Assembly (NCBI GenBank): GCA_963823665.1
Contig: CAWGMQ010000010.1
Location: 192,001 to 256,000, forward strand
Length of the DNA stretch: 64,000 bases
From: an uncultured Planctomycetota bacterium
Lineage (GTDB): Bacteria > Planctomycetota > Planctomycetia > Isosphaerales > Isosphaeraceae
Direction of reading: 5' to 3'
Each line of letters starts with the position of its first letter. The stretch's first letter is position 1. A program made the translations under genes and the position numbers. Shown piece after piece: positions 1 to 64,000 of the stretch. The notes beneath the pieces were generated by a model. It was not told the DNA's origin and did not search any database. It worked only from the letters and a program-made list of their open reading frames with translations.

Positions 1-1653
1 GCTTCGGCCCGTCCGATGGTCGGACACACGGTGTTCATCACGGTCGCGATCGGCGACGAGCAGAAGCAACGGCGAACGCTGCTCGACACCCATGTCAGCT
101 ACCGCTTTGTCGTGGACGGATACCCGCTCGTCGGCCCAGGCGCCCAGATCCAGTTCTCGTTCGCTCCCGATGGGGAGGTTACCCGCTTGATTCATGCGAC
201 GCGGTTGCTCGAGCCCGGCCCGTCGGTGGCGATTATCGACCCCGACGAGATTCGCCGCCGGATCTCATGCTCTCGGGCCGACGATGTTGTGGTCGACGTA
301 CGGCTCGTCTACCTGGCGCCGAGTCTGCGCAACGCATTGAATGGCGCCTCCTACTGGCGGCCAAGCGACATCATCCCGTGGTACGCGGTCACCGTCAGGC
401 GGATGGTGACCCATCCAGACCGGGGCGTCGAGCATCCGCTAACCGCCCGGGTCCGCCTCATTCCCGCCACCGATGATGCTCGGTTCGTCCCGTCGGTGGC
501 CGTCGCCGCGAGCGCTCCCGAACGGTCTCGCGTCACGGCGCGGGCAACCGTGTCGGGCGGCACGCCGCCCTACTCGTTCCTTTGGGGGGGATCGAACCCC
601 AACACCTTCGCCGAGCGCGGCGCTGCGGTAAGCTACGAACCGCTGACTCGAGACCTGCGTGGCACTCTCCCCGCCCAGTCATTGAGGCGGACCGAACACG
701 TTTCGGTCACCGTGGTCGATGCGAACGGCGTGTCGGCGCAGGCCGACACCTCACTGCTGGTCACCGCCCGGCCCGCACCGAATACGCACAACTCCATCAC
801 CTACGGGTGCGAGAGCCCGAACGACCCAGGCGCGTGGACCGGGGACCGCGTCGCGTGGCAGAATGCGATGAGCACTTACGGCGGCGGGTCGGAGCGGTTC
901 TGCTGGCTCGCCGACTCCTCCTGGCCCGGCGACTACATCGAACCCACTCCTCCGGGCACGCTCGGCGCGAATCCATGGATCACCGGGGACGCCGACTACA
1001 GCAATTGGGGCATCAACACAGCGAACATGGTCTTCTATATCGGCGACGCCAACCCCTATGTCTTCGAAGAGATGTATCCGGGCGCAACCCCGGCCCAGTA
1101 CAACACCCCGGCAGGCGCATCCGTTTTGGCGCCAAACTCTTCAATTACCGTGGAGATAGGTAGCCAGAACTACAACGTCCCCTACGCCGGCTCGTGGGGC
1201 GCACCCTACCCGAACGACCAGCTCCAATGGCTCCCGATGTACGCCTGCAACCTCCTCGAAAATGATGCGAGCGCGTCGTCCCCTTGGCTGAGCTGGGGCC
1301 TGGCGTTCAACGGCCTGCACAGCGTCCTGGCGTTCGATACCGAAGCGGCGGATAGCCACCCCTTCGTGTCGGACTTCGTCTTTGGCTTCCTGGGTTTTCA
1401 AATCCTATTCATCACTTTCGAGCCGCAGACGATCGTCCAGTCCTGGCTGAGCGCCTCCAACGCAACGGACATCGGAACAGCGGCGGCCATGGGCCCGATC
1501 GTCAATGTTGATGTGGGGGGCTTCACTATCGGCGTCTGCGACTACGGCGACTACTACTGGGGCAAAGGCCCGGTTGGACCCACCATCCCTCGAAACATGA
1601 TCGACGCCTGGTGGTACATCCAGGGTACGGACGCGGTTCAGACCTTCCCGTAG
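1..1653 (+). CDS. DUF6345-like domain protein, probably 5'-truncated by the window edge
   Basis: Frame is open from base 1. C-terminal LQWLPMYACNLL...W..AFNGLHSVLAF resembles DUF6345; preceded by an Ig/PKD-like GGTPPYSFLW...VTVVDANG segment. Confidence 0.6.
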   Translation, partial: ASARPMVGHTVFITVAIGDEQKQRRTLLDTHVSYRFVVDGYPLVGPGAQIQFSFAPDGEVTRLIHATRLLEPGPSVAIIDPDEIRRRISCSRADDVVVDVRLVYLAPSLRNALNGASYWRPSDIIPWYAVTVRRMVTHPDRGVEHPLTARVRLIPATDDARFVPSVAVAASAPERSRVTARATVSGGTPPYSFLWGGSNPNTFAERGAAVSYEPLTRDLRGTLPAQSLRRTEHVSVTVVDANGVSAQADTSLLVTARPAPNTHNSITYGCESPNDPGAWTGDRVAWQNAMSTYGGGSERFCWLADSSWPGDYIEPTPPGTLGANPWITGDADYSNWGINTANMVFYIGDANPYVFEEMYPGATPAQYNTPAGASVLAPNSSITVEIGSQNYNVPYAGSWGAPYPNDQLQWLPMYACNLLENDASASSPWLSWGLAFNGLHSVLAFDTEAADSHPFVSDFVFGFLGFQILFITFEPQTIVQSWLSASNATDIGTAAAMGPIVNVDVGGFTIGVCDYGDYYWGKGPVGPTIPRNMIDAWWYIQGTDAVQTFP

Positions 1654-1785
1654 CCGCAGCGTGGCTTCACATGTCACTGGCCGCGGTGACCGGCGTCGGC
1701 GCGTCTGGCCGTGAAGTCGTGGAACCTCTTCGAGAGACGAAGCGAGCGCTAGGCCACGAAGCTAGTCGTGCTCTTCGGAACATCT

Positions 1786-1905
1786 TCTAATTTTCTTCAT
1801 GTCTGCCACGGTGCGGTCGTGGGCACTCGACCGCGCGGGCAGCGTAGCGGGTGAGGTGTGACCAAGGGATTTCATGTGGCCGGACGTCATCAAGCGGTAT
1901 TCGCG
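1786..1905 (-). pseudogene. Possible decayed C-terminal tip of a tyrosine recombinase/integrase
   Basis: Translates REYRL...LGHTSPAT...DMKKI, reminiscent of the planctomycete integrase tail (REYGL...LGHxSxxxTxxYA...MxKIG). The catalytic Tyr is not recognisable. Confidence 0.25.
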
Positions 1906-1966
1906 GCCATTGCTGAGAGAACGGGTCTGCGGGTGAGCGAGCGGAGAGGGCGGAAAGATGACATCT

Positions 1967-2110
1967 GTCCGCAGAGGACGCAGATAGACGCAGATGAAAG
2001 GCTGAGATCGGGGCAAGAACCGGGAACAGGCGCAGGCGGGTCGGTGAAACGCTGAACGGGCGGAGAGATGTCCGCAGAGGATCGCGCGTTCCTCTGCGTC
2101 ATCTGCGGAC
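1967..2110. repeat. Short CGCAGA(T/G) tandem and inverted repeat element
   Basis: ccgcagaggacgcagatagacgcagatg at 1969-1996, ccgcagagga at about 2072, and inverted cctctgcgtcatctgcgga at about 2091-2109. Confidence 0.55.
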
Positions 2111-2124
2111 CAAGCTCCGAATTC

Positions 2125-2330
2125 TCCAACTTCGCCTTCACCCGAAGATGAGCTGAATTCCTGACCGTCCACTTGCGGACCGACGTCTTCTCCCTTGATC
2201 GCCCCACTCTGCGGACCACAGCCACGGAAATCCAACGCGTCGCCATCATCTTTAATACCACCCTGCGGCCGGAAACTGCCGGCGTTTATTGCCAGCGCGC
2301 GCTCGAGCGCTTCGTCGAGGTCCAGCACTT
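2125..2330 (-). pseudogene. Degenerate C-terminal (sigma4) fragment of an ECF sigma factor (TIGR02999-like)
   Basis: VLDLDEALER, then after a frameshift RVVLK...SREKTSVRKWTVRNSAHLR, resembling the sigma4 end of this family. In-frame stop just upstream. Confidence 0.4.
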
Positions 2331-2576
2331 ATAGCCTCACGAGCTCGAGCGCATTCCTCGCACCGGCGTCGATCTCTACCTGAATATCGATGACGGACTA
2401 CGCTGCGGATGCACGAACGGATTCTGACCGCGATCAACAGTGATTCGCTATAACGAACGGGCCTGAATTCAATCGGTACTTCCTACCCAAGTCACGCGAA
2501 CCCAGCCCTCCCTGATGCCCGCGGTAAGATGGAGCGTTCGCTCAGGAAATCCGGGCTCGACAGTGATCCTTCTCGC

Positions 2577-2592
2577 TGGCACGCGGTTTGCT
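2577..2592 (+). promoter_or_regulatory. sigma54 (-24/-12) promoter
   Basis: TGGCAC-GCGGT-TTGCT, full consensus, intergenic, about 150 nt upstream of the lipoprotein gene. Confidence 0.8.
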
Positions 2593-2739
2593 CCTTTCCC
2601 CGCTCGCACTTCAACTCGCCTCCTTGACGCAGTGTCCGTGCTCTTGAATCCGCGTCGTCGGTTTCATGAGCTTTCGTAGTTCAATATATAAGGCGCTCCT
2701 GCGCAGTGATCGGAATTGTGTTGGCATGGGAGGATTACC

Positions 2740-3291
2740 ATGCGAAATAGCCTCGTGTTGCTCTCGGTCGTCGTCCTGAGCGGATGCGCCCAAACCGACG
2801 GCGTTCGGTATGTCTATCAAGATCGTGATTTCGGCGTGATCGGCATGCCCGAGAATTCGAATCATTGGCCTAGATACTACCGGACCCACGGCGAGAAGCT
2901 CATGAATACGCACTTCCCGGAAGGCCACGAGATTGTGCGTGCCGAGGAGGTCATTCAAGGCGAGCGCACCTCGAAGTTCGAGGGGTCGAATTCCGCCGAG
3001 GTTTCGCCGCAGATCAGCGACTCGCTTCTCAAGGTGGTCAAACTGGGGCATTCCGCAAGCCGCAGCGAAGCTGAAACGGTGAAGGTCAAGGAGTGCCGGA
3101 TCATTTACCGGCGGGTCGGTACGTTGAAGCCGAAGGACTATGCCGTGGCGACGACGCTCACCCCGGCGCTTTATATCGATCCTAATGCTGTCGAGCGCCG
3201 GAAGGCCACGGAGCCGTCGACTGAGAAGACAGCGGCGCGGGTTGAGCCAGCGCCCAAGCATGCGTCGGCAGTTGAATCGATCCTGAAGTGA
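2740..3291 (+). CDS. Hypothetical lipoprotein
   Basis: GGGAGG RBS; signal peptide MRNSLVLLSVVVLSG-C with LSGC lipobox. Confidence 0.8.
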   Translation: MRNSLVLLSVVVLSGCAQTDGVRYVYQDRDFGVIGMPENSNHWPRYYRTHGEKLMNTHFPEGHEIVRAEEVIQGERTSKFEGSNSAEVSPQISDSLLKVVKLGHSASRSEAETVKVKECRIIYRRVGTLKPKDYAVATTLTPALYIDPNAVERRKATEPSTEKTAARVEPAPKHASAVESILK

Positions 3292-3421
3292 CCATCTCCC
3301 GATCCCGGCCCTTGCCGACCATCCCTTTGCCGATCGCGGTTTCTCGGTCCTGGACCGCCGTTGATCCGAACGCGGTTAGAACTGGCAACGTTCCCGGCCC
3401 CGACGCGGCCCCGGTCAATAG

Positions 3422-3480
3422 CCACGGGCTTCAGCCCTTGGCACCTCATATGGCACTTCTTATGGCACTTCTTATGCCAC
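3422..3480. repeat. REP-like hairpin followed by 3.5 copies of a 12-nt tandem repeat
   Basis: ccacgggc-ttca-gcccttgg, then tggcacctcata/tggcacttctta/tggcacttctta/tgccac. Confidence 0.7.
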
Positions 3481-3488
3481 CCCGAACT

Positions 3489-5001
3489 TCAATCCTTCTT
3501 GAATTCGTTCTTATCAATCTGATAAAGCGCCAGCTTCTCCGTGATGGTTCGCCGCGACAGCCCCGTCAGCCGCGCCGTGCGCCCGATGTGGGCCCGCGTG
3601 CGCTTCGAGCGCCCGGCGCAGGTAGCGTTCCTCAAACGCAGCGGTCATCTCCGTGAGCTGCTCGGTCAGGGGTCGCGAGACATCCACAGGAAGCTGGTAC
3701 CGCGGACGGCCTGGCTTCAACACCTCCGCAGGCAGGTTCTCCGGGCGAATGACGTCATCGCGGCTGGTCACGCACGCGCGCTCGATCGCATTCTCGAGTT
3801 CGCGAATGTTCCCCGGCCAGCGGAACTTGATGAGCACCTCCATCGCCTCCGGAGAGATCGTCTTCGGTGGCGCTCCCGGCCTGCTGAATTTCTTCGCGAA
3901 GTGGCTGGCCAGCAGCGGAATGTCCTCGGCACGTTCGTACAGGGGCGGCAGATCGATTTTCACCACGTTGAGCCGGTAGTACAGGTCTTCGCGGAACCTC
4001 CCTTCCTTGGCTAGCTTGAGCAGATCGCGGTTCGTCGCAGCGACCAGCCGAACGTCGGTTTCAATCGTCAGAGTGCCCCCCACCCGCTCGAACCGGCGCT
4101 CCTGCAGCACCCGCAGCAGTTTGGCTTGCATCGACAGAGGAATCTCGCCGATCTCGTCCATGAAGATGGTCCCTCCATGGGCCAGCTCGAACCGTCCCTT
4201 GCGTTGACCGATCGCGCTTGTGAACGCCCCCTTCTCATGGCCGAATAGCTCGCTCTCCAGCAGCGACTCCGGCAGCGCCGCACAGTTCACCGCCACGAAC
4301 GGCAGCTTCCGCCGCGGCGAAGCGTCGTGCACCGCCCGCGCTACCAGCTCTTTTCCTGTCCCTGTTTCACCGAAGATCAGCACGTTGCTCACCGTCTCGG
4401 CCACGTGGCTGATCAGCTCGAACACGTCGTGCATCCGCGGGCTCTTGGAGAGGATGCTGTGAAACGCCGATTGTTCGTGCAGCTTCCCGCGCAGGGTGGC
4501 GACTTCGTCTTCGAGAGCCCGCTCGCGCAGCGACCGCTCAACCACCAGTTTCAGATGGTCGAGGTTGATCGGCTTGGTCAGGAAATCGGCGGCGCCGCAC
4601 CGCATCGCCTGCACCGCATCATCCACCGTGCCGAATCCCGTCGTGATGATCACGTCGGCCGGCAATCGTCTCTTCTGGACCTCTTGCAGCAGTTGAAGTC
4701 CGTCCAGCCGCGGCATCTTGAGGTCGGTCACCACCACGCTGTACGGCCGTTGGCACAGCGCCTCGAGCGCCTCGCTTCCGTTGCACGCGGTGTCCACCGC
4801 GATCGTTTGATCGGATTCCAGGAAAATCTGGATCTGCTTGCACGCCGTTGCACTGTCGTCGACGATCAGCACCCGCCTTCTTGCAGTCGCTCGCTCGCCG
4901 TTGCTGGGCGCGATCGACCTCCGCTTGGCGGCTCCGGGCTGGGCGCTGCCCCCTTCTTGGCACTCACGAAGCGTCTCCTCTGCGCACCACTTGACGTACA
5001 C
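3489..5001 (-). CDS. sigma54-dependent response regulator (NtrC/AtoC family: REC, AAA+, Fis-HTH); frameshift near 3606; start uncertain
   Basis: VLIVDD...DLKMP receiver, [42 protein letters not shown]. The HTH ([17 protein letters not shown]) continues in another frame to TGA at 3489. Confidence 0.93.
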
Positions 5002-5138
5002 GGCAGACCGGTTGACCGTCGGATTGAGAACCCAGCCTAGTATACATGGGAAACTCGTCCCTCACAAGCAATGCCACGCCGCCCATGCCGGCGGGTGACC
5101 GCCCCGAGAGACCCTCGATTTGTGCGGCTCCCGCCCAA

Positions 5139-5154
5139 CGGCGCGCCGCTTGCT
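5139..5154 (+). promoter_or_regulatory. sigma54 promoter upstream of the AI-2E/kinase operon
   Basis: CGGCGC-GCCGC-TTGCT with GG-N10-GC spacing, about 80 nt before ATG 5233. Confidence 0.6.
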
Positions 5155-5232
5155 ACAGAATTCCCAGGCGAGATTGGAACCGCGTTGGCTCCAGTCGCTA
5201 GTAAGTCGCACGCGGTCAAGAAGGATCGGCTG

Positions 5233-7205
5233 ATGACCAAAGGCTCGGGCGGATCCGACTGGCAGCGATCGATCGTCTTGCTATCGGGAACGGTGATCGC
5301 TGTCGTGGCCGTCACCGTACTGTACTGGGCGCAGTCAATCTTTATTCCGGTCGCACTCGCGATTTTCCTGACGTTCCTCTTGAACCCCGTCGTCGCCAGA
5401 CTGCGGCTCTGGGGCGTCGGCCGCACGCCCGCGGTGATCCTCACCGTGCTCACGGCCGCATTCGTGCTCGGCTCGGCCGGCTGGGTCGTCACCGCGCAGA
5501 TCTCCAGCCTGCTGCGCGAGCTGCCCGAGCACACGACGACGGTCAAAGCCAAGGTCAAGTCGCTCAAGAAGTACTTTGGCGGCTCCGGCCGCGTCACCCG
5601 CATGTTCGAGGAAATCAATCGCGAGATCGTGGGGCGCAGCCAGCCGCGGAGGGACAGTCCGCACCAAGCCCATCGGCTAACCAGACGTTGCCCGCCTCGC
5701 AACGGCCCCAGCCCGTGGTCGTCGAGCCCGAATCTCCAGTTTGGCTCGGCCGGATCTCCCACTTCTTGACCCCGATGATGGAGTACCTCGGCGAGCTTGC
5801 CCTGGCGATCATCCTCGTGATCTTCATGCTCCAGCAGCGCGAGGAGTTCCGCAACCGGTTGATCAGGCTCGTGGGCTACGGGCGCATCGCGCCGGCCACC
5901 CGGTTCGTTGACGAAGCCGGCCAGCGGATCAGCCGTTTCCTGCTCATGCAAGCGCTCGTCAACGGCTCGTTCGGGCTCGTCCTGGGCGCCGGCCTCCTCG
6001 CCCTGGGCGTCAAGTACGCGGTCCTCTGGGGCTTCCTCGGGGCCATGCTGCGATACTTGCCCTACGTCGGCCCGTATCTCGCTGCGGTGCTTCCCGTCTC
6101 GGCCGCCCTCGCATTCACCGATGGCTGGACGATAACCCTCCTCGTGATCGGCCTGTTCGTCACGCTCGAGCTCGTTGTTGCCAACCTGATCGAGCCCAAG
6201 ATCTACGGCCAGAGCATGGGCGTCTCCGAGATCGCCCTCCTGGTCTCGGCCGCATTCTGGGCGTTTCTTTGGGGGCCGATCGGCCTGATCCTCTCCAGCC
6301 CGCTCACGGTCTGCCTGATGATGCTCGGACGCTACGTCCCCCAGCTCGAGTTCCTCGCCGTCCTGCTCGGCGACCAGCCCGCCCTCGACCTGAAGGACAG
6401 CTTCTACCAGCGCCTGCTCGCGCGAGACCAGGATGAAGCCGAAGAGCTGATCCTCGAGCGCCAGAAGACCGAGCCTGCCGAGGCCGTCTTCGATACGATG
6501 ATCATACCTGCCCTGTGCGCCGCCCGCGGCAGCCGTATTCGCGGCGAGATCACCGAGGCCGACGAACGCTCGATAACATCTTCGCTTGCCGAGATCGTAG
6601 ACGACCTGGGCGAAGTACACGCCGGTTCGCCGCGGCCGAATCCGGATCCACCGGGCTCAGAGCCCGCTGCCGGGCCCGATCGGCCCCGTCCGATTGTCAT
6701 CTTCGGCTGCCCCGCACGCGACACAGCCGACTGCGTCGGGCTCCAATCACTCGAAAAGCTGCTCGACCCCCGCCGCTGGCGCATGACGTTCATCGCCCCG
6801 GAAACGTTGACGGCCGAGCTGCTCGAATTGACCGCGCGCGAAACCCCCGCACTCGTCTGCATCGCGTCCCTTGCTCCCGGTGGCCTGGCACACACTCGCT
6901 ATCTCTGCAAGCGGTTGAGCCGGCGCTTCCCCTCGCTCCGGATCGTCGTCGGGCGGTGGGGAGAGGAGCCCGGCGGAACGCGCCGCACCGATTTCGACGA
7001 CGCCGGTGCCACCAGCACCGCCCTATCGCTCGTCGAAACCCGCCAGAAGCTGGAGGCTCTGCTCCCCCTCCTCGATTCATCGCGCGACGACTGCCTCGCA
7101 CCGGATCAGCCGGTCCCGGCTCACGCCGCCGCGCCGGTTGGCTCGAGAAGATCGCTCAATCGCGCCGCCGCCAAGGACTTGACCGGCAAGGCTCCAGCAC
7201 TGTAA
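5233..7205 (+). CDS. AI-2E family transporter with C-terminal cytoplasmic (B12-binding-like) domain; frameshift near 5660
   Basis: IPVALAIFLTFLLNPVV, LRYLPYVG, IEPKIYGQSMGVS, WAFLWGPIGLILSSPLTVCL; C-terminal FYQRLLA...VCIASL...IVVGRWG. Two ORFs join with one added base. Confidence 0.88.
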
Positions 7206-7286
7206 ATCGAGCAGCCGCCGGGTCGCGCGAACCCGCAAGAGAGGCCCCGAAGATCCCGGATTCGTCGTTCTTTCCGACTGGGTCGC

Positions 7287-8908
7287 ATGTTCAGATCACT
7301 CACGATACTCCAGAAGGCGATCCTGATCGTTTCGATCCCCGTGCTTGCGCAGGGGATCTTCATCGGCATCCTGCTCACGTCCATGTCGGAAGGCGCCAGG
7401 GCGCAGAAGTGGGCGGTCCATACCAAGGAGGTGATCGCCAGGACAGAGGAAAGCTACCGCCTGTTGATCGGAGGTTATGCGGGCATGCGCAACCTGATCG
7501 TCCTCGAACAGCCGATCGAGCGCGATCCGTTCGTCGATGACTTTATTCGTGTAAGCGCCACCCTGGCCGAGCTCCGAGAGCTCGTGGCCGACAACCCTGC
7601 TCAGCAGGCTAGAGTCGATGACATCGCTGCCCGCGCCCGCGCGATCTCCAGTGGACTCGCCGGCATCGGGCGCCAGCTAAGAGCCGGGCAGCGCGACCAC
7701 GCCGTTCTTGGCCTTGATGAAGCGGCTCTGGCGATCGCAAGCGTGCGAAAAGAGATCGACGCCATGCTCGAGGACGAATCGCGGCTCGACCTCGCGCGAA
7801 TGAGCACGATGCGCCGCTCGAATTCCTGGCATTTCTGGATCTTGATCTGCGGCGGCGGCGCCATCCTGGCGCTGACCCTCCTCCTGGCCCTGGTCTTCTT
7901 TCAAGGCGTGGTCAGGCGGCTCGAAGTCTTGACCGAAAACTCCCGGCGCCTTGCCGAGGGCAGCCCGCTCAATCGCCCCTTGAGGGGCGGCGACGAGCTC
8001 GCGGTCCTGGACCGAGCTTTTCGGGAGATGGCTTCGACCTTGCTCGAGCAGAGAAAGGAGAACGAGATGTTTGTCTATAGCGTCTCGCACGATCTCCGTT
8101 CTCCACTCATCAATCTTCAGGGCTTTGCTGGCGAGCTCAAACTGGCCGCCCAGGAGCTCGGCCGGCTTTTCGACGACGACGAGATGCCGCCGCGCCTGAG
8201 AGATGAGGGCCGCAAGCTGATCACGGGCACTGTGGCCGAATCGGTCAGGTTTCTGCACGCGGCCGTCGATCGCCTGGCGGGCATCATCGACGCCCTCCTG
8301 CGCCTTCGCGCGCCGGCAGAGTGCCCTTCCAGTGGCAAATGCTCGAGGTCGGTGCGATCGTTCAGAAAGTCGTCGACGCACTGCGCGACAGCATCAAATC
8401 GAAACGGGCCGAAATAACGATCCCTTTTCTGCCGACGGCCTGGGGCGACCCCACCGCGGTCGAGCAGATCTTCGCCAATCTGCTTGATAATGCCGTTCGC
8501 TACCTCGACCCGGCTCGGCCGGGCCGGATCGAGGTGGGCACCATTCCGCCGGACCGGGGAGACGGCCTGTCCGACCTCCGGGTCTACTATGTGAAGGACA
8601 ACGGATTCGGCATTCCGCTGGCCTATCAGAACCGGATCTTCACGGCGTTCAACCGCCTGCATCCCGACGCGGCACAGGGCGAAGGGGTCGGGCTCGTTCT
8701 GGTGCGCCGGATGGTCGAGCGGCACGGAGGAAGGATCTGGCTGGAATCGAACGCCGGCGTGGGCACAACGTTTTTTGTCGCTCTGCCCGCCCGGCCCCTC
8801 GAAGGCGTCCAGTTCTCTCGTGGACAAAAGAATTCGGAACAACATACCGTGCAGGAAGGCCTTGGGCATGACACCAGAACCAATCTTGATCGTGTTGGCC
8901 GAGGATGA
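7287..8908 (+). CDS. CHASE3-HAMP sensor histidine kinase; frameshift near 8306
   Basis: TM, then WAVHT (CHASE3), TM, HAMP, YSVSHDLRSPL H-box; second frame has NLLDNAVRY, DNGFGI, GEGVGL. Confidence 0.9.
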
Positions 8909-9317
8909 CGACGGCCACGCGACACTCGTCGAGCGCAACCTCGTCCGGGTGGGCGTCGCCAACAAGATCCTCCGCCTGAAGGACGGCCAGGAGGCGATCG
9001 ATTTCTTCACGGCGCACGCCAGCGTCGCCCTGACTTCGCCGCGCTCGATCCTGCTTCTGCTCGACATCAAGATGCCGCGGGTCGACGGGATCGAGGTGCT
9101 CCGGCACCTCAAGTCCGACCCTCAGACGGCAACGATCCCGGTGATCGTGCTCACGACAACCGACGACCCCCGCGAGATCCAGCGCTGCTACGAGCTGGGT
9201 TGCAGCGTGTACATCACCAAGCCGGTCGACTATCAGGCCTTTGTCGAGGCGGTAAACCGGCTGGGCCTCTTTCTTCAGGTCGTTCGCATTCCCGACTTCG
9301 GTCAGACCGGACCCTGA
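8868..9317 (+). CDS. Single-domain response regulator (Rcp1-like)
   Basis: AEDDDGHA, LLLDIKMP, VIVLTTTDD, CYELGCSVYITKPVD. Confidence 0.92.
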   Translation: MTPEPILIVLAEDDDGHATLVERNLVRVGVANKILRLKDGQEAIDFFTAHASVALTSPRSILLLLDIKMPRVDGIEVLRHLKSDPQTATIPVIVLTTTDDPREIQRCYELGCSVYITKPVDYQAFVEAVNRLGLFLQVVRIPDFGQTGP

Positions 9318-9331
9318 GGGTAGAATCGCAC

Positions 9332-12131
9332 ATGGGAGCACGTAGCCAGGCACGGATCCTGCTCGTCGAGGATGATCAAGGCGTCGCCCGGCTCGAGCAG
9401 CTAGAGCTCGAGCGCGCAGGCTACTCCGTGGTCACGGCGACTACAGCGTCCGCGTGTCTCGAACGAGTGGCCGCGGGAGGCATTGATCTCATCGTCCTGG
9501 ACCAGCAGCTCGATGCCGGCTTGACCGGCTTGGACCTCTTCCGCCAGATCAAAGAGGCCGGCCAGGATGTGCCCGCCATCCTGGTCACCGGTCTTCAGGA
9601 CGAGAATCTGCTCGTCGAGGCGCTGCGCGCGGGAGTGCGCGACTTCGTCCCCAAGACTCCCAACTTTCTCAATCACCTCGAGCCGATCGTGAGCCGCGTG
9701 ATCCGCCAGGTGAGCACCGAGCGCGACCTCGCCGAATCGCGCATCCTGGCCCGCGAAAGCGAAGCCCGCCGCCGCGAGCTCGAGCACGAGATCGCCAGCC
9801 GCAAGCGCGTCGAGCAGGCGCTTCGCGAGGCGGAAGAAAGCCTGCGGCTCATGGTCGAGAGCATCAAGGATTTCGCGATCTTCACCGTCGATCCCGACGG
9901 CAGTATCGTCACCTGGAACTCGGGTGCCGATCAGCTCTTCGGTTATGCAGAAGCAGACATCATCGGCCAGAAGATCGCGGTGCTCTTTCCCCCCGAGGAT
10001 CGCGCCGCAGGAATCCCCGAGCAGGAAATCGCCGCCGCCGCCGCCACCGGCCGCGCAACCGACGAGCGCTGGCACATCCGCAAGGACGGCAGCCGGTTCT
10101 TCGCCAGCGGCGTGCTCGCACCGATCTTTGACGAAGACTCGAAGTTGAGAGGCTTCACCAAGATCGCTCGCGACATCACCCGACGAAAGCACGCCGAGGA
10201 GGCCGTGCGCGAGGCCGCCGTGCGGCTCGAAGGCAATCGTCGACACCGCCGCCGATGGAATCATCACGATCGACGAGCACGGATTGGTCGAGTCGATCAA
10301 CTTTGCCGCCGAGCGGATCTTCGGCTTCACTCGCGACGAAGTGGTCGGGTCGAACATCACCATGCTCATGCCCGAGCCCTATCGCAGCGAGCACGGAGGT
10401 TACCTCCTGGCCTATTTGACGACCGGCCAGCAGCGGATCATTGGCTCGGTTCGCGAAGTCATGGGCCTCCGTAAGGACGGCTCGACGTTTCCCATGGAGC
10501 TGGCCGTGAGCGAGACCCTCCTGGGCCAGCGCCGCATCTTCACCGGCATCGTTCGCGACATGACCGAATTCAAGAAGTCGCTCGCCGAGCGGAACCGGCT
10601 GGTCACCGAGCTGGGCGCCGAGCGCGCCTTGCTCAACAGCCTGCTCGACAAGGCCCCGGTCGGCCTTGGCTTTTTCGATTCCGATCTCCACTTCCTGCGC
10701 ATCAACCCCGCACTCCAGGAGATGGCCGCCCTTGACTTTGCGGATCGACCGGGCCAGACACTCCAGGACGCCTTCCCGGCACTCGCAAGCGATTTCTGCG
10801 AAGCCCTTGAAGAGGTGCTTTCAACCGGCCAGAGCATCATCAACAAGGAAATCGCCTTCGAGACTGCAGGAAAAACCGGCCCCGCTCGCTACTGGCTCTG
10901 CAGCTTCTACCCCGTAAAAACCCCCGACGGCACCATCTTGGGCGTCGGCTCCGTGGTTGCCGACATCGACGACCGCAAGCGAATGGAAAAAGCACTGCTG
11001 GATGCCGACCAGCGCAAGGATCACTTCCTCGCCATGCTCGCGCACGAGCTGCGAAACCCACTGGCTCCCATCAGCAACGCCGTTCAGATCATGCGCATCG
11101 AAGGACCGGGCGGGGCCAACCTGGAATGGTCGATCGACGTCATCGCCGATCAGATCAAGCACATGACCCGCATCGTCGACGACCTGCTCGACGTCTCCAG
11201 GATCACCCGAGGAACGGTCTCGCTGCGCAAGGAGTCGATCGAGCTCGAACGGGTCGTCGAGCTCGCCGTCCAGGCCAGCCAGCCGGTGCTCGAGGACTAT
11301 GAGCACGAGCTTCGCATCACGCTTCCACCGCAAACCGTCGTCCTCGACGTCGACCCCGCGCGCCTGGCGCAGGTACTCAGCAATCTGCTCAACAACGCCG
11401 CCAAGTACACACCGGAGGGGGGCCGGATCGAGCTGACCGCGGCTCTGGCGGGCTCCGATGTCCTCGTGACCGTCAAGGATAACGGCATCGGCATCGCGCC
11501 CGAGCTCCTCCCCAAACTCTTCGATATGTTCGTCCAGGCCGATCAAACCCTCTCGCGCTCGCGCGGCGGCCTGGGAATCGGGCTCACGGTCGTCCGCTCC
11601 CTGGTCGAGATGCATGAAGGAACCGTGAGCGTGCACAGCGACGGACCCGGAACAGGGAGCGAGTTCACCTTCCGCATCCCCCTGGCGGAATCATCGGCCG
11701 TCGCCGTCGCCAAGACGAAAGTGCACCCCGAGGGCCCCGCACGCACGCTACCGCGACGGCGAATTCTCGTCGTCGATGATAATCTCCGAAACGCGGCGAG
11801 CCTCGAAAAACTGCTCACTGCGCTCGGGCAGGAAGTCCACACTTCATACGATGGACGCGACGCCCTGGAGATGGCCCGCATCCACCATCCCGACGTCATC
11901 CTGCTCGATATCGGCCTCCCCATCATGGACGGCTACGAAGTGGCCCGTCGCTGCCGCGACAATCCTGCCTTGTCGAAAATCATCCTGGTCGCCATGACCG
12001 GCTACGGCAAAGCCGAAGACAGGCGGCGCTCGCAGCTCGCGGGATTCAACGCACACCTCGTCAAGCCCGTCGGCCTCGAAGACCTTGCACTCCTCCTCGA
12101 GCACACCGCGACGAACGCCCCATCGTGTTGA
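9332..12131 (+). CDS. Hybrid sensor kinase REC-PAS-PAS-PAS-HK-REC; frameshift near 10230
   Basis: N-terminal receiver, three PAS/PAC repeats, FLAMLAHELRNPLAPI, NLLNNAAKY, GGLGIGL, C-terminal receiver. Confidence 0.9.
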
Positions 12132-12159
12132 GGCCCCCGACCCTGGGCCCCGTCGAACC

Positions 12160-12375
12160 TCAGTCTCCGCCCGCCTCACCAGGTCCGCATCCCAACTGGC
12201 GGACGCCCGATTCACTTGGCGCGCTCGCACGCATTCGCGCATGGTTCGCCATATGACGCAGATAGCACAGCCACGAACAACACTCCTCCGAGCAATGCCG
12301 GCAAAAAACACCGTTGCGCAGCCCCCCGCCACACTCCGGGCACTTATCGCCATCCATACGAGATTGGCTGTCCAC
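12160..12375 (-). CDS. Small Cys/His zinc-finger-like protein (71 aa)
   Basis: AGGAG RBS 5 nt before GTG; pattern C-x2-C-x9-C-x2-C-x4-C-x3-C-x3-H; sigma54 motif upstream. Confidence 0.65.
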   Translation of the reverse strand: MDSQSRMDGDKCPECGGGLRNGVFCRHCSEECCSWLCYLRHMANHARMRASAPSESGVRQLGCGPGEAGGD

Positions 12376-12487
12376 CGTTTCTCCTGGAAAGCTCCCTCAC
12401 AAACGCACGGCCATCCTCACGCCCTCCGCTATCCCAACCTGCTCTCTCCCGAGAACCACCTCCAGAACCCCGCCACATATTAAGCTA

Positions 12488-12503
12488 TGCACCTCTCGTG
12501 CCG
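12488..12503 (-). promoter_or_regulatory. sigma54 promoter for the zinc-finger microprotein
   Basis: Minus strand CGGCAC-GAGAG-GTGCA (GG-N10-GC), about 110 nt upstream of GTG 12375. Confidence 0.55.
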
Positions 12504-13063
12504 TGACGAAGAGCGCACCCACCCGAGCGCTTCACGACTGCCGTCCACCTCGTCTCACGATCCTGAGGAACAGGCTGACATTAACGTCCTGATTTCGACA
12601 TCAACCCTACCCCGAAGCAAAGCCCTCGTTTGGCGCATCCCGTCGGAATGATCTCCCGCTCCGCGGCCCGCTTCATGTGAATCGGCGGAAGTTGTTCCCG
12701 ACTCGCTCCTAAGAATGCAAGCGTGCATGGTGCCATGAAAGGCGGCCACGCGGCGGTTGAGAAGCAATATAGAACACAAAGTTGCTTCCGGGGCTCGGTG
12801 TTGGTTTAGTGCCACATCGGGCGTGGTTTCCGTTGTAGGAAAGCGACTTCGTGCGGGTTTATCCGGAAACGTGCCTTGAATAAGAACTTTCTCGGGCTAT
12901 TCTCGACCACTGCGACGCGGTGATGCAGCTTATTCTTGCACTCCGGGTACGAAGGGAATCGGCTTCCGCCTCATGTTTCATGACGCGCTCGCGTGTGTTG
13001 CTAGAACCCCCGACTCGAGACATTGGCGTTCGCTCGCTTCTTCATTTGAACCGGAGGGAAACC

Positions 13064-14563
13064 ATGCCCAGACATCGCGCCAGACGTGATCGCACCGGTC
13101 CGCCCACCAGCCGAAAACGCGCCCTTGCGCCGATCCCCGAGATTCTGGAGGGCCGCCTGCTCCTCTATGCGGCCTTGGGCGACCAGTTTGTCTACAGCAG
13201 TCGCATCACCTATAGCTTTATGCCCGACGGCACCAACGTTGGTGGCGTGCCCAGCGCCCTCTTTGCGACATTGAATGCCAAGTACCCGACCGCAACCTGG
13301 GAGGCGCAGATCGAACAGGCCGCCTCGATCTGGGAAAACGCCGCCAATCTTAACCTGGCGCTCGTTTCCGACGGCGGCGAAGCCGTGGGCAGCTCGGGCG
13401 ACCAGCAAGACGATCCTCGATTCGGAGACATCCGCATCGGTGCCGTCCCCTTGGGCTCCGGCACGCTGGCAGTGACGTTCCTCCCTCCGCCGGCCAATGG
13501 CGGAACCGATGCTGGCGACATCCTGCTGAACTCGAACATCAACTGGCAGGTCAACTCGAACTATGACCTGATGACCGTGATGGCCCACGAATTCGGCCAT
13601 GCCCTCGGGCTGGGCGACGTGTCCAGCCCCACGGACCCTTACCCGGTGATGTATGGCGAATATGAAGGAATCAACCAGGCGCTCACCGCCGACGACACCG
13701 CCGGCATCCAGGCCGTCGACGGGGTGCGCCAGTTCGACGCTTATAATGTCGGGGGCAAGCGCAACCTTTCCTACCTGACGGCGCCGAACATCTCGGGCAA
13801 TTTCGGCAGCAACGCCCAGCTCGCGATCCCGTCGCTGGATATCACGACCGGCGGCGACAGCGAGTGGTTCTACCTCACGGTTCCCTCGACCACGACAGGC
13901 ACGATGACCGTGAGCGTCCAGTCGACCAACTTGAGCTCCCTCTCACCCAAGCTAATGGTCTACAACTCCTCGCTGGGTCTGGTCGATCAGGCGCTGGCTG
14001 CCAATTCGATGGGCGCCACCGTCAGCGTCAGCACCAGCGTCGCCGCGAACCAGGGCTACTACATCAAGGTACTGGCCGCGCCCGGTTATGGGTCCATCGG
14101 CAGCTACGGGCTGCTCGTCAACGCCGGCTCGCAGTCACAGGCCGCCATTCCTCCGCCGAATACATATGTCGCACAGCAGCCCGATCAGAGCGGCGGCTCA
14201 ATCACCAACGGCGTCACGCCAACCGGTGGCGCAAACACGCCCCCGCTGCCTCCGGGCGCGGTCCTCATGACCATCGGTAACCTGAGCGGATGGGCCTTGG
14301 GCTTCACCAGCCCGCCAGTTGCGCCGACGACTTCACCCCCCGAATCGCCGTCCAGCCCGGCGCCTCCGCCAGCAAGCCCGAGTCCGACCGCTCCTACTGT
14401 CCCTATCGCCGCGCCCAGCCCGGTCCCGGTCACGCCGGTCTTTTCATCCTCCCGGCACCACGCCAAGGTGAAACACCACAACCTGCCAAAAGCTGCCGTC
14501 ACGCACCGGATCAAGCTCGTGACCGATCACCATCACAAACCGAAGTCCCATCGCGACCACTAA
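13064..14563 (+). CDS. Matrixin (M10-like) zinc metalloprotease, exported, with Pro-rich and His/Lys-rich tail
   Basis: GGAGG RBS; planctomycete LEGRLLL motif; GDIRIG; HEFGHALGLGD; PVMY Met-turn. Confidence 0.85.
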   Translation: MPRHRARRDRTGPPTSRKRALAPIPEILEGRLLLYAALGDQFVYSSRITYSFMPDGTNVGGVPSALFATLNAKYPTATWEAQIEQAASIWENAANLNLALVSDGGEAVGSSGDQQDDPRFGDIRIGAVPLGSGTLAVTFLPPPANGGTDAGDILLNSNINWQVNSNYDLMTVMAHEFGHALGLGDVSSPTDPYPVMYGEYEGINQALTADDTAGIQAVDGVRQFDAYNVGGKRNLSYLTAPNISGNFGSNAQLAIPSLDITTGGDSEWFYLTVPSTTTGTMTVSVQSTNLSSLSPKLMVYNSSLGLVDQALAANSMGATVSVSTSVAANQGYYIKVLAAPGYGSIGSYGLLVNAGSQSQAAIPPPNTYVAQQPDQSGGSITNGVTPTGGANTPPLPPGAVLMTIGNLSGWALGFTSPPVAPTTSPPESPSSPAPPPASPSPTAPTVPIAAPSPVPVTPVFSSSRHHAKVKHHNLPKAAVTHRIKLVTDHHHKPKSHRDH

Positions 14564-14853
14564 AAAAGATCACCCGCGCCGATCCGGGGCAGGCATGCCC
14601 TGTCCCGGTTCGCACGCGGGTGATTCGTTCCCCGCTTTGTTCATCTCCTCAGCGATTCGCCCGGCTCTCCCGCTCGACCGCGCCTTGGCTCGCTGAGCCC
14701 GTTCGTGTGCCCGCGCCTTCCTGCACCATCTTGCGGCACGATTCTTCGCACCGCCGGCACTCATCCGCGCACATCTTCATTTCATCACCAGAATCGCGCA
14801 CGACTCATCAGTCTTGACCGCTTGTGCAGTCGCCCGGAACCGGTCGAACGCAG

Positions 14854-14895
14854 AAAACGGCGCGAGCCAGCGCTCGTGAACACTGGCTCGCGCCG
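14854..14895 (-). terminator. Intrinsic terminator after csbD
   Basis: 13-bp perfect stem cggcgcgagccag/ctggctcgcgccg followed by TTTT on the minus strand. Confidence 0.6.
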
Positions 14896-14920
14896 CGATG
14901 TCACGGCTTCGGTTGATCGG

Positions 14921-15373
14921 CTAGCGGGAGCGCAAAGCCAAGCCGACCACGACGCCCAGAAGGACGCCGGCTCCGAACGCCGTGGCGACCGATCGGGTGG
15001 GATTATCGCGGATCATGTCCCGCGACACTTCGTATCCCCGTTCGAATTCGCCGGAAATCCGGTTGTACCCTTCGCGCGCCTGGTGGGCCACGCGATCATA
15101 CCCCTCGCGGGCGCCTTCCGCGGCCTGACGTACATACTGGCCAGCGCTTTCCGCGGCTTGCGAGATCGCCGAGGCACCCTGCGCGGTCAGTTCGTCCAGG
15201 AACCCCTCGACTGCTTCTCGGGCTTCTCCCGTCTTGTGCTGAATTCGCCCGATGAGCTGATCGATATTTCCGTTGGCGAATCTCAAGTCGTCGTCGGTCA
15301 ATTGACCCCACTTCTTCTTGAGCTGCCCGCGCACCTGGTTCCACTGACCTTGCAATACTTGTGTGTTGACCAT
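14921..15373 (-). CDS. csbD: CsbD family protein with C-terminal DUF883-like membrane anchor
   Basis: LQGQWNQVRGQLKKKWGQLTDDDL...DQLIGRIQHKTG; ends IRDNP...GAGVLLGVVVGL. Confidence 0.88.
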   Translation of the reverse strand: MVNTQVLQGQWNQVRGQLKKKWGQLTDDDLRFANGNIDQLIGRIQHKTGEAREAVEGFLDELTAQGASAISQAAESAGQYVRQAAEGAREGYDRVAHQAREGYNRISGEFERGYEVSRDMIRDNPTRSVATAFGAGVLLGVVVGLALRSR

Positions 15374-15441
15374 GGAAACGGTCTCCTCCCCATTGATTGC
15401 GTTAGAAGCCTGGATTCCTGCTGTTCCCTGCTCAGGGGCCG

Positions 15442-15645
15442 CTAGTTCTTCTTCTCCGCCGGTGCCAGCGGCGGATTCTCACCCTTCTTGTCGATCGTCG
15501 TCTCGGTATGCTGGCGCGTGGTGCCGTCAGGCGTCTTGATTGTCGTGTCCGTCTTGACGCCACTCTCGTCGGCGCAGCCGGAGAAGGCGATCGTGAATCC
15601 GCAGAGTACCGCCGGAGCAAGAAGAGCACTGATAGCTTTACGCAT
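15442..15645 (-). CDS. Small lipoprotein
   Basis: MRKAISALLAPAVLCGFTIAFSG-C lipobox; GAGGA RBS. Confidence 0.75.
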   Translation of the reverse strand: MRKAISALLAPAVLCGFTIAFSGCADESGVKTDTTIKTPDGTTRQHTETTIDKKGENPPLAPAEKKN

Positions 15646-15728
15646 CTCTTTTCCTCAGATGTTAAGCTCTTGACGGCATGCAACCCCGCTCGGAGTCCGT
15701 CATTTGCCGTCATCGCCGGGAGATACAT

Positions 15729-15744
15729 TGCAACAACCGTGCCG
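15729..15744 (-). promoter_or_regulatory. sigma54 promoter (lipoprotein-csbD unit)
   Basis: Minus strand CGGCAC-GGTTG-TTGCA. Confidence 0.75.
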
Positions 15745-15825
15745 ATCGCGGCGATTCTCGAGCCACCGCCGGCCAACACGTACACTGATCCCCCGCGGAC
15801 CGCGCCACATAATGACGGCGCCAAT

Positions 15826-15841
15826 CGGCACATGGCTTGCA
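15826..15841 (+). promoter_or_regulatory. sigma54 promoter (15937-17280 unit)
   Basis: CGGCAC-ATGGC-TTGCA, divergent from the 15729 site. Confidence 0.75.
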
Positions 15842-15936
15842 TAGAATAGAACCAGCAGGCCGCGCAAGTGCGGGCAGGCACCAGAGCCCGCCTTTGATAC
15901 GTTGGCGGCACACAGCAAACCCGAGCGAGCCCAGCG

Positions 15937-16464
15937 ATGGCAACGTCGAGAGCGGGTGGTGGAACAGATCTGAGCGAGCTGCAGCGGCAGATGGCCCAGA
16001 TCCGTCACGAAATGCACGAGGAGGTCAGAGGAGCGGTGCGCGGCGCACAGTCCTTGACCGATTGGCGACGCATCGTCGCAAATCACCCATGGGCCGCGCT
16101 CGGAATCGCCGCCGCCGCGGGGTTTCTGGTCGTCCCCTCGCGCCGCGCCAGGCGCATGGATCAGTCGCTGCCCACGACGGCCCTTGCCCAGGCAACCCAG
16201 AGCCCGGCGCCGTATCGCGGCGTACCTTCGCCGGTAGCGGGTCTGGGCGTGCTGCGTACCGCGCTCGGGCTCCTCACTCCTGTCATCGCCAGGGCGGCTC
16301 AGAACTACGCGCTCAATCAGATCGAGCACTGGCTCGCCGAAAATGCGTTCCGATTCAAGGAAATGGCGGAGGCTCGCGCGGCCGAAACGGTGCAAGCCCC
16401 GCGTGCGGATCAGAGTCGCGTCGCCCCAACGATCCCTTTTCGAGACCGCCTCGAGCGACCTTGA
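15937..16464 (+). CDS. Hypothetical membrane-anchored stress protein (DUF3618-like)
   Basis: LQRQMAQIR...LTDWRRIVANHPWAALGIAAAAGFL. Confidence 0.7.
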   Translation: MATSRAGGGTDLSELQRQMAQIRHEMHEEVRGAVRGAQSLTDWRRIVANHPWAALGIAAAAGFLVVPSRRARRMDQSLPTTALAQATQSPAPYRGVPSPVAGLGVLRTALGLLTPVIARAAQNYALNQIEHWLAENAFRFKEMAEARAAETVQAPRADQSRVAPTIPFRDRLERP

Positions 16465-16540
16465 CCGAGGAACGATCACCTTCGCCGGCAAGAGTGATCG
16501 CCGGCCTTTCCAGCAAACCCTCGTTCAAAAGGAAAAGATC

Positions 16541-16780
16541 ATGTTCTCATTTTCTCGATCAGCGCATTCCGGCAATGGAAGTCACGGCCATTCAGGCACA
16601 GCCGTTGATCTCGCTGACGAAGCGCGGCAGGCACTCGATCAAGCCGGCCAGCAGGTGCGAGACCGCTTCGGCGACCTCGAAGAAATGGTGGAAACGTGGG
16701 TGAAGACTCGTCCCGGACTGACTCTCGGAGCCGCGCTAGCGGTAGGAGTGGTGATCGGATGGCTGATCAAGAGGCGCTGA
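16541..16780 (+). CDS. DUF883/ElaB-YqjD-like tail-anchored protein
   Basis: WVKTRPGLTLGAALAVGVVIGWLIKRR C-terminus. Confidence 0.75.
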   Translation: MFSFSRSAHSGNGSHGHSGTAVDLADEARQALDQAGQQVRDRFGDLEEMVETWVKTRPGLTLGAALAVGVVIGWLIKRR

Positions 16781-17280
16781 GCCAGCACAACGGATCGGGC
16801 AGCTCGGCGAGATTCGCCGCCGGCCTTCGCGACTCCGGTGGTCGCTCGCCTCAGCCGGTGCGAACCGAGGCGGCGGCCGGCGAAGTGGTGAGCAATGTCG
16901 CCGGCTTCGGCGAGAATCTGCTCAATCTGGCCGAGCTCCAAGCTCGCATGGCCGCGGTCGAGCTGCGCCAGAACGTGAGTGCCATGAAGGCCGCCGGCAC
17001 CGTGCTCGCGGCCGCCGCGCTCCTTGCAGTGGCCTCGTTCCCGGTCGTGCTGGCGGGCATCGCCGAGCTTCTGGTCTCGGAGCTCGCGTGGCGACGCGGT
17101 CATGCCCTCCTCACGGTGGGCTTGGCCACGATCGGCATCGCCGCGCTTGTCGCCGTCACAGCGGCCGTCTGGCTCAGGCGCCAGCAATTCGGGTTCCCGT
17201 TGTCGGCCGAGGAGTTCACCCGAAACCTGAACTGGGTGCACACGGTGTTGCGCTTGAGCGGGCGCCGCCCGACGCGGTGA
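16759..17280 (+). CDS. Holin-like (DUF1469/YqjE-type) membrane protein
   Basis: LAELQARMAAVEL followed by two TM helices; typical neighbour of DUF883 genes. Confidence 0.75.
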   Translation: MADQEALSQHNGSGSSARFAAGLRDSGGRSPQPVRTEAAAGEVVSNVAGFGENLLNLAELQARMAAVELRQNVSAMKAAGTVLAAAALLAVASFPVVLAGIAELLVSELAWRRGHALLTVGLATIGIAALVAVTAAVWLRRQQFGFPLSAEEFTRNLNWVHTVLRLSGRRPTR

Positions 17281-17296
17281 AGCTGAACGACCGGAA

Positions 17297-17746
17297 TCAG
17301 GCCGGGGTCACCGCGTCCCTGACCACCTGTCCCATCATCCGGTCCGAAAGAACCGGCGCGATATCGGCCCAGCCGATGATTCCTTGCACTTCGCCCCGGG
17401 AATCGACGACCAGAACACGCCTCACTCCCTGGGCTCGTAGCACACCACAGACCTCCTCGAGCCGGTCATCCGCTGCCACCGAGACGATTCCAGGTGTCAT
17501 GATGGATCCCACGGTTTGACTGGAGAGCTCCGGGAACTCCGAGATCGCCAGCGCAACGTCACGATCGGTCAGAACGGCCACGGGCTTGCCTTCTTCCAGG
17601 ATCGGCACCGCCCCGCAGTCGTTGTCCCGAAAAATCATCACCGCTTCCAGGACCGTGCTGAACGTCGAGCAAGTGCGCGGCGCGGCCGTCATCACATCGG
17701 CCGCCCTTATCAAATCGAGTGCCTTCCAGTCCTCGCGGTCGTTCAT
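17297..17746 (-). CDS. CBS domain protein
   Basis: DVMT...CGAVPILEEGKPVAVLTDRDV...SIMT...VRRVLVVD..GII. Confidence 0.9.
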   Translation of the reverse strand: MNDREDWKALDLIRAADVMTAAPRTCSTFSTVLEAVMIFRDNDCGAVPILEEGKPVAVLTDRDVALAISEFPELSSQTVGSIMTPGIVSVAADDRLEEVCGVLRAQGVRRVLVVDSRGEVQGIIGWADIAPVLSDRMMGQVVRDAVTPA

Positions 17747-17822
17747 GAGGGGTCATTCCTCTCGAGTATTCGATTGCGCAAACGAGCAAGCGCACGTTGC
17801 ATCTCCTGTGCACAGAAGCACC

Positions 17823-17838
17823 AGCATATCCCATACCA
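17823..17838 (-). promoter_or_regulatory. sigma54-like promoter for the CBS gene
   Basis: Minus strand TGGTAT-GGGAT-ATGCT (GG-N10-GC, weaker match). Confidence 0.5.
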
Positions 17839-17892
17839 GATTGTTCGCCTATCCGCGGTCCCTTTGCGCGATTTCGCTCCCGCCGGGCGCGA

Positions 17893-17908
17893 TGGCACCA
17901 CATTTGCC
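17893..17908 (+). promoter_or_regulatory. sigma54 promoter
   Basis: TGGCAC-CACAT-TTGCC, about 75 nt before ATG 17984. Confidence 0.75.
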
Positions 17909-17983
17909 CTATTTGCTCCACTGACAGGAGGGCGCGCTCCGAAGTGAGAGCGCGTGCTCGATTTCGCAATGAGGAGATCAGCG

Positions 17984-18181
17984 ATGGATACAGCCTTCGA
18001 TGTGAGATACCCGAAAAATATGGTCACGGCCTCCGGCGCGGAAAGTGTCAATTGGGCCGAGTCGACAATTCATTCGGTTGTCCACTGCCTCGAGGATTAT
18101 GCGCGAGCGCGGCCGTTGTCGTTCGCAATGTGGACGTTCGGCATCGGCTTCGCGCTGGGTTGGAAGCTGAAGCCCTGGTGA
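17984..18181 (+). CDS. Small tail-anchored hypothetical protein
   Basis: GAGGAG RBS; YARARP...FGIGFALGWKLKPW, a DUF883-like C-terminus. Confidence 0.75.
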   Translation: MDTAFDVRYPKNMVTASGAESVNWAESTIHSVVHCLEDYARARPLSFAMWTFGIGFALGWKLKPW

Positions 18182-18457
18182 AGCCCGACGCGTGTGACCG
18201 CGGCGGGTCTTGACCAGAACCGACCCGTGGGGCCGAACCGGCTCGACTCGGTTGAATGACGACCTCATTCGAACGCCTCCCGCCGGCCGGCCACCACGGC
18301 GGCGGGACCGCCGCTGCCCGCTGTGGCGGCGGCGATCTGGTCCCATGATCCGGCGAAAGAGCAGCTCCGGTCGCCGGTCCATGCGCGGATTTACCCAAAA
18401 TGCAATCTAAATACACTCATTCCATCAATAAAGAATAAAAATTGGTTTTAAACCATT

Positions 18458-18473
18458 TGGCACTGGGTTTGCA
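18458..18473 (+). promoter_or_regulatory. sigma54 promoter with AT-rich upstream tract
   Basis: TGGCAC-TGGGT-TTGCA preceded by an AT-rich stretch at about 18395-18455 (possible IHF/bending region). Confidence 0.82.
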
Positions 18474-18555
18474 TTTATTAGCCAGGTGTCGGGATCGGTC
18501 GGCTCGAAGCAGCGGACCGGGTCCTCTCATTCTTAGATGAACAAGGAGCCAATCG

Positions 18556-18726
18556 ATGTTGCACTATGCGGTGGTATTTCTGGTGATAGCGCTTCTGGCC
18601 GCGATCTTCGGATTCGGCGGCATTGCCGGAGCGGCTGCCGGCATTGCGAAGGTTCTGTTCTTCGTTTTCCTGGTTCTGTTTATCGTATCGCTCATCTTCG
18701 GGCGCACACGAACACCAGTTGTTTAA
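18556..18726 (+). CDS. DUF1328 (UPF0391) small membrane protein, 56 aa, absent from the ORF track
   Basis: [65 protein letters not shown]. Confidence 0.93.
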
Positions 18727-18874
18727 GCGCCGGCCTCTTCGCAGGCCTCGGCAAATGGCCGCGGCGGGCCGGCCGGATCGTCACCACCGGCGAGAACCTG
18801 CGGGAGATTGATCCAGTTCGGATCCCTTCCCTGCGTGAGGGGAGGGAAAAACACCTTTCGAGAAGGAGTAAGCA

Positions 18875-19129
18875 ATGAATTGGGATACGGTCAAGGGTGA
18901 CTGGAAGCAGTTCCAGGGCAAGGTCAAGGAAGCTTGGGGCAAGATCACAGATCAGGAGCTCGACGTGATCGCCGGCAAGCGAGATCAGTTGGTCGGCGCG
19001 ATCCAGAAGAGTTACGGAATCGCCCGCGATGAGGCCGAGCAGCAAGTCGCGCAGTTCGAGCGCTCCTGCGGCGACGGCCACTCGTGCTCGACAACGACTG
19101 AGCGGCCGGAGCTGTCCAAAGCCCGCTGA
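18875..19129 (+). CDS. csbD: CsbD family protein
   Basis: MNWDTVKGDWKQFQGKVKEAWGKITDQELDVIAGKRDQLVGAIQKSYG; AAGGAG RBS. Confidence 0.93.
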   Translation: MNWDTVKGDWKQFQGKVKEAWGKITDQELDVIAGKRDQLVGAIQKSYGIARDEAEQQVAQFERSCGDGHSCSTTTERPELSKAR

Positions 19130-19158
19130 CGAAACGTGCGCGTCGGCGACACCGGCAC

Positions 19159-22100
19159 CTACCGGGGTTGCCGTCGCGTATCCGTAGGCCGCGCGGCGGA
19201 GGCCGGAGGCGACGGATCCGGAGGCTCGCGGAGCGTTCATGGTCCGCGGCGAATCGGTCCGGCGCACCAGGTCCGGCGCCGCCACGGCATTATCCTCTTC
19301 GACGACCTCAACCCGGAGGTCGTCGAAGAGGGCTTCCCCGTATCCGGCGAGCCCAAGCGTGACGGTGAACGTTCCGTCGCCCGGCGCCTTCCGGAATAAG
19401 AGCACGCGTTGAAACTCCGGAATGGGATCGCTCGTACGAAACTGGAACTGTTCGCCGCCGATCGAGTCGCGAACGATCACGCCGCCTGCCCCTTGCACGC
19501 TGGGGAAGACTCGTTTCACCAGCACGGAAATCCGGATCAAGTTGTTTCGCTCGACGCGGATCGGCGGCGACCGGATTGCGGCAACCGGGAAATCGAGAAA
19601 TGGCTGAATGGTGTCCAGGTCCTTGGGTTGCTCGGCCTTGACCTCCAGCTTGATGACCCGCCCCGAATTGGCTCCGTCCAGCTCGCGGATCGGCCGCTTC
19701 TTTTTCTCTGCCTTGGTCGTTGGCGGCGGCTCGGCTCGCGCGACAACGGAAACCTTGCCGACCAGGCCCTCTTGTTGATAGCTCATGTCGACCCAGCCTG
19801 ATGCGCTGACGACCTGCGGGTCATCGAAATCGCCTGAAGGAACACGATTCCGGCCGAACCGGTACCCCGGCATTCCCTTGATCCAGTCAATCCAGATGTA
19901 GGCCTCCGGCAGGGTGAAGAACGAAATACAGGGAGGGCAGCTCACCGGCGAGAGCAGGAGCGTGGGACGACGTGAGACCTTCGGTATCTCGACTTTCTTC
20001 TTGGGCTTCAAGTCGGTGTCCTCGTCGATTTCGACTTCGCCCTCTCGCAACGGGTAGATCTTCTTGGCAGCCTTCGTCAGCGCGGCCATCGCCTGCTCCC
20101 AGTGCCCGTGCATCACCATCCGGAGAGGTCGCTGTGCTCTTCGTGCTTGAAGCCAGGCTTCTTCATAATCCTGTCGTTCCATCGCCTCGCGTGCGCTGTT
20201 GATCCCCTTTTGCGAGTCGGCCAGAAGGTCCGGAACGTCGGGTGGCGCCCCTTCGATGCCCGCCTGCCGGCGCCGTTTGAGGTCGATCTTGCTGCGGAAT
20301 TCGTGACCATCGGCCGCCAGCCTGCCGTTCGCCTCCGTCACGGCTTGCAGCAGGATCTGCGACTGCTCGATTGCCAGCGCGACGGCCTGGGGCCGCGTTC
20401 CCTCGACGAGCACCCGCAGCCGCTCCCCCATCGAGAGTTCGGTCGTGCAAAGAATAAGGCTCGTGGTGTCGAACTCCCTGAGCGTGACCTTTCTGCCGTT
20501 TTGGTCTCGCTCGCTGTCCAGCACCTTGACACCACCCGGTGTGATCTCGAACGCTTGTGCTCCCTCGGGCAGGGCGGGCGTGACCCTCACCTCGTTCACC
20601 GCGAGCTGCGGCGGCTGGAACTGTGAGCGCCACGCGAAATCCCCCACCAGGAGCAATACGCCTCTTCGGTCCGGCGTCGGGATCGTCCAGGCCTTCATAC
20701 CCGGCGCGGGGGTCTGCTCCTTGACCCGCACCGGCCGGCGGCTCGTCAATTGCGTCGCATTGGAGGGCACCAGCAGCGGCTCGGGATCGAAGACGTTGTA
20801 GTCGCGGGTCTTCAGCTCGTTCTGCGCCAGAATGTGCTCACACATATCCATTTCGAAGTTCAGGAACGACATCTCGATCGCCAGCGCCCGGCCGAGGCCG
20901 CCGCTGCGCGTCAGATCGGCGTCGCCGGAATAAGCGATTCCCCGGCAGCCGGCCGCAAGCGCGATGTATGTCATCTGCCTGAGCTGGGCGGGCTGCACCG
21001 GCGGCGTCCCCCACGCGGGAGGCGTGTCGTCTCCCCAGATATTCCGGGTCACCAGCTCGGGTGTCGACGCCGGTACCCATCCCCAGAACAAGAGCCCAAG
21101 GTTCGAGCGAACGGTGAGCGCTCGCCGTTGCCTTATGTATTCATAGTTTTCGAGTAGCTCCTGACTGGCGCCCCAGAACAGAGGCTCGATCGCGATCATG
21201 TCCAGGCCCGATGGGGCGCGAGCGAACAGGTTCACATCGCCGTCAACCCCCGCCAGCGTCAGCCGCGAGACCTGGTCGTCGAGGTTCCGCACCGCGGCGA
21301 TTGCTTCTCGAACATTGGCCAGCTCCTCCTGACGCACCCCGGTCGGCCGTCGCCGGCCCAGGTGGTTGCCCAGGTGCCAGAACGCGACCGAATCTCGCAG
21401 CGCGTAGTCATTGATCTCCTCGAGGATCTGCTGGGGTGCGTCCGCTTCCGCCGCGCCGGAGAGCCGCGCCATGATCAACGCACCGCGCGCAATGGCGGGC
21501 TTCAGCCGCTCGGCATCGCCCTTCAGCGAGTCGATCAAAACGTCGAATCCCGCGTCCCGCAGACCCGCTGCACTCGCACCGGGCGCTTCGATCGCCGTGG
21601 GAAACCAGGGCCGATACACGCCGTCGCGCCCTCGCTTTTCCAGGAGGTTGCGCTCCAGGCGAATCGGCGTGGAAGCCGTCGCGGCCCGCTTGGGATCGCC
21701 CCGCGGGGCCGTGCCGCGGGACCGGCACTTTTTCCGGACTCATCGCCGTTTGGCGCGGCCCCCAGCACCGATTTCGGCACGGGCTCGATTGTGAGATCGT
21801 CGAGAAACACCTCCGATTCGCCCGGACCACCCAGCAGATTGACGACCACGCGCTCCAGGTATGCTCCCTCGAGCTTGACCGGCCGCCGGGTCGTTGCCCT
21901 CAGCACGCGTGCCTGACGCTCGATCGCCAGCGTCATTCCCACCAGCTCCAGTTTCTGCCAGCGGTCCACCTGATCGAAAACAGTGCCGCTGACCAGTACA
22001 TACGACGGAGCGCGGGTGTCGGGGTCCACGTCCGCCGGCAGGATCACCTTGGCGTAAATCTTCACACCCGCGCGATCCGATCGGACGTACAGACCAATGT

Positions 22101-22429
22101 TTAAATCATCCGACACCGGAATCTTCGGTGTGGCATAGCTCACGAAGAACTGACTGCCAGGGCCCGACTCGAAATGAAAGTGCTCGGAAAGCCGCCCGCC
22201 ATGAGCGGCCCGTTGTGACCGATCTTGCGCCAGCAGGCGAATCACGGTGTCGGTCTGCTCGCGCTGCCAGACGGGATCGGGCGTTTCAAAGCCGTCGCGA
22301 AACACGCCGGTCGCGGCTGCTCCCGAGTCGCGGAGCTGCCTTTCGTCGTCGCCGCCCATCAGCGCCGACAAACCCCGCGACGATACCGGCCAAGACCCCA
22401 ACCAGCGCCAATCGGAGTGCTGCCGTCAT
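19159..22429 (-). CDS. Large exported hypothetical protein (about 1,090 aa), frameshifted near 22360, 21690 and 19220
   Basis: GGAGG RBS and hydrophobic leader at 22429. Consecutive ORFs join; both ends have beta-rich segments finishing in F(L/F)DDL. Confidence 0.7.
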
Positions 22430-22883
22430 CGGTTCGAGACCTCCCTGTCCGCGAACCCCACCATTTCGTCTCGTCAAACTCGATCAGTTCAAGCGAGCGG
22501 CCACTTGCTATATCGTTCTTTCGGCAAATCGCTTACGACAACCGCAATCTCGAGCCACTAACCCCGTCGAATCGGCCTGTCGCACACACGCTACAGACGA
22601 CGGGCGCGAAAGTAACCGAGTTCCCCACGCCACGGAAGCCCAAGTCCACTTGAATTCGCGTATGCCGTCCCACCAAGAACGGCCGACTCTCCACGCTTGC
22701 AGCGGGTCTTCTTGCCGGTGTGTCGGCTCCGGATCGCACATGGCAATGATATGAATAGTTCGGTTACTCGGCGTAACCGCTACATCCGGCCGTCTTTACT
22801 CAATCAGACAAGTTTCGTTGATCTCCTTTTCTTCCCCAGTTTGTATGTTAGAGTTGAGCACAACACATCGACGAGGTGCAACT

Positions 22884-23159
22884 ATGAGTCTGGCAATCAC
22901 CGAAACGAGCGGGCAAGTTGAGTCGACCGGGCAAGTGCCGATGGAGCTGATGGCTCTCAAAGGCCGAATTGCGGACCAGCCGCCCAAGGTTCGAGCCGAG
23001 CTTGAGCCTCTGATCGACGAAGTTCTCGAACACGCGATGTTCCGCAGCCGGGTCATGCTGATCGCCCGCGACGCACTAGAGCGCCTGCGAGTGGACATGG
23101 CGGCGCTTCGATTTGATCTCGAAGCCACCCGCCGCGAGACAAGGCAGCGGTCGTATTGA
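22884..23159 (+). CDS. Small helical hypothetical protein
   Basis: GAGG RBS; C-terminal LRVDMAALRFDLEATRRE, a motif I recall from planctomycete proteins. Confidence 0.7.
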   Translation: MSLAITETSGQVESTGQVPMELMALKGRIADQPPKVRAELEPLIDEVLEHAMFRSRVMLIARDALERLRVDMAALRFDLEATRRETRQRSY

Positions 23160-23170
23160 TGCAGGTGAGC

Positions 23171-24070
23171 TTACGGCGATTCAGGCTTCCCGGGTTTTCC
23201 CAAGCTCGGGGCCGCCACGGTAAGCCACGTGGTGACGACCCGGCCGACTTCCTCGAGGCTTTCCGCCGAGCAGTGCTCCGGCAAGTCATCGGCCGTGTGC
23301 CAGAACGGATAATTGAAATCGATGATATCGATGGCCGGGATGCCCACGGCGAGGAGGCTCAGATGGTCGTCCCAGACCGCTTCGCCCGCACGGAAGTCGA
23401 ATGACTTCGCCTTCAGGGAAGCCGCCACGGACCACACCTGGTTGACGACCTGACGCGCTCGCACTCTGCTGAAAGCTTCCTGCTCGACCTCGAGATCGCT
23501 TCCACCCACCATGTCGAGCACGATCCCCGCGGTGTAGCGAAATCTCTCGCGTCGCGCCGCATATCGCCGTGCGAATTCGATTGAGCCCAGAAAGTACTCG
23601 CCCTCGGGTGGGTCGTTGCCGAAAACGAGCTCCTCGCCGTCGAAGAGCACGAGGTCCACTCCCCATCGCGTCTCCAGATCGCTCACGTGATGCGCGATCT
23701 CCATCTCGAGCGCAACCCCGGAAGCCCCGTCATTGGCGCCGATGAACGGCAGTGCACGGCGAATCGGGTCGACTTCTTCATCCGGGTGCGGCCGCGTGTC
23801 GTAATGGGCACCGATCACTACCCGCTCGAGCCGGTCGGGATGCCAGCGGCCAATCAGGTTCGTCATTTGCAGCCGCGCACCGCAGAGTGGATGCGATGCG
23901 GCGAACGGCTGCTCGATCAGTTCCGCGCCCAGCTTCCGGAAGTGCTCCTTCACCAGCTCGAGCTGGCGAAGGTTGGCCACTGACCCAGCCGGCCGCGGCC
24001 CGATTTCGCAGATCTTTTTGAGGTATTCGTAGGCGCGCTTTCCATCGATCTTGGGCGCTTCGACGACCAA
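23171..24070 (-). CDS. M28 family peptidase / glutaminyl-cyclase-like (copy 2, no signal peptide)
   Basis: GAHYDTR, GANDGASG, LFDGEE, LDMVG, DDH, WHT..D; AGGAG RBS and TTG start. Confidence 0.88.
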   Translation of the reverse strand: MVVEAPKIDGKRAYEYLKKICEIGPRPAGSVANLRQLELVKEHFRKLGAELIEQPFAASHPLCGARLQMTNLIGRWHPDRLERVVIGAHYDTRPHPDEEVDPIRRALPFIGANDGASGVALEMEIAHHVSDLETRWGVDLVLFDGEELVFGNDPPEGEYFLGSIEFARRYAARRERFRYTAGIVLDMVGGSDLEVEQEAFSRVRARQVVNQVWSVAASLKAKSFDFRAGEAVWDDHLSLLAVGIPAIDIIDFNYPFWHTADDLPEHCSAESLEEVGRVVTTWLTVAAPSLGKPGKPESP

Positions 24071-24084
24071 TTACACGCTCCTTC

Positions 24085-25128
24085 TCACCGCGTTTTCCGC
24101 TTCCTCGGTGCGGCCACGGCTGGCGCGGGTACGGTCAGCCAGGTAGCGATAACACGGCCCACTTCCTCGAGGCTCTCGGCCGAACAGTTCGCGGGAACAT
24201 CATCGGCCTTGTGCCAGTACGGATAATCGAAATCGATGAGATCAATCGTCGGAATGCCTCCGATTTCGTTGAGCGACAGGTGGTCGTCGCGCACTTCGCG
24301 TCCTTCGTAGTTCTTGAATGACTTCGCTTTGAGGCTGTCGGCCACGGACCACACCTGCTGCACCAGCCCGGGGGCATACCGGTTGCTGTTCGGTTCTTGC
24401 GGCAGCTTGAGGTCGCGGCCGCCCACCATGTCAAGCACCATCCCGGCTACGTAGCGGTACTGGATCCGCCGCGAATCGCGAAGCTGCGCGTATCGCGTGG
24501 CGAATGCAATCGAGCCCAGGAAGTACTCCCCGACGGGCTGGTTATTTCCGAACACCAGCTCCTCACCGTCGAACAGCACCAGGTCGACGCCCCGCTCTGT
24601 CTTGAGGTCTTTGAGAAGATGGGCCAGCTCCATCTGAACTGCGACACCGGAAGCCCCGTCGTTCGCGCCGATGAAGGGCATTGCATGGCGCGCCGGGTCT
24701 CGTTCCTCGTCGGGGTGGGGCCGGGTGTCGTAGTGGGCACCGATCACCACGCGATCCCTGCGCTCGGGATGCCACCGGCCGATCAGGTTCACCAGAATGA
24801 GCCGCTCGCCCGTCTGCGGATGCGCGATCGCCCACCTCTGCTCCTCGACGACGCCCCCCATCTTGGTGAAGTGCTCGGCGACCATCTTGCGCTGCCGCGC
24901 GTTGGCCTCCGATCCCGCCGTGCGCGGGCCGATATCGCAGATCTTCTTGAGATAGCCGTATGCCCGCTTGCCATCGATTTTGGGCGGGTCGTCGAAGACG
25001 AGCGCACTGGCCTCCGTGACGCTCGTTGCCTCGAACGCCCCCGGCCATGAGAGCATGCCCGAGCTCCCCAGGAAAACCGCGGCCAGCGGCACGACGAGCA
25101 GACAACTCGCGATCTTCCTGGATCGCAT
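24085..25128 (-). CDS. M28 family peptidase / glutaminyl-cyclase-like (copy 1, with signal peptide)
   Basis: Same catalytic motifs; N-terminal hydrophobic leader. Confidence 0.9.
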   Translation of the reverse strand: MRSRKIASCLLVVPLAAVFLGSSGMLSWPGAFEATSVTEASALVFDDPPKIDGKRAYGYLKKICDIGPRTAGSEANARQRKMVAEHFTKMGGVVEEQRWAIAHPQTGERLILVNLIGRWHPERRDRVVIGAHYDTRPHPDEERDPARHAMPFIGANDGASGVAVQMELAHLLKDLKTERGVDLVLFDGEELVFGNNQPVGEYFLGSIAFATRYAQLRDSRRIQYRYVAGMVLDMVGGRDLKLPQEPNSNRYAPGLVQQVWSVADSLKAKSFKNYEGREVRDDHLSLNEIGGIPTIDLIDFDYPYWHKADDVPANCSAESLEEVGRVIATWLTVPAPAVAAPRKRKTR

Positions 25129-25243
25129 GAGCCTCAGCCGGAATGATCCCATTCGTGAATCTCCTGTTGGCTTGACCGCTGCCTTGATTGCTGCGGGTTC
25201 TCCGAGGCAGTAGGGCAGCGGCCCGCGGCCACTCCTATCTGTG

Positions 25244-25822
25244 TTAACGCATGAGTGCAGGATAGTCTTGAAGCAATCGGGCGAGCCGCTCCAGCGGCAG
25301 CCCCACCACGTTCGAATAACTCCCCCTGATCACCTCCACGAACGGGTCGGGGTCTCGAAGTCCGTAGCCGCCCGACCTGCCTTCCCATCGATTCGAGTCG
25401 AGGTATTCATTCCGCTCCGAGTCCGAAAGCCGCCGGAACCGTATCGCACTGACTTCGACCGCGCCCACCCATTCGTGTGATCCCACGCGAAAAAGGCATA
25501 TCCCCGAGACGACATCCGTATCATGCCCTTCCTGAAGCCGGATCATCCGTTCGGCATCGCGGCGATCGAGCGGCTTGTTGAGTATCTCGCCGCGAACCTC
25601 GCACACCGTATCCGCTCCCAGGACCAAGCCGCTCTCGCGGCGCCGGGCGACCGCCGCCGCCTTCTGCCAGGCCAGATGCGCCGCGTAGTCTTCAGGCGAT
25701 GCTTCTGGACCCGGCTCTGGCTCTTCAAACCCCGACGGTTCCACCTCCAGCGGATATCCAGCCTCCTCGAGCAGCAACCGCCGCCGCGGCGACGCACTGG
25801 CCAGAATTAGCCGCGGCTTCAT
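25244..25822 (-). CDS. maf: Maf family nucleoside triphosphate pyrophosphatase
   Basis: LILASASPRRRLLL, GADT, KP.D, GSYSNVVGLP. Confidence 0.93.
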   Translation of the reverse strand: MKPRLILASASPRRRLLLEEAGYPLEVEPSGFEEPEPGPEASPEDYAAHLAWQKAAAVARRRESGLVLGADTVCEVRGEILNKPLDRRDAERMIRLQEGHDTDVVSGICLFRVGSHEWVGAVEVSAIRFRRLSDSERNEYLDSNRWEGRSGGYGLRDPDPFVEVIRGSYSNVVGLPLERLARLLQDYPALMR

Positions 25823-25976
25823 AAGTCTCCCCGCTCGACCAGCGCAGACCAAGTAGATTCAACACGATACGGCGAAACACGATCGTATCGCCACCGGGCA
25901 CTTTCGAGCAAGCTGTGATCGACCTCCGCCCGCAGCAATTCTCCCGTGCACGGCCGATCGGGCGTCTGACTGCGGG

Positions 25977-26672
25977 TCAGCCGCGGCGCAGGGCCTCGAT
26001 CTTCCGCCGGAGGCGGTCGTTCTCGTCGGTAAGGCGCTGGCGTTCGTCCACCGCCTCCTCGGCGCGGCGCACGGCTGCTTCACGCCCCTCGCGCGGCGTG
26101 AGCAAGCGCTTGCCCGTCGCGGGGTCGAACAGCCGGAGCTTCTGTCCCTCACGTTCCAGATGCAGACCCAGAACCTGGCTGGGCAGCCGGCCGGCGAGCG
26201 GTTTGACGGGGACATACTTCCCCCTCGCCAGCCGGAAACCCTGGAGCGGGGGGTCGAGGTAGTCCTCGGTGGGATCAAAGAGCATATACTCGGAGACCCT
26301 CAGGATATCGCGGTAGATCTCGAACTTCTTCTTCATGTCCTCTTGCTTGGTCGACTTTGACGTGATCTCGACGACGAAATCGGGGGCCTTCCCCTCTTTC
26401 CAGACGAGGTAGAAGTCGCGCGGAGGAAGTTTGCGCACGCCAAGCGCCACAAAAACGTCAGGGGAGACGTGCATCCGCGGGTTCCCCTCCTCGTAGTAGA
26501 GCAGGAGGTTGCCCCAAATATAGACGTTCGGTTCAGCGGCGAAATGATCCCTGAGCACCTCGATCGCGACGATCATCTCATCCATGTGGAGCTGGGTTTC
26601 CGCCATGAGTTTTCCATCCCTGCTGGGATATTCGACTTCGGGCGTTCGTCGCCGTCGCCGGACCGTCGACAT
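25977..26672 (-). CDS. Uma2 (DUF820) family endonuclease-fold protein
   Basis: YPSRDGKLMAET, SPDVFV, PDFVVEITSKST, EYMLFDP; coiled-coil tail. Confidence 0.9.
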   Translation of the reverse strand: MSTVRRRRRTPEVEYPSRDGKLMAETQLHMDEMIVAIEVLRDHFAAEPNVYIWGNLLLYYEEGNPRMHVSPDVFVALGVRKLPPRDFYLVWKEGKAPDFVVEITSKSTKQEDMKKKFEIYRDILRVSEYMLFDPTEDYLDPPLQGFRLARGKYVPVKPLAGRLPSQVLGLHLEREGQKLRLFDPATGKRLLTPREGREAAVRRAEEAVDERQRLTDENDRLRRKIEALRRG

Positions 26673-26769
26673 GGCCTCGCTCCTTCTGTCTTGCGATTCC
26701 CTCGGAGCGAGCGTCTTGGAAACATCCATTCGTCACCGGCGGGGGATCCTGCTCGATTGTAACATCATC

Positions 26770-27074
26770 TGGCGGGCGAAAAGAACCGCGTGCAGGTTCT
26801 CCAGATCATCCGCGACCACTTGAGTAGCGGCCAGCGCGTCTTCGTTGGCGTCGTCGCGCCGATCGACCCGCAGGTCGAAAGTCCCGAACAGGTTCGGGAC
26901 CGAATCCTCGAGGCGGCGGAATTTATCCCGCTCGACCAGCTCGGCACGACCGATGACTGCGGATTCTCGCCCTTCTGCGACGATACCTCAACCAGCCGTG
27001 AGACTGCGTTTGCGAAAATCCGGGCGCGGGTGCTCGGCACCGAACTTGCATCCAAGATTCTCGGAGGCAAGTGA
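26770..27074 (+). pseudogene. 5'-truncated cobalamin-independent methionine synthase (MetE-like, family II) fragment
   Basis: Only the last ~100 aa remain: VFVGVVAPIDPQVESPEQVRDRILEAAEFIP...TTDDCGFSPF...AFAKIRARV. No N-terminal part upstream. Confidence 0.8.
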
Positions 27075-29056
27075 TGGCGGCAGATGACGGCGAGGACCAG
27101 ATGCTACGCACCGTTGCCCTGCAGAATGCCAAGAGCATCCTCCAGGCTCGTCAACGGGCAGAGGAGGCTCTGCGGAAGCAATCAGACTGGTTGCGAACCA
27201 CACTCGCCAGTATCGGTGACGCCGTGATCAGCACCGACGCCGAAGGCCGGGTGACGTTCATGAATCGCGTCGCGGAGGAGTTGACCGGCTGGCCCGAGCC
27301 CGAGGCGGTCGGTCATTCCCTGGCGGACGTTTTCGTGATCGTCAACGAACGCACGCGGCAGCCGGTGCAGATCCCCGCACTGAGTGCCTTGGAGCAGGGG
27401 ACCGGCGCCGGGCTGCCGAGCCATACCCTGCTCATCTCTCGGGACGGTGCGGCGCGGCCAATCGACGATAGCGCCGCGCCCATACGCGACAGCTCCGGCG
27501 CGGCGCTCGGTGCGGTCCTGGTTTTCCGTGACGTCACCGAGCGCAAGCGAGCAGAGGAGTCGCGGACCCTGCTTGCCGCCATCGTGGAAGCGTCCGAAGA
27601 TGCGATCATCAGCAAGACTCTCGACGGCGTCATCCGGTCATGGAACGCCGGGGCGGAGCGCCTTTTCGGCTACACGGCGTCGGAGGCCATCGGCCAATCG
27701 ATCACCCTGATCATTCCGCCCGAGCGCCACGACGAGGAACATTCGATCGTAGAGCGGCTCCGCCGCGGAGAGCGAATCGAGCATTTTGAGACCGTGCGGG
27801 TTGCCAAAGACGGTCGACGCATCAATATCTCCCTTTCGGTCTCTCCGCTTCTCGACGAGAACGACCACGTCGTCGGTGCCTCCAAGGTAGCGCGCGATAT
27901 CACCGAGCGAAAGCAGGCGGAAGCCGTGCTGAGAGACGCCGACCGCCGCAAGGACGAGTTCCTGGCGCTCCTCGCGCACGAACTGCGGAACCCACTGGCA
28001 CCGTTGCGGAACGGACTCCAGGTGCTCCGGTTATCCGGCGGAGACGCCGATACCGTCAGGCAGGTCCGTGCCATGATGGATCGGCAGCTCGGACATATGG
28101 TTCGGCTCATCGACGATTTGCTGGACATCGCCCGCGTCAGCCAAAGCAAGATCGAGCTCAGGCTGGCGCGCGTGCCGCTTGCGGCCGTGATCGACTCGGC
28201 AATCGAGACGGCCCGTCCCGCCATCGAGGCAGAAGGCCATGAGCTCCACGTTTCGCTACCCGCAGAGCCGCTCTTCCTCGACGCCGATCTGACTCGGCTC
28301 GCACAAGTCTTCTCGAACCTTCTCTCGAACAGCGCCAAGTACACGCCGCTGGGGGGACACATCTGGCTCACAGCCGAGCGCCAGGATGATCACGCAGTTA
28401 TCACGGTGCGGGATGATGGGATCGGCATTCCAGCACCCGCCCTGCCGTGCATCTTCGACATGTTCTCGCAGGTAGACCGGAGCATCGAGCGCGCCCGCGA
28501 GGGACTCGGTATCGGCCTGGCGCTCGTCAAGGGCCTGGTCGAAATGCACGGCGGCCGGGTCTCGGCCGAAAGCGCTGGCCTCGGAAAAGGCAGTGCGTTC
28601 ACGGTGCGAATGCCTGCCCTTGCGACGATATCCGATGCAGTGGCCTCCTCACCCCCGGAAGTCGTGCTCCAGGCGCCGGGAAACGGGCGGCGGATCCTGG
28701 TCGCGGACGACAATCGGGATGCCGCCGCTACGCTGGCCAAGATGCTCACGCTTCTGGGCAACGACGTCCGCATCGCTCGCGACGGCATCCAGGCGGTCCG
28801 CACCGCAGACGAATACCGGCCCGAGATCATTCTCATGGACGTCGGCATGCCGGGCCTGAACGGGTACGATGCGACGCGGCGGATTCGCGAACAACCCTGG
28901 GGACCTGGCGCGATCATCATCGCGTTGACAGGTTGGGGCCAGGCAGGCGATCGCATTCAATCGAAAGCAGCCGGCTGCGACGGCCATCTCGTCAAGCCCG
29001 TCAGCCTGCCCGACCTGGAGAGTATGCTCGGCGAGCTCGACCGGGCACGGCATTAA
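27074..29056 (+). CDS. Hybrid PAS-PAS histidine kinase-receiver
   Basis: TLASIGDAVISTD, two PAS/PAC, FLALLAHELRNPL, GLGIGL, C-terminal receiver. Start overlaps the stop of the MetE fragment (GTGATG). Confidence 0.92.
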   Translation: MAADDGEDQMLRTVALQNAKSILQARQRAEEALRKQSDWLRTTLASIGDAVISTDAEGRVTFMNRVAEELTGWPEPEAVGHSLADVFVIVNERTRQPVQIPALSALEQGTGAGLPSHTLLISRDGAARPIDDSAAPIRDSSGAALGAVLVFRDVTERKRAEESRTLLAAIVEASEDAIISKTLDGVIRSWNAGAERLFGYTASEAIGQSITLIIPPERHDEEHSIVERLRRGERIEHFETVRVAKDGRRINISLSVSPLLDENDHVVGASKVARDITERKQAEAVLRDADRRKDEFLALLAHELRNPLAPLRNGLQVLRLSGGDADTVRQVRAMMDRQLGHMVRLIDDLLDIARVSQSKIELRLARVPLAAVIDSAIETARPAIEAEGHELHVSLPAEPLFLDADLTRLAQVFSNLLSNSAKYTPLGGHIWLTAERQDDHAVITVRDDGIGIPAPALPCIFDMFSQVDRSIERAREGLGIGLALVKGLVEMHGGRVSAESAGLGKGSAFTVRMPALATISDAVASSPPEVVLQAPGNGRRILVADDNRDAAATLAKMLTLLGNDVRIARDGIQAVRTADEYRPEIILMDVGMPGLNGYDATRRIREQPWGPGAIIIALTGWGQAGDRIQSKAAGCDGHLVKPVSLPDLESMLGELDRARH

Positions 29057-29384
29057 AAGGTGTCAGGACGAATTCCAGTCTGCCGCCCGGGGAATGTGGA
29101 AGCCGCGGTCAATCCGGCCATCCCCTTGACTCAGTGTTCGCGTTCTTGAAGCGTTACTCGGGGCATAACCAGGCTCCTGCATCCGGGCAAATAACACAAC
29201 TGGCATTCTCGCGGCTCGATCCAGGGCATGCAAGACCGCCTCGCGCTACACCGCCTGCATTCGACAGCAACACCGCGTAGAAGCGAACCCACAGCTCGTG
29301 TACCCTGTACGTCGGAACGTGCGGATGGAGTTGATCCTCGTCCCTTTGCCCGTCTCCGTCCGGCGCATCGTAAGGAGGGTTGCC

Positions 29385-32300
29385 ATGCAGCGTCTCGCAC
29401 TCCTCTTGGCGTGCATTTCCCTCACGGGAGCCATCGTCCGCTCCTCTGAAATCGCCGCCGAGCCCGAGCAACAAGAAGCCCGGGCAAGCCAGCCCACGAA
29501 CTGGAATCCCTACTATCCGAACCGCGATTCTCCCCGGTTGACGACACCCACCTGGGTCGGCGAGCCCGGCGTCGAAGGCGTCGTCGTGCTGGCGATCGAC
29601 GACATGCGCAACACGGCCGGCTATGAGGCATTCCTCCGCCCGATCCTGAACCGGCTCAAAGCAATCGACGGTCGCGCCGCCCTCAGCATCATGACCAACC
29701 AGATTCGACCCGACGATCCTCAGCTCCAGTCGTGGCTGCGAGAAGGTGTCTCGATCGAATGCCACACGCTCACCCACCCCTGCCCATTCTGGGCGAAGGG
29801 CGATTTCACCGCCGCGGCGCGCACTTACCACGATTGCGTCGATCTGATCAGCCAGATTCCGGGTAACAAGCCGGTGGCATTTCGGATGCCCTGCTGTGAC
29901 TCGATGAACACCGTGAGCCCACGGTTCTTCTCCGAGATCTTCGCCCGGAAGAGCAGGGGGGGCCATTCCCTCTCGATCGACTCGTCCGTGTTCACGGTTC
30001 TGACTCCCGATGATCGAGCCCTCCCGCGCGACCTCGTCTTCGACGCCGGCGGCAAGGAGCGGTTCCGCAAGTACATTCCGTTCCCGGGTTTCGTGAACAC
30101 CATCGAAAACTACCCTTATCCCTACCGGATCGGCGACTCCTGCTGGGAGTTTCCCTGCATCGTTCCCAGCGACTGGGAAGGCCAGAACCTGAACAAGCCC
30201 AGGAACCCCAGAACGCTCGACGACATCAAGGCGGCCCTCGATTGCGTCGTGCACAAACAGGGCGTTTTCAACTTCGTGTTCCACCCGCACGGCTGGATCA
30301 GCTCCGATCAGGTCGTCGAGCTGATCGACTACGCCGTGAGGGTCTACGGCACGAAGGTCAAGTTTCTCAACTTTCGCGAGGCCCTTGATCGCTTGAACAA
30401 GAATCCGCGATTGGCCGAAGCGTTTGCACCTCGTCCGCCGGCAGTCCCCGCCGGCGAGCTGCCTCCCCCCCGTTTCACTGATGAGAAAGGCCGCGACGCC
30501 GGGCTGCGACTGGTCGATATCGACGAAGACGGCTACAAGGACGTCGTCTGGTCAAACGATCAAGACTTTGGCGTCTATCTATACGATCCGGCAACGACAG
30601 GCTGGACCCGCCGGGTGATCGCGGGCCCCTCGGCCGCTCCCGGCGCGCTGCCGAAGATCGTCCGCGACGGCACAGACAACGGGTTCTTCGTCCACTCGCG
30701 GCAGCTTTGCTGGCAGAACGAGGAGACGGTCGCTCAGCCCAGCCTGGTATTAAGCCGCTCGTTCAACGATCTCTTGAAGGACATTGAGCCTCGCGGCAAG
30801 TCAATCGCGGCGTCGCTGAATTCGATCCGCGTGGCGCCCGGCTTCAAGGTCGAGCTCGTCGCATCCGAGCCGCTGGTCAAGGATCCGATCGCCTTCGACT
30901 GGGGGGCCGACGGCAAGCTCTGGGTCCTGGAGATGGGTGATTATCCCCTGGGATTGGACGGCCGGGGGAAACCGGGCGGTGTCGTCCGCTATCTCGAAGA
31001 CCAGAATGGCGACGGAATCTACGACAAACAGACGACCTTTCTCGATGGACTCGGTTTTCCCACCGCTCTCTTGCCCTGGCGGAACGGTGTGCTGGTCGGG
31101 TGTGCCCCGGACATTTTTTACGCGGAAGACAAAGACGGCGACGGCAAGGCTGACGTTCGCGAAGTGCTCTTCACCGGATTCACCGAAGGCAATCAGCAGC
31201 ATCGGTTCAACGGCTTCGAGCTTGGCCTGGATGGCTGGGTTTATGGCGCCAACGGCGACAGCGGCGGGCAGGTGCGTTCACTGAAGACCGGGAAATCGAC
31301 CTCGTTGAGCGGCCGCGATTTCCGGTTCCATCCCGATACCGGCAAGTTCGAGGCCGAGAGCGGCCAGACGCAGTACGGCAGGCACCGCGACGACTGGGGG
31401 CACTGGTTCGGCAATAACAACCCCAACTGGGCGTGGCACTTCGTCCTGGCCAACCACGACCTCGAGCGCAACACCACCTTCGCCCCGCCCGACCCTCGCC
31501 AGACGCTCGAGCCCGACACAAGGCTCTTCCCCACAAGCCGCACGCTCGCCCGGTTCAACGAGGTCGGCATGGCCGGCCGCGTCACCTCGGCCAACAGTCC
31601 AACGCCCTATCGCGACGAGCTTTTCGGGCCTTGGTTCGCCTCGAGCCTGTTTGTCAGCGAGCCCGTGCACAACCTCGTGCATCGAATCGTGCTCGAGCCG
31701 GCTGGCGGCACTTTTCGCGGCCGCCGCGGGCCGAATGAATCGGATCGCGAGTTCCTCGCCTCGAGCGACAACTGGTTCCGGCCGACGATGCTCAAGACCG
31801 GCCCCGACGGTGCGCTCTGGATCGCCGACATGTACCGCTACGTCATCGAGCATCCGGAATGGATTCCTGACGATTGGGAGCAGAAACTCGACCTGCGCGC
31901 CGGCAGCGAACAGGGCAGGATCTACCGCGTTTATCCGGTTGACGCCAAGCCACGGTCGATCCCTCGGCTGGACAGGCTCGATACAGCCGGGCTCGTGGCC
32001 GCACTCGAAAGCCCAAGCGGCTGGCAGCGCGACACGGCGCAGCGCCTCCTGTTGCATCGGCATGATCCCGAAGCGAACGCGCCGCTTCGCAAGCGAGTGC
32101 GCGACACAAAGCACCCCAAGACGCGAGTGCAGGCGATCTGGACACTGGCGGACTTGAATGCCCTGGACGAACTGTCGATTCTGGCGGGCCTCGAAGATCC
32201 CGATCGCAGGGTGCGCGAGAGTGTGGTCCCTGCGGTCTCGATGATGGAGCAATCGACCGTAGAGGTGTTCATCGCCTTGATCAAGCTGAGCGGTGACCCG

Positions 32301-33637
32301 AATGCTCAAGTCCGATTTCAGTTGGCGCTGCGCTCGGCAACTTTGAGGGCAAACTCGCCGGTTCAACCTTGGCATCGCTTTCCGTCCGCGATCGGCACGA
32401 CCCCTGGATGCGGGCCGCGGTCATGAGCTCGGCGGCGCATCACGCGGGTGAGCTGCTCCTCACCACCCTGTGCGCGAAAGCGGGCGGGCAGGTCGAACCG
32501 GAGCCGTCCGCGGATATGCTCCCACCCCTCTTGAGCCTGGCCGTCTCACGGCGCGATCGTGCCGCGATCGATCTGATCGAGAAGGCAATCGCCAAGCCGG
32601 ACGGACCGGATGGACAATACACACCGTGGCAATTCGCCGCCCTTGCGGTGCTGCTCGAAGCACGCGACCGGGTGAACGTTCAGCCGGCGGTCGACTTCGA
32701 CGCTCCCTTTCTCGCCGTCTGGCCGGCAGCGCGTGCCACACTCGCCGACGAGAAGGCCGACGAAGGATTGCGTGCCGCGGCCGCTTCGCTCGTCGGTTAC
32801 GGCGCCAGTCGCGCGACGGTGGGGCGTGCCGCCAATGATCGTGATCTGCTGCTCGGGCTTCTAAGTCCAAGGGTATCCGTCGGTCTTCAGCGAGCGGCAG
32901 TCGTGGCATTGGGAAAGGCAACCGACCCCAAGATCGGCGATATGATGGTGCGTGATTGGAAAGCGCATTCCCCACAAGTACGAGACGTGATCCTCGATAC
33001 CTTGCTCAGCCGGCCGGCGTGGATATCGTCCCTGCTTTCCGCGCTCGAGGACACGTGTGTTCCGCCCGGAGAAATCGATCCGGCCCGGCGGCAGCGGCTG
33101 CTCACTCTTCGCGGTTCTGACTCGCTTCGGGCTCGCGCCGAGGCCGTCTTCGCGCACCAGGCGCAGTCGCGTAAGGCGGTGGTGGATTCGTTCCGCCCGG
33201 CACTGGCGATCGTGGGTGACCGGTCAAAAGGCGCCGTCGTGTTCAAGAAACTCTGCGCCTCATGCCATCGCCTGGGGAACGAAGGCGTGGAAGTCGGGCC
33301 CGACTTGGCGGCCCTGGCGGACAGATCACCCGAGGCGCTCTTGATCGCCGTGCTCGACCCGAACCGGGCGTTCGAGACGAAGTACGTCAGCTTCACGGTC
33401 GCCACCCGCGATGGCCGCATCTTGAATGGAATGGTGGCGAACGAATCTGCAACGGCCGTGACGCTGCGCCGTCAGGATGGCAAGGAAGACGTTCTGCTGC
33501 GATCGCAAATCGACGAAATGGCGTCCTCGGGGCAGTCGCTCATGCCCGAAGGAATGGAAAAAGACTTGAAACCGCGCGACCTTGCCGACTTGATCGCCTT
33601 TCTAGGATCGAGCGCCGCCCCGAAAACGTCCGAGTGA
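29385..33637 (+). CDS. PVC-type heme-binding CxxCH protein with N-terminal polysaccharide-deacetylase-like domain, FG-GAP-like segment, dehydrogenase propeller, HEAT repeats and cytochrome c; frameshift near 32330
   Basis: LAIDD...HTLTHPC...FRMPCC; DIDEDGYKD; PGFKVELVASEP...DMYRYVIEHP; CASCH at 33254-33268; SLMPEG. Confidence 0.87.
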
Positions 33638-33643
33638 ACAACC

Positions 33644-35056
33644 ATGTCCAAGCCGACTGACGTTCGACCGGTTGCCGTCGCGCTGTACTTCCTGCCGATC
33701 AAGAGCCGCGTGCCGCTCAAGTTTGGGCCGGAGGTCACGACCGAGGTGACTTGTGCGCGTGTGAAGATGACCGTCGAAGACCGCCAGGGAAAGCGCGCAT
33801 CGGGCTGGGGCGAGACGCCGCTCTCGGTCCAGTGGGTCTGGCCCAGCCAGTTGAGCTACGAAGAACGCCACCAGGCGCTGCGCAGCCTTTCGCTCGACAT
33901 CGCCCGGGCGTGGCTCAAATCACCCGTTGCTCCCGGTCATGCTATGGAAGTGGGCTATCGGTTCCAGGCCGAACTCCTGCCCACGCTCACTCATGATTTT
34001 AACGCTCAGGAATCGCGCGAGCGCGAAGGACTTCCCCACCTCGCCGCCCTCGTCTGCGCCTCGGCTTTCGACCTCGCCCTGCACGACGCCTACGGCGTTC
34101 TTCATGAGGTGTCGACCTACGAGACTTACAATCAACAGTTCATGAATGTGCCACTGCACGTTTTCCTGAAGCCCGCCGAGGGCTCGGATGTCAGTTTCAC
34201 CGATCGTTGGCCTCAAGAATTCCTGGTCCGCCCGCGGCTCGAGTCAATCCCAGCTTGGCACTTGATCGGGGGGAAGGACCCGGTCGATCCCTCCGAGCTG
34301 ACGGGAACCGAGCCCGACGATGGCTACCCTGTGCTCTTGCGCGATTGGATTCGCCGCGACGGGCTCAAGTGCTTGAAGGTGAAGCTCCGCGGCGACGACG
34401 CGGCCTCGGACTACGATCGGCTCGAAAAAGTCGGCAAGCTGGCGATCGACGAGAACGTCGACTGGCTCACGGCCGACTTCAACTGCACGGTCGGAGAGCC
34501 GCAGTACGTCAATGCCATTCTCGATCGCTTGATGAAAGAGCATCCGCGCGTCTACGGCATGTTGCTCTACGTCGAGCAGCCGTTCCCGTATGACCTGGAA
34601 GCGCACCGGATCGACGTGCGCAGCGTTTCGGCACGAAAGCCGCTCTTCATGGACGAAAGCGCGCACGATTGGCGGTTTGTGCAGCTCGGCCGCGAGCTGG
34701 GCTGGACCGGCGTCGCCCTCAAAACGTGCAAGACCCAGACCGGCGCGATTCTCGCGCTGTGCTGGGCGAAAGCGCACGGGATGACGCTGATGGTTCAAGA
34801 CCTGTCGAACCCCATGCTCGCCCAGATTCCACACGTGCTGCTGGCCGCCCACGCCGGCACGATCATGGGGGTGGAGTCAAACGGCATGCAGTTCTACCCC
34901 GATGCGTCACTCCCCGAGGCGGCGGTCCATCCGGGTCTTTACCGGCGCAGCGGTGGGATGCTTGATCTATCCTCGGTGCGAGGTCCGGGCTTCGGCTATC
35001 GCATCGGCGAGATCAAGCGAGAGCTCGTGGACGCAACGTTTGCCGATGAGGTGTGA
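33644..35056 (+). CDS. Enolase superfamily (mandelate racemase/muconate lactonizing) protein
   Basis: KVK, DFN, EQP and DES metal ligands; 6 nt downstream of the preceding gene. Confidence 0.88.
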   Translation: MSKPTDVRPVAVALYFLPIKSRVPLKFGPEVTTEVTCARVKMTVEDRQGKRASGWGETPLSVQWVWPSQLSYEERHQALRSLSLDIARAWLKSPVAPGHAMEVGYRFQAELLPTLTHDFNAQESREREGLPHLAALVCASAFDLALHDAYGVLHEVSTYETYNQQFMNVPLHVFLKPAEGSDVSFTDRWPQEFLVRPRLESIPAWHLIGGKDPVDPSELTGTEPDDGYPVLLRDWIRRDGLKCLKVKLRGDDAASDYDRLEKVGKLAIDENVDWLTADFNCTVGEPQYVNAILDRLMKEHPRVYGMLLYVEQPFPYDLEAHRIDVRSVSARKPLFMDESAHDWRFVQLGRELGWTGVALKTCKTQTGAILALCWAKAHGMTLMVQDLSNPMLAQIPHVLLAAHAGTIMGVESNGMQFYPDASLPEAAVHPGLYRRSGGMLDLSSVRGPGFGYRIGEIKRELVDATFADEV

Positions 35057-35082
35057 GGGCACTCGAGCCGAGCTCGATCGAT

Positions 35083-35104
35083 GTAGGGTCCGCCGTTGCG
35101 GACC
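35083..35104 (+). repeat. GTAG-type REP-like palindrome
   Basis: GTAG-GGTCCGC-CGTT-GCGGACC. Confidence 0.6.
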
Positions 35105-35130
35105 GTCCGGCCGATAATCGCGCTCGCGAG

Positions 35131-35653
<523 letters not shown>

Positions 35654-35873
35654 TCATCGTACGGACGTTCGGTGCTTTCGCCAAGAGTTCGTCCGGTGTG
35701 TAGTGACGGCCATTGCGGACATGCTAGAGTGGTACCGCCAGATGAAGGTGGTGAGCGGCTGCTTCTTCCAGGCGGCTCCAAGCGAAATCCCGACTCCGGG
35801 CCAGGGCCCCGCCATCCCTGGCGCTGGCACTCAGTCTCCGCGTGATCGTCCTCTTCTGACGGAGCCCACACTC

Positions 35874-37283
35874 ATGCCCACGCTGCTCGCCAGGAACGCC
35901 GAAGTACTGGTGACCATGGATGGCTCCCGGCGCGAGCTGAAGGGCGCCGGACTCTTCACACGGGACGGAATCATCGAGCAGGTCGGTGCGACAGCCGAGC
36001 TGCCCGATACGGCCGACCTGGTGCTCGATCTCTCCGGCCAGATCGTCTTGCCCGGCTTCGTGAATACACACCACCACTTAGACCAGACGCTCACGCGCAA
36101 CCTGCCGGCCGCGCAGAACAATAATCTTTTTCCCTGGCTCAAGGTGCACTACCGGCTCTGGGCGCGCCGCACGCCCGAGGCGACGCGCTGGTCGACGCTG
36201 GTTGGCCTCGCCGAGCTGGCGGCATCCGGCTGCACGACAGTCTTCGATCACTCGTATGTCTTTCCAAACGGCTGCCGCGTCGACGACCAGATCGCCGCGG
36301 CGCAGGAAATCGGTGTCCGCTTCCACGCCTGCCGCGGCTCGATGTCGCTCGGCGAGTCGCGCGGCGGTCTGCCGCCGGACGACTGCGTCGAGGGTGAAGG
36401 AGCGATTCTCAAGGACTGCGTGCGCGCGATCGAAGCCTATCACGATGACCGCAAGGGCGCAATGACCCGCGTCGTGCTCGGCCCGTGCTCACCCTTTTCC
36501 GTCAGCACCGACTTGCTCAAAGAATCGGCCAAGCTGGCACGCGCCTACAAGGTGTCGCTGCACACGCATCTTTGTGAAACCTGGGACGAAGAGCGCTACA
36601 CGCTCGAGCGCTACCGGCTTCGCCCGGTCGCCTGGATGGAGACCTTGGGCTGGCTTGGCGATGACGTATGGTTCGCGCATGCGGTGCACGTTGATGACGA
36701 CGAGATCCGCCAGTTTGCCCGGAGCGGAGTCGGCGCCGCGCATTGTCCGTGCTCGAACATGCGTCTCGCATCCGGCATTGCCCCCATCAAGAAGTACCTG
36801 GCCGCCGGCGTGAAGGTCGGCCTGGGTGTGGACGGCTCGGCCAGCAATGACGCGTCGAATATTCTGCTCGAGGCGCGGCAAGCCCTGCTCCTGGCACGGC
36901 TGCGGCTTGGTTTGTTTCCACCCGAGGGACCGCGGCAGTTCTTCCTGCTTTCGCAGTCGGATCCATTGCGTGCCCACGAATGGATGACCGCGCGCGAGGC
37001 GCTCGAGTTTGCCACCCGCGGCGGTGCGGCGGTGCTGGGCCGCGACGATATCGGCTCGCTCGAGCCCGGCAAATGCGCCGACTTCTTCAGCATTAACCTC
37101 CACACAGTTGATTATGCCGGAGCCCTGAACGATCCGGTCGCCGCCACGCTGTTCTGTGCGCCGCAAAAGGCACGATACACAGTGATCGGTGGCCGCGTCA
37201 TCGTGGAGAACGGCGTGGTCGTCACCGTCGACATGGGGCCGGTGATCGAGGCGCACAATCGTTTCTCCCTGTCGATCGCCTGA
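35874..37283 (+). CDS. 8-oxoguanine deaminase-like amidohydrolase
   Basis: PGFVNTHHHL.QTLTR, RGSMSLGES.GGLPPD, PCSPFSVS, HTHLCET, HCPCSNMRLASG, DGSASND. Confidence 0.88.
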   Translation: MPTLLARNAEVLVTMDGSRRELKGAGLFTRDGIIEQVGATAELPDTADLVLDLSGQIVLPGFVNTHHHLDQTLTRNLPAAQNNNLFPWLKVHYRLWARRTPEATRWSTLVGLAELAASGCTTVFDHSYVFPNGCRVDDQIAAAQEIGVRFHACRGSMSLGESRGGLPPDDCVEGEGAILKDCVRAIEAYHDDRKGAMTRVVLGPCSPFSVSTDLLKESAKLARAYKVSLHTHLCETWDEERYTLERYRLRPVAWMETLGWLGDDVWFAHAVHVDDDEIRQFARSGVGAAHCPCSNMRLASGIAPIKKYLAAGVKVGLGVDGSASNDASNILLEARQALLLARLRLGLFPPEGPRQFFLLSQSDPLRAHEWMTAREALEFATRGGAAVLGRDDIGSLEPGKCADFFSINLHTVDYAGALNDPVAATLFCAPQKARYTVIGGRVIVENGVVVTVDMGPVIEAHNRFSLSIA

Positions 37284-37480
37284 CGGAATTGATGTTCTAT
37301 GCTACGAGTGGCCGCGGTCGCCGGCGCGCTCCGTCAAACAGACAGGCGCGCCCCGCATTGAACGATTCTGGATTCTTATTCCATCGATCGGGCGGAAAGA
37401 ATAGAATCTCTTTGGTGTCGCTTGGGCTTTGCTTGCCCGGAATTCACGCACCATCTCCAGCCATCTGGCGGCTGCCATCC

Positions 37481-38310
37481 ATGGACCTGAACACAGTCAA
37501 TCGAGTTCGCCGCCCCGCTCGCGCCGAGGAGATCGCCTCCTGGGAAGCCGGATTTGCCTGGCTCGCCGGTGGTACCTGGCTCTTCTCGGAGCCCCAGGTC
37601 GACGTCCACACGCTTGATCGATCTCGAGTCGCTCGAATGGCCGTCACTGCAAGCCGTCGGACGACGGCCTGGAGATTGCCGCGACGTGCCGGGTTGTCGA
37701 GCTCGATCAGTTCGTCGAGAAAGCACCCGCGGGCTGGACCGCAGCTCCCGCTCTTCCGCCAGTGCTGCCGGTCCTTTCTGTCCTCGTTCAAGATCTGGAA
37801 CGAGGCGACGGTGGGCGGAAACATCTGCATGTCGCTGCCGGCGGGACCGATGATCTCGCTCACGGCTGCACTTGAGGGCGTCGCGACGCTCTGGCCCAGG
37901 AGCGGTGCACCGCGGCAGGTCGCCGTGGTCGATTTCGTCACCGGCAACCACCAGAACGTCCTCGCACCCGGCGAGTTACTGCGATCGATATTCCTGCCCG
38001 CGCACGCGCTCCGCAAGAAGTTCGCCTTCCGGCGGTTCACGCTCACGCATCTGGGGCGATCTGAAGTGCTCCTGATCGGCACCCGCTGCCCGCGAGAGCG
38101 GTGAATTCCTGCTCACGATCACCGCCGCCACTCTCCGCCCGGTCCAGCTCCGCTTTGAAGGCGTGCCGGCCGCGGACGAGCTGAAACGCGCGATCGACGA
38201 CGCCGTGCCGTTCAGCCTTTACCTCGACGACGTGCACGGGTCGCCTGCTCACCGCAAGCACTTGACGCATTACTTCGCGCGAACAGATTCGCTCGGAACT
38301 CGCCCACTGA
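37481..38310 (+). CDS. Xanthine dehydrogenase-family FAD-binding subunit (several frameshifts)
   Basis: LAGGTWLFSEPQ, SFKIWNEATVGGNICMSLPAGP, DDVHGSPAHRKH; pieces lie in three frames. Confidence 0.82.
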
Positions 38311-38334
38311 ACGCTCTCGAAGCGGGAAACCGTC

Positions 38335-41055
38335 ATGAACTATCGGATCAACGGCAAATCATTCGCGGCGGAGCCTCGTCCCGGCCAGTGCTTGCGAACC
38401 TTTCTGCGCAGCCTGGGCTGGTTCGGAGTGAAAAAAGGATGTGACGCCGGCGATTGCGGCGCATGCACGGTCTGGCTCGATGGCAAGCCCGTCCACAGTT
38501 GCCTCGTTCCCGCATTCCGGGCCGAGGGCCGCGAGGTCACCACGCTCGAGGGGCTCGCCAAGGGCGGCAAGCTCCATCCGATGCAGCAGGCGTTTCTCGA
38601 CGCCCAGGCGTTCCAGTGCGGCTTTTGCGCCGCCGGGATGATCATGACGTCGGCGAGCCTCTCCGAGAATGCAAAGCAGGATCTTCCCTTCCATTTGAAG
38701 GGAAACCTCTGTCGTTGCACCGGCTATCACGCGATCGAGGATGCGATCCGCGGCATCGCTTCCGTCGAGGAAGACAGCGCGGGCCATGCCTGCGGAGCCA
38801 GCCTTGCCAGCCCGCTCGCAGCGAGCCGATCGTCACCGGCAACGCCCGTTACACGATGGACGTCGAGATGGAGGGGATGCTGCACCTCAAGGTCGTGCGC
38901 TCACCGCACGCGCACGCACGCATCACGGCCATCCGCAAGGAAAAGGCGCTCGCCGTTCCGGGCGTCCACGCCGTCTTCACCTGGCACGACGTGCCGCGGC
39001 GGGCCTTCACGACGGCCTGTCACGACGACTTCCGCGTCGATCCCGACGACACCTACATGCTCGACAACGTCGCGCGGTTCGTCGGCCAGCGGGTCGCCGC
39101 CGTGGTCGCCGAAACCGAGGCCGCCGCCGAGGAGGGCTGCCGGCTGGTGGAACTCGACTACGAGGTGCTGCCCGCCGTGTTCGACCCCGAGGAGGCCATG
39201 ATTCCCGGCGCACCGCAAATTCATGGCGACAAGGACATCAACTCCCGGATCGAAGACATCGCGCACAACGTCTTCAAGAAAATCGAAGCCGAAACCGGTG
39301 ATGTGACCGCGGGATTCGCCGAGGCGGATGCAATTTACGAAGGCACGTTTTCGATGCCCAAGATCCAGCACGCGCACATGGAAACCCATGGCACGATCGC
39401 CTGGCTCACCTCCGACCAGCGCGTCCACGTCCGCACCAGCACCCAGACCCCTCACCTCGTCAAGAATCAAGCTCGCCCACCTGTTCCACATGTATCCGCA
39501 GCAGTTCCACGTTTTTTCCGAATTCGTCGGTGGCGGGTTCGGCGGCAAGCAGGAGCTGCTCACCGAAGACTTGTGCGTACTGGCGGCGCTCCAGACCGGC
39601 CGCCCGGTGAAATGGGAATTCACGCGGTCCGAGCAGTTCACCGCGTCGACCTCGCGCCATCCGATGAAGATCACGATCAAGCTGGGCGCGAAGAAGGACG
39701 GCACGCTCACCGCAATGCAAATCCACACCGTCTCCGACACCGGAGCCTACGGCAACCACGGCGGCGAGGTCCTGGCCTCGTCGCTCGGCTCGTCGATGGC
39801 CACCTACCGCTGCCCCAACAAGAAGGGCACCGGCTATGCGGTCTACACGAATACGGTGCCCTCGGGCGCCTTCCGGGGATACGGCGCGTCACAACCGGCC
39901 TTCGCCATCGAGTCGGCCATCGACGAGCTGGGCCGCAAGCTGGGCATCGACCCGTTCACGATGCGGCGCAAGAACATGATCCGCGCGCACGATCCGGTGC
40001 ACAGCATCTGGCCCTTCCCGCACGACGGCGTGATCGGCAGCTATGGCCTGGATCAGTGCCTCGATCTCGTCGAAAAAGCCCTGGCCAGCGGCCGGGGCGA
40101 GCCCAAACCCGATGGCGACGAATGGCTGGAAGGCAAGAGGTGTCGCCATCCATGCCCAGGACTGTGCCCCCCCCACGGAGCACCGCTCGGAATCCCACCT
40201 GTCGCTGCTGCCCGACGGAACCTATCACCTGGCGGTGGGCTCGGCGGAATTCGGCAACGGCATCCGGAACGCGCAGCGGCAGGTCGCCGCCACCGTGCTC
40301 AACTCGCGGGCCGCGGCCATCTTCAATGGATTTTGTCGACACCGACAAAACGCCCTACGACACGGGCACCTTCGCCAGCACGGGCATCAGCGTGGCGACG
40401 CTCGGCGTCCAGAGGGCCGCCGAAGCCTTGCGCGAAAACCTTCTCGACCTGGCCAGTGAGGTTTCCGGCGTGCCCGTCGAACAATGCCGCCTCGAGGACG
40501 GGCATGTGCGCTGCGGGGATCGATCGCTCTCGTTGCAAAAGCTCCACGACGAGCGCACCGCTTCCAGACAAGCTCCACGTGTCGCGCAAGGTGTACGGGT
40601 CGCCTCGTTCCACGGCCTTCATGGCCCATGGTTTTCGCATCGCCGTGCATCGCGTCACCGGCGAGATCCGCATCCTGCAGAGCGTGCAAGCCTTCGACGC
40701 CGGCAAGATCATCAACCCCATGCAGGCGCAGGGACAGCTCGAGGGCGGAATCGCCCAGGGGATCGGCACGACCCTGTTCGAGCGGATGGTGATCGACGCC
40801 TCGGGCGCCGTCGTGAATCCAACCTTCCGGAATTACCGCATTCCCGCTTTCGCCGACATCCCCCGATCCGAGGTTTTCTTCGTCGAGACTCACGACCGCT
40901 ATGGTCCGCTGGGTGCCAAGCCCTTCGGCGAGGCCCCCATCATCCCCGTCGCTCCCGCCATGGGCAACGCGCTCGCCGACGCAACGGGCATTCGCTTCCA
41001 CAGCCTGCCCTTCAGCGCCGACCGAATTTTCTCGCGCCTGGCAGAGTTGCAGTGA
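38335..41055 (+). CDS. Fused 2Fe-2S plus molybdopterin-binding xanthine dehydrogenase-family subunit (about 5 frameshifts)
   Basis: GCDAGDCGACTV, QCGFC, GNLCRCTGY, GGGFGGKQ, AFRGYG, DTGTFAS, QLEGGIAQG, GAKPFGE. Confidence 0.88.
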
Positions 41056-41093
41056 AACGGGCGATCACGGATCGCTCTACCCGGGAGAAACGC

Positions 41094-41782
41094 ATGAGTC
41101 CCGCACCCGCACCCGCGACCGATCCGATTCTCCCCGGCGATATCGTTGTGCGCGGGTCTCCACGGTCGTGGTTCAACGCGTGCCGTCGGACCGCGTGCCG
41201 CGCTTCCTGGAATGCCAGCGCGCTTTGATCGGCGCCGCCAAGGGCTTTTCCGGCTACCAGTCGACCGAGCTGATTCCGCCGTCCGAGGATCGGCCGGAAG
41301 AGTGGGTGGCGATCCTTCACTTCAACGACAACCCATCGCTTGAACGCTGGCTCGACTCACCGGTGCGCGCCGAGTGGGTAAGAAAACTCCGCGACGAAAT
41401 CGGCGACTTCGAGCTCAAGACCTTGCCGTCCGGCTTCGGCGTCTGGTTCGCCGGGCTCGCCACGGGCCCCGATCGCCCGCCTCCTGCGTCGTGGAAAATC
41501 GCGATGACCGTGCTCCTGGGACTCTATCCGATCGTCATGGTTCTTGCCGTGTTCACCGGGCCTTTGATTTCCCTCCTGGGAATGGCTGCGGTGATGCTCA
41601 TCAGCAATGCCATCAGCGTCGCCATCGGCCAATGGATCACGATGCCGCTCCTGACCAACCTTCTGCGCCCCTGGTTCGACGCGAATACACCCGACAAAGG
41701 GGCCTTTTCGATCGGCGTGCTCATCCTGATGTGGCTGTTCCTCGGATGTCTCGTCGTGCTGTTCCGCTTCGCGACCGGCTAG
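41094..41782 (+). CDS. Antibiotic-biosynthesis-monooxygenase-like domain plus membrane helices; frameshift near 41150
   Basis: FSGYQST...WLDSPVR, GFGVWF, PPPASWKIAMTVLLGLYP. Confidence 0.72.
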
Positions 41783-41801
41783 ATGTTCAGAACCGATCGC
41801 A

Positions 41802-41867
41802 CCCGTAGGTCAGGCTTCAGCCTGACGATTCCGTACTCCGGCGTCGGTCCAAAGCCTGACCAACGGG
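41802..41867. repeat. Inverted REP doublet (REPIN-like)
   Basis: cccGTAGgtcaggc-ttca-gcctgac, then an inverted degenerate copy ending gcctgaccaacggg. Confidence 0.65.
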
Positions 41868-42878
41868 ATGACAGTCTCCGCAATTCCACGTGTCACACCG
41901 GACTTCCGCACCATGACCACCCAGCCGACATTCTCCGCAGCAGGGCTCCCCGAAAATCTGATCGCTCCCGACGCCCGCACCGCGGTCGCGACGCGAACCT
42001 GCCTCCTCGAAGGCCCCGCTTTCGACTCCGACGGCAGCCTGTATTTCAGCGACATCATCGGCAACCGCATTTACCGTTTGGCGCCCAACGGGTCGCGCAC
42101 GATCTTTCGCGAGGACAGCGGCCGCACGAACGGCAACACGTTTGACGACCAGGGGCGTTTGATCAGTTGCGAGGGAGCCGAGTTCGGACCAGGCGGCCGC
42201 CGCAGGATCGTTCGCACCGAATTGAAGACCGGTGCAATCGAGGTGCTCACCGAGCGATTCGAGGGAAAACGCTACAACAGCCCGAATGATGTCGTCGTCG
42301 ACAGTGTGGGCCGCATCTGGTTCACCGACCCGTACTACTCCGAGGATCGCAGCTCCCTCGAAATGACCGAAGAGGCCGTCTATCGAATCGACCCGGACGG
42401 CTCCGTCGAACGCGTTGTGACCCAGCCCCAGATCGAGCGGCCCAACGGACTGGCAGTCACCCCCGACGACAAGACGCTCTACTTGATCGACAGCCATACC
42501 CGCCCCGGTGGAAACCGCAAAGTCTGGGCGTTCGATCTTGCCCACGACGGCACCTTGAGCGGCCAGCGCCTGGTCTTCGACTTCGGCCGCGGCCGCGGCG
42601 GCGACGGCATGCGGCTCGATGTGCGCGGCAACCTCTGGGTCGCCGCGGGAATCCTGCTGCCTCGCCACGCCGGCGAGACCGATGACGTGCTGGCTGGCGT
42701 TTATGTGATCACACCCAAAGGCGAGCTGCTCGGGCGCATTCCGATTCCCGAGGACCTCTGCACCAATCTGGCCTTCGGAGGGCCGGAGCGAAATCTCCTT
42801 TTCGTGACGGCGGGCAAGACGATTTTCAAGATCCACGTGGCTGTCTCGGGTTACGCTTTATTTCCGCCGTCAAAGTAG
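41868..42878 (+). CDS. SMP-30/gluconolactonase family protein (start may be 41913)
   Basis: LEGP...LYFSDI, NSPNDVV, FTDP, PNGLA, DGMRLD, TNLAFGG. Confidence 0.9.
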   Translation: MTVSAIPRVTPDFRTMTTQPTFSAAGLPENLIAPDARTAVATRTCLLEGPAFDSDGSLYFSDIIGNRIYRLAPNGSRTIFREDSGRTNGNTFDDQGRLISCEGAEFGPGGRRRIVRTELKTGAIEVLTERFEGKRYNSPNDVVVDSVGRIWFTDPYYSEDRSSLEMTEEAVYRIDPDGSVERVVTQPQIERPNGLAVTPDDKTLYLIDSHTRPGGNRKVWAFDLAHDGTLSGQRLVFDFGRGRGGDGMRLDVRGNLWVAAGILLPRHAGETDDVLAGVYVITPKGELLGRIPIPEDLCTNLAFGGPERNLLFVTAGKTIFKIHVAVSGYALFPPSK

Positions 42879-43196
42879 GCCGCTAAGTAGACTCCGAGCC
42901 GCGTCATGCCAAACGAACTCGCTTCGAGAGAATCGTGGCGCTGCGGCGAGCGAGTCATCCTCAAAACGGATTGTCCGTTCGAGGCAACGTAAATAGGCCA
43001 GATGCTAGTCGCCTCACTTCAAATCGGTGTCGTTCAGGCAAGTTGCCCGCAGGTTGCGCCCGCTCTGCACCTCGGGCCGTCAAATGTCGTCCCCCGGACC
43101 TTGTTCCTCATCAGGTCGCCTGTCATCTCGCGATGCATTTTTCACTCATGCATGATCTGAGAAAGTGCGAAGATCGCGTTAAATAGGCGAGATTAG

Positions 43197-43225
43197 TTGA
43201 CATCGACCCCTCTGCCTACTAGCAT
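43197..43225 (+). promoter_or_regulatory. Putative sigma70 promoter for the giant Gly-rich gene
   Basis: TTGACA-N17-TAGCAT. Confidence 0.5.
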
Positions 43226-43619
43226 GATAGTGTGCAGGTAGTATCTTGCGGCGAGTTTTTTCCCCCAAGCATTCCAGCTACGAGCGCGTCGAAGCAGCTC
43301 AACTGTCAGGATCGTCGAAGACAACTGAAGATGTCTGCGACACCGGATGCGTCCGTGGCCGTCCTGCCGGGGCAGAGCACGTTCGCTCAAACTTCTCGGT
43401 GATCCCTCCGCGGCGAAGTCTTCCGTTTGGGCTGACCAATTGCAGTGAGGCATGCCGCGCGAGTTGGTGTTCTATGGTTTGAGCGGTGAAAGCTCGAGAC
43501 CGTCGAAGATCGGGTTGATGTTCACGAGGCAATATCAGCGTTGAGGCGCCCGCCTGCCGATCGACCGTTTCGAGTGGTCGACGATCGCTTATTGTCTCTT
43601 ATTGGTGAGGAGCTTGGCC

Positions 43620-46600
43620 ATGTCCGTGAGCAGACGGCGATCCTGGCTTACAACCCGAGCGCGCTCCACACAACGTAGGCGCCGCCGCCGCTATAGCCCA
43701 CTGTCGCCATGCGGGCTCGGCGACTGGATGCTCGAAGTCCGCTGCCTGCTGAGCACAGCGCCAAGCTCGATCACATCAGAGTTTTCCGTGGCGCGTGGGC
43801 AAACCGAAATCATCAACGTCAGCACGACACCGGTGATTCACCTGAAGGGCAACCTGGATGACCAGGGCACTATCTACCTGGTCTCCACTGATCCGCTGGA
43901 GCAGAGCGCCACCATAACCGCTCAGAACATAATCGAAGGCGCCGGAGCGATGATTACCACCGTGCTCCCGCCGGGCGGTTTGCCCGGCTATAGCAACGCC
44001 ATGAACAATCTCAGTCTGACGCTCGACGCTCAGCATAATGTCGTCATCAACGGCGCCATCACCACCGATGGTGGCGCGATTTTAATCAACGCCGGCGGGA
44101 TGTTATCCGATCGAGCCGTCATCAGTAGCAGCGGCGTGGAACCGGGGCGCGACGCCGGCGACATCGACATCATTGGCGACTCAATTATCATTGACGCGCC
44201 TCTGCTGGCCGTCGGCAGCAATGGGGCGAGCGGAGCAGATGCAACAGCGCCCGGAACGGCCGGAGCAGACGGAGAACCCGGCGGCAAGGGAGGCATGATT
44301 ACGGTAACGGCTACCAACGGTATAACCATCCACGCCGATATTCGAGCCGACGGGGGCAACGGAGGCAACGGAGGCAACGGCAGCGATGGCTCGACCCTCT
44401 CAGGCGGCGCCGGCGGACGGGGTGGCGATGGCGGCGGAGCCCGATCGATCACGTTGACGACCAAGAACGCTGCGATCGACCAAGCTGCGGGCTTCGTGAT
44501 CACCGCCTGGGGTGGCAGCGGCGGCAACGGCGGTGCCGGCGGAAAAGGAGCTACCGCAATCGACGCCAGGGCCGGCGACGGCGGGCGAGGCGGCGACGGC
44601 GGCCTGGCTACGCAGGGCGGTAGCCTTCGAGCCGACTCCGGCGCAGGCAGTATCAAGTTCAGTGGCACGCTCAACTTCAATGGCGGCTCCGGTGGTGGTG
44701 GCGGCTCCGGTGGCGATGGCGGGAGTGGCGTTTCAGCAGGCTTTGCCGGCGGCAACGGCGGCGACACAGGCGCTTCCCAGGGTGGCGCCCTGGGCGGCAT
44801 GATCGACTTGAAAACCAAAAGCGGCGCCATCAGCCTGGCATCGGCCACGGCAAACGGCGGCAATGGCGGGCAGACCGCTGCCAGCGGCGGCGGTGGCGAT
44901 GGCACCATGGGCGGCGCCGGCGGCCTCGTCCTCGATGGCGGAGGCGGCGGCCAGGGCGGGGCGCTGCAACTTGCCTCAAAGAGCGGCGCGATTACCGTTA
45001 CCAACAGCATTGAGTTAAACGGCGGCGCTGGCGGCAGCCAGTTCAGCGATGCGGGCGACGGGGGTGCCGGATCGATCTCGATGGGCGGCGCCGGCGGCAC
45101 CCTCGGTAATGGCGGCGGTGGAGCGAAAGGCGGCATGTTCTCAGCCAAGACCAAGGGCGCCCTCACCATCTCCGGTGCCGTGAGCGCCAAGGGCGGTGCT
45201 GGCGGCAGCTTGTTTGCGCTCGCCGGAAACGGGGGCCAAGGCATAGGCCAAGCGATCGGCGGCGCCGGCGGCGGCCTTCTTGACGGCGGCGCGGGCGGCG
45301 GCGGCGGCTCGGTTACCATCCAGGCGAAGGACAACATCAGCGTTTCCTCACCTCTCGACCTTTCGGGCGGCGCCGGCGGCGCAATGAGCGGCACCGGCGG
45401 CAAGGGCGGCGACGGTCCCAAAGGCGGCGTCGGCGGTAGCTTGGGTGCCAGCGGCAGCGGCGGCGATGGTGGTTCGCTCAACGTCAAAACAAGTAAAATC
45501 CCGCCGAATCGCCTGGAAACCATCACGGTGACTTTCAAGAGCGCTGTCAATGCAGGCGGAGGCGCAGCCGGTATCTATTTCGGCAGAGCCGGAGACGGCG
45601 GCGACGGATCAAGCGGCAACGGCGGCGACGGCGGTGGGACGGGCAATCAGGGCAGCGGCGGCGGCGGCGGCACGATCGAAGTAACCGGACTGAACTTGCA
45701 CATCACTTCCACTGGCTTGCTCTCAGCCAACGGCGGCAGCAACGGTGCGCGTCCCTCAGGCGGAACCAGCATACCTGGCTACGCCGGTATCTCCGGTGAC
45801 GGGGGCAACGGCGGCGACAACGGCAATGGCGGCAATGGCGGGCTTGTCGGCGACGGCGGCTCCGCGGGGAATGGCGGCATGATCCGGCTCGACATACCAG
45901 CAAACCTGACCGTCGACGAAGACATGTTCGGTTCCGACCACATCTCCGCGCGCGGCGGACTGGTATCAGATGATATCGCTCAGAGCGGCAAAGGTGGCAT
46001 GGCTGGCCCTGACGGCAACGACGACTCCGTTGGCGGCAACGGCGGCAGCATCGGCAATAACGGCAGCGCCGGCGACGGTGGGCTGATCCTGATCAAGGGC
46101 GCTGCCGGCGATATCGGCGGCGGCGGCGTTCTGGCGGTAGCCGGCGGTAAAGTTTTCGATATGTCCGCCTCCTCAGGAGCCGGCGGTGATGCAGGAGATT
46201 TTGGCGCCGGCGGGCGCAGCGGCAACATCGGCAATAACGGCGACGCAGGCGATGGCGGCAAGATCATCATTTCGTCTACGGGAGGTACCATCGGTCTGAA
46301 GAACTTGATCGCACCCGGTGGCGATATCGACGGCACGTTCAAACCGCAAACCGGCAACGGTGGCGCGGGTGGCAGCATCGACGGAAACGGCGGCTCGAGC
46401 GGCAACATCGGCGACAATGGCCAGGGAGGAGTCGGCGGATTCATCCAAGAAACCAGTAAGAGCGGCACCATCGGCGTCGTCGGGAAAGTCGAAGGTAAGT
46501 TTGCGAATCTTGTAGCCGCCGGCGGGGTGGTGGCACCCATCATTAAATTGGAAGGCACACCTAGCAGCGTTCTGAACCTTGATATCTATGCACCCTCGCA

Positions 46601-49600
46601 AGCCAAGACCGGGAATGGCGGTGGTGCGGTCGTCGGCAACGGCGGCAGTAGCGGCGACATTGGCACCAACGGCTCCGGTGGTGACGGCGGCGAAGTGGTT
46701 TTGACCACAGTTTCCGGCAATATCAACATGCCCAAAGGAGTGATCGTAACGGCTGGCGGCGATGGCGGCACCGCCTTCAACGTGACAGGCAACGGTGGAT
46801 CGACGCAACAAGGCATAGGCGGCAACAGCGGCAATATCGGCCAAAATAGCGATGGCGGTAAGTCAGGACCGATCACGCTGAAGTCGACATTCGGCAGCAT
46901 TGCCCTCGCTGCCCCCTTGATTCTGCGCGGCGCTATCGCTTCAAATTCAGGCGACCGCACCGGCGATGGTGGCACCTCGATGGACGGCACGGGCGGCAAC
47001 AGCGGGAATATAGGCACTTTCGCATTCGGAGTATTCTTTGCCGGAGGCATCGCGGGTGACGGCGGAAAGCTGACGGAGATTGCCGGCGGCTCCATAACAA
47101 CTTCGGAAGCCAGCGTCGCGACCGGCGGTGATGCCGGCGCCCTTTCCCCGTCGCCTCCGCCAGGGTTCATGCCAGTGTCCCAGTACTATCAGCCTGTAAC
47201 CGGCGACGGCGGAATCGGCACCAGCCAGGGCGGCGACTCGGGCAATATCGGCAGCGCCGGCATTGCCGGCGATGGCGGCGAGGTCGTTTTCAAGACCGTA
47301 AAACCGCCGCCCGAGTCTGGCATAAAGCCCGCTTCACTGAACATTGAACCGGATCGCATTAATGTCAACGGCGGTAACGCCGGTACCCAAGCCCCCCAAC
47401 CTCTGGAGGTCGACGTTTTTGGTGTAACGATTACGTTAACGATTACCATCCCGGCGGGCGACGGCGTAGAGCGCGGTGAGAGCGGCAGTGGCGGTAGTGG
47501 CGACGCCGGAGGAAGCGCCGGAGATGTCGGCGGCGGCGTGGCCGGCGGCGGTGGCGGAACCATTCAAGTTTCTTCGGATGGTTCAATCACCAAGTCTGTC
47601 TACTTCCTGACCGACGGTGGTTACGGCGGCGACCAGGCCGGAACGGGCGGAAGTGGTGGCAAAGCGGCGGGGCCATATGGTGGCGGAACCGGCGGCTCTG
47701 TCGACGGAGCAGGCGATGGTGGGAATGCTGGCAAAATCGAATTGACAGCCCAGAAGGGCATCACCCTTAAAGAGGTTGAGGGCTTCGGCGGCGCCGGCGG
47801 CAACGACGGCCACGGCGCCAGCACCCCGGCCGCCGGCAATGGTGGCGATGGACTGCTTCCAGCGGGCGACGGCGGATACTTGGGTGGCTCCGGTGGAGGT
47901 GGCAAAGGCGGGACCCTGGTCGTGAAGACCCCCCCCATCGTGACCCCCGAGACCAAGGGTCAGACCATCGACGTCGAGGGAAACACGGGCATGAATTTCT
48001 ACGGCGGAAATGGTGGCAGCATGGCCGGCTCCGCGGGCAAAGGCGGCAACAGCACGGGGGACGCGGACTCCGATGGCGTCGGCGGTAACGGCGGCAACTG
48101 CTTGCCATCCGGAGCCGGCGGGCCAGGCGGCTCGATAACCCTTAGCTCACCCGGCGCCGGCGGCAGGGTCGACCTGTTGGAGGGTGCCAGTGTCAATGGG
48201 GGCGATAGCGAGTCTTACACCGCGACAAGCGGCGCGGGCGGTAACGGCACCGGCAGCAAACCCGGCGGCAAGGGCGGCGATTCCGGCGACCAAGGTGATG
48301 GCGGCGGCCCGGGCGCCAACCCCACCATCATGAGTATCAAGATCGAGACCGGCACCTTCACCCTGGCCGCGCGCCAATTCCTCGAAGCCAATGGCGGCGC
48401 AGCCCAAACGTACATAAACACTCCCGGCAACGGCGGCGGCGGCGGCGTTGTTGGTGGCGACGGTGGCTCCGGCGGCAAGACAGGCACCGGCGGAGGCGGC
48501 GGCACTATCCAGATAACGACAGACCGGGCCCTGCAAGTCAACGGCGCAATCTCCGCCAACGGCGGCGAACGCTACGCCATGTCGGACAGTTCCGGCAGCG
48601 GCGGCGATGCGCTTTCGGGATCCCGCGCCATGGGCGGCAACGGCGGTATGATCCCGATTGCCGGCTCCGCCGGTGGCGGCGGCGGCATATCGCTCACGAG
48701 CAAGTTGAGTGACGTGAGCGGTGCAGGCTCGGTGTCTGCCAACGGCGGCATGGTCCAGAACCACCTTGTTGGAGTGCCGCCAGCCCCTGTCATGATCGGC
48801 GGTTCCGGCGGCTCAGGCGGCGCGCTCGGCACGGGCGGGGCCGGCGGCTCGACCGGCGACGGCGCAGGCGCGGGCGACGGCGGTAAGATCACCGTGCAAG
48901 CGAAGAATGGAATCAGTCTAGCGACCTACTCGGCAGACGGCGGATCGGTCTTTGGCACTTACGATGCTAAGGGCGGCAAGGGTGGAGATGATGCCGACGG
49001 CGGTGACGGCAGCACCGGGGGCGCCGGCGGCGGCGCAGGAAACAATGGCAAAGGCGGCGACGGTGGCGCCATTACTCTGGGGAGCTTTGGCGGCATTACC
49101 ATAAACACCGCATCGGCGATCGGCGGATCGGTTGGCGATATGTCGGCTATCGGCGGCGCCGGTGGCAATCAGGTCAGCGGCACTGGCTCCGGCGGCGCCG
49201 GCGGCTCCGTCGCCAACAACGGCAACGGCGGCACCGGCGGCAGAATCAAAATCTCCAAATTATCATTATTTGGCGCGACAAAAGTCGGCCCAATAAAGAC
49301 AACCGGTCGCATCGATGTAAGCGGGGGGTCGGTTGGCGTCTACAGCGCGACAAGCGGCGCCGGCGGTAACGCCGGTCCCGATGGCGGAGCAGGCGGCTCT
49401 GGCGGAATGTTGGGCAGCAATGGTAGAGGCGGCGATGGCAACACGATTGAGATACTGGGCCATGATTTCGCGGTGACGGTCGCTGGCGCATTGGTCGCTG
49501 ACGGCGGCAGCGTGGCAGGGCCTTATACCGGCAAGGCCGGTAACGGCGGCGACGCCACAGGCAGCGGTCTAGGCGACGTCGCCGGTGCCGGAGCAAGTCT

Positions 49601-50363
49601 TGGCAGTAACGGTAGCGCCGGAGGCGGCGGCTCAATCACAGTCTCGTCCAACATCGGGTCAATAACAACGCAGTTGATCTCAGCCAACGGCGGCAGCACA
49701 TCCGCTCAGCAGGGCACCGCGGGCAATGGCGGCACCGGAGGACTACGTGGCGGCATCGGAGGCGCGGTCGGCGGCGACCAGGGCGCCGGCACCGCAGGAG
49801 GGCTCGGCGGCACGCTTGATATTGAGACCGCGTTCGGCCCCATTACGCTCAACGACGATCTCGTAGCCAATGGCTCCGCAGGGGGTGATGTCAACGCCAC
49901 GGCCGGCGCCGGGGGATTTGGCACACAGAAAGGCCTCGACGGAGGCGCCGTAACGCCAGCCGGCGACGGCGGTCGAGGCGGCACGATCACCGTCAAGACC
50001 AAGAAAGGCACCCTGACCATTAACAAGAAGAAGTCCGGCGACCCCATTGTGATATCCACTAACGGGGGCGCCGGCGGCAGCCAGTTGGGCAAGGGGGGCA
50101 AAGGAGGCGACAGCGACCCCACCGACGGCACCGCCGGCAACGGTGGCAGTGCCGGCAAGGCAGGCAACGGAGGCTCTGGTGGCAACATCACCATCAAAGC
50201 GACAAGTAAACCGGCGATCATTAACACGACGGCTGCAGGCGGCGTCAAAGGCAATCTCAACCTGATGGCCTACGGAGCCGGCGGCAACGCCGCGACTCGG
50301 GGCAATGACGGCAAGGTCGATGACTCCGCAATGAATGGAGCTGCCGGTCACATCGAGAAATAA
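43620..50363 (+). CDS. Giant glycine-rich repetitive exported protein (2,247 aa)
   Basis: GAGGAG RBS; Arg-rich N-terminus plus LEVRCLLS export motif; about 30 modules of beta-strands plus (GGx)n; single uninterrupted ORF. Confidence 0.85.
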   Translation: MSVSRRRSWLTTRARSTQRRRRRRYSPLSPCGLGDWMLEVRCLLSTAPSSITSEFSVARGQTEIINVSTTPVIHLKGNLDDQGTIYLVSTDPLEQSATITAQNIIEGAGAMITTVLPPGGLPGYSNAMNNLSLTLDAQHNVVINGAITTDGGAILINAGGMLSDRAVISSSGVEPGRDAGDIDIIGDSIIIDAPLLAVGSNGASGADATAPGTAGADGEPGGKGGMITVTATNGITIHADIRADGGNGGNGGNGSDGSTLSGGAGGRGGDGGGARSITLTTKNAAIDQAAGFVITAWGGSGGNGGAGGKGATAIDARAGDGGRGGDGGLATQGGSLRADSGAGSIKFSGTLNFNGGSGGGGGSGGDGGSGVSAGFAGGNGGDTGASQGGALGGMIDLKTKSGAISLASATANGGNGGQTAASGGGGDGTMGGAGGLVLDGGGGGQGGALQLASKSGAITVTNSIELNGGAGGSQFSDAGDGGAGSISMGGAGGTLGNGGGGAKGGMFSAKTKGALTISGAVSAKGGAGGSLFALAGNGGQGIGQAIGGAGGGLLDGGAGGGGGSVTIQAKDNISVSSPLDLSGGAGGAMSGTGGKGGDGPKGGVGGSLGASGSGGDGGSLNVKTSKIPPNRLETITVTFKSAVNAGGGAAGIYFGRAGDGGDGSSGNGGDGGGTGNQGSGGGGGTIEVTGLNLHITSTGLLSANGGSNGARPSGGTSIPGYAGISGDGGNGGDNGNGGNGGLVGDGGSAGNGGMIRLDIPANLTVDEDMFGSDHISARGGLVSDDIAQSGKGGMAGPDGNDDSVGGNGGSIGNNGSAGDGGLILIKGAAGDIGGGGVLAVAGGKVFDMSASSGAGGDAGDFGAGGRSGNIGNNGDAGDGGKIIISSTGGTIGLKNLIAPGGDIDGTFKPQTGNGGAGGSIDGNGGSSGNIGDNGQGGVGGFIQETSKSGTIGVVGKVEGKFANLVAAGGVVAPIIKLEGTPSSVLNLDIYAPSQAKTGNGGGAVVGNGGSSGDIGTNGSGGDGGEVVLTTVSGNINMPKGVIVTAGGDGGTAFNVTGNGGSTQQGIGGNSGNIGQNSDGGKSGPITLKSTFGSIALAAPLILRGAIASNSGDRTGDGGTSMDGTGGNSGNIGTFAFGVFFAGGIAGDGGKLTEIAGGSITTSEASVATGGDAGALSPSPPPGFMPVSQYYQPVTGDGGIGTSQGGDSGNIGSAGIAGDGGEVVFKTVKPPPESGIKPASLNIEPDRINVNGGNAGTQAPQPLEVDVFGVTITLTITIPAGDGVERGESGSGGSGDAGGSAGDVGGGVAGGGGGTIQVSSDGSITKSVYFLTDGGYGGDQAGTGGSGGKAAGPYGGGTGGSVDGAGDGGNAGKIELTAQKGITLKEVEGFGGAGGNDGHGASTPAAGNGGDGLLPAGDGGYLGGSGGGGKGGTLVVKTPPIVTPETKGQTIDVEGNTGMNFYGGNGGSMAGSAGKGGNSTGDADSDGVGGNGGNCLPSGAGGPGGSITLSSPGAGGRVDLLEGASVNGGDSESYTATSGAGGNGTGSKPGGKGGDSGDQGDGGGPGANPTIMSIKIETGTFTLAARQFLEANGGAAQTYINTPGNGGGGGVVGGDGGSGGKTGTGGGGGTIQITTDRALQVNGAISANGGERYAMSDSSGSGGDALSGSRAMGGNGGMIPIAGSAGGGGGISLTSKLSDVSGAGSVSANGGMVQNHLVGVPPAPVMIGGSGGSGGALGTGGAGGSTGDGAGAGDGGKITVQAKNGISLATYSADGGSVFGTYDAKGGKGGDDADGGDGSTGGAGGGAGNNGKGGDGGAITLGSFGGITINTASAIGGSVGDMSAIGGAGGNQVSGTGSGGAGGSVANNGNGGTGGRIKISKLSLFGATKVGPIKTTGRIDVSGGSVGVYSATSGAGGNAGPDGGAGGSGGMLGSNGRGGDGNTIEILGHDFAVTVAGALVADGGSVAGPYTGKAGNGGDATGSGLGDVAGAGASLGSNGSAGGGGSITVSSNIGSITTQLISANGGSTSAQQGTAGNGGTGGLRGGIGGAVGGDQGAGTAGGLGGTLDIETAFGPITLNDDLVANGSAGGDVNATAGAGGFGTQKGLDGGAVTPAGDGGRGGTITVKTKKGTLTINKKKSGDPIVISTNGGAGGSQLGKGGKGGDSDPTDGTAGNGGSAGKAGNGGSGGNITIKATSKPAIINTTAAGGVKGNLNLMAYGAGGNAATRGNDGKVDDSAMNGAAGHIEK

Positions 50364-50384
50364 GCTGTTGGCGACGACAGAGGG

Positions 50385-50462
50385 CACAAGCGGCAAGAGT
50401 TGTTCGGCCGCCCGGGAGTCGCCCTGTTCGATCGCCCTCAGGATCCCGGGCACCTCACCCAT
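50385..50462 (-). pseudogene. N-terminal 26-codon remnant of an ECF sigma factor (TIGR02999-like)
   Basis: GGAGG RBS; MGEVPGILRAIEQGDSRAAEQLLPLV, then similarity stops where YDELR is expected. Confidence 0.72.
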
Positions 50463-50533
50463 CGTCACTCGCCTCCGGCGTTCGTGGTAAACTGCGTTTG
50501 CTTTGATTGCCAAGATGCTGAAGGAGCCGCGAA

Positions 50534-51490
50534 ATGACGTCGAACCGAAGAGAATTCCTCGCCCTGACCGGGCTCGCCGCCTCATCCTCGCCGTTGAAAA
50601 TGCTTGACCCGCTCGAGCCGCTTCAGGAGCCGGCCAAGCCGCCCGCCCGCAACCCCCGCGCGATCGGCGTTTCGTCTTATTCATTCTGGCAGTTCCGCGG
50701 CGAGCGGCTGGGCATACCCGCCTGCATCGACAAGGCCGCGGCCATGGGCTTCGACGGCGTCGAGATCCTGCACGTGCAGATGGAAGACGAATCGCCCGCA
50801 GCCGTCAACAAGATCAAGCGGCAGGCCCACTCGCTCGGCCTGGCACTGATGGGTTTCTCAACGCACCAGGGTTTCGTCTACTACGACGCCGACGTCCGCC
50901 GCACCAACGTCCAGAAGACGCTCTACCAGATCGAGCTGGCCGCCAGCCTGGGCATCCCCACGATGCGCATCAACACCGGCCGCTGGGGCACGATCAAGTC
51001 GTTCGACGATTTCATGGCCAAGAAGGGAATCGAGCCCGCTCTCGAAGGCTACACGGAGGAGCAGGCATTCGGGTGGGTGATCTCCTCGATCGAGAAGCTG
51101 CTACCCAGGGCCGAGGCTTGCGGAGTCGTCCTCGGCTTGGAGAACCACTGGGGCCTCGGCCGGACGGCCGCCGGCGTGCTGCGAATCGTCGAGGGCATCA
51201 AGTCACCGTGGCTGCAAATGACGCTCGACACCGGCAACTTCCTGGAAAACAGCTACGAGCAAATGGAAAAGATGGCCTCCAGCTCCGTGCCCATCACCCT
51301 CGTGCAAGCAAAGACGTACTTCGGCGGCGGACGATGGTACACACTCGAACTCGACTACGCGCGGATCGCGAAGATCCTGGATAACCACCATTACCGCGGT
51401 TGGATCTCACTGGAATTTGAGGGGAATGAAGACGCCGAGACAGCCGTGCCCAAAAGCCTCGCCATGCTTGAGCAAAAACTCGGCCGCTAA
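50534..51490 (+). CDS. Tat-exported sugar phosphate isomerase/epimerase (TIM barrel)
   Basis: SNRREFL Tat motif; GFDGVE, LENHWG, DTGNF, SLEFEG. Confidence 0.88.
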   Translation: MTSNRREFLALTGLAASSSPLKMLDPLEPLQEPAKPPARNPRAIGVSSYSFWQFRGERLGIPACIDKAAAMGFDGVEILHVQMEDESPAAVNKIKRQAHSLGLALMGFSTHQGFVYYDADVRRTNVQKTLYQIELAASLGIPTMRINTGRWGTIKSFDDFMAKKGIEPALEGYTEEQAFGWVISSIEKLLPRAEACGVVLGLENHWGLGRTAAGVLRIVEGIKSPWLQMTLDTGNFLENSYEQMEKMASSSVPITLVQAKTYFGGGRWYTLELDYARIAKILDNHHYRGWISLEFEGNEDAETAVPKSLAMLEQKLGR

Positions 51491-51540
51491 ACGTCATTTT
51501 TCAATCTAAATGACATTACACGATGATGCGACCAAGATGC

Positions 51541-51633
51541 GTCGCACTGGCTTTGCCAGTGCGCCGTTGTAGCAGGCACACTCCGTGTGCCGTCCGCCGA
51601 GCGTGCCGGTCGGGTCGCACTGGCTTTGGCAGT
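51541..51633. repeat. Cluster of REP-like palindromes between convergent genes
   Basis: gcactggc-ttt-gccagtgc; GTAGcaggcacac-tcc-gtgtgcc; second gtcgcactggctttggcagt. Confidence 0.62.
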
Positions 51634-51679
51634 CTTCCATTCTGGCGTGAATCGCGGTCCCACAATCGCGAAAAGCCGT

Positions 51680-53346
51680 TCAGGGCGTTGCTGCAGGAAT
51701 CAGCCACGGCGCCACGAACGAGTAAAACGTCACGATCGCCCCAACCAGGCACGCCAGGGCGATGCTGTGCTTGATCACCGCCTTGAAGATCGCCGCTTCA
51801 TTGCCGACCTGATGCGTCGCCGTGCTCGAGACGACGATCGACTGCGCGTCGATCATCTTGCCCATCACCCCCCCGCTCGAGTTGGCCGAAGCCATGAGGA
51901 TCGGGCTCAAGCCCAGCCGCTCGGCCGTGACCTTTTGCAGGTTGCCGAACAGCGCGTTCGATCCGGCGTCCGTGCCGGTCAGCGCCACGCCCAGCCAGCC
52001 CAGAAGCGTGCCAAAGAAGGGAAACGCAGGGCCAGTGCGAGTCAGAGAGAGGCCCAGGATCGTATCCATTCCGGAATACCGCGTGATATACGCCAGGCCG
52101 ACCATGAAGCTGATCGCCAGCAGCGAGGGCACCAGACGCACGAGCGTTCGGACGAATGACAGAGCGATCCGGGCTGGACTCATGCCCAGCAGCAGCCCCG
52201 CGATCACGCCACTCAAGAAGACCGCCGTGCCCGGCACCGCGAACACATTCAGGTCGGCGATCGCCTCCTCGGGCGTTGCTTCCGGCACGACCGGCGGCAT
52301 GCGCAGAACACCTTGATGAAGATAGGGCACCGGTTGCTTCAGAGCCTGAAACGTCACCGCGCGGCTGATCTCGGGCCTCGCCCACAAGAAGATGAGAATC
52401 GACACCAGCAAAAACGGCGACCACCCCTTGATCACCGCGGAATACGAATGTTTGCGCGCCGTCGCTTGAACCCGTTCCGCCCGGACGGAAGTCAGCCGCT
52501 CTGATTCCGGAACGGCCGGACTTTCCATGCTGTTCCTCGGCCGCCAGAATTTCAGGAAGACCACCATCGTCAAAAGCGAGACCATCGCCGCGATGATGTC
52601 CACCAGCCCTGATTCCTGAAAGTTCGACCAGTAAAACTGCGTTGCCGCGAACGAGATTCCGCTGACGGCAAGCGCCGGCCAGACCTCGCGTGTCTGCCGC
52701 CAGCTCACCATGCTGCGCACCAGCCAGAGCGGCAGGATCGCCGAAACCGGCGGCAGGATGCGCCCGGTCATGGCGCTGAGCGATGCTTCGGAGAATCCGG
52801 TTACGCCCGACAGAACGCGGATCGGCGTGCCGACCGCGCCCCACGCGACTGGCGCCGTATTGGCGAGCAAGCAGAGCGTCGCGGCCTGAAACGGTTCGAA
52901 TCCCAGCCCGATCAGAAATGAGCCGGCGATCGCCACCGGCGCGCCTCCACCGCCAGTTCCCTCGAGAAACGCACCGAAGCAGAACGCCACCAGAATGAGC
53001 TGAATTCTCCTATCGGTCGAAAGGCCCGCGATCGACTCCTTCATGACCTGGAACTGCCCCGTCTCCACCGCCACTTGATACAGGAAGAGCGATGCAACGA
53101 TGATCCAGGCGATGCGGATGAGGCCGAAGACCGTTCCGTGCGCGCCGCGGAGGCCACCATGGCCACCGGCATTCGGAAGACCACAAGCGCGATGGCGAAA
53201 GCGACCACAAACCCCGCGAGCGCCGCCACCCAGACACGGGTCTTGAACACGATCAGTGATACGAACAGCGAAATCACGGGCAGCGCCGAGACGGCCGTCG
53301 AGAGCTGCCAGGCGCCGAGCGGGTCGTAGTTCTGCGGCCAGGCCAT
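51680..53346 (-). CDS. lctP: L-lactate permease; frameshift near 53140
   Basis: MAWPQNYDPLG, FGAFLEG, ANTAPVAWGAVGTP, GTDAGSNALFG.LQ, GKMIDAQSI. Confidence 0.9.
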
Positions 53347-53540
53347 GGTGCGAAGTTCCTGGGTCAGAGGAGGCACATCCGGTCCGACGTAACCGCTCTG
53401 TTGGTGGCGGGACTGCGGTCTCGCCGCAAGGCGTGACTTATTTCGAATTCTTGAACGCGCCGGTCGCCTCGCGGCCAGTATTCTACGGCGGGATGAACTA
53501 GAATACTGGAATCTCGCTCTTCCCTGAAAGGACCAGCCGA

Positions 53541-56237
53541 ATGGCGATGGGCTCGGCAAAGAGTGCCTTCCGGCAGATCCGGACGCTCTACGCGCTCGGT
53601 GCGCTCTGTGCCATGACCGACGCCCAGCTCCTGGCAATATTCCTCACCCACGGCGGAGATGATTCCGAGGATGCGTTCTCGGCTCTGGTCGACCGGCATG
53701 GTCCGATGGTACTGGCAGTCTGTCGCCGGATGCTGAAGAGCACGCACGATGCCGATGACGCCTTTCAGGCAACATTCTTCATTCTGGCTCGCCGCGCGGC
53801 GTCGCTCGCGCGGCGCGAGAAACTGGCAGGCTGGTTGCACGGCGTCGCGGTCCGCACCGCGAGCGAAGCGCGACGCCGGTCCGCGCGGCAGCGCAGGCGA
53901 GAGAGGCGGTCGATCGAAATGTCAAACGCTCAATCAACTCCGAGCGCCGATCAGGGCGATATCCTTCCGATCCTTGATGAGGAGCTCGCCCGACTGCCGC
54001 AGCGATTCCGGGCCGCGCTCGTGGCTTGCGAGCTACAGGGTAAATCACGACGTGAGGCGGCCCTCGAGCTCGGGCTTCCGGAGGGAACGCTCTCAGCCCA
54101 CCTCGCGCGGGGTCGAAAGCTGTTACGCGAGCGTCTGCTCCGCCGCAACGTCAGCCTTGGCAGCGGACCGGCCTCAGTCGTAACTCCCCCGCTCGCCCTT
54201 GCGACGATTCCGGAACAGCTCAAGTTCGCGACCCTCAAGGCGTCGCTGGAGTTTGCCGCCAGCAGCGGCGCTGCCGGGACGACTGCCGCCGTCGCAGCCG
54301 CCTCACTGGCCGAGCGCGTGCTGAAGACGATGGCCCTGAGCAAACTCTGCCTGGTCTGCGCGCTCGCGATGGCGGCCAGCGTCGCAGCCGCGTGCCTGGG
54401 AATGACGTTCGCACCGGCGGGCGGATCAATCGCCCAGAACCGGCCGGGGCCCGCTGACTTATCCGGTCGTGTCATCGACGCCACCGGCCGCACGGTCGCC
54501 GATGCGACGGTCTGGGCCGTGGTTGGCAACTTCGACGCGCGAGTGACGTTCGCCTCGGCAAAGACCGATGCCAGTGGCCGATTCATTTTCCCGAGAATCT
54601 GGGACCAGGAAGTCGTGAAGGCGGAGTCCGCGTCTGGCCGGCTCGGGTTGTTTGCCCGTGGCCCCGATGGCCAGGTCGGCTGGCTGGCAAAGGTCGACAA
54701 GGGCAATGCCGGCGAAGAGGAGCGCAACATCGGGATCACCGTCGGCCCCGTCGGGGATGTGCGTGGCCGGGTGATGAGCCGGAGCGGAAAGCCGATCAAG
54801 GGTGCACCCGTCACGCCGCTCTTCGTCTGCCGGCGAGGCGAATCGCGAATGGCCGATTCCTTCGCACTCGACCGGGACACGGCTGCTGCGTATCGCACCA
54901 CAACCGGCGAAGACGGGTCGTTCGTCCTCCGGAATATCCCGCGCGGCGCCTGCATTCAGGCAGCGGTTGACGCTCCTGGCGGGGGCTGGCTGCATTTCTT
55001 CTGGGATACGACTCAGCCGGTGACATTCACCTTCGACGATCGCACGGGTCGGATCGACGGTCGCATCGACCCACACGCCGCGGCTGCTTACCCGGGCCAG
55101 TTCTCAGTCTCTGCGCGATTCTCGGAATCAGCCGGCATTCGGGCTGGGGAATCGTATCGAACGTTGTTCGAGAAGATGGCAACCGTAGCCAACGATGGCT
55201 CGTTTCAGTTGGGCGCCCTGCCGCCGGGCCGGTACGACCTCGAGCTCAGATTTGGCCAGAGTCTTCCGTTCGAAGCGATTCCGGTCCAAAACCTCGTGGT
55301 CAGACCCGATGCTCCCGCCGAGGCTCAAATCACGCTCAATCGGCTATTCACCGTTACCGGCCGGGTCGTTGATGCCCAGACCGGCAGGGGGATCGCGCGG
55401 GTTCCTGTCCATTCCTATCGATTCGACACGCAGACGTACCACAAGGACGCGCGGTGGGCCGAGACCGACGCCGACGGGCGGTACACGATCATTTGCGCGC
55501 CGGGCCACATCAAGATCCTCCCGGATGCACTACCGAGCGAGCGTCTCGTTCCGAAATACAGCGACGCACCAGAGAAGCACTTGCAGTCGGACGAGGCCTG
55601 GCCTGATCTCAAGCTGGGCGCGGCGACTGGCTTGGACGGCATTGTCGTCGACCACAACGGGCAGCCGGTCGCCGGGGCCCATGTCTACATGATCGAGTCG
55701 ACCCGCGGAGGTCCCCGGCGGCAAAACGAGAGAGTGACGACCGGCGCCGGGGGCAGGTTCCACTTCGATCAGCTCGACCCGGACGACATGCTATCATTGT
55801 GGGCGCGGACCAACATTGCAGCTACTGACGGGGCGGTGAACGTCCGGCCCGGAGAGGCCCGAGGCGGGATCAGGCTCACGATCGATCCCAGAGTTTCCTG
55901 CGACGTCCGAGGCATGTTGGTCGACACGGCGGGCAAGCGGATCAAGGGCGCCACAGTTCAGTTGTGGTGGGGCCGGCAGTATAACACGGGGGACGGCATC
56001 AGGATCGAGCCGACCAGTCTGGAATCTTACGTGACCAAGGAAAACGGCTGGTTCGTTTTTCGTGGCCTCTGGCATGGGTATCATTACTCGGTCGAGGTTC
56101 TGGTCGACGGGCAGCGCCAGTGCCTGAAGCACCTGCTGGTCGACGCGGCCGAAGAGACTCGCGACGTTGGCAAGATCGTCGTCCCGAGCACGGAGTCGTC
56201 CCTCGACGATGCGCGTAGCGAGAACGGTGATCGTTAA
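53541..56237 (+). CDS. ECF sigma-70 factor fused through a TM helix to carboxypeptidase-regulatory-like (Ig-like) repeats
   Basis: LVDRHGPMVLAVCRR...DAFQATF...WLHGVA sigma2; LDEELARLP...GTLSAHLARGRKLLRERL sigma4; GRVxD..G.PV.GA repeats. Confidence 0.88.
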   Translation: MAMGSAKSAFRQIRTLYALGALCAMTDAQLLAIFLTHGGDDSEDAFSALVDRHGPMVLAVCRRMLKSTHDADDAFQATFFILARRAASLARREKLAGWLHGVAVRTASEARRRSARQRRRERRSIEMSNAQSTPSADQGDILPILDEELARLPQRFRAALVACELQGKSRREAALELGLPEGTLSAHLARGRKLLRERLLRRNVSLGSGPASVVTPPLALATIPEQLKFATLKASLEFAASSGAAGTTAAVAAASLAERVLKTMALSKLCLVCALAMAASVAAACLGMTFAPAGGSIAQNRPGPADLSGRVIDATGRTVADATVWAVVGNFDARVTFASAKTDASGRFIFPRIWDQEVVKAESASGRLGLFARGPDGQVGWLAKVDKGNAGEEERNIGITVGPVGDVRGRVMSRSGKPIKGAPVTPLFVCRRGESRMADSFALDRDTAAAYRTTTGEDGSFVLRNIPRGACIQAAVDAPGGGWLHFFWDTTQPVTFTFDDRTGRIDGRIDPHAAAAYPGQFSVSARFSESAGIRAGESYRTLFEKMATVANDGSFQLGALPPGRYDLELRFGQSLPFEAIPVQNLVVRPDAPAEAQITLNRLFTVTGRVVDAQTGRGIARVPVHSYRFDTQTYHKDARWAETDADGRYTIICAPGHIKILPDALPSERLVPKYSDAPEKHLQSDEAWPDLKLGAATGLDGIVVDHNGQPVAGAHVYMIESTRGGPRRQNERVTTGAGGRFHFDQLDPDDMLSLWARTNIAATDGAVNVRPGEARGGIRLTIDPRVSCDVRGMLVDTAGKRIKGATVQLWWGRQYNTGDGIRIEPTSLESYVTKENGWFVFRGLWHGYHYSVEVLVDGQRQCLKHLLVDAAEETRDVGKIVVPSTESSLDDARSENGDR

Positions 56238-56324
56238 GCCAGCCCTCCGATCTGGCGACCAGAGGCGACGGCGATGTAGGATTGCAGCATCCCACCGCGC
56301 TCCTCCGGAAGTCAAAGGCTGCTC

Positions 56325-59300
56325 ATGGAAAAATCAAATGTTGCGACCGTGAGCCTGATTTCTTTTTTTGCGTTGATCGCGGGCACCGCGGCCGTGGGCC
56401 CGGGTTTGATCGTGTTGGCAGCCGGAGGATCGAGTGTCCAGAGCAAGCCCGGGCCGAACGACCTCTCCGGCCGCGTTGTGGACGAGGCAGGCGCGGCCGT
56501 GGCGGATGGCGACGTCTGGGCTGTCGGCGGCCCATGGAGCGAGCGGGTGACGATTGCCACGGCGAAAACGGATAAGCAGGGCTCGTTCGTCCTGGCGAAT
56601 GTCTGGGAACGCGAAGCCGTGCAGGCGGCGATCGTGGCCGGCAACTTTGGGTTGTTTGCCCGCGCTCGAGACGGCCGGGTCGGCTGGCTCGCGCCCGTTG
56701 ATCGTCGCGGATCTGGACTTCGGGAGGGGGCGGCCGAGATCACCATTGGCGCCTCGGAGCAAGCCCACGGCCGTGTGGTTGACCACAGTGGCAAGCCGAT
56801 CAAAGGCGCGTTTGTGACGCCGGTCATGATCAACCGGAGGAGCCCGCCGGGAACGGACGATCTCTTCGTCTTGAACGCCGAGGCGATGGCCGCTTACCGA
56901 ACCGCAACCGCGGAGGACGGCTCGTTCGTGCTCAAGAGCTTCCCGAAAGGCGCGCGCCTTCAGGCGGCCGTCGAAACTCAGGCACTCGGCTGGCTGCACT
57001 TTCAATGGAACGTGAGCCAGCCGGTGACGCTCGCGTTTCATGATCACGTGGGGCAGATCAAGGGACGCATCAAGCTGCCGGATGCCGGCGGGTTTCCCGC
57101 CGGAGTCTCGGTTCTGGCGCAGCTCTCGGAACGATCGGCCGGACCGGCGACTGGCTCGTATCAAAGGTTGCATTCGAAAACGGTACCGGCCGCGAAAGAC
57201 GGCTCGTTCGAGCTGGACGGCTTGCCGCCGGGCCGTTATCAGCTTGACCTTGTCATCGACCAGAACGCTCCGATCGCCCAGGTGCGAGTCGAGCACGCCG
57301 ACGTGCGCCCGGACGCGGTCGCGGCGGTTGAGGTTGCCGCGGAACGACTCTTCTTGATCACGGGCCGCGTCATCGACGCGGCGACCGGACGCGGCGTCGC
57401 GGGGGTTCCGGTACGCTGCTATCGACCGGAGAGCGAGAAGTCGACCAACCAATCGCGGCTGGCGAAGACGGACGCCCAGGGGCGGTACACGATCGCTGCC
57501 TGGCCTGGTATGGTCACGATTGTGCCCGATCAGCTACCGCGCACGCATCTCGTTCCGAAATATCAGGAAATACCGGAGGAGCAGGTCCTGGCCGATCGCG
57601 CCTGGCCGGACCTCAATATGGCCAAAGCCAAGGATGTCGATGGCGTTGTCGTCGACGAGAAGGGGCAGCCGGTTGCCGGGGCTCAGGTGTACTTGTACCG
57701 GACGGCTGTCGCGGGGCTGAACGACCACGCCGAGACAGGTCCCGGAGGTGCTTTCCGCTTTGACCAGCTCGACGCCGACGAAACGGTGTCGCTATGGGCT
57801 CGGACCAGGATTGCGACGACCGACGGGGCAGTGAGCATCAGGCCAGGGAACCTCCAAGGCAAGCTCACGCTCACGATTGATCCGAGCTTCGCCTGCGCGA
57901 TCCGCGGCATGGCGACCGACACGGCGGGTGGCCGGATCGAGGGAGCGAGAGTCAGGCTCTGGTGGGGGCGCGGCGACGCGGCCAGCCAGATCCCGACGAT
58001 CCTGGATTCCTATGTGACCAGCACGAACGGATGGTTCATCTTCCGCGGTCTCTGGAAGGGATTTCGGTATTCGGCGGAGGTCGAGGCTTCGGGTCACACC
58101 ACGGCCGTAGCGCATACGATGCTCGCTGAAGCCAGAGAGACTCGCGACGTGGGCAAGGTCGTCCTGGCCAGCACACGCGGCCGTCTTGCCGGACGGGTCA
58201 TCGGCTCGGACGGCCAGCCGCTCGTCGGTGCGGCTGTATTCAACCGAGGTGACGGACCCGAGATTTCCAGGGCCATCACAGATTCCAACGGGAGTTTTCA
58301 GCTCGGCTTGCTCCGGGCGGGGACGAAATACGCCTTTGTTCGCGCGGATGGTTATCGTTTCACGGGCGTGAAATCGGACGGCGACGCCGATGCGATGCGG
58401 ATCATCATGCTCAAAATCACCGTGCCGCCGCCGCAGTGGAAGCCGGCCGCCGCACCCAACTTCGACGAGCAGCGAGCCTTTGCGAAGCAGATCCTTAGCA
58501 GGCTATGGGAGAAGTACGGCGCCAGAGCCGACGGCGACGGCGCACTCCCGCTGGTGTCGATCATGGCACGGATTGACCTGGAACTGGCCGCGAAGTGGTC
58601 GGCGGAGAAGGGGCACCGACACGACCGCCTGCTGCGCCTGGCCCGTGCGGAGAGAATGGCCGAGACCGATGCGCAGCGGGCAATCGGGTTGCTGACGAAT
58701 GATCGTGGCCGCGATGTGCAGGCATTCTTGCAGGCGATGGCCGTGCGGTTCAGGCCGACCGACAGAGCGAAGGCAGTCGTCTTCGCGGAGGAGGCGGCGG
58801 TACGTGCGCGCGAATTGCCGAAGAAGGAACAGGCGGCCGCGCTGGCGACGGCGGGTGCCGCGCTCGCGCGATTCGGCCGAGCGGAGGCCGGGCGCGCGCT
58901 GATCGCCCAGGCCGTTCTGGCCGCCGGCGAACTCGGCAATGAGGACATCGAGGCGCGCGATCGCGCAATCGTTGCCGGCGCGGTCGCGCCTGACGATCTG
59001 AAGCGGGCACTCGCCTTGATCGAGCCCATCCAGGCCGACGACAAGGACCGCTTCGTCGCGTACGTCGCGCGGGCCATCGCCAGGACCGACACGACCCGCG
59101 GCGTCGCTCTGGCTGACCTGATGAGCGGCGAGACGCCCGTCCCCGAGCGAGTCAAAACGGCGATCGCCTTCAGGATCGGAGCCGACCAGCCGGATGAGGC
59201 GATCAAAATCATCGAAGGCATGAAACGCGAACATCCCGGCCGATGGCGGGCCGAGGCGCTGGGCTGGCTGGCAGTGGCGCTTGAGCCGCGCGAGAAAGCA

Positions 59301-59868
59301 CGGGCTTTTGACCTGATCGACCGCGCGCTGGACATGCTGGTCGATGAATCGGGCACCGGTGCCGCGGCGACGAAATCGAGCGACGAGCGGATGATGGCCG
59401 CCGCGCACGTTGCCGCGCGCCCAGCAGATCGGCTACCCGGATATGGACAGCGTCGTGATGCGCGTGCTGGCGGCGCGGCCCGACGACGGGACGAGGGGTG
59501 CTCGTCGAGAGGTCCGGGTCATGGTGCTGGCGACGATATCCCTGGCACTCGTCGACCCCGGCGCGGCCCGCGACGTGCTCAACCAGCTCGAGAGCGAATT
59601 CGATCCCACCAAATTCACCGGCGCCCGGGCACCCTGGCTAACAGCTTGGTCTCTCCTCGACATCAAGAAAGCCGCGGCGGTTTTCGAGGCGCAGCTTGCC
59701 ACCGTGGAAACGGATCGGAACCCCGACTCACTGCTTCGCGGGTTCCTGAGCACGGCCGAGCTGTTAACAACTCCACCAATGCGCCGGGAAGATGTGCTGC
59801 AGGAGGGGCTGTACGGCGGATCCTGGCGGCCCGGTGAGGCGCTTGGATACAGGCTCGGAGACCGCTAA
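56325..59868 (+). CDS. Paralogue of the preceding gene's extracytoplasmic part, without sigma domain, with extra helical C-terminus; frameshift near 59420
   Basis: Colinear similarity (PGP.DLSGRV, WARTxIAxTDGAV, NGWFxFRGLW); Ala-rich helical repeat tail. Confidence 0.82.
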
Positions 59869-59889
59869 ATAACATCGCCACGGGCAGCG

Positions 59890-61260
59890 TCACGGCCGGA
59901 TGACGGTGCCGTCGCGCCGGCGGGTTGTGCCCCAGCGATAGTCGAAGCTGGGGCTTTCGGTCACCGGATACTTCGCGGCGAGCTTTTCATCGATGTCGAT
60001 GCCCAGACCCGGCGCTTCATTCGCATACATGTAACCCTCCTTGATCTCCGGACACCCCGGAAAGACCGCGCGAGTCTCGGGCGGAAAGGCGTTGCCTTCG
60101 TGAATTCCGAAGTTATAGCTGGCGAGCTCGAGCGCGAGCCCGGCCGCATGACCGACGGGCGAGCAGTCGCTCGGGCCGTGCCACGCGGTCTTGACGCCGA
60201 AGAATTCGCAGAGCGCGGCCACCTTGCGCGCCATCGACAGCCCGCCGATCTGGGAGATGTGAATGCGGATGTAGTCGATCAGCCGCTCGGCGATCAAGGG
60301 AACATATTCTTGTTGCGTATTGAATAGCTCGCCCATCGCTAGCGGGACGCTCGAATGCTGGCGAATGAGCCGGAAGTGGTCTTTCTCCTCGGGGGGCAGG
60401 GGGTCTTCCAGGAAGAACAGGTGATACTTCTCCAGCTCCTTGCACAGGCTGACCGCCTGGCTCGGCGAGATTCGCTCGTGAACGTCATGGAGCAGCTCCA
60501 CCTCCTCGCCGAGCGTGGTGCGGAGATGCTCGAAGAGTTTGGGAAGCATGCGCAGATAAGGCACCGGCTCCCAGATCGCTTTCGGCTCGGTGGGACCGCT
60601 CGCGCCCGGAGCGGAAGGCTCGGTTCGCCCCGTATCACCCGCGGCGCCGTAGGTCGCCATTCCCGGAACGCTCACCTGCACGCGGACATGTCGATACCCG
60701 CGCGCCATCGCCTGCCGCGCGCTGTCTTCAACTTCCTTGACGTCCCGCCCGCGCGCGTGCACGTAGCACGCGGCCCCAAAACGGCACTTGCCGCCGAGCA
60801 ATTGGTAGACCGGCATATTCGCACGCTTGCCCTTGATGTCCCACAGGGCCATGTCGACGCCGCTCATGGCATTGAAGAGCACCGGACCATTGCGCCAGTA
60901 CGAGCTGACGTACGATGACTGCCAGATATCCTCGATCTCATCGACGCTGCGCCCGGTGAGAAACGGCTTCAGGTATTTCTCGAGGGCCGTATGAACGGCG
61001 AATGCCCGTTGGGTGAACGTGGCACAACCCAGGCCATAGAGCCCGGGCTCACTCGTCAAGACCTTGACGATCACGAGCCTGGTGCGGTTGGGAGCGGTGA
61101 GGATCGTCTTGATGTCGGTGATCTTGAGCGGAGGAAGTCCGCGCTTTTGTTCCGTGCTCGGCTGGGCGGCCGCGGAGAGCGGAGCACTTCCCGAGAGCAG
61201 CGTCGCACAGCCGGCGGCAGCACCGGCTGACAAGAAGCCGAGGAGATTGCGCCGATCCAT
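59890..61260 (-). CDS. Tat-exported mannonate-dehydratase-like (ManD/RspA subgroup) enolase
   Basis: MDRRNLLG Tat motif; SSYWRNGPV, HDVHE, LEDP, MGE, WHGPSD.SP. Confidence 0.88.
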   Translation of the reverse strand: MDRRNLLGFLSAGAAAGCATLLSGSAPLSAAAQPSTEQKRGLPPLKITDIKTILTAPNRTRLVIVKVLTSEPGLYGLGCATFTQRAFAVHTALEKYLKPFLTGRSVDEIEDIWQSSYVSSYWRNGPVLFNAMSGVDMALWDIKGKRANMPVYQLLGGKCRFGAACYVHARGRDVKEVEDSARQAMARGYRHVRVQVSVPGMATYGAAGDTGRTEPSAPGASGPTEPKAIWEPVPYLRMLPKLFEHLRTTLGEEVELLHDVHERISPSQAVSLCKELEKYHLFFLEDPLPPEEKDHFRLIRQHSSVPLAMGELFNTQQEYVPLIAERLIDYIRIHISQIGGLSMARKVAALCEFFGVKTAWHGPSDCSPVGHAAGLALELASYNFGIHEGNAFPPETRAVFPGCPEIKEGYMYANEAPGLGIDIDEKLAAKYPVTESPSFDYRWGTTRRRDGTVIRP

Positions 61261-61484
61261 GATCGAGCTCCTTTGCGGTGGATGAAACGTGGTGTGAGGA
61301 CAACGGTGGGAACCGAGAGAATCGATTCGCGTGCAGCGTTCTTTGGGTGGCACTGGCACCGTCCTCAATCTAACGGCGCGACGGCACTCTTGACAGAGCC
61401 TTGCTCGGACTTGACGATATCTAAACGCGAGCTGGCTCACCTCCGGAGCCGCGACCACGGTCGTTGCCTTTTGTCGGTACTGTC

Positions 61485-61961
61485 ATGCGCTCTCGCCCCC
61501 GCCACATCCGACTCGATCGCACGAGCCTCGTGCTCGCGCTGGCCGTTGCTCTCCTGGCCGGCGGCGAGCACGTCCGCGCCGACTCGCTCTCATCCGGTCA
61601 GCGCGCAGAGGAAACTCACGCCAAGGTCTGCAAATGCGAGCGCTGCCACCGCGATTCGTGCTGCTGCGGGCGCTCGAGCGGCTCCCGGTCTCCGAGCGGC
61701 GAAAGCGGCGCGCCGGCTTCCGATCGAGAAAGCTCGCCCGGCGCAGGGAATTCCTGCCTCGTCGAAGCACCATGCGGCGACCCGGCTGTTCCCGGCTCTG
61801 CGCCGTCGGCGCCCTCTCTGCGGGTCGCAGCTCTCCCACACTTCTTTCATTTCCGTCCTGCGACGACGGGCGATCGGCTCGCCCCGCCGGATTCCTGCCG
61901 CGCGGCGACGGGTGAGTCGTCGCGCATTGACCGCCCGCCCAAACTGGGCCGTTCGGCCTGA
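61485..61961 (+). CDS. Cys-rich exported small protein with C-terminal RPP motif
   Basis: Hydrophobic leader LVLALAVALLAG; CKCERCHRDSCCC; CLVEAPC; ends RIDRPPK. Confidence 0.6.
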   Translation: MRSRPRHIRLDRTSLVLALAVALLAGGEHVRADSLSSGQRAEETHAKVCKCERCHRDSCCCGRSSGSRSPSGESGAPASDRESSPGAGNSCLVEAPCGDPAVPGSAPSAPSLRVAALPHFFHFRPATTGDRLAPPDSCRAATGESSRIDRPPKLGRSA

Positions 61962-62136
61962 TCTCTGACACCGCATCACGATACGCGTCTAGTGGTATGC
62001 GCCCGAGATCTCCTCTTGGGCGCCGCGCTGTCACGTCCTTTATCCGAGATCACGCCGGCGAGTGCGACCATAGCCCGTTCGGGCTTGCGTCGCGCGCGCC
62101 GCAGAACCGAGCGCCCCTGTAACGGAGTCATCCTTC

Positions 62137-63108
62137 ATGCATCCTCGTCGAGCGTTCACCCTGATCGAGCTGCTGGTGGTCATCGCCATCATCGCCGTCC
62201 TGATCGCATTGCTTCTGCCTGCCGTGCAGGCCGCGCGCGAGGCGGCGAGGCGTGCGTCCTGTATCAACAATTTGAAGCAGCTTGGGATTGCGCTGCACAA
62301 TTATCACGATGCGGTCGGGTCGTTCCCGCCGGGCTATCTCTCGCTCATGGATCCGGTCACGTTCGACAATGACGGCCCGGGCTGGGGCTGGGCGGCCCGG
62401 TCTCTGAATCAGATGGAGCAATCCTCGCTTTACAACAGCATCAACTTCGTGCTGGGTATTGAGTTCCCCGCCAACCAGACGTCTCGATTGACCGTGATTG
62501 CGTCGTTTCTCTGCCCGTCCGACGCCTGGATTCAGAACACGTTCACCGTTGTCGATTCAACGACCACCGGCACATCTCCCGGGGCTCCCATCTGTAATGT
62601 CGCGTCGTCGAACTATCTGGGGTCGGTGGGCAGCGGCGACCCTTCGAGCCTTTACCCGTATATCATCGACTCGGACGACGGCCCGCCGGGCCGAGACAAC
62701 GGCAACGGGATCTTCTTCCGGAATCATTCCGTAAATATCGCATCGGTGACAGATGGTACCAGCCAGACATTTATGGTGGGTGAGCGAAGCCAGAATCTTT
62801 CTCGAGGGAGCTGGACCGGCGCGGTGACGAATGCGGCCGTGCCACTGGTGAATCTGCAGGCAGAGGCCGGTCTCGACCCCGAGGGCGGCGGCGCGCTCGT
62901 CCTCTCGCACACCGGCGAGGGCCACGGCCCGAATTCCCCTTCCGGCCTGGCCCACGGCGACCAGTACTGGTCGCTCCATCCCGGCGGCGCCAACTTCCTG
63001 TTTGTCGACGGCAGCGTGCGGTTCATCAAGGAGCAAGTGGGCTTCTTCGTGTTTCAATCGCTGGCAACGCGCAACGGCGGTGAGGTGCTGTCATCGGATC
63101 AGTTTTGA
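62137..63108 (+). CDS. DUF1559 domain protein (prepilin-type N-terminus, H-X9-DG motif)
   Basis: [60 protein letters not shown]. Confidence 0.95.
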
Positions 63109-63158
63109 AGTGGCGGGACGCGCCCCGGTCGCTATGATGGCGCCCGGGAGGTTGCGCG

Positions 63159-63755
63159 ATGAGCCGGGGCGCATCGAGACGACTCGTTGTTCGCAGGGAG
63201 CCCGTTCTCTATGCCACGGTACTCCTCGGGCTGTTGATCCTTCATTTCGCCCTCTGCTACCCGGGCGCCGTCGCACGCGGCTATCCGCCATTGGAAGCGT
63301 TCTGGATCGTCTCGATCTATCTTGTATTTCCGGGCGTTGGTGTCGCCGCATTGTTCGATGACTTCGCCTATGCTCCGCGCGTGCGCTATCGCTTGCTCGC
63401 GGCCTTTTCAGTGGTGGCGACGCTCATGATTGGCGTCGTCTGGGCGAACGGGATGATACGGCCGAGCATAGGCCATCTCACTGGATAAATGGGCGTAATT
63501 CACGTCCAGTTGGGATTCATTCTGTTCGAATCGCTCTTCATGCTCGCAGTGACGTTGCCCTTCGTATTCTGCTGGGAATCGGTATGCCGAGGCACTTGGA
63601 GTTGGATTCGTGAATTCTCTTCGCCGCAACCCACCCGCATCGGTGTCGGCGGGCTCGTGCGACTGGTCATTGCGGTCGGAATTCTGTGCGCCGCCATCAA
63701 GTTCGTGGTCTCGCTCGACCCCTGGTATTTCAGCCGGCCGTTCCTTGAGCACTGA
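63159..63755 (+). CDS. Multi-pass membrane hypothetical protein, interrupted by an in-frame TAA (or two abutting ORFs)
   Basis: Two hydrophobic ORFs in the same frame separated only by TAA at 63486-63488. Confidence 0.5.
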
Positions 63756-63834
63756 GCACGAAATGTGAGCACGGTCGTGAGACTACGGTTCGAACGGGCA
63801 ACCCCCTGCATTCCGCTGACAATTGACGATTCCA

Positions 63835-63863
63835 TTGACACTTGTAAGACGCCTGGCTAAGCT
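63835..63863 (+). promoter_or_regulatory. Putative sigma70 promoter for a gene beyond the window
   Basis: TTGACA-N17-TAAGCT. Confidence 0.5.
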
Positions 63864-64000
63864 CGAACGAATCAGTGCCCAACTCCCTCTTGCGAACTCT
63901 CGTCGTGTGCGTCGGCGATTCGGTTGGATCGATTCGAGGCTGCGCCGGCCGCCGTGCTCTTGGCGTCTGCGCTACCGCAGGGCGGCGATGGCGCGCGTGT

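Follow-up and report, generated by a model that had tools for sequence, protein, structure and literature searches.

A candidate sigma-54 regulon of stress-type genes and its putative local activator in the planctomycete family Isosphaeraceae

The window, a 64-kb stretch of DNA from a planctomycete of the family Isosphaeraceae, carries an island of stress-type genes that includes the gene for a sigma-54 activator (Table 1). A first-pass annotation of the sequence had named the cargo, and Pfam matches bear those names out: two CsbD proteins, a DUF1328 protein, two proteins with weak DUF883_C matches, a Phage_holin_3_6/YqjE-like protein, a CBS protein and an AI-2E protein. The ‘small lipoproteins’ in the same list are two proteins that match no Pfam or NCBIfam model and whose lipobox-like cysteine was recognised by eye only. 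An enhancer-binding protein is indeed encoded within the island, as a REC-Sigma54_activat protein by Pfam, and two kinases and one receiver adjoin its gene. The sigma-70-type motif of the activator gene is the only one found by a scan of positions 2000–19500 and is kept in its clade. The M10-type gene probably lies outside the regulon. The limits drawn for the island hold less well, its edge being genome-specific and the gene behind the 2577+ box being unlinked in relatives.

Table 1. Features of the island, in window coordinates
Feature	Position	Strand	Remarks
-24/-12 box	2577..2592	+	12/12; predicted start ~2603
183-aa putative lipoprotein, no family	2740..3291	+	homologues in 27/85 family genomes, unlinked to island there
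NtrC-type enhancer-binding protein, REC + AAA (GAFTSA loop) + Fis-like HTH	3489..4967	-	frameshifted
Sigma-70-type promoter motif TTGTGA-N17-TATACT of activator gene	5039..5067	-	
-24/-12 box	5139..5154	+	10/12; heads AI-2E/kinase operon
AI-2E family membrane protein	5233..7205	+	frameshift near 5769; one ORF in relatives
CHASE3-HAMP-HisKA-HATPase sensor kinase	7287..8908	+	split at ~8321-8417
Single-domain receiver protein	8868..9317	+	
REC-PAS-PAS-PAS-HisKA-HATPase-REC hybrid kinase	9332..12131	+	split near 10200-10280; one ORF in relatives
Small Cys-rich (zinc-finger-like) ORF	12160..12375	-	conserved in G019 and one metagenome protein
-24/-12 box	12488..12503	-	10/12; precedes Cys-rich ORF
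M10-type peptidase-domain protein	13064..14563	+	inside island; without -24/-12 box
Copper-storage gene remnant	14649-14801		
CsbD + DUF883_C-like protein	14921..15373	-	second gene of its unit; own box in many relatives
67-aa putative lipoprotein	15442..15645	-	
-24/-12 box	15729..15744	-	11/12; divergent pair with 15826
-24/-12 box	15826..15841	+	10/12
Three-gene unit: 175-aa DUF883_C-like, 79-aa ElaB/YqjD-like, 173-aa YqjE/holin-X-like membrane proteins	15937..17280	+	
CBS-pair protein	17297..17746	-	
-24/-12 box	17823..17838	-	9/12; before CBS-pair gene
-24/-12 box	17893..17908	+	10/12
65-aa tail-anchored-type small protein	17984..18181	+	DUF883-like by BLAST clustering only
-24/-12 box	18458..18473	+	11/12; predicted start ~18484
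DUF1328/YtjA small membrane protein	18556..18726	+	
CsbD/YjbJ-like protein	18875..19129	+	without own box

All eight intergenic -24/-12 motifs called by the first-pass annotation are present on the strands that it gave, with exact GG-N10-GC spacing, and each faces a start codon 75–147 nt away (75–150 nt had been claimed), giving predicted leaders of 65–137 nt. Scored against the -24/-12 consensus TGGCACG-N4-TTGCW, they reach 9–12 of 12, the weakest being 17823- and 5139+. The window as a whole holds 12 sites scoring at least 10, compared with 5.5 ± 2.2 in 30 Markov shuffles, and the raw count by itself is thus just modestly above chance. The signal lies instead in clustering and placement: a box of at least 9 stands 25–200 nt ahead of 8 of 17 island gene starts but of none of the 26 genes downstream of 19.2 kb, and the island's 16.5 kb hold four of the 45 strict matches in the genome, where 0.05 would be expected (Poisson P 2e-7). 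The statement that no comparably good sites occur in the remaining 45 kb stands for intergenic DNA; coding sequence does contain them, at 27035+ (10), 36892+ (10), 48953+ (10) and 53824+ (11), with a further coding site at 9348+ (10). The first of these, spelled by the final codons of a MetE-like gene, ends ~24 nt short of a PAS kinase gene, just outside the 25-nt distance cut-off.

Enrichment upstream of orthologues, which had been proposed as a check, is clear in relatives, where the boxes are conserved whilst their flanks diverge. A box of at least 9 precedes 79 of 108 cargo lead genes and 22 of 167 other genes (59/108 and 10/167 at a threshold of 10); in a second set of relatives, which overlaps the first in part, the figures are 107/148 and 14/217 (83/148 and 5/217 at 10). 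Since kin genomes are not independent, the p-values overstate the significance. By gene, boxes of at least 9 precede the 183-aa protein at 19/24 other loci, AI-2E orthologues at 10/14, orthologues of the 67-aa putative lipoprotein at 14/16, those of the gene after 15826+ at 14/14 and CBS orthologues at 10/13. For DUF1328 the count is 20/29 other loci of the family (2/29 on the reverse strand), with the box also at 10/12 Gemmataceae loci and at 13/29 loci in other families of the phylum (reverse 4/29). G019, a genome of the same genus, has lost the GG of the 5139+ box but keeps the 12488- box at the same position and the 17823- 16-mer unchanged.

Could the motifs nonetheless have arisen by chance in GC-rich intergenic DNA, or be sites that sigma-54 binds without acting as promoters? 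Across the genome the strict pattern does not occur more often than a reversed control (45 versus 57 matches), 6–13% of control genes score at least 9, and a score of 9–10 is unspecific on its own: in E. coli, where osmY, ytjA and elaB have no -24/-12 box, yjbJ scores 9/12, yqjC 8 and elaA 10. Conservation specific to strand, distance and gene family, over many genera with diverged flanks, nevertheless makes this explanation extremely improbable.

The genome encodes RpoN once (one Sigma54_DBD match, E 5e-60). No alternative stress sigma system rises above the model cut-offs in this 92%-complete genome: the best RpoS score is 259 of the 378.7 bits required (TIGR02394), the best SigB/F/G score is 132 of 234 (TIGR02980), and NepR (PF18557) has no match among the 150 of 187 candidates scored. 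Together with box conservation and the frequent linkage of activator and cargo, these results partly support the proposal that a general stress response runs through RpoN and a local activator. As an account of the whole response, however, it is not established: a second island elsewhere in the genome has three CsbD-like, DUF1328, ElaB-like and AI-2E genes and a DUF2294-linked leader, yet of its 22 genes checked just 3 have a box of at least 9 ahead of them, and these do not include CsbD, DUF1328 or ElaB. We conclude that the sigma-54 regulon of stress-type genes is real and works by a classical mechanism, but takes in only part of the stress cargo.

The activator has a receiver domain (PF00072, E 8e-28) in which D60, T88 and K110 are invariant in 13 orthologues, and a sigma-54 interaction AAA+ domain (PF00158, E 2e-72). 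Its Fis-like HTH is strongly conserved among orthologues and keeps its reading frame at 36 of 41 loci, though not in the source assembly; the HTH_8 match in G019 is 20.3 bits, below the cut-off of 22. Its loop reads GAFTSA rather than GAFTGA; across the 41 loci the loop is GAFTSA, GSFTSA or GSFTGA, with F and T always kept. The GAFTSA/GSFTSA loop and a GLSRR(S/T)(I/V)xxKI recognition helix mark a separate planctomycete activator group. Orthologues occur in 52 of 85 family genomes and also in Gemmataceae; in at least 15 family genomes they lie within 25 kb of DUF1328 on the same contig, and linkage to the cargo extends over many genera and two families.

In the source assembly the activator gene, the AI-2E gene and both kinase genes are frameshifted, a point on which the first-pass annotation is silent. 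The HTH tail of the activator (3489–3635) is out of frame near 3610 and the N-terminus has two more one-base indels; the CHASE3 kinase gene is a single ORF in L037, L038, L042, L238 and L239. If the frameshifts were real, the circuit would be decaying in this genome and its promoters would be orphaned or run by others. Such decay might explain why frameshifts hit four of the island's genes for regulation or transport, why the copper-storage gene is reduced to a remnant and why the spacer that holds a conserved upstream element in clade A relatives (the clade of the window's activator) is shortened here. Yet a short-read contig 99.8% identical to 4885–5321, a segment that leaves the break near 3610 outside, lacks two of the extra bases, other, unrelated genes of the window often carry frameshifts as well, and in the shifted frame the HTH tail matches the G019 motif at 100%. 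The frameshift in the HTH tail is likely an assembly error, and decay of the circuit is highly improbable.

Whether the local activator is the one that drives the eight promoters is a harder question. A shared enhancer, a further suggested check, was found neither among the eight promoters nor in clade A operons: a de novo search in clade A returned only an AT-rich element at one promoter, missing from the window. In clade B, the sister activator clade, there is a candidate enhancer with a GCA-N6-TGC core (EM LL 70 versus 30 shuffled). It recurs at 20 of 70 promoters of non-training genomes, where shuffled sequences give 5.5% (p 8e-7), keeps a fixed offset within each operon and is seen with a spacer of N6 only (18% versus 2%). 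Its full form, the palindrome YYGVGCA-N6-TGCBCRR, lies ~83–93 nt upstream of the box and is positioned at three operons of the island, at one of which it lies in the stretch that this operon shares with the activator gene; it is probably a docking site of the clade B activator. Applied to clade A, the clade B matrix matches just 1/43 and 2/60.

The promoters might depend on sigma-54 but not on the local activator, being served by other activators, or by any active one from solution; the island would then simply belong to a wide sigma-54 regulon of planctomycetes, together with dnaK, BON, DUF2171 and YHS genes. The window's clade yielded no enhancer. Of 112 family promoters, 17 are preceded by under 50 nt of non-coding sequence, and 12 divergent pairs stand back to back at 2–13 nt. 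The genome encodes ~18 activators, two of which share the GLSRR helix; elsewhere in it, DUF2171, BON-like and YHS genes have strict boxes ahead of them, and dnaK, next to a paralogous activator, is headed by a box too. Boxes also persist where an activator orthologue was not found. None of 150 genomes from other families yielded a strong orthologue, though boxes occur there, and in all five genomes of genus g39 (94–99% complete) the DUF1328 box is kept, no orthologue was found and, in four of the five, a different activator adjoins DUF1328. There is precedent in Borrelia burgdorferi, where passages of PMC1976401 describe the sigma-54 activator Rrp2 as topping an RpoS-type programme and working enhancer-independently despite its HTH-bearing DNA-binding domain; there, however, sigma-54 drives one gene, rpoS, whereas in the island the boxes stand directly on cargo, and a candidate enhancer exists in the sister clade. 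Against non-local activation are the activator–cargo linkage across genera and two families, the palindrome at three island operons in the sister clade and the strong conservation of the activator HTH, and we judge it possible but rather unlikely.

We favour the reading, at a probability of roughly 0.6, that the eight boxes are working sigma-54 promoters from which a local, kinase-fed activator turns on the stress-type set jointly. A housekeeping promoter would supply the activator. The CHASE3 kinase would take in a signal of salt or energy state, which would pass, via the single receiver and the hybrid kinase, to the REC domain of the activator, which the CHASE3 and PAS kinases beside it likely phosphorylate; its AAA domain would then open pre-bound sigma-54 polymerase. 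The AI-2E/kinase operon may itself be a target, which would give positive feedback, and the remaining targets, small stress-type membrane, periplasmic and hydrophilic proteins, would be switched on together. Induction of the island genes by stress or desiccation is suggested by homology only.

The island shares the cargo families YjbJ/CsbD, YtjA/DUF1328, ElaB/YqjD-like and YqjE-like with the E. coli RpoS, Bacillus SigB (csbD) and alphaproteobacterial EcfG regulons. In E. coli the small RpoS-dependent proteins include those of yjbJ, osmY-ytjA, elaB and yqjCDEK, and csbD of Bacillus is under SigB. It differs from these systems in that its promoters are of the -24/-12 type and need an ATPase activator, with no RpoS, SigB or NepR above cut-off. 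Group I members of the NtrC family (NtrC, AtoC, ZraR, NmpR) share its REC-AAA-HTH layout, nearby kinases and sigma-54 targets, and the best NCBIfam scores of the activator are to AtoC, NtrC, PrsR-type, NifA and ZraR models, all under cut-offs; it has its own loop and helix, however, and its putative targets are numerous small genes of stress type rather than a single metabolic operon. In Pseudomonas, algB presumably adjoins DUF1328 and PA14_62680 is, we assume, CsbD-like. The island has neither phytochrome nor KinB, and the AlgB-type site TGCA-N3-TGCA is absent from positions 1–20000 of the window, where only an N6 pair (4839) and an N4 pair (12716) occur. BphP/KinB-AlgB likewise joins an NtrC-type regulator and several kinases to a large, light-induced programme, although the portions of bioRxiv 10.1101/747618 and PMC12780092 that describe it do not show RpoN dependence of AlgB targets. 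Elsewhere, csbD is given as a direct EcfG stress target in Sphingopyxis in part of PMC7083833, and NmpR as part of a multi-kinase relay in part of PMC11841059.

A circuit that is real and local might still serve development or the envelope (budding, stalk or holdfast formation, the swimmer-to-sessile switch, dormancy). Most of the cargo consists of small membrane or periplasmic proteins of unknown function, and the window's island lacks catalase, Dps and trehalose genes. Passages of PMC12316311 tie planctomycete sigma-54 also to envelope, motility and secretion genes, and rpoN is down-regulated under salt in Rhodopirellula in the account given within PMC2754498. However, the gene set matches RpoS, SigB and EcfG targets, relatives' versions of the island add bacterioferritin-like, GlgB/TreZ-like, YihY and copper-storage genes, and CHASE3 kinases feed SigB/SigF stress systems elsewhere and are linked to salt sensing (parts of PMC10950880), so that we regard a developmental role as improbable. 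The predicted Planctomycetia sigma-54 regulon outlined in PMC12316311 is enriched in MscS, Usp, CBS-domain, chaperone and signalling genes, and a passage of PMC2754498 suggests that rpoN governs thioredoxin/msrB under common stress. CsbD is absent from both texts, and PMC12316311 is also silent on DUF1328, Isosphaera and general stress; the sections of the two sources that bear on the subject name neither an island nor an activator or enhancer.

The mechanism itself is textbook. Motifs that lie beside the activator gene and are kept in two families point to sigma-54/activator control of part of the stress genes: part of the stress-protection set is likely switched on through sigma-54 and an ATP-driven activator, not a dedicated stress sigma factor. 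More tentatively, and on balance doubtfully, a single planctomycete activator family with its own helix may take the place that RpoS/SigB hold elsewhere, in both Isosphaeraceae and Gemmataceae: its member in the island would run the general stress response directly through sigma-54 and a paralogue would run dnaK/clpB, with helix and enhancer co-diverged between the clades, clade A largely enhancer-free and a DUF2294-attenuator arm in parallel. No master regulator of general stress is known in planctomycetes, which are common in soils and peat. The island puts forward a candidate that comprises an activator family with its kinases, some six conserved target units and, in one clade, a 20-bp candidate docking site, and that would tie DUF1328, two small lipoproteins and a Cys-rich microprotein of unknown function to one programme.

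All eight -24/-12 motifs that the first-pass annotation placed in the island were found, with GG-N10-GC spacing and 9-12 of 12 matches to the sigma-54 consensus TGGCACG-N4-TTGCW, scored as a plain match count with no trained matrix (9 or more is counted here as a box). Each is intergenic and aimed at a gene whose start codon lies 75-147 nt away (8/8), gene starts being approximate and the gene caller having been trained with 1/20 genes out of frame. The annotation's further claim that equally good sites are missing elsewhere in the window stands for intergenic DNA only, five good matches being located inside genes. At a score of 10 or more the window holds 12 sites against 5.5 +/- 2.2 in shuffles, a modest excess, and a strict form of the pattern is no commoner genome-wide than its control (45 matches versus 57). 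Four of these 45 matches fall in the 16.5-kb island, where 0.045 are expected (P = 2e-7), and a box precedes 8/17 island gene starts versus 0/26 genes downstream. It is the placement of the boxes, not their raw count, that is the non-chance part.

From left to right, the island encodes a 183-aa putative lipoprotein and the enhancer-binding protein that the annotation noted (the activator), which is of NtrC type, with a REC domain, Sigma54_activat and a Fis-like tail. Divergent from this are genes for an AI-2E protein, a CHASE3-HAMP kinase, a single receiver and a REC-PAS3 hybrid kinase, followed in the middle by a Cys-rich microprotein and an M10 peptidase-domain gene without a box; the right part comprises CsbD-DUF883, a 67-aa lipoprotein, a DUF883/ElaB/YqjE-like trio, CBS, a 65-aa protein, DUF1328 and CsbD. 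The sole sigma-70-type motif found by a scan of 2000-19500 lies before the activator gene and is conserved in the activator's clade. In the assembly (16.46 Mb, 92% complete) frameshifts interrupt the activator, the AI-2E gene and both kinases. They are likely assembly errors, since two of the extra bases are missing from a nearly identical short-read contig, relatives carry the genes whole (the activator tail is in frame in 36/41 loci) and frameshifts also split unrelated genes elsewhere in the window; the break near 3610, which no contig spanned, is not covered by this evidence.

Coordinates of the features discussed (window positions unless a contig of the same genome, G000, is named)
Feature	Position (strand)	Observation
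-24/-12 boxes of the island	2577 (+), 5139 (+), 12488 (-), 15729 (-), 15826 (+), 17823 (-), 17893 (+), 18458 (+)	
Activator gene	3489-4967 (-)	
11-nt tandem repeat of TGGCAC-type units	3438-3480	Just 3' of activator gene; creates overlapping -24/-12-like boxes on both strands; promoter reading rejected, repeat not conserved in relatives
Non-coding segment	12700-13060	5' of M10 peptidase-domain gene; strongly conserved in G019 (same genus), partly in G023 (a relative); TGCA-N4-TGCA at 12716, AT-rich box near 12770 also conserved; may be a leader RNA or a regulatory site
Remnant of four-helix copper-storage (Csp-like) gene	14649-14801 (-)	Whole genes in islands of loci L224 and L043
Good -24/-12 match in MetE-like gene	27035-27050 (+)	Encoded by the final codons; ends ~24 nt 5' of a PAS hybrid kinase gene; possibly a ninth promoter, hidden in coding sequence
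Xanthine-dehydrogenase-like gene	38335-41228	Split; fits indel errors in assembly
Lactate permease gene	51680-53637	Split; fits indel errors in assembly
cas genes and long CRISPR array	G000:C10:172,000-189,000 (L121)	Just upstream of window; array read as repeated translated units
GLSRR-helix activator paralogue	G000:C4:863,000-872,000 (L268)	Adjoins clpB-dnaK, as in L281 and L282
Stress-cargo islands with terminator leader	G000:C10:2,423,000-2,490,000 (L117-L120); C10:296,000-321,000 (L270-L271)	DUF2294-like genes; mostly without boxes

The boxes recur in relatives. At 28 loci of relatives, 79/108 cargo genes (the small stress-type genes) preceded by a gap of 60 nt or more had a box, compared with 22/167 other genes; at a score of 10 or more the counts were 59/108 and 10/167. 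A second set of 40 further loci, at least three of them repeating first-set loci and with signalling genes excluded from the controls, gave 107/148 versus 14/217. The enrichment upstream of cargo orthologues that had been anticipated is present in this match-count scan, with p-values overstated because kin genomes are not independent. For DUF1328, boxes were found at 20/29 loci in the Isosphaeraceae (2/29 on the reverse strand), at 10/12 in Gemmataceae and at 13/29 in other families of the phylum (reverse 4/29); upstream scores reached 8 in one Acidobacteriaceae and one Verrucomicrobia genome, and DUF1328 was not found in 11/13 non-planctomycete genomes searched. The gene behind 2577+ keeps its box in 19/24 other loci though unlinked there, and G019 keeps both the 12488- box and the ORF that follows it. 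In G019 the GG of the 5139+ box is gone, and a box precedes 10/14 AI-2E orthologues. Stand-alone CsbD genes of the family are mixed (14/29 have a box). In an E. coli control, yjbJ scores 9 and elaA 10 (osmY, ytjA and elaB have no box), so a lone match of 9-10 proves little. Relatives also carry 12 pairs of back-to-back divergent boxes 2-13 nt apart (L225, L226, L239, L242, L037, L040-L042, L062, L057, L072); in the same set of loci, clade B (the sister activator group) has CBS promoters that begin 6-37 nt past the activator stop codon. The boxes very probably function as promoters.

RNA contigs from one soil metatranscriptome cover 18511-19130 (2/151 and 17/498 letters different), with short pieces of other cargo genes. 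These are not counted as support, as the contigs show neither start, strand nor level and the run was picked using this stretch.

The genome has one rpoN copy. Models for RpoS and SigB/F/G gave nothing over cut-off and NepR was not found in this 92% complete genome, leaving three short group-2-like factors and at least 150 sigma-70 region-2 matches as alternatives. Activator domains number 17 full ones at >200 bits plus one split. Orthologues of the island activator occur in 52/85 family genomes (50 by C-terminal profile at 109 bits or more, two by full-length match), and in at least 15 family genomes the gene is found no more than 25 kb from DUF1328. Named records whose activators are 74-83% identical to it carry the label Isosphaeraceae. 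Gemmataceae have the activator with similar cargo; at L045-L060 it has its own -24/-12 box ~60 nt upstream, as against the sigma-70-type motif in the window's clade, and self-activation is possible there. A quick tree placed the island activators in three groups, not resolved as one.

The activator loop reads GAFTSA, GSFTSA or GSFTGA and the recognition helix GLSRR(S/T)(I/V)xxKI; a PDB search with the HTH returned nothing significant. The helix is common to two paralogues in the genome, one of which adjoins clpB-dnaK. In the three genomes examined, dnaK has an 11/12 box ~170-190 nt upstream, and this paralogue may represent a sigma-54 heat-shock arm. Seven family genomes (two genera only) have none of the three helix-sharing activators, and DUF1328 is also missing in 6/7. 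Against a strict local activator-cargo link, no orthologue was found in 5/5 genomes of the family genus g39, though the DUF1328 box is kept, nor any strong one in 150 genomes of other families. On balance, the local activator is probably the main driver of the island promoters.

The suggested search for a shared enhancer upstream of the boxes gave a candidate palindrome in clade B and none in clade A, the window's own group. Pooled over all family promoters, dyad and EM searches found nothing sharp; a spike-in indicated that they would have picked up a palindrome present in 30% of promoters. Enhancer-independent activation, which this null suggested, was overturned for clade B by the clade-wise search. 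In clade B (helix RRSVSGKI), EM yielded the palindrome YYGVGCA-N6-TGCBCRR with a GCA-N6-TGC core (LL 70 versus 30 shuffled). In 15 genomes kept out of training, its matrix reached 10 bits or more at 20/70 promoters, the rate in shuffles being 5.5% (p 8e-7); in this count a site between divergent promoters is entered two times, and some of the genomes belong to a genus that is also represented in the training set. Only the N6 spacer is enriched (18% versus 2%), and sites cluster at -82 to -84 relative to the box of the lipoprotein gene and at -88 to -93 relative to that of the DUF883-like gene. The motif is not enriched in clade A (helix RRTIT(D/E)K(I/L); 1/43 and 2/60), so these sequence patterns support an activator-enhancer link for the sister clade and leave it as a possibility for this genome. 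De novo search of clade A found one AT-rich element, TTCTCAAA-N4-TTYRACAA, at -82 to -101 of one promoter in 9/14 orthologues, rejected as an enhancer because it is missing from this window and other operons; with it masked, nothing further was found, a soft negative given the weak spike control there (LL 52, blurred). A TGTATA motif from EM was the sigma-70 -10 box of the activator gene.

We propose that the activator would be made constitutively, that the kinase relay would sense salt or energy state and phosphorylate it, and that the phosphorylated form would open the sigma-54 promoters in an ATP-driven reaction; the kinase operon, itself a target, would provide feedback. The weakest step is the signal, suggested by analogy with CHASE3 kinases of SigB/SigF systems (PMC10950880). 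If the boxes are promoters, a stress role is probable.

RpoS and SigB regulons hold cargo of this kind. Such cargo also belongs to EcfG regulons, csbD being a direct EcfG target in Sphingopyxis (PMC7083833). The island is like all three in cargo; tests for membership of them were negative, but it likely works as they do. Its mechanism would be classical, of NtrC type. A prediction that sigma-54 governs MscS, Usp, CBS and chaperone genes of Planctomycetia is already in print (PMC12316311; five COG numbers looked for did not occur in 11 of its supplement files), and PMC2754498 hints at rpoN in common stress, with rpoN down under salt. Our literature search found neither an account of the island nor a report that sigma-54 controls csbD/DUF1328; supplements of PMC2754498, PMC12780092 and bioRxiv 10.1101/747618 and the Pirellula activator literature may bear on novelty.

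A second island (C10:2.42-2.49 Mb) carries three CsbD-like, DUF1328, ElaB-like, AI-2E, bacterioferritin-like and Pmp3-like genes, with a box before 3/22 genes checked, none of them CsbD, DUF1328 or ElaB-like. It has a repeated leader with terminator (11 of 20 genome copies), beside genes that we take to be DUF2294-like; Rfam gave no match there or in the window, 12700-13060 included. The proposal that this lineage wires general stress through RpoN plus a local activator draws support from box conservation and rpoN, and is limited by the mostly box-free second island and by g39, with boxes and no orthologue found. Allowing for dependence among its parts (working promoters, the local activator as main driver, a stress role), we give the proposed mechanism as a whole a probability of about 0.62. 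The same cargo appears to be governed by at least two systems, and strict boxes before DUF2171, BON-like, YHS and glycosyltransferase genes point to a sigma-54 set wider than the island.
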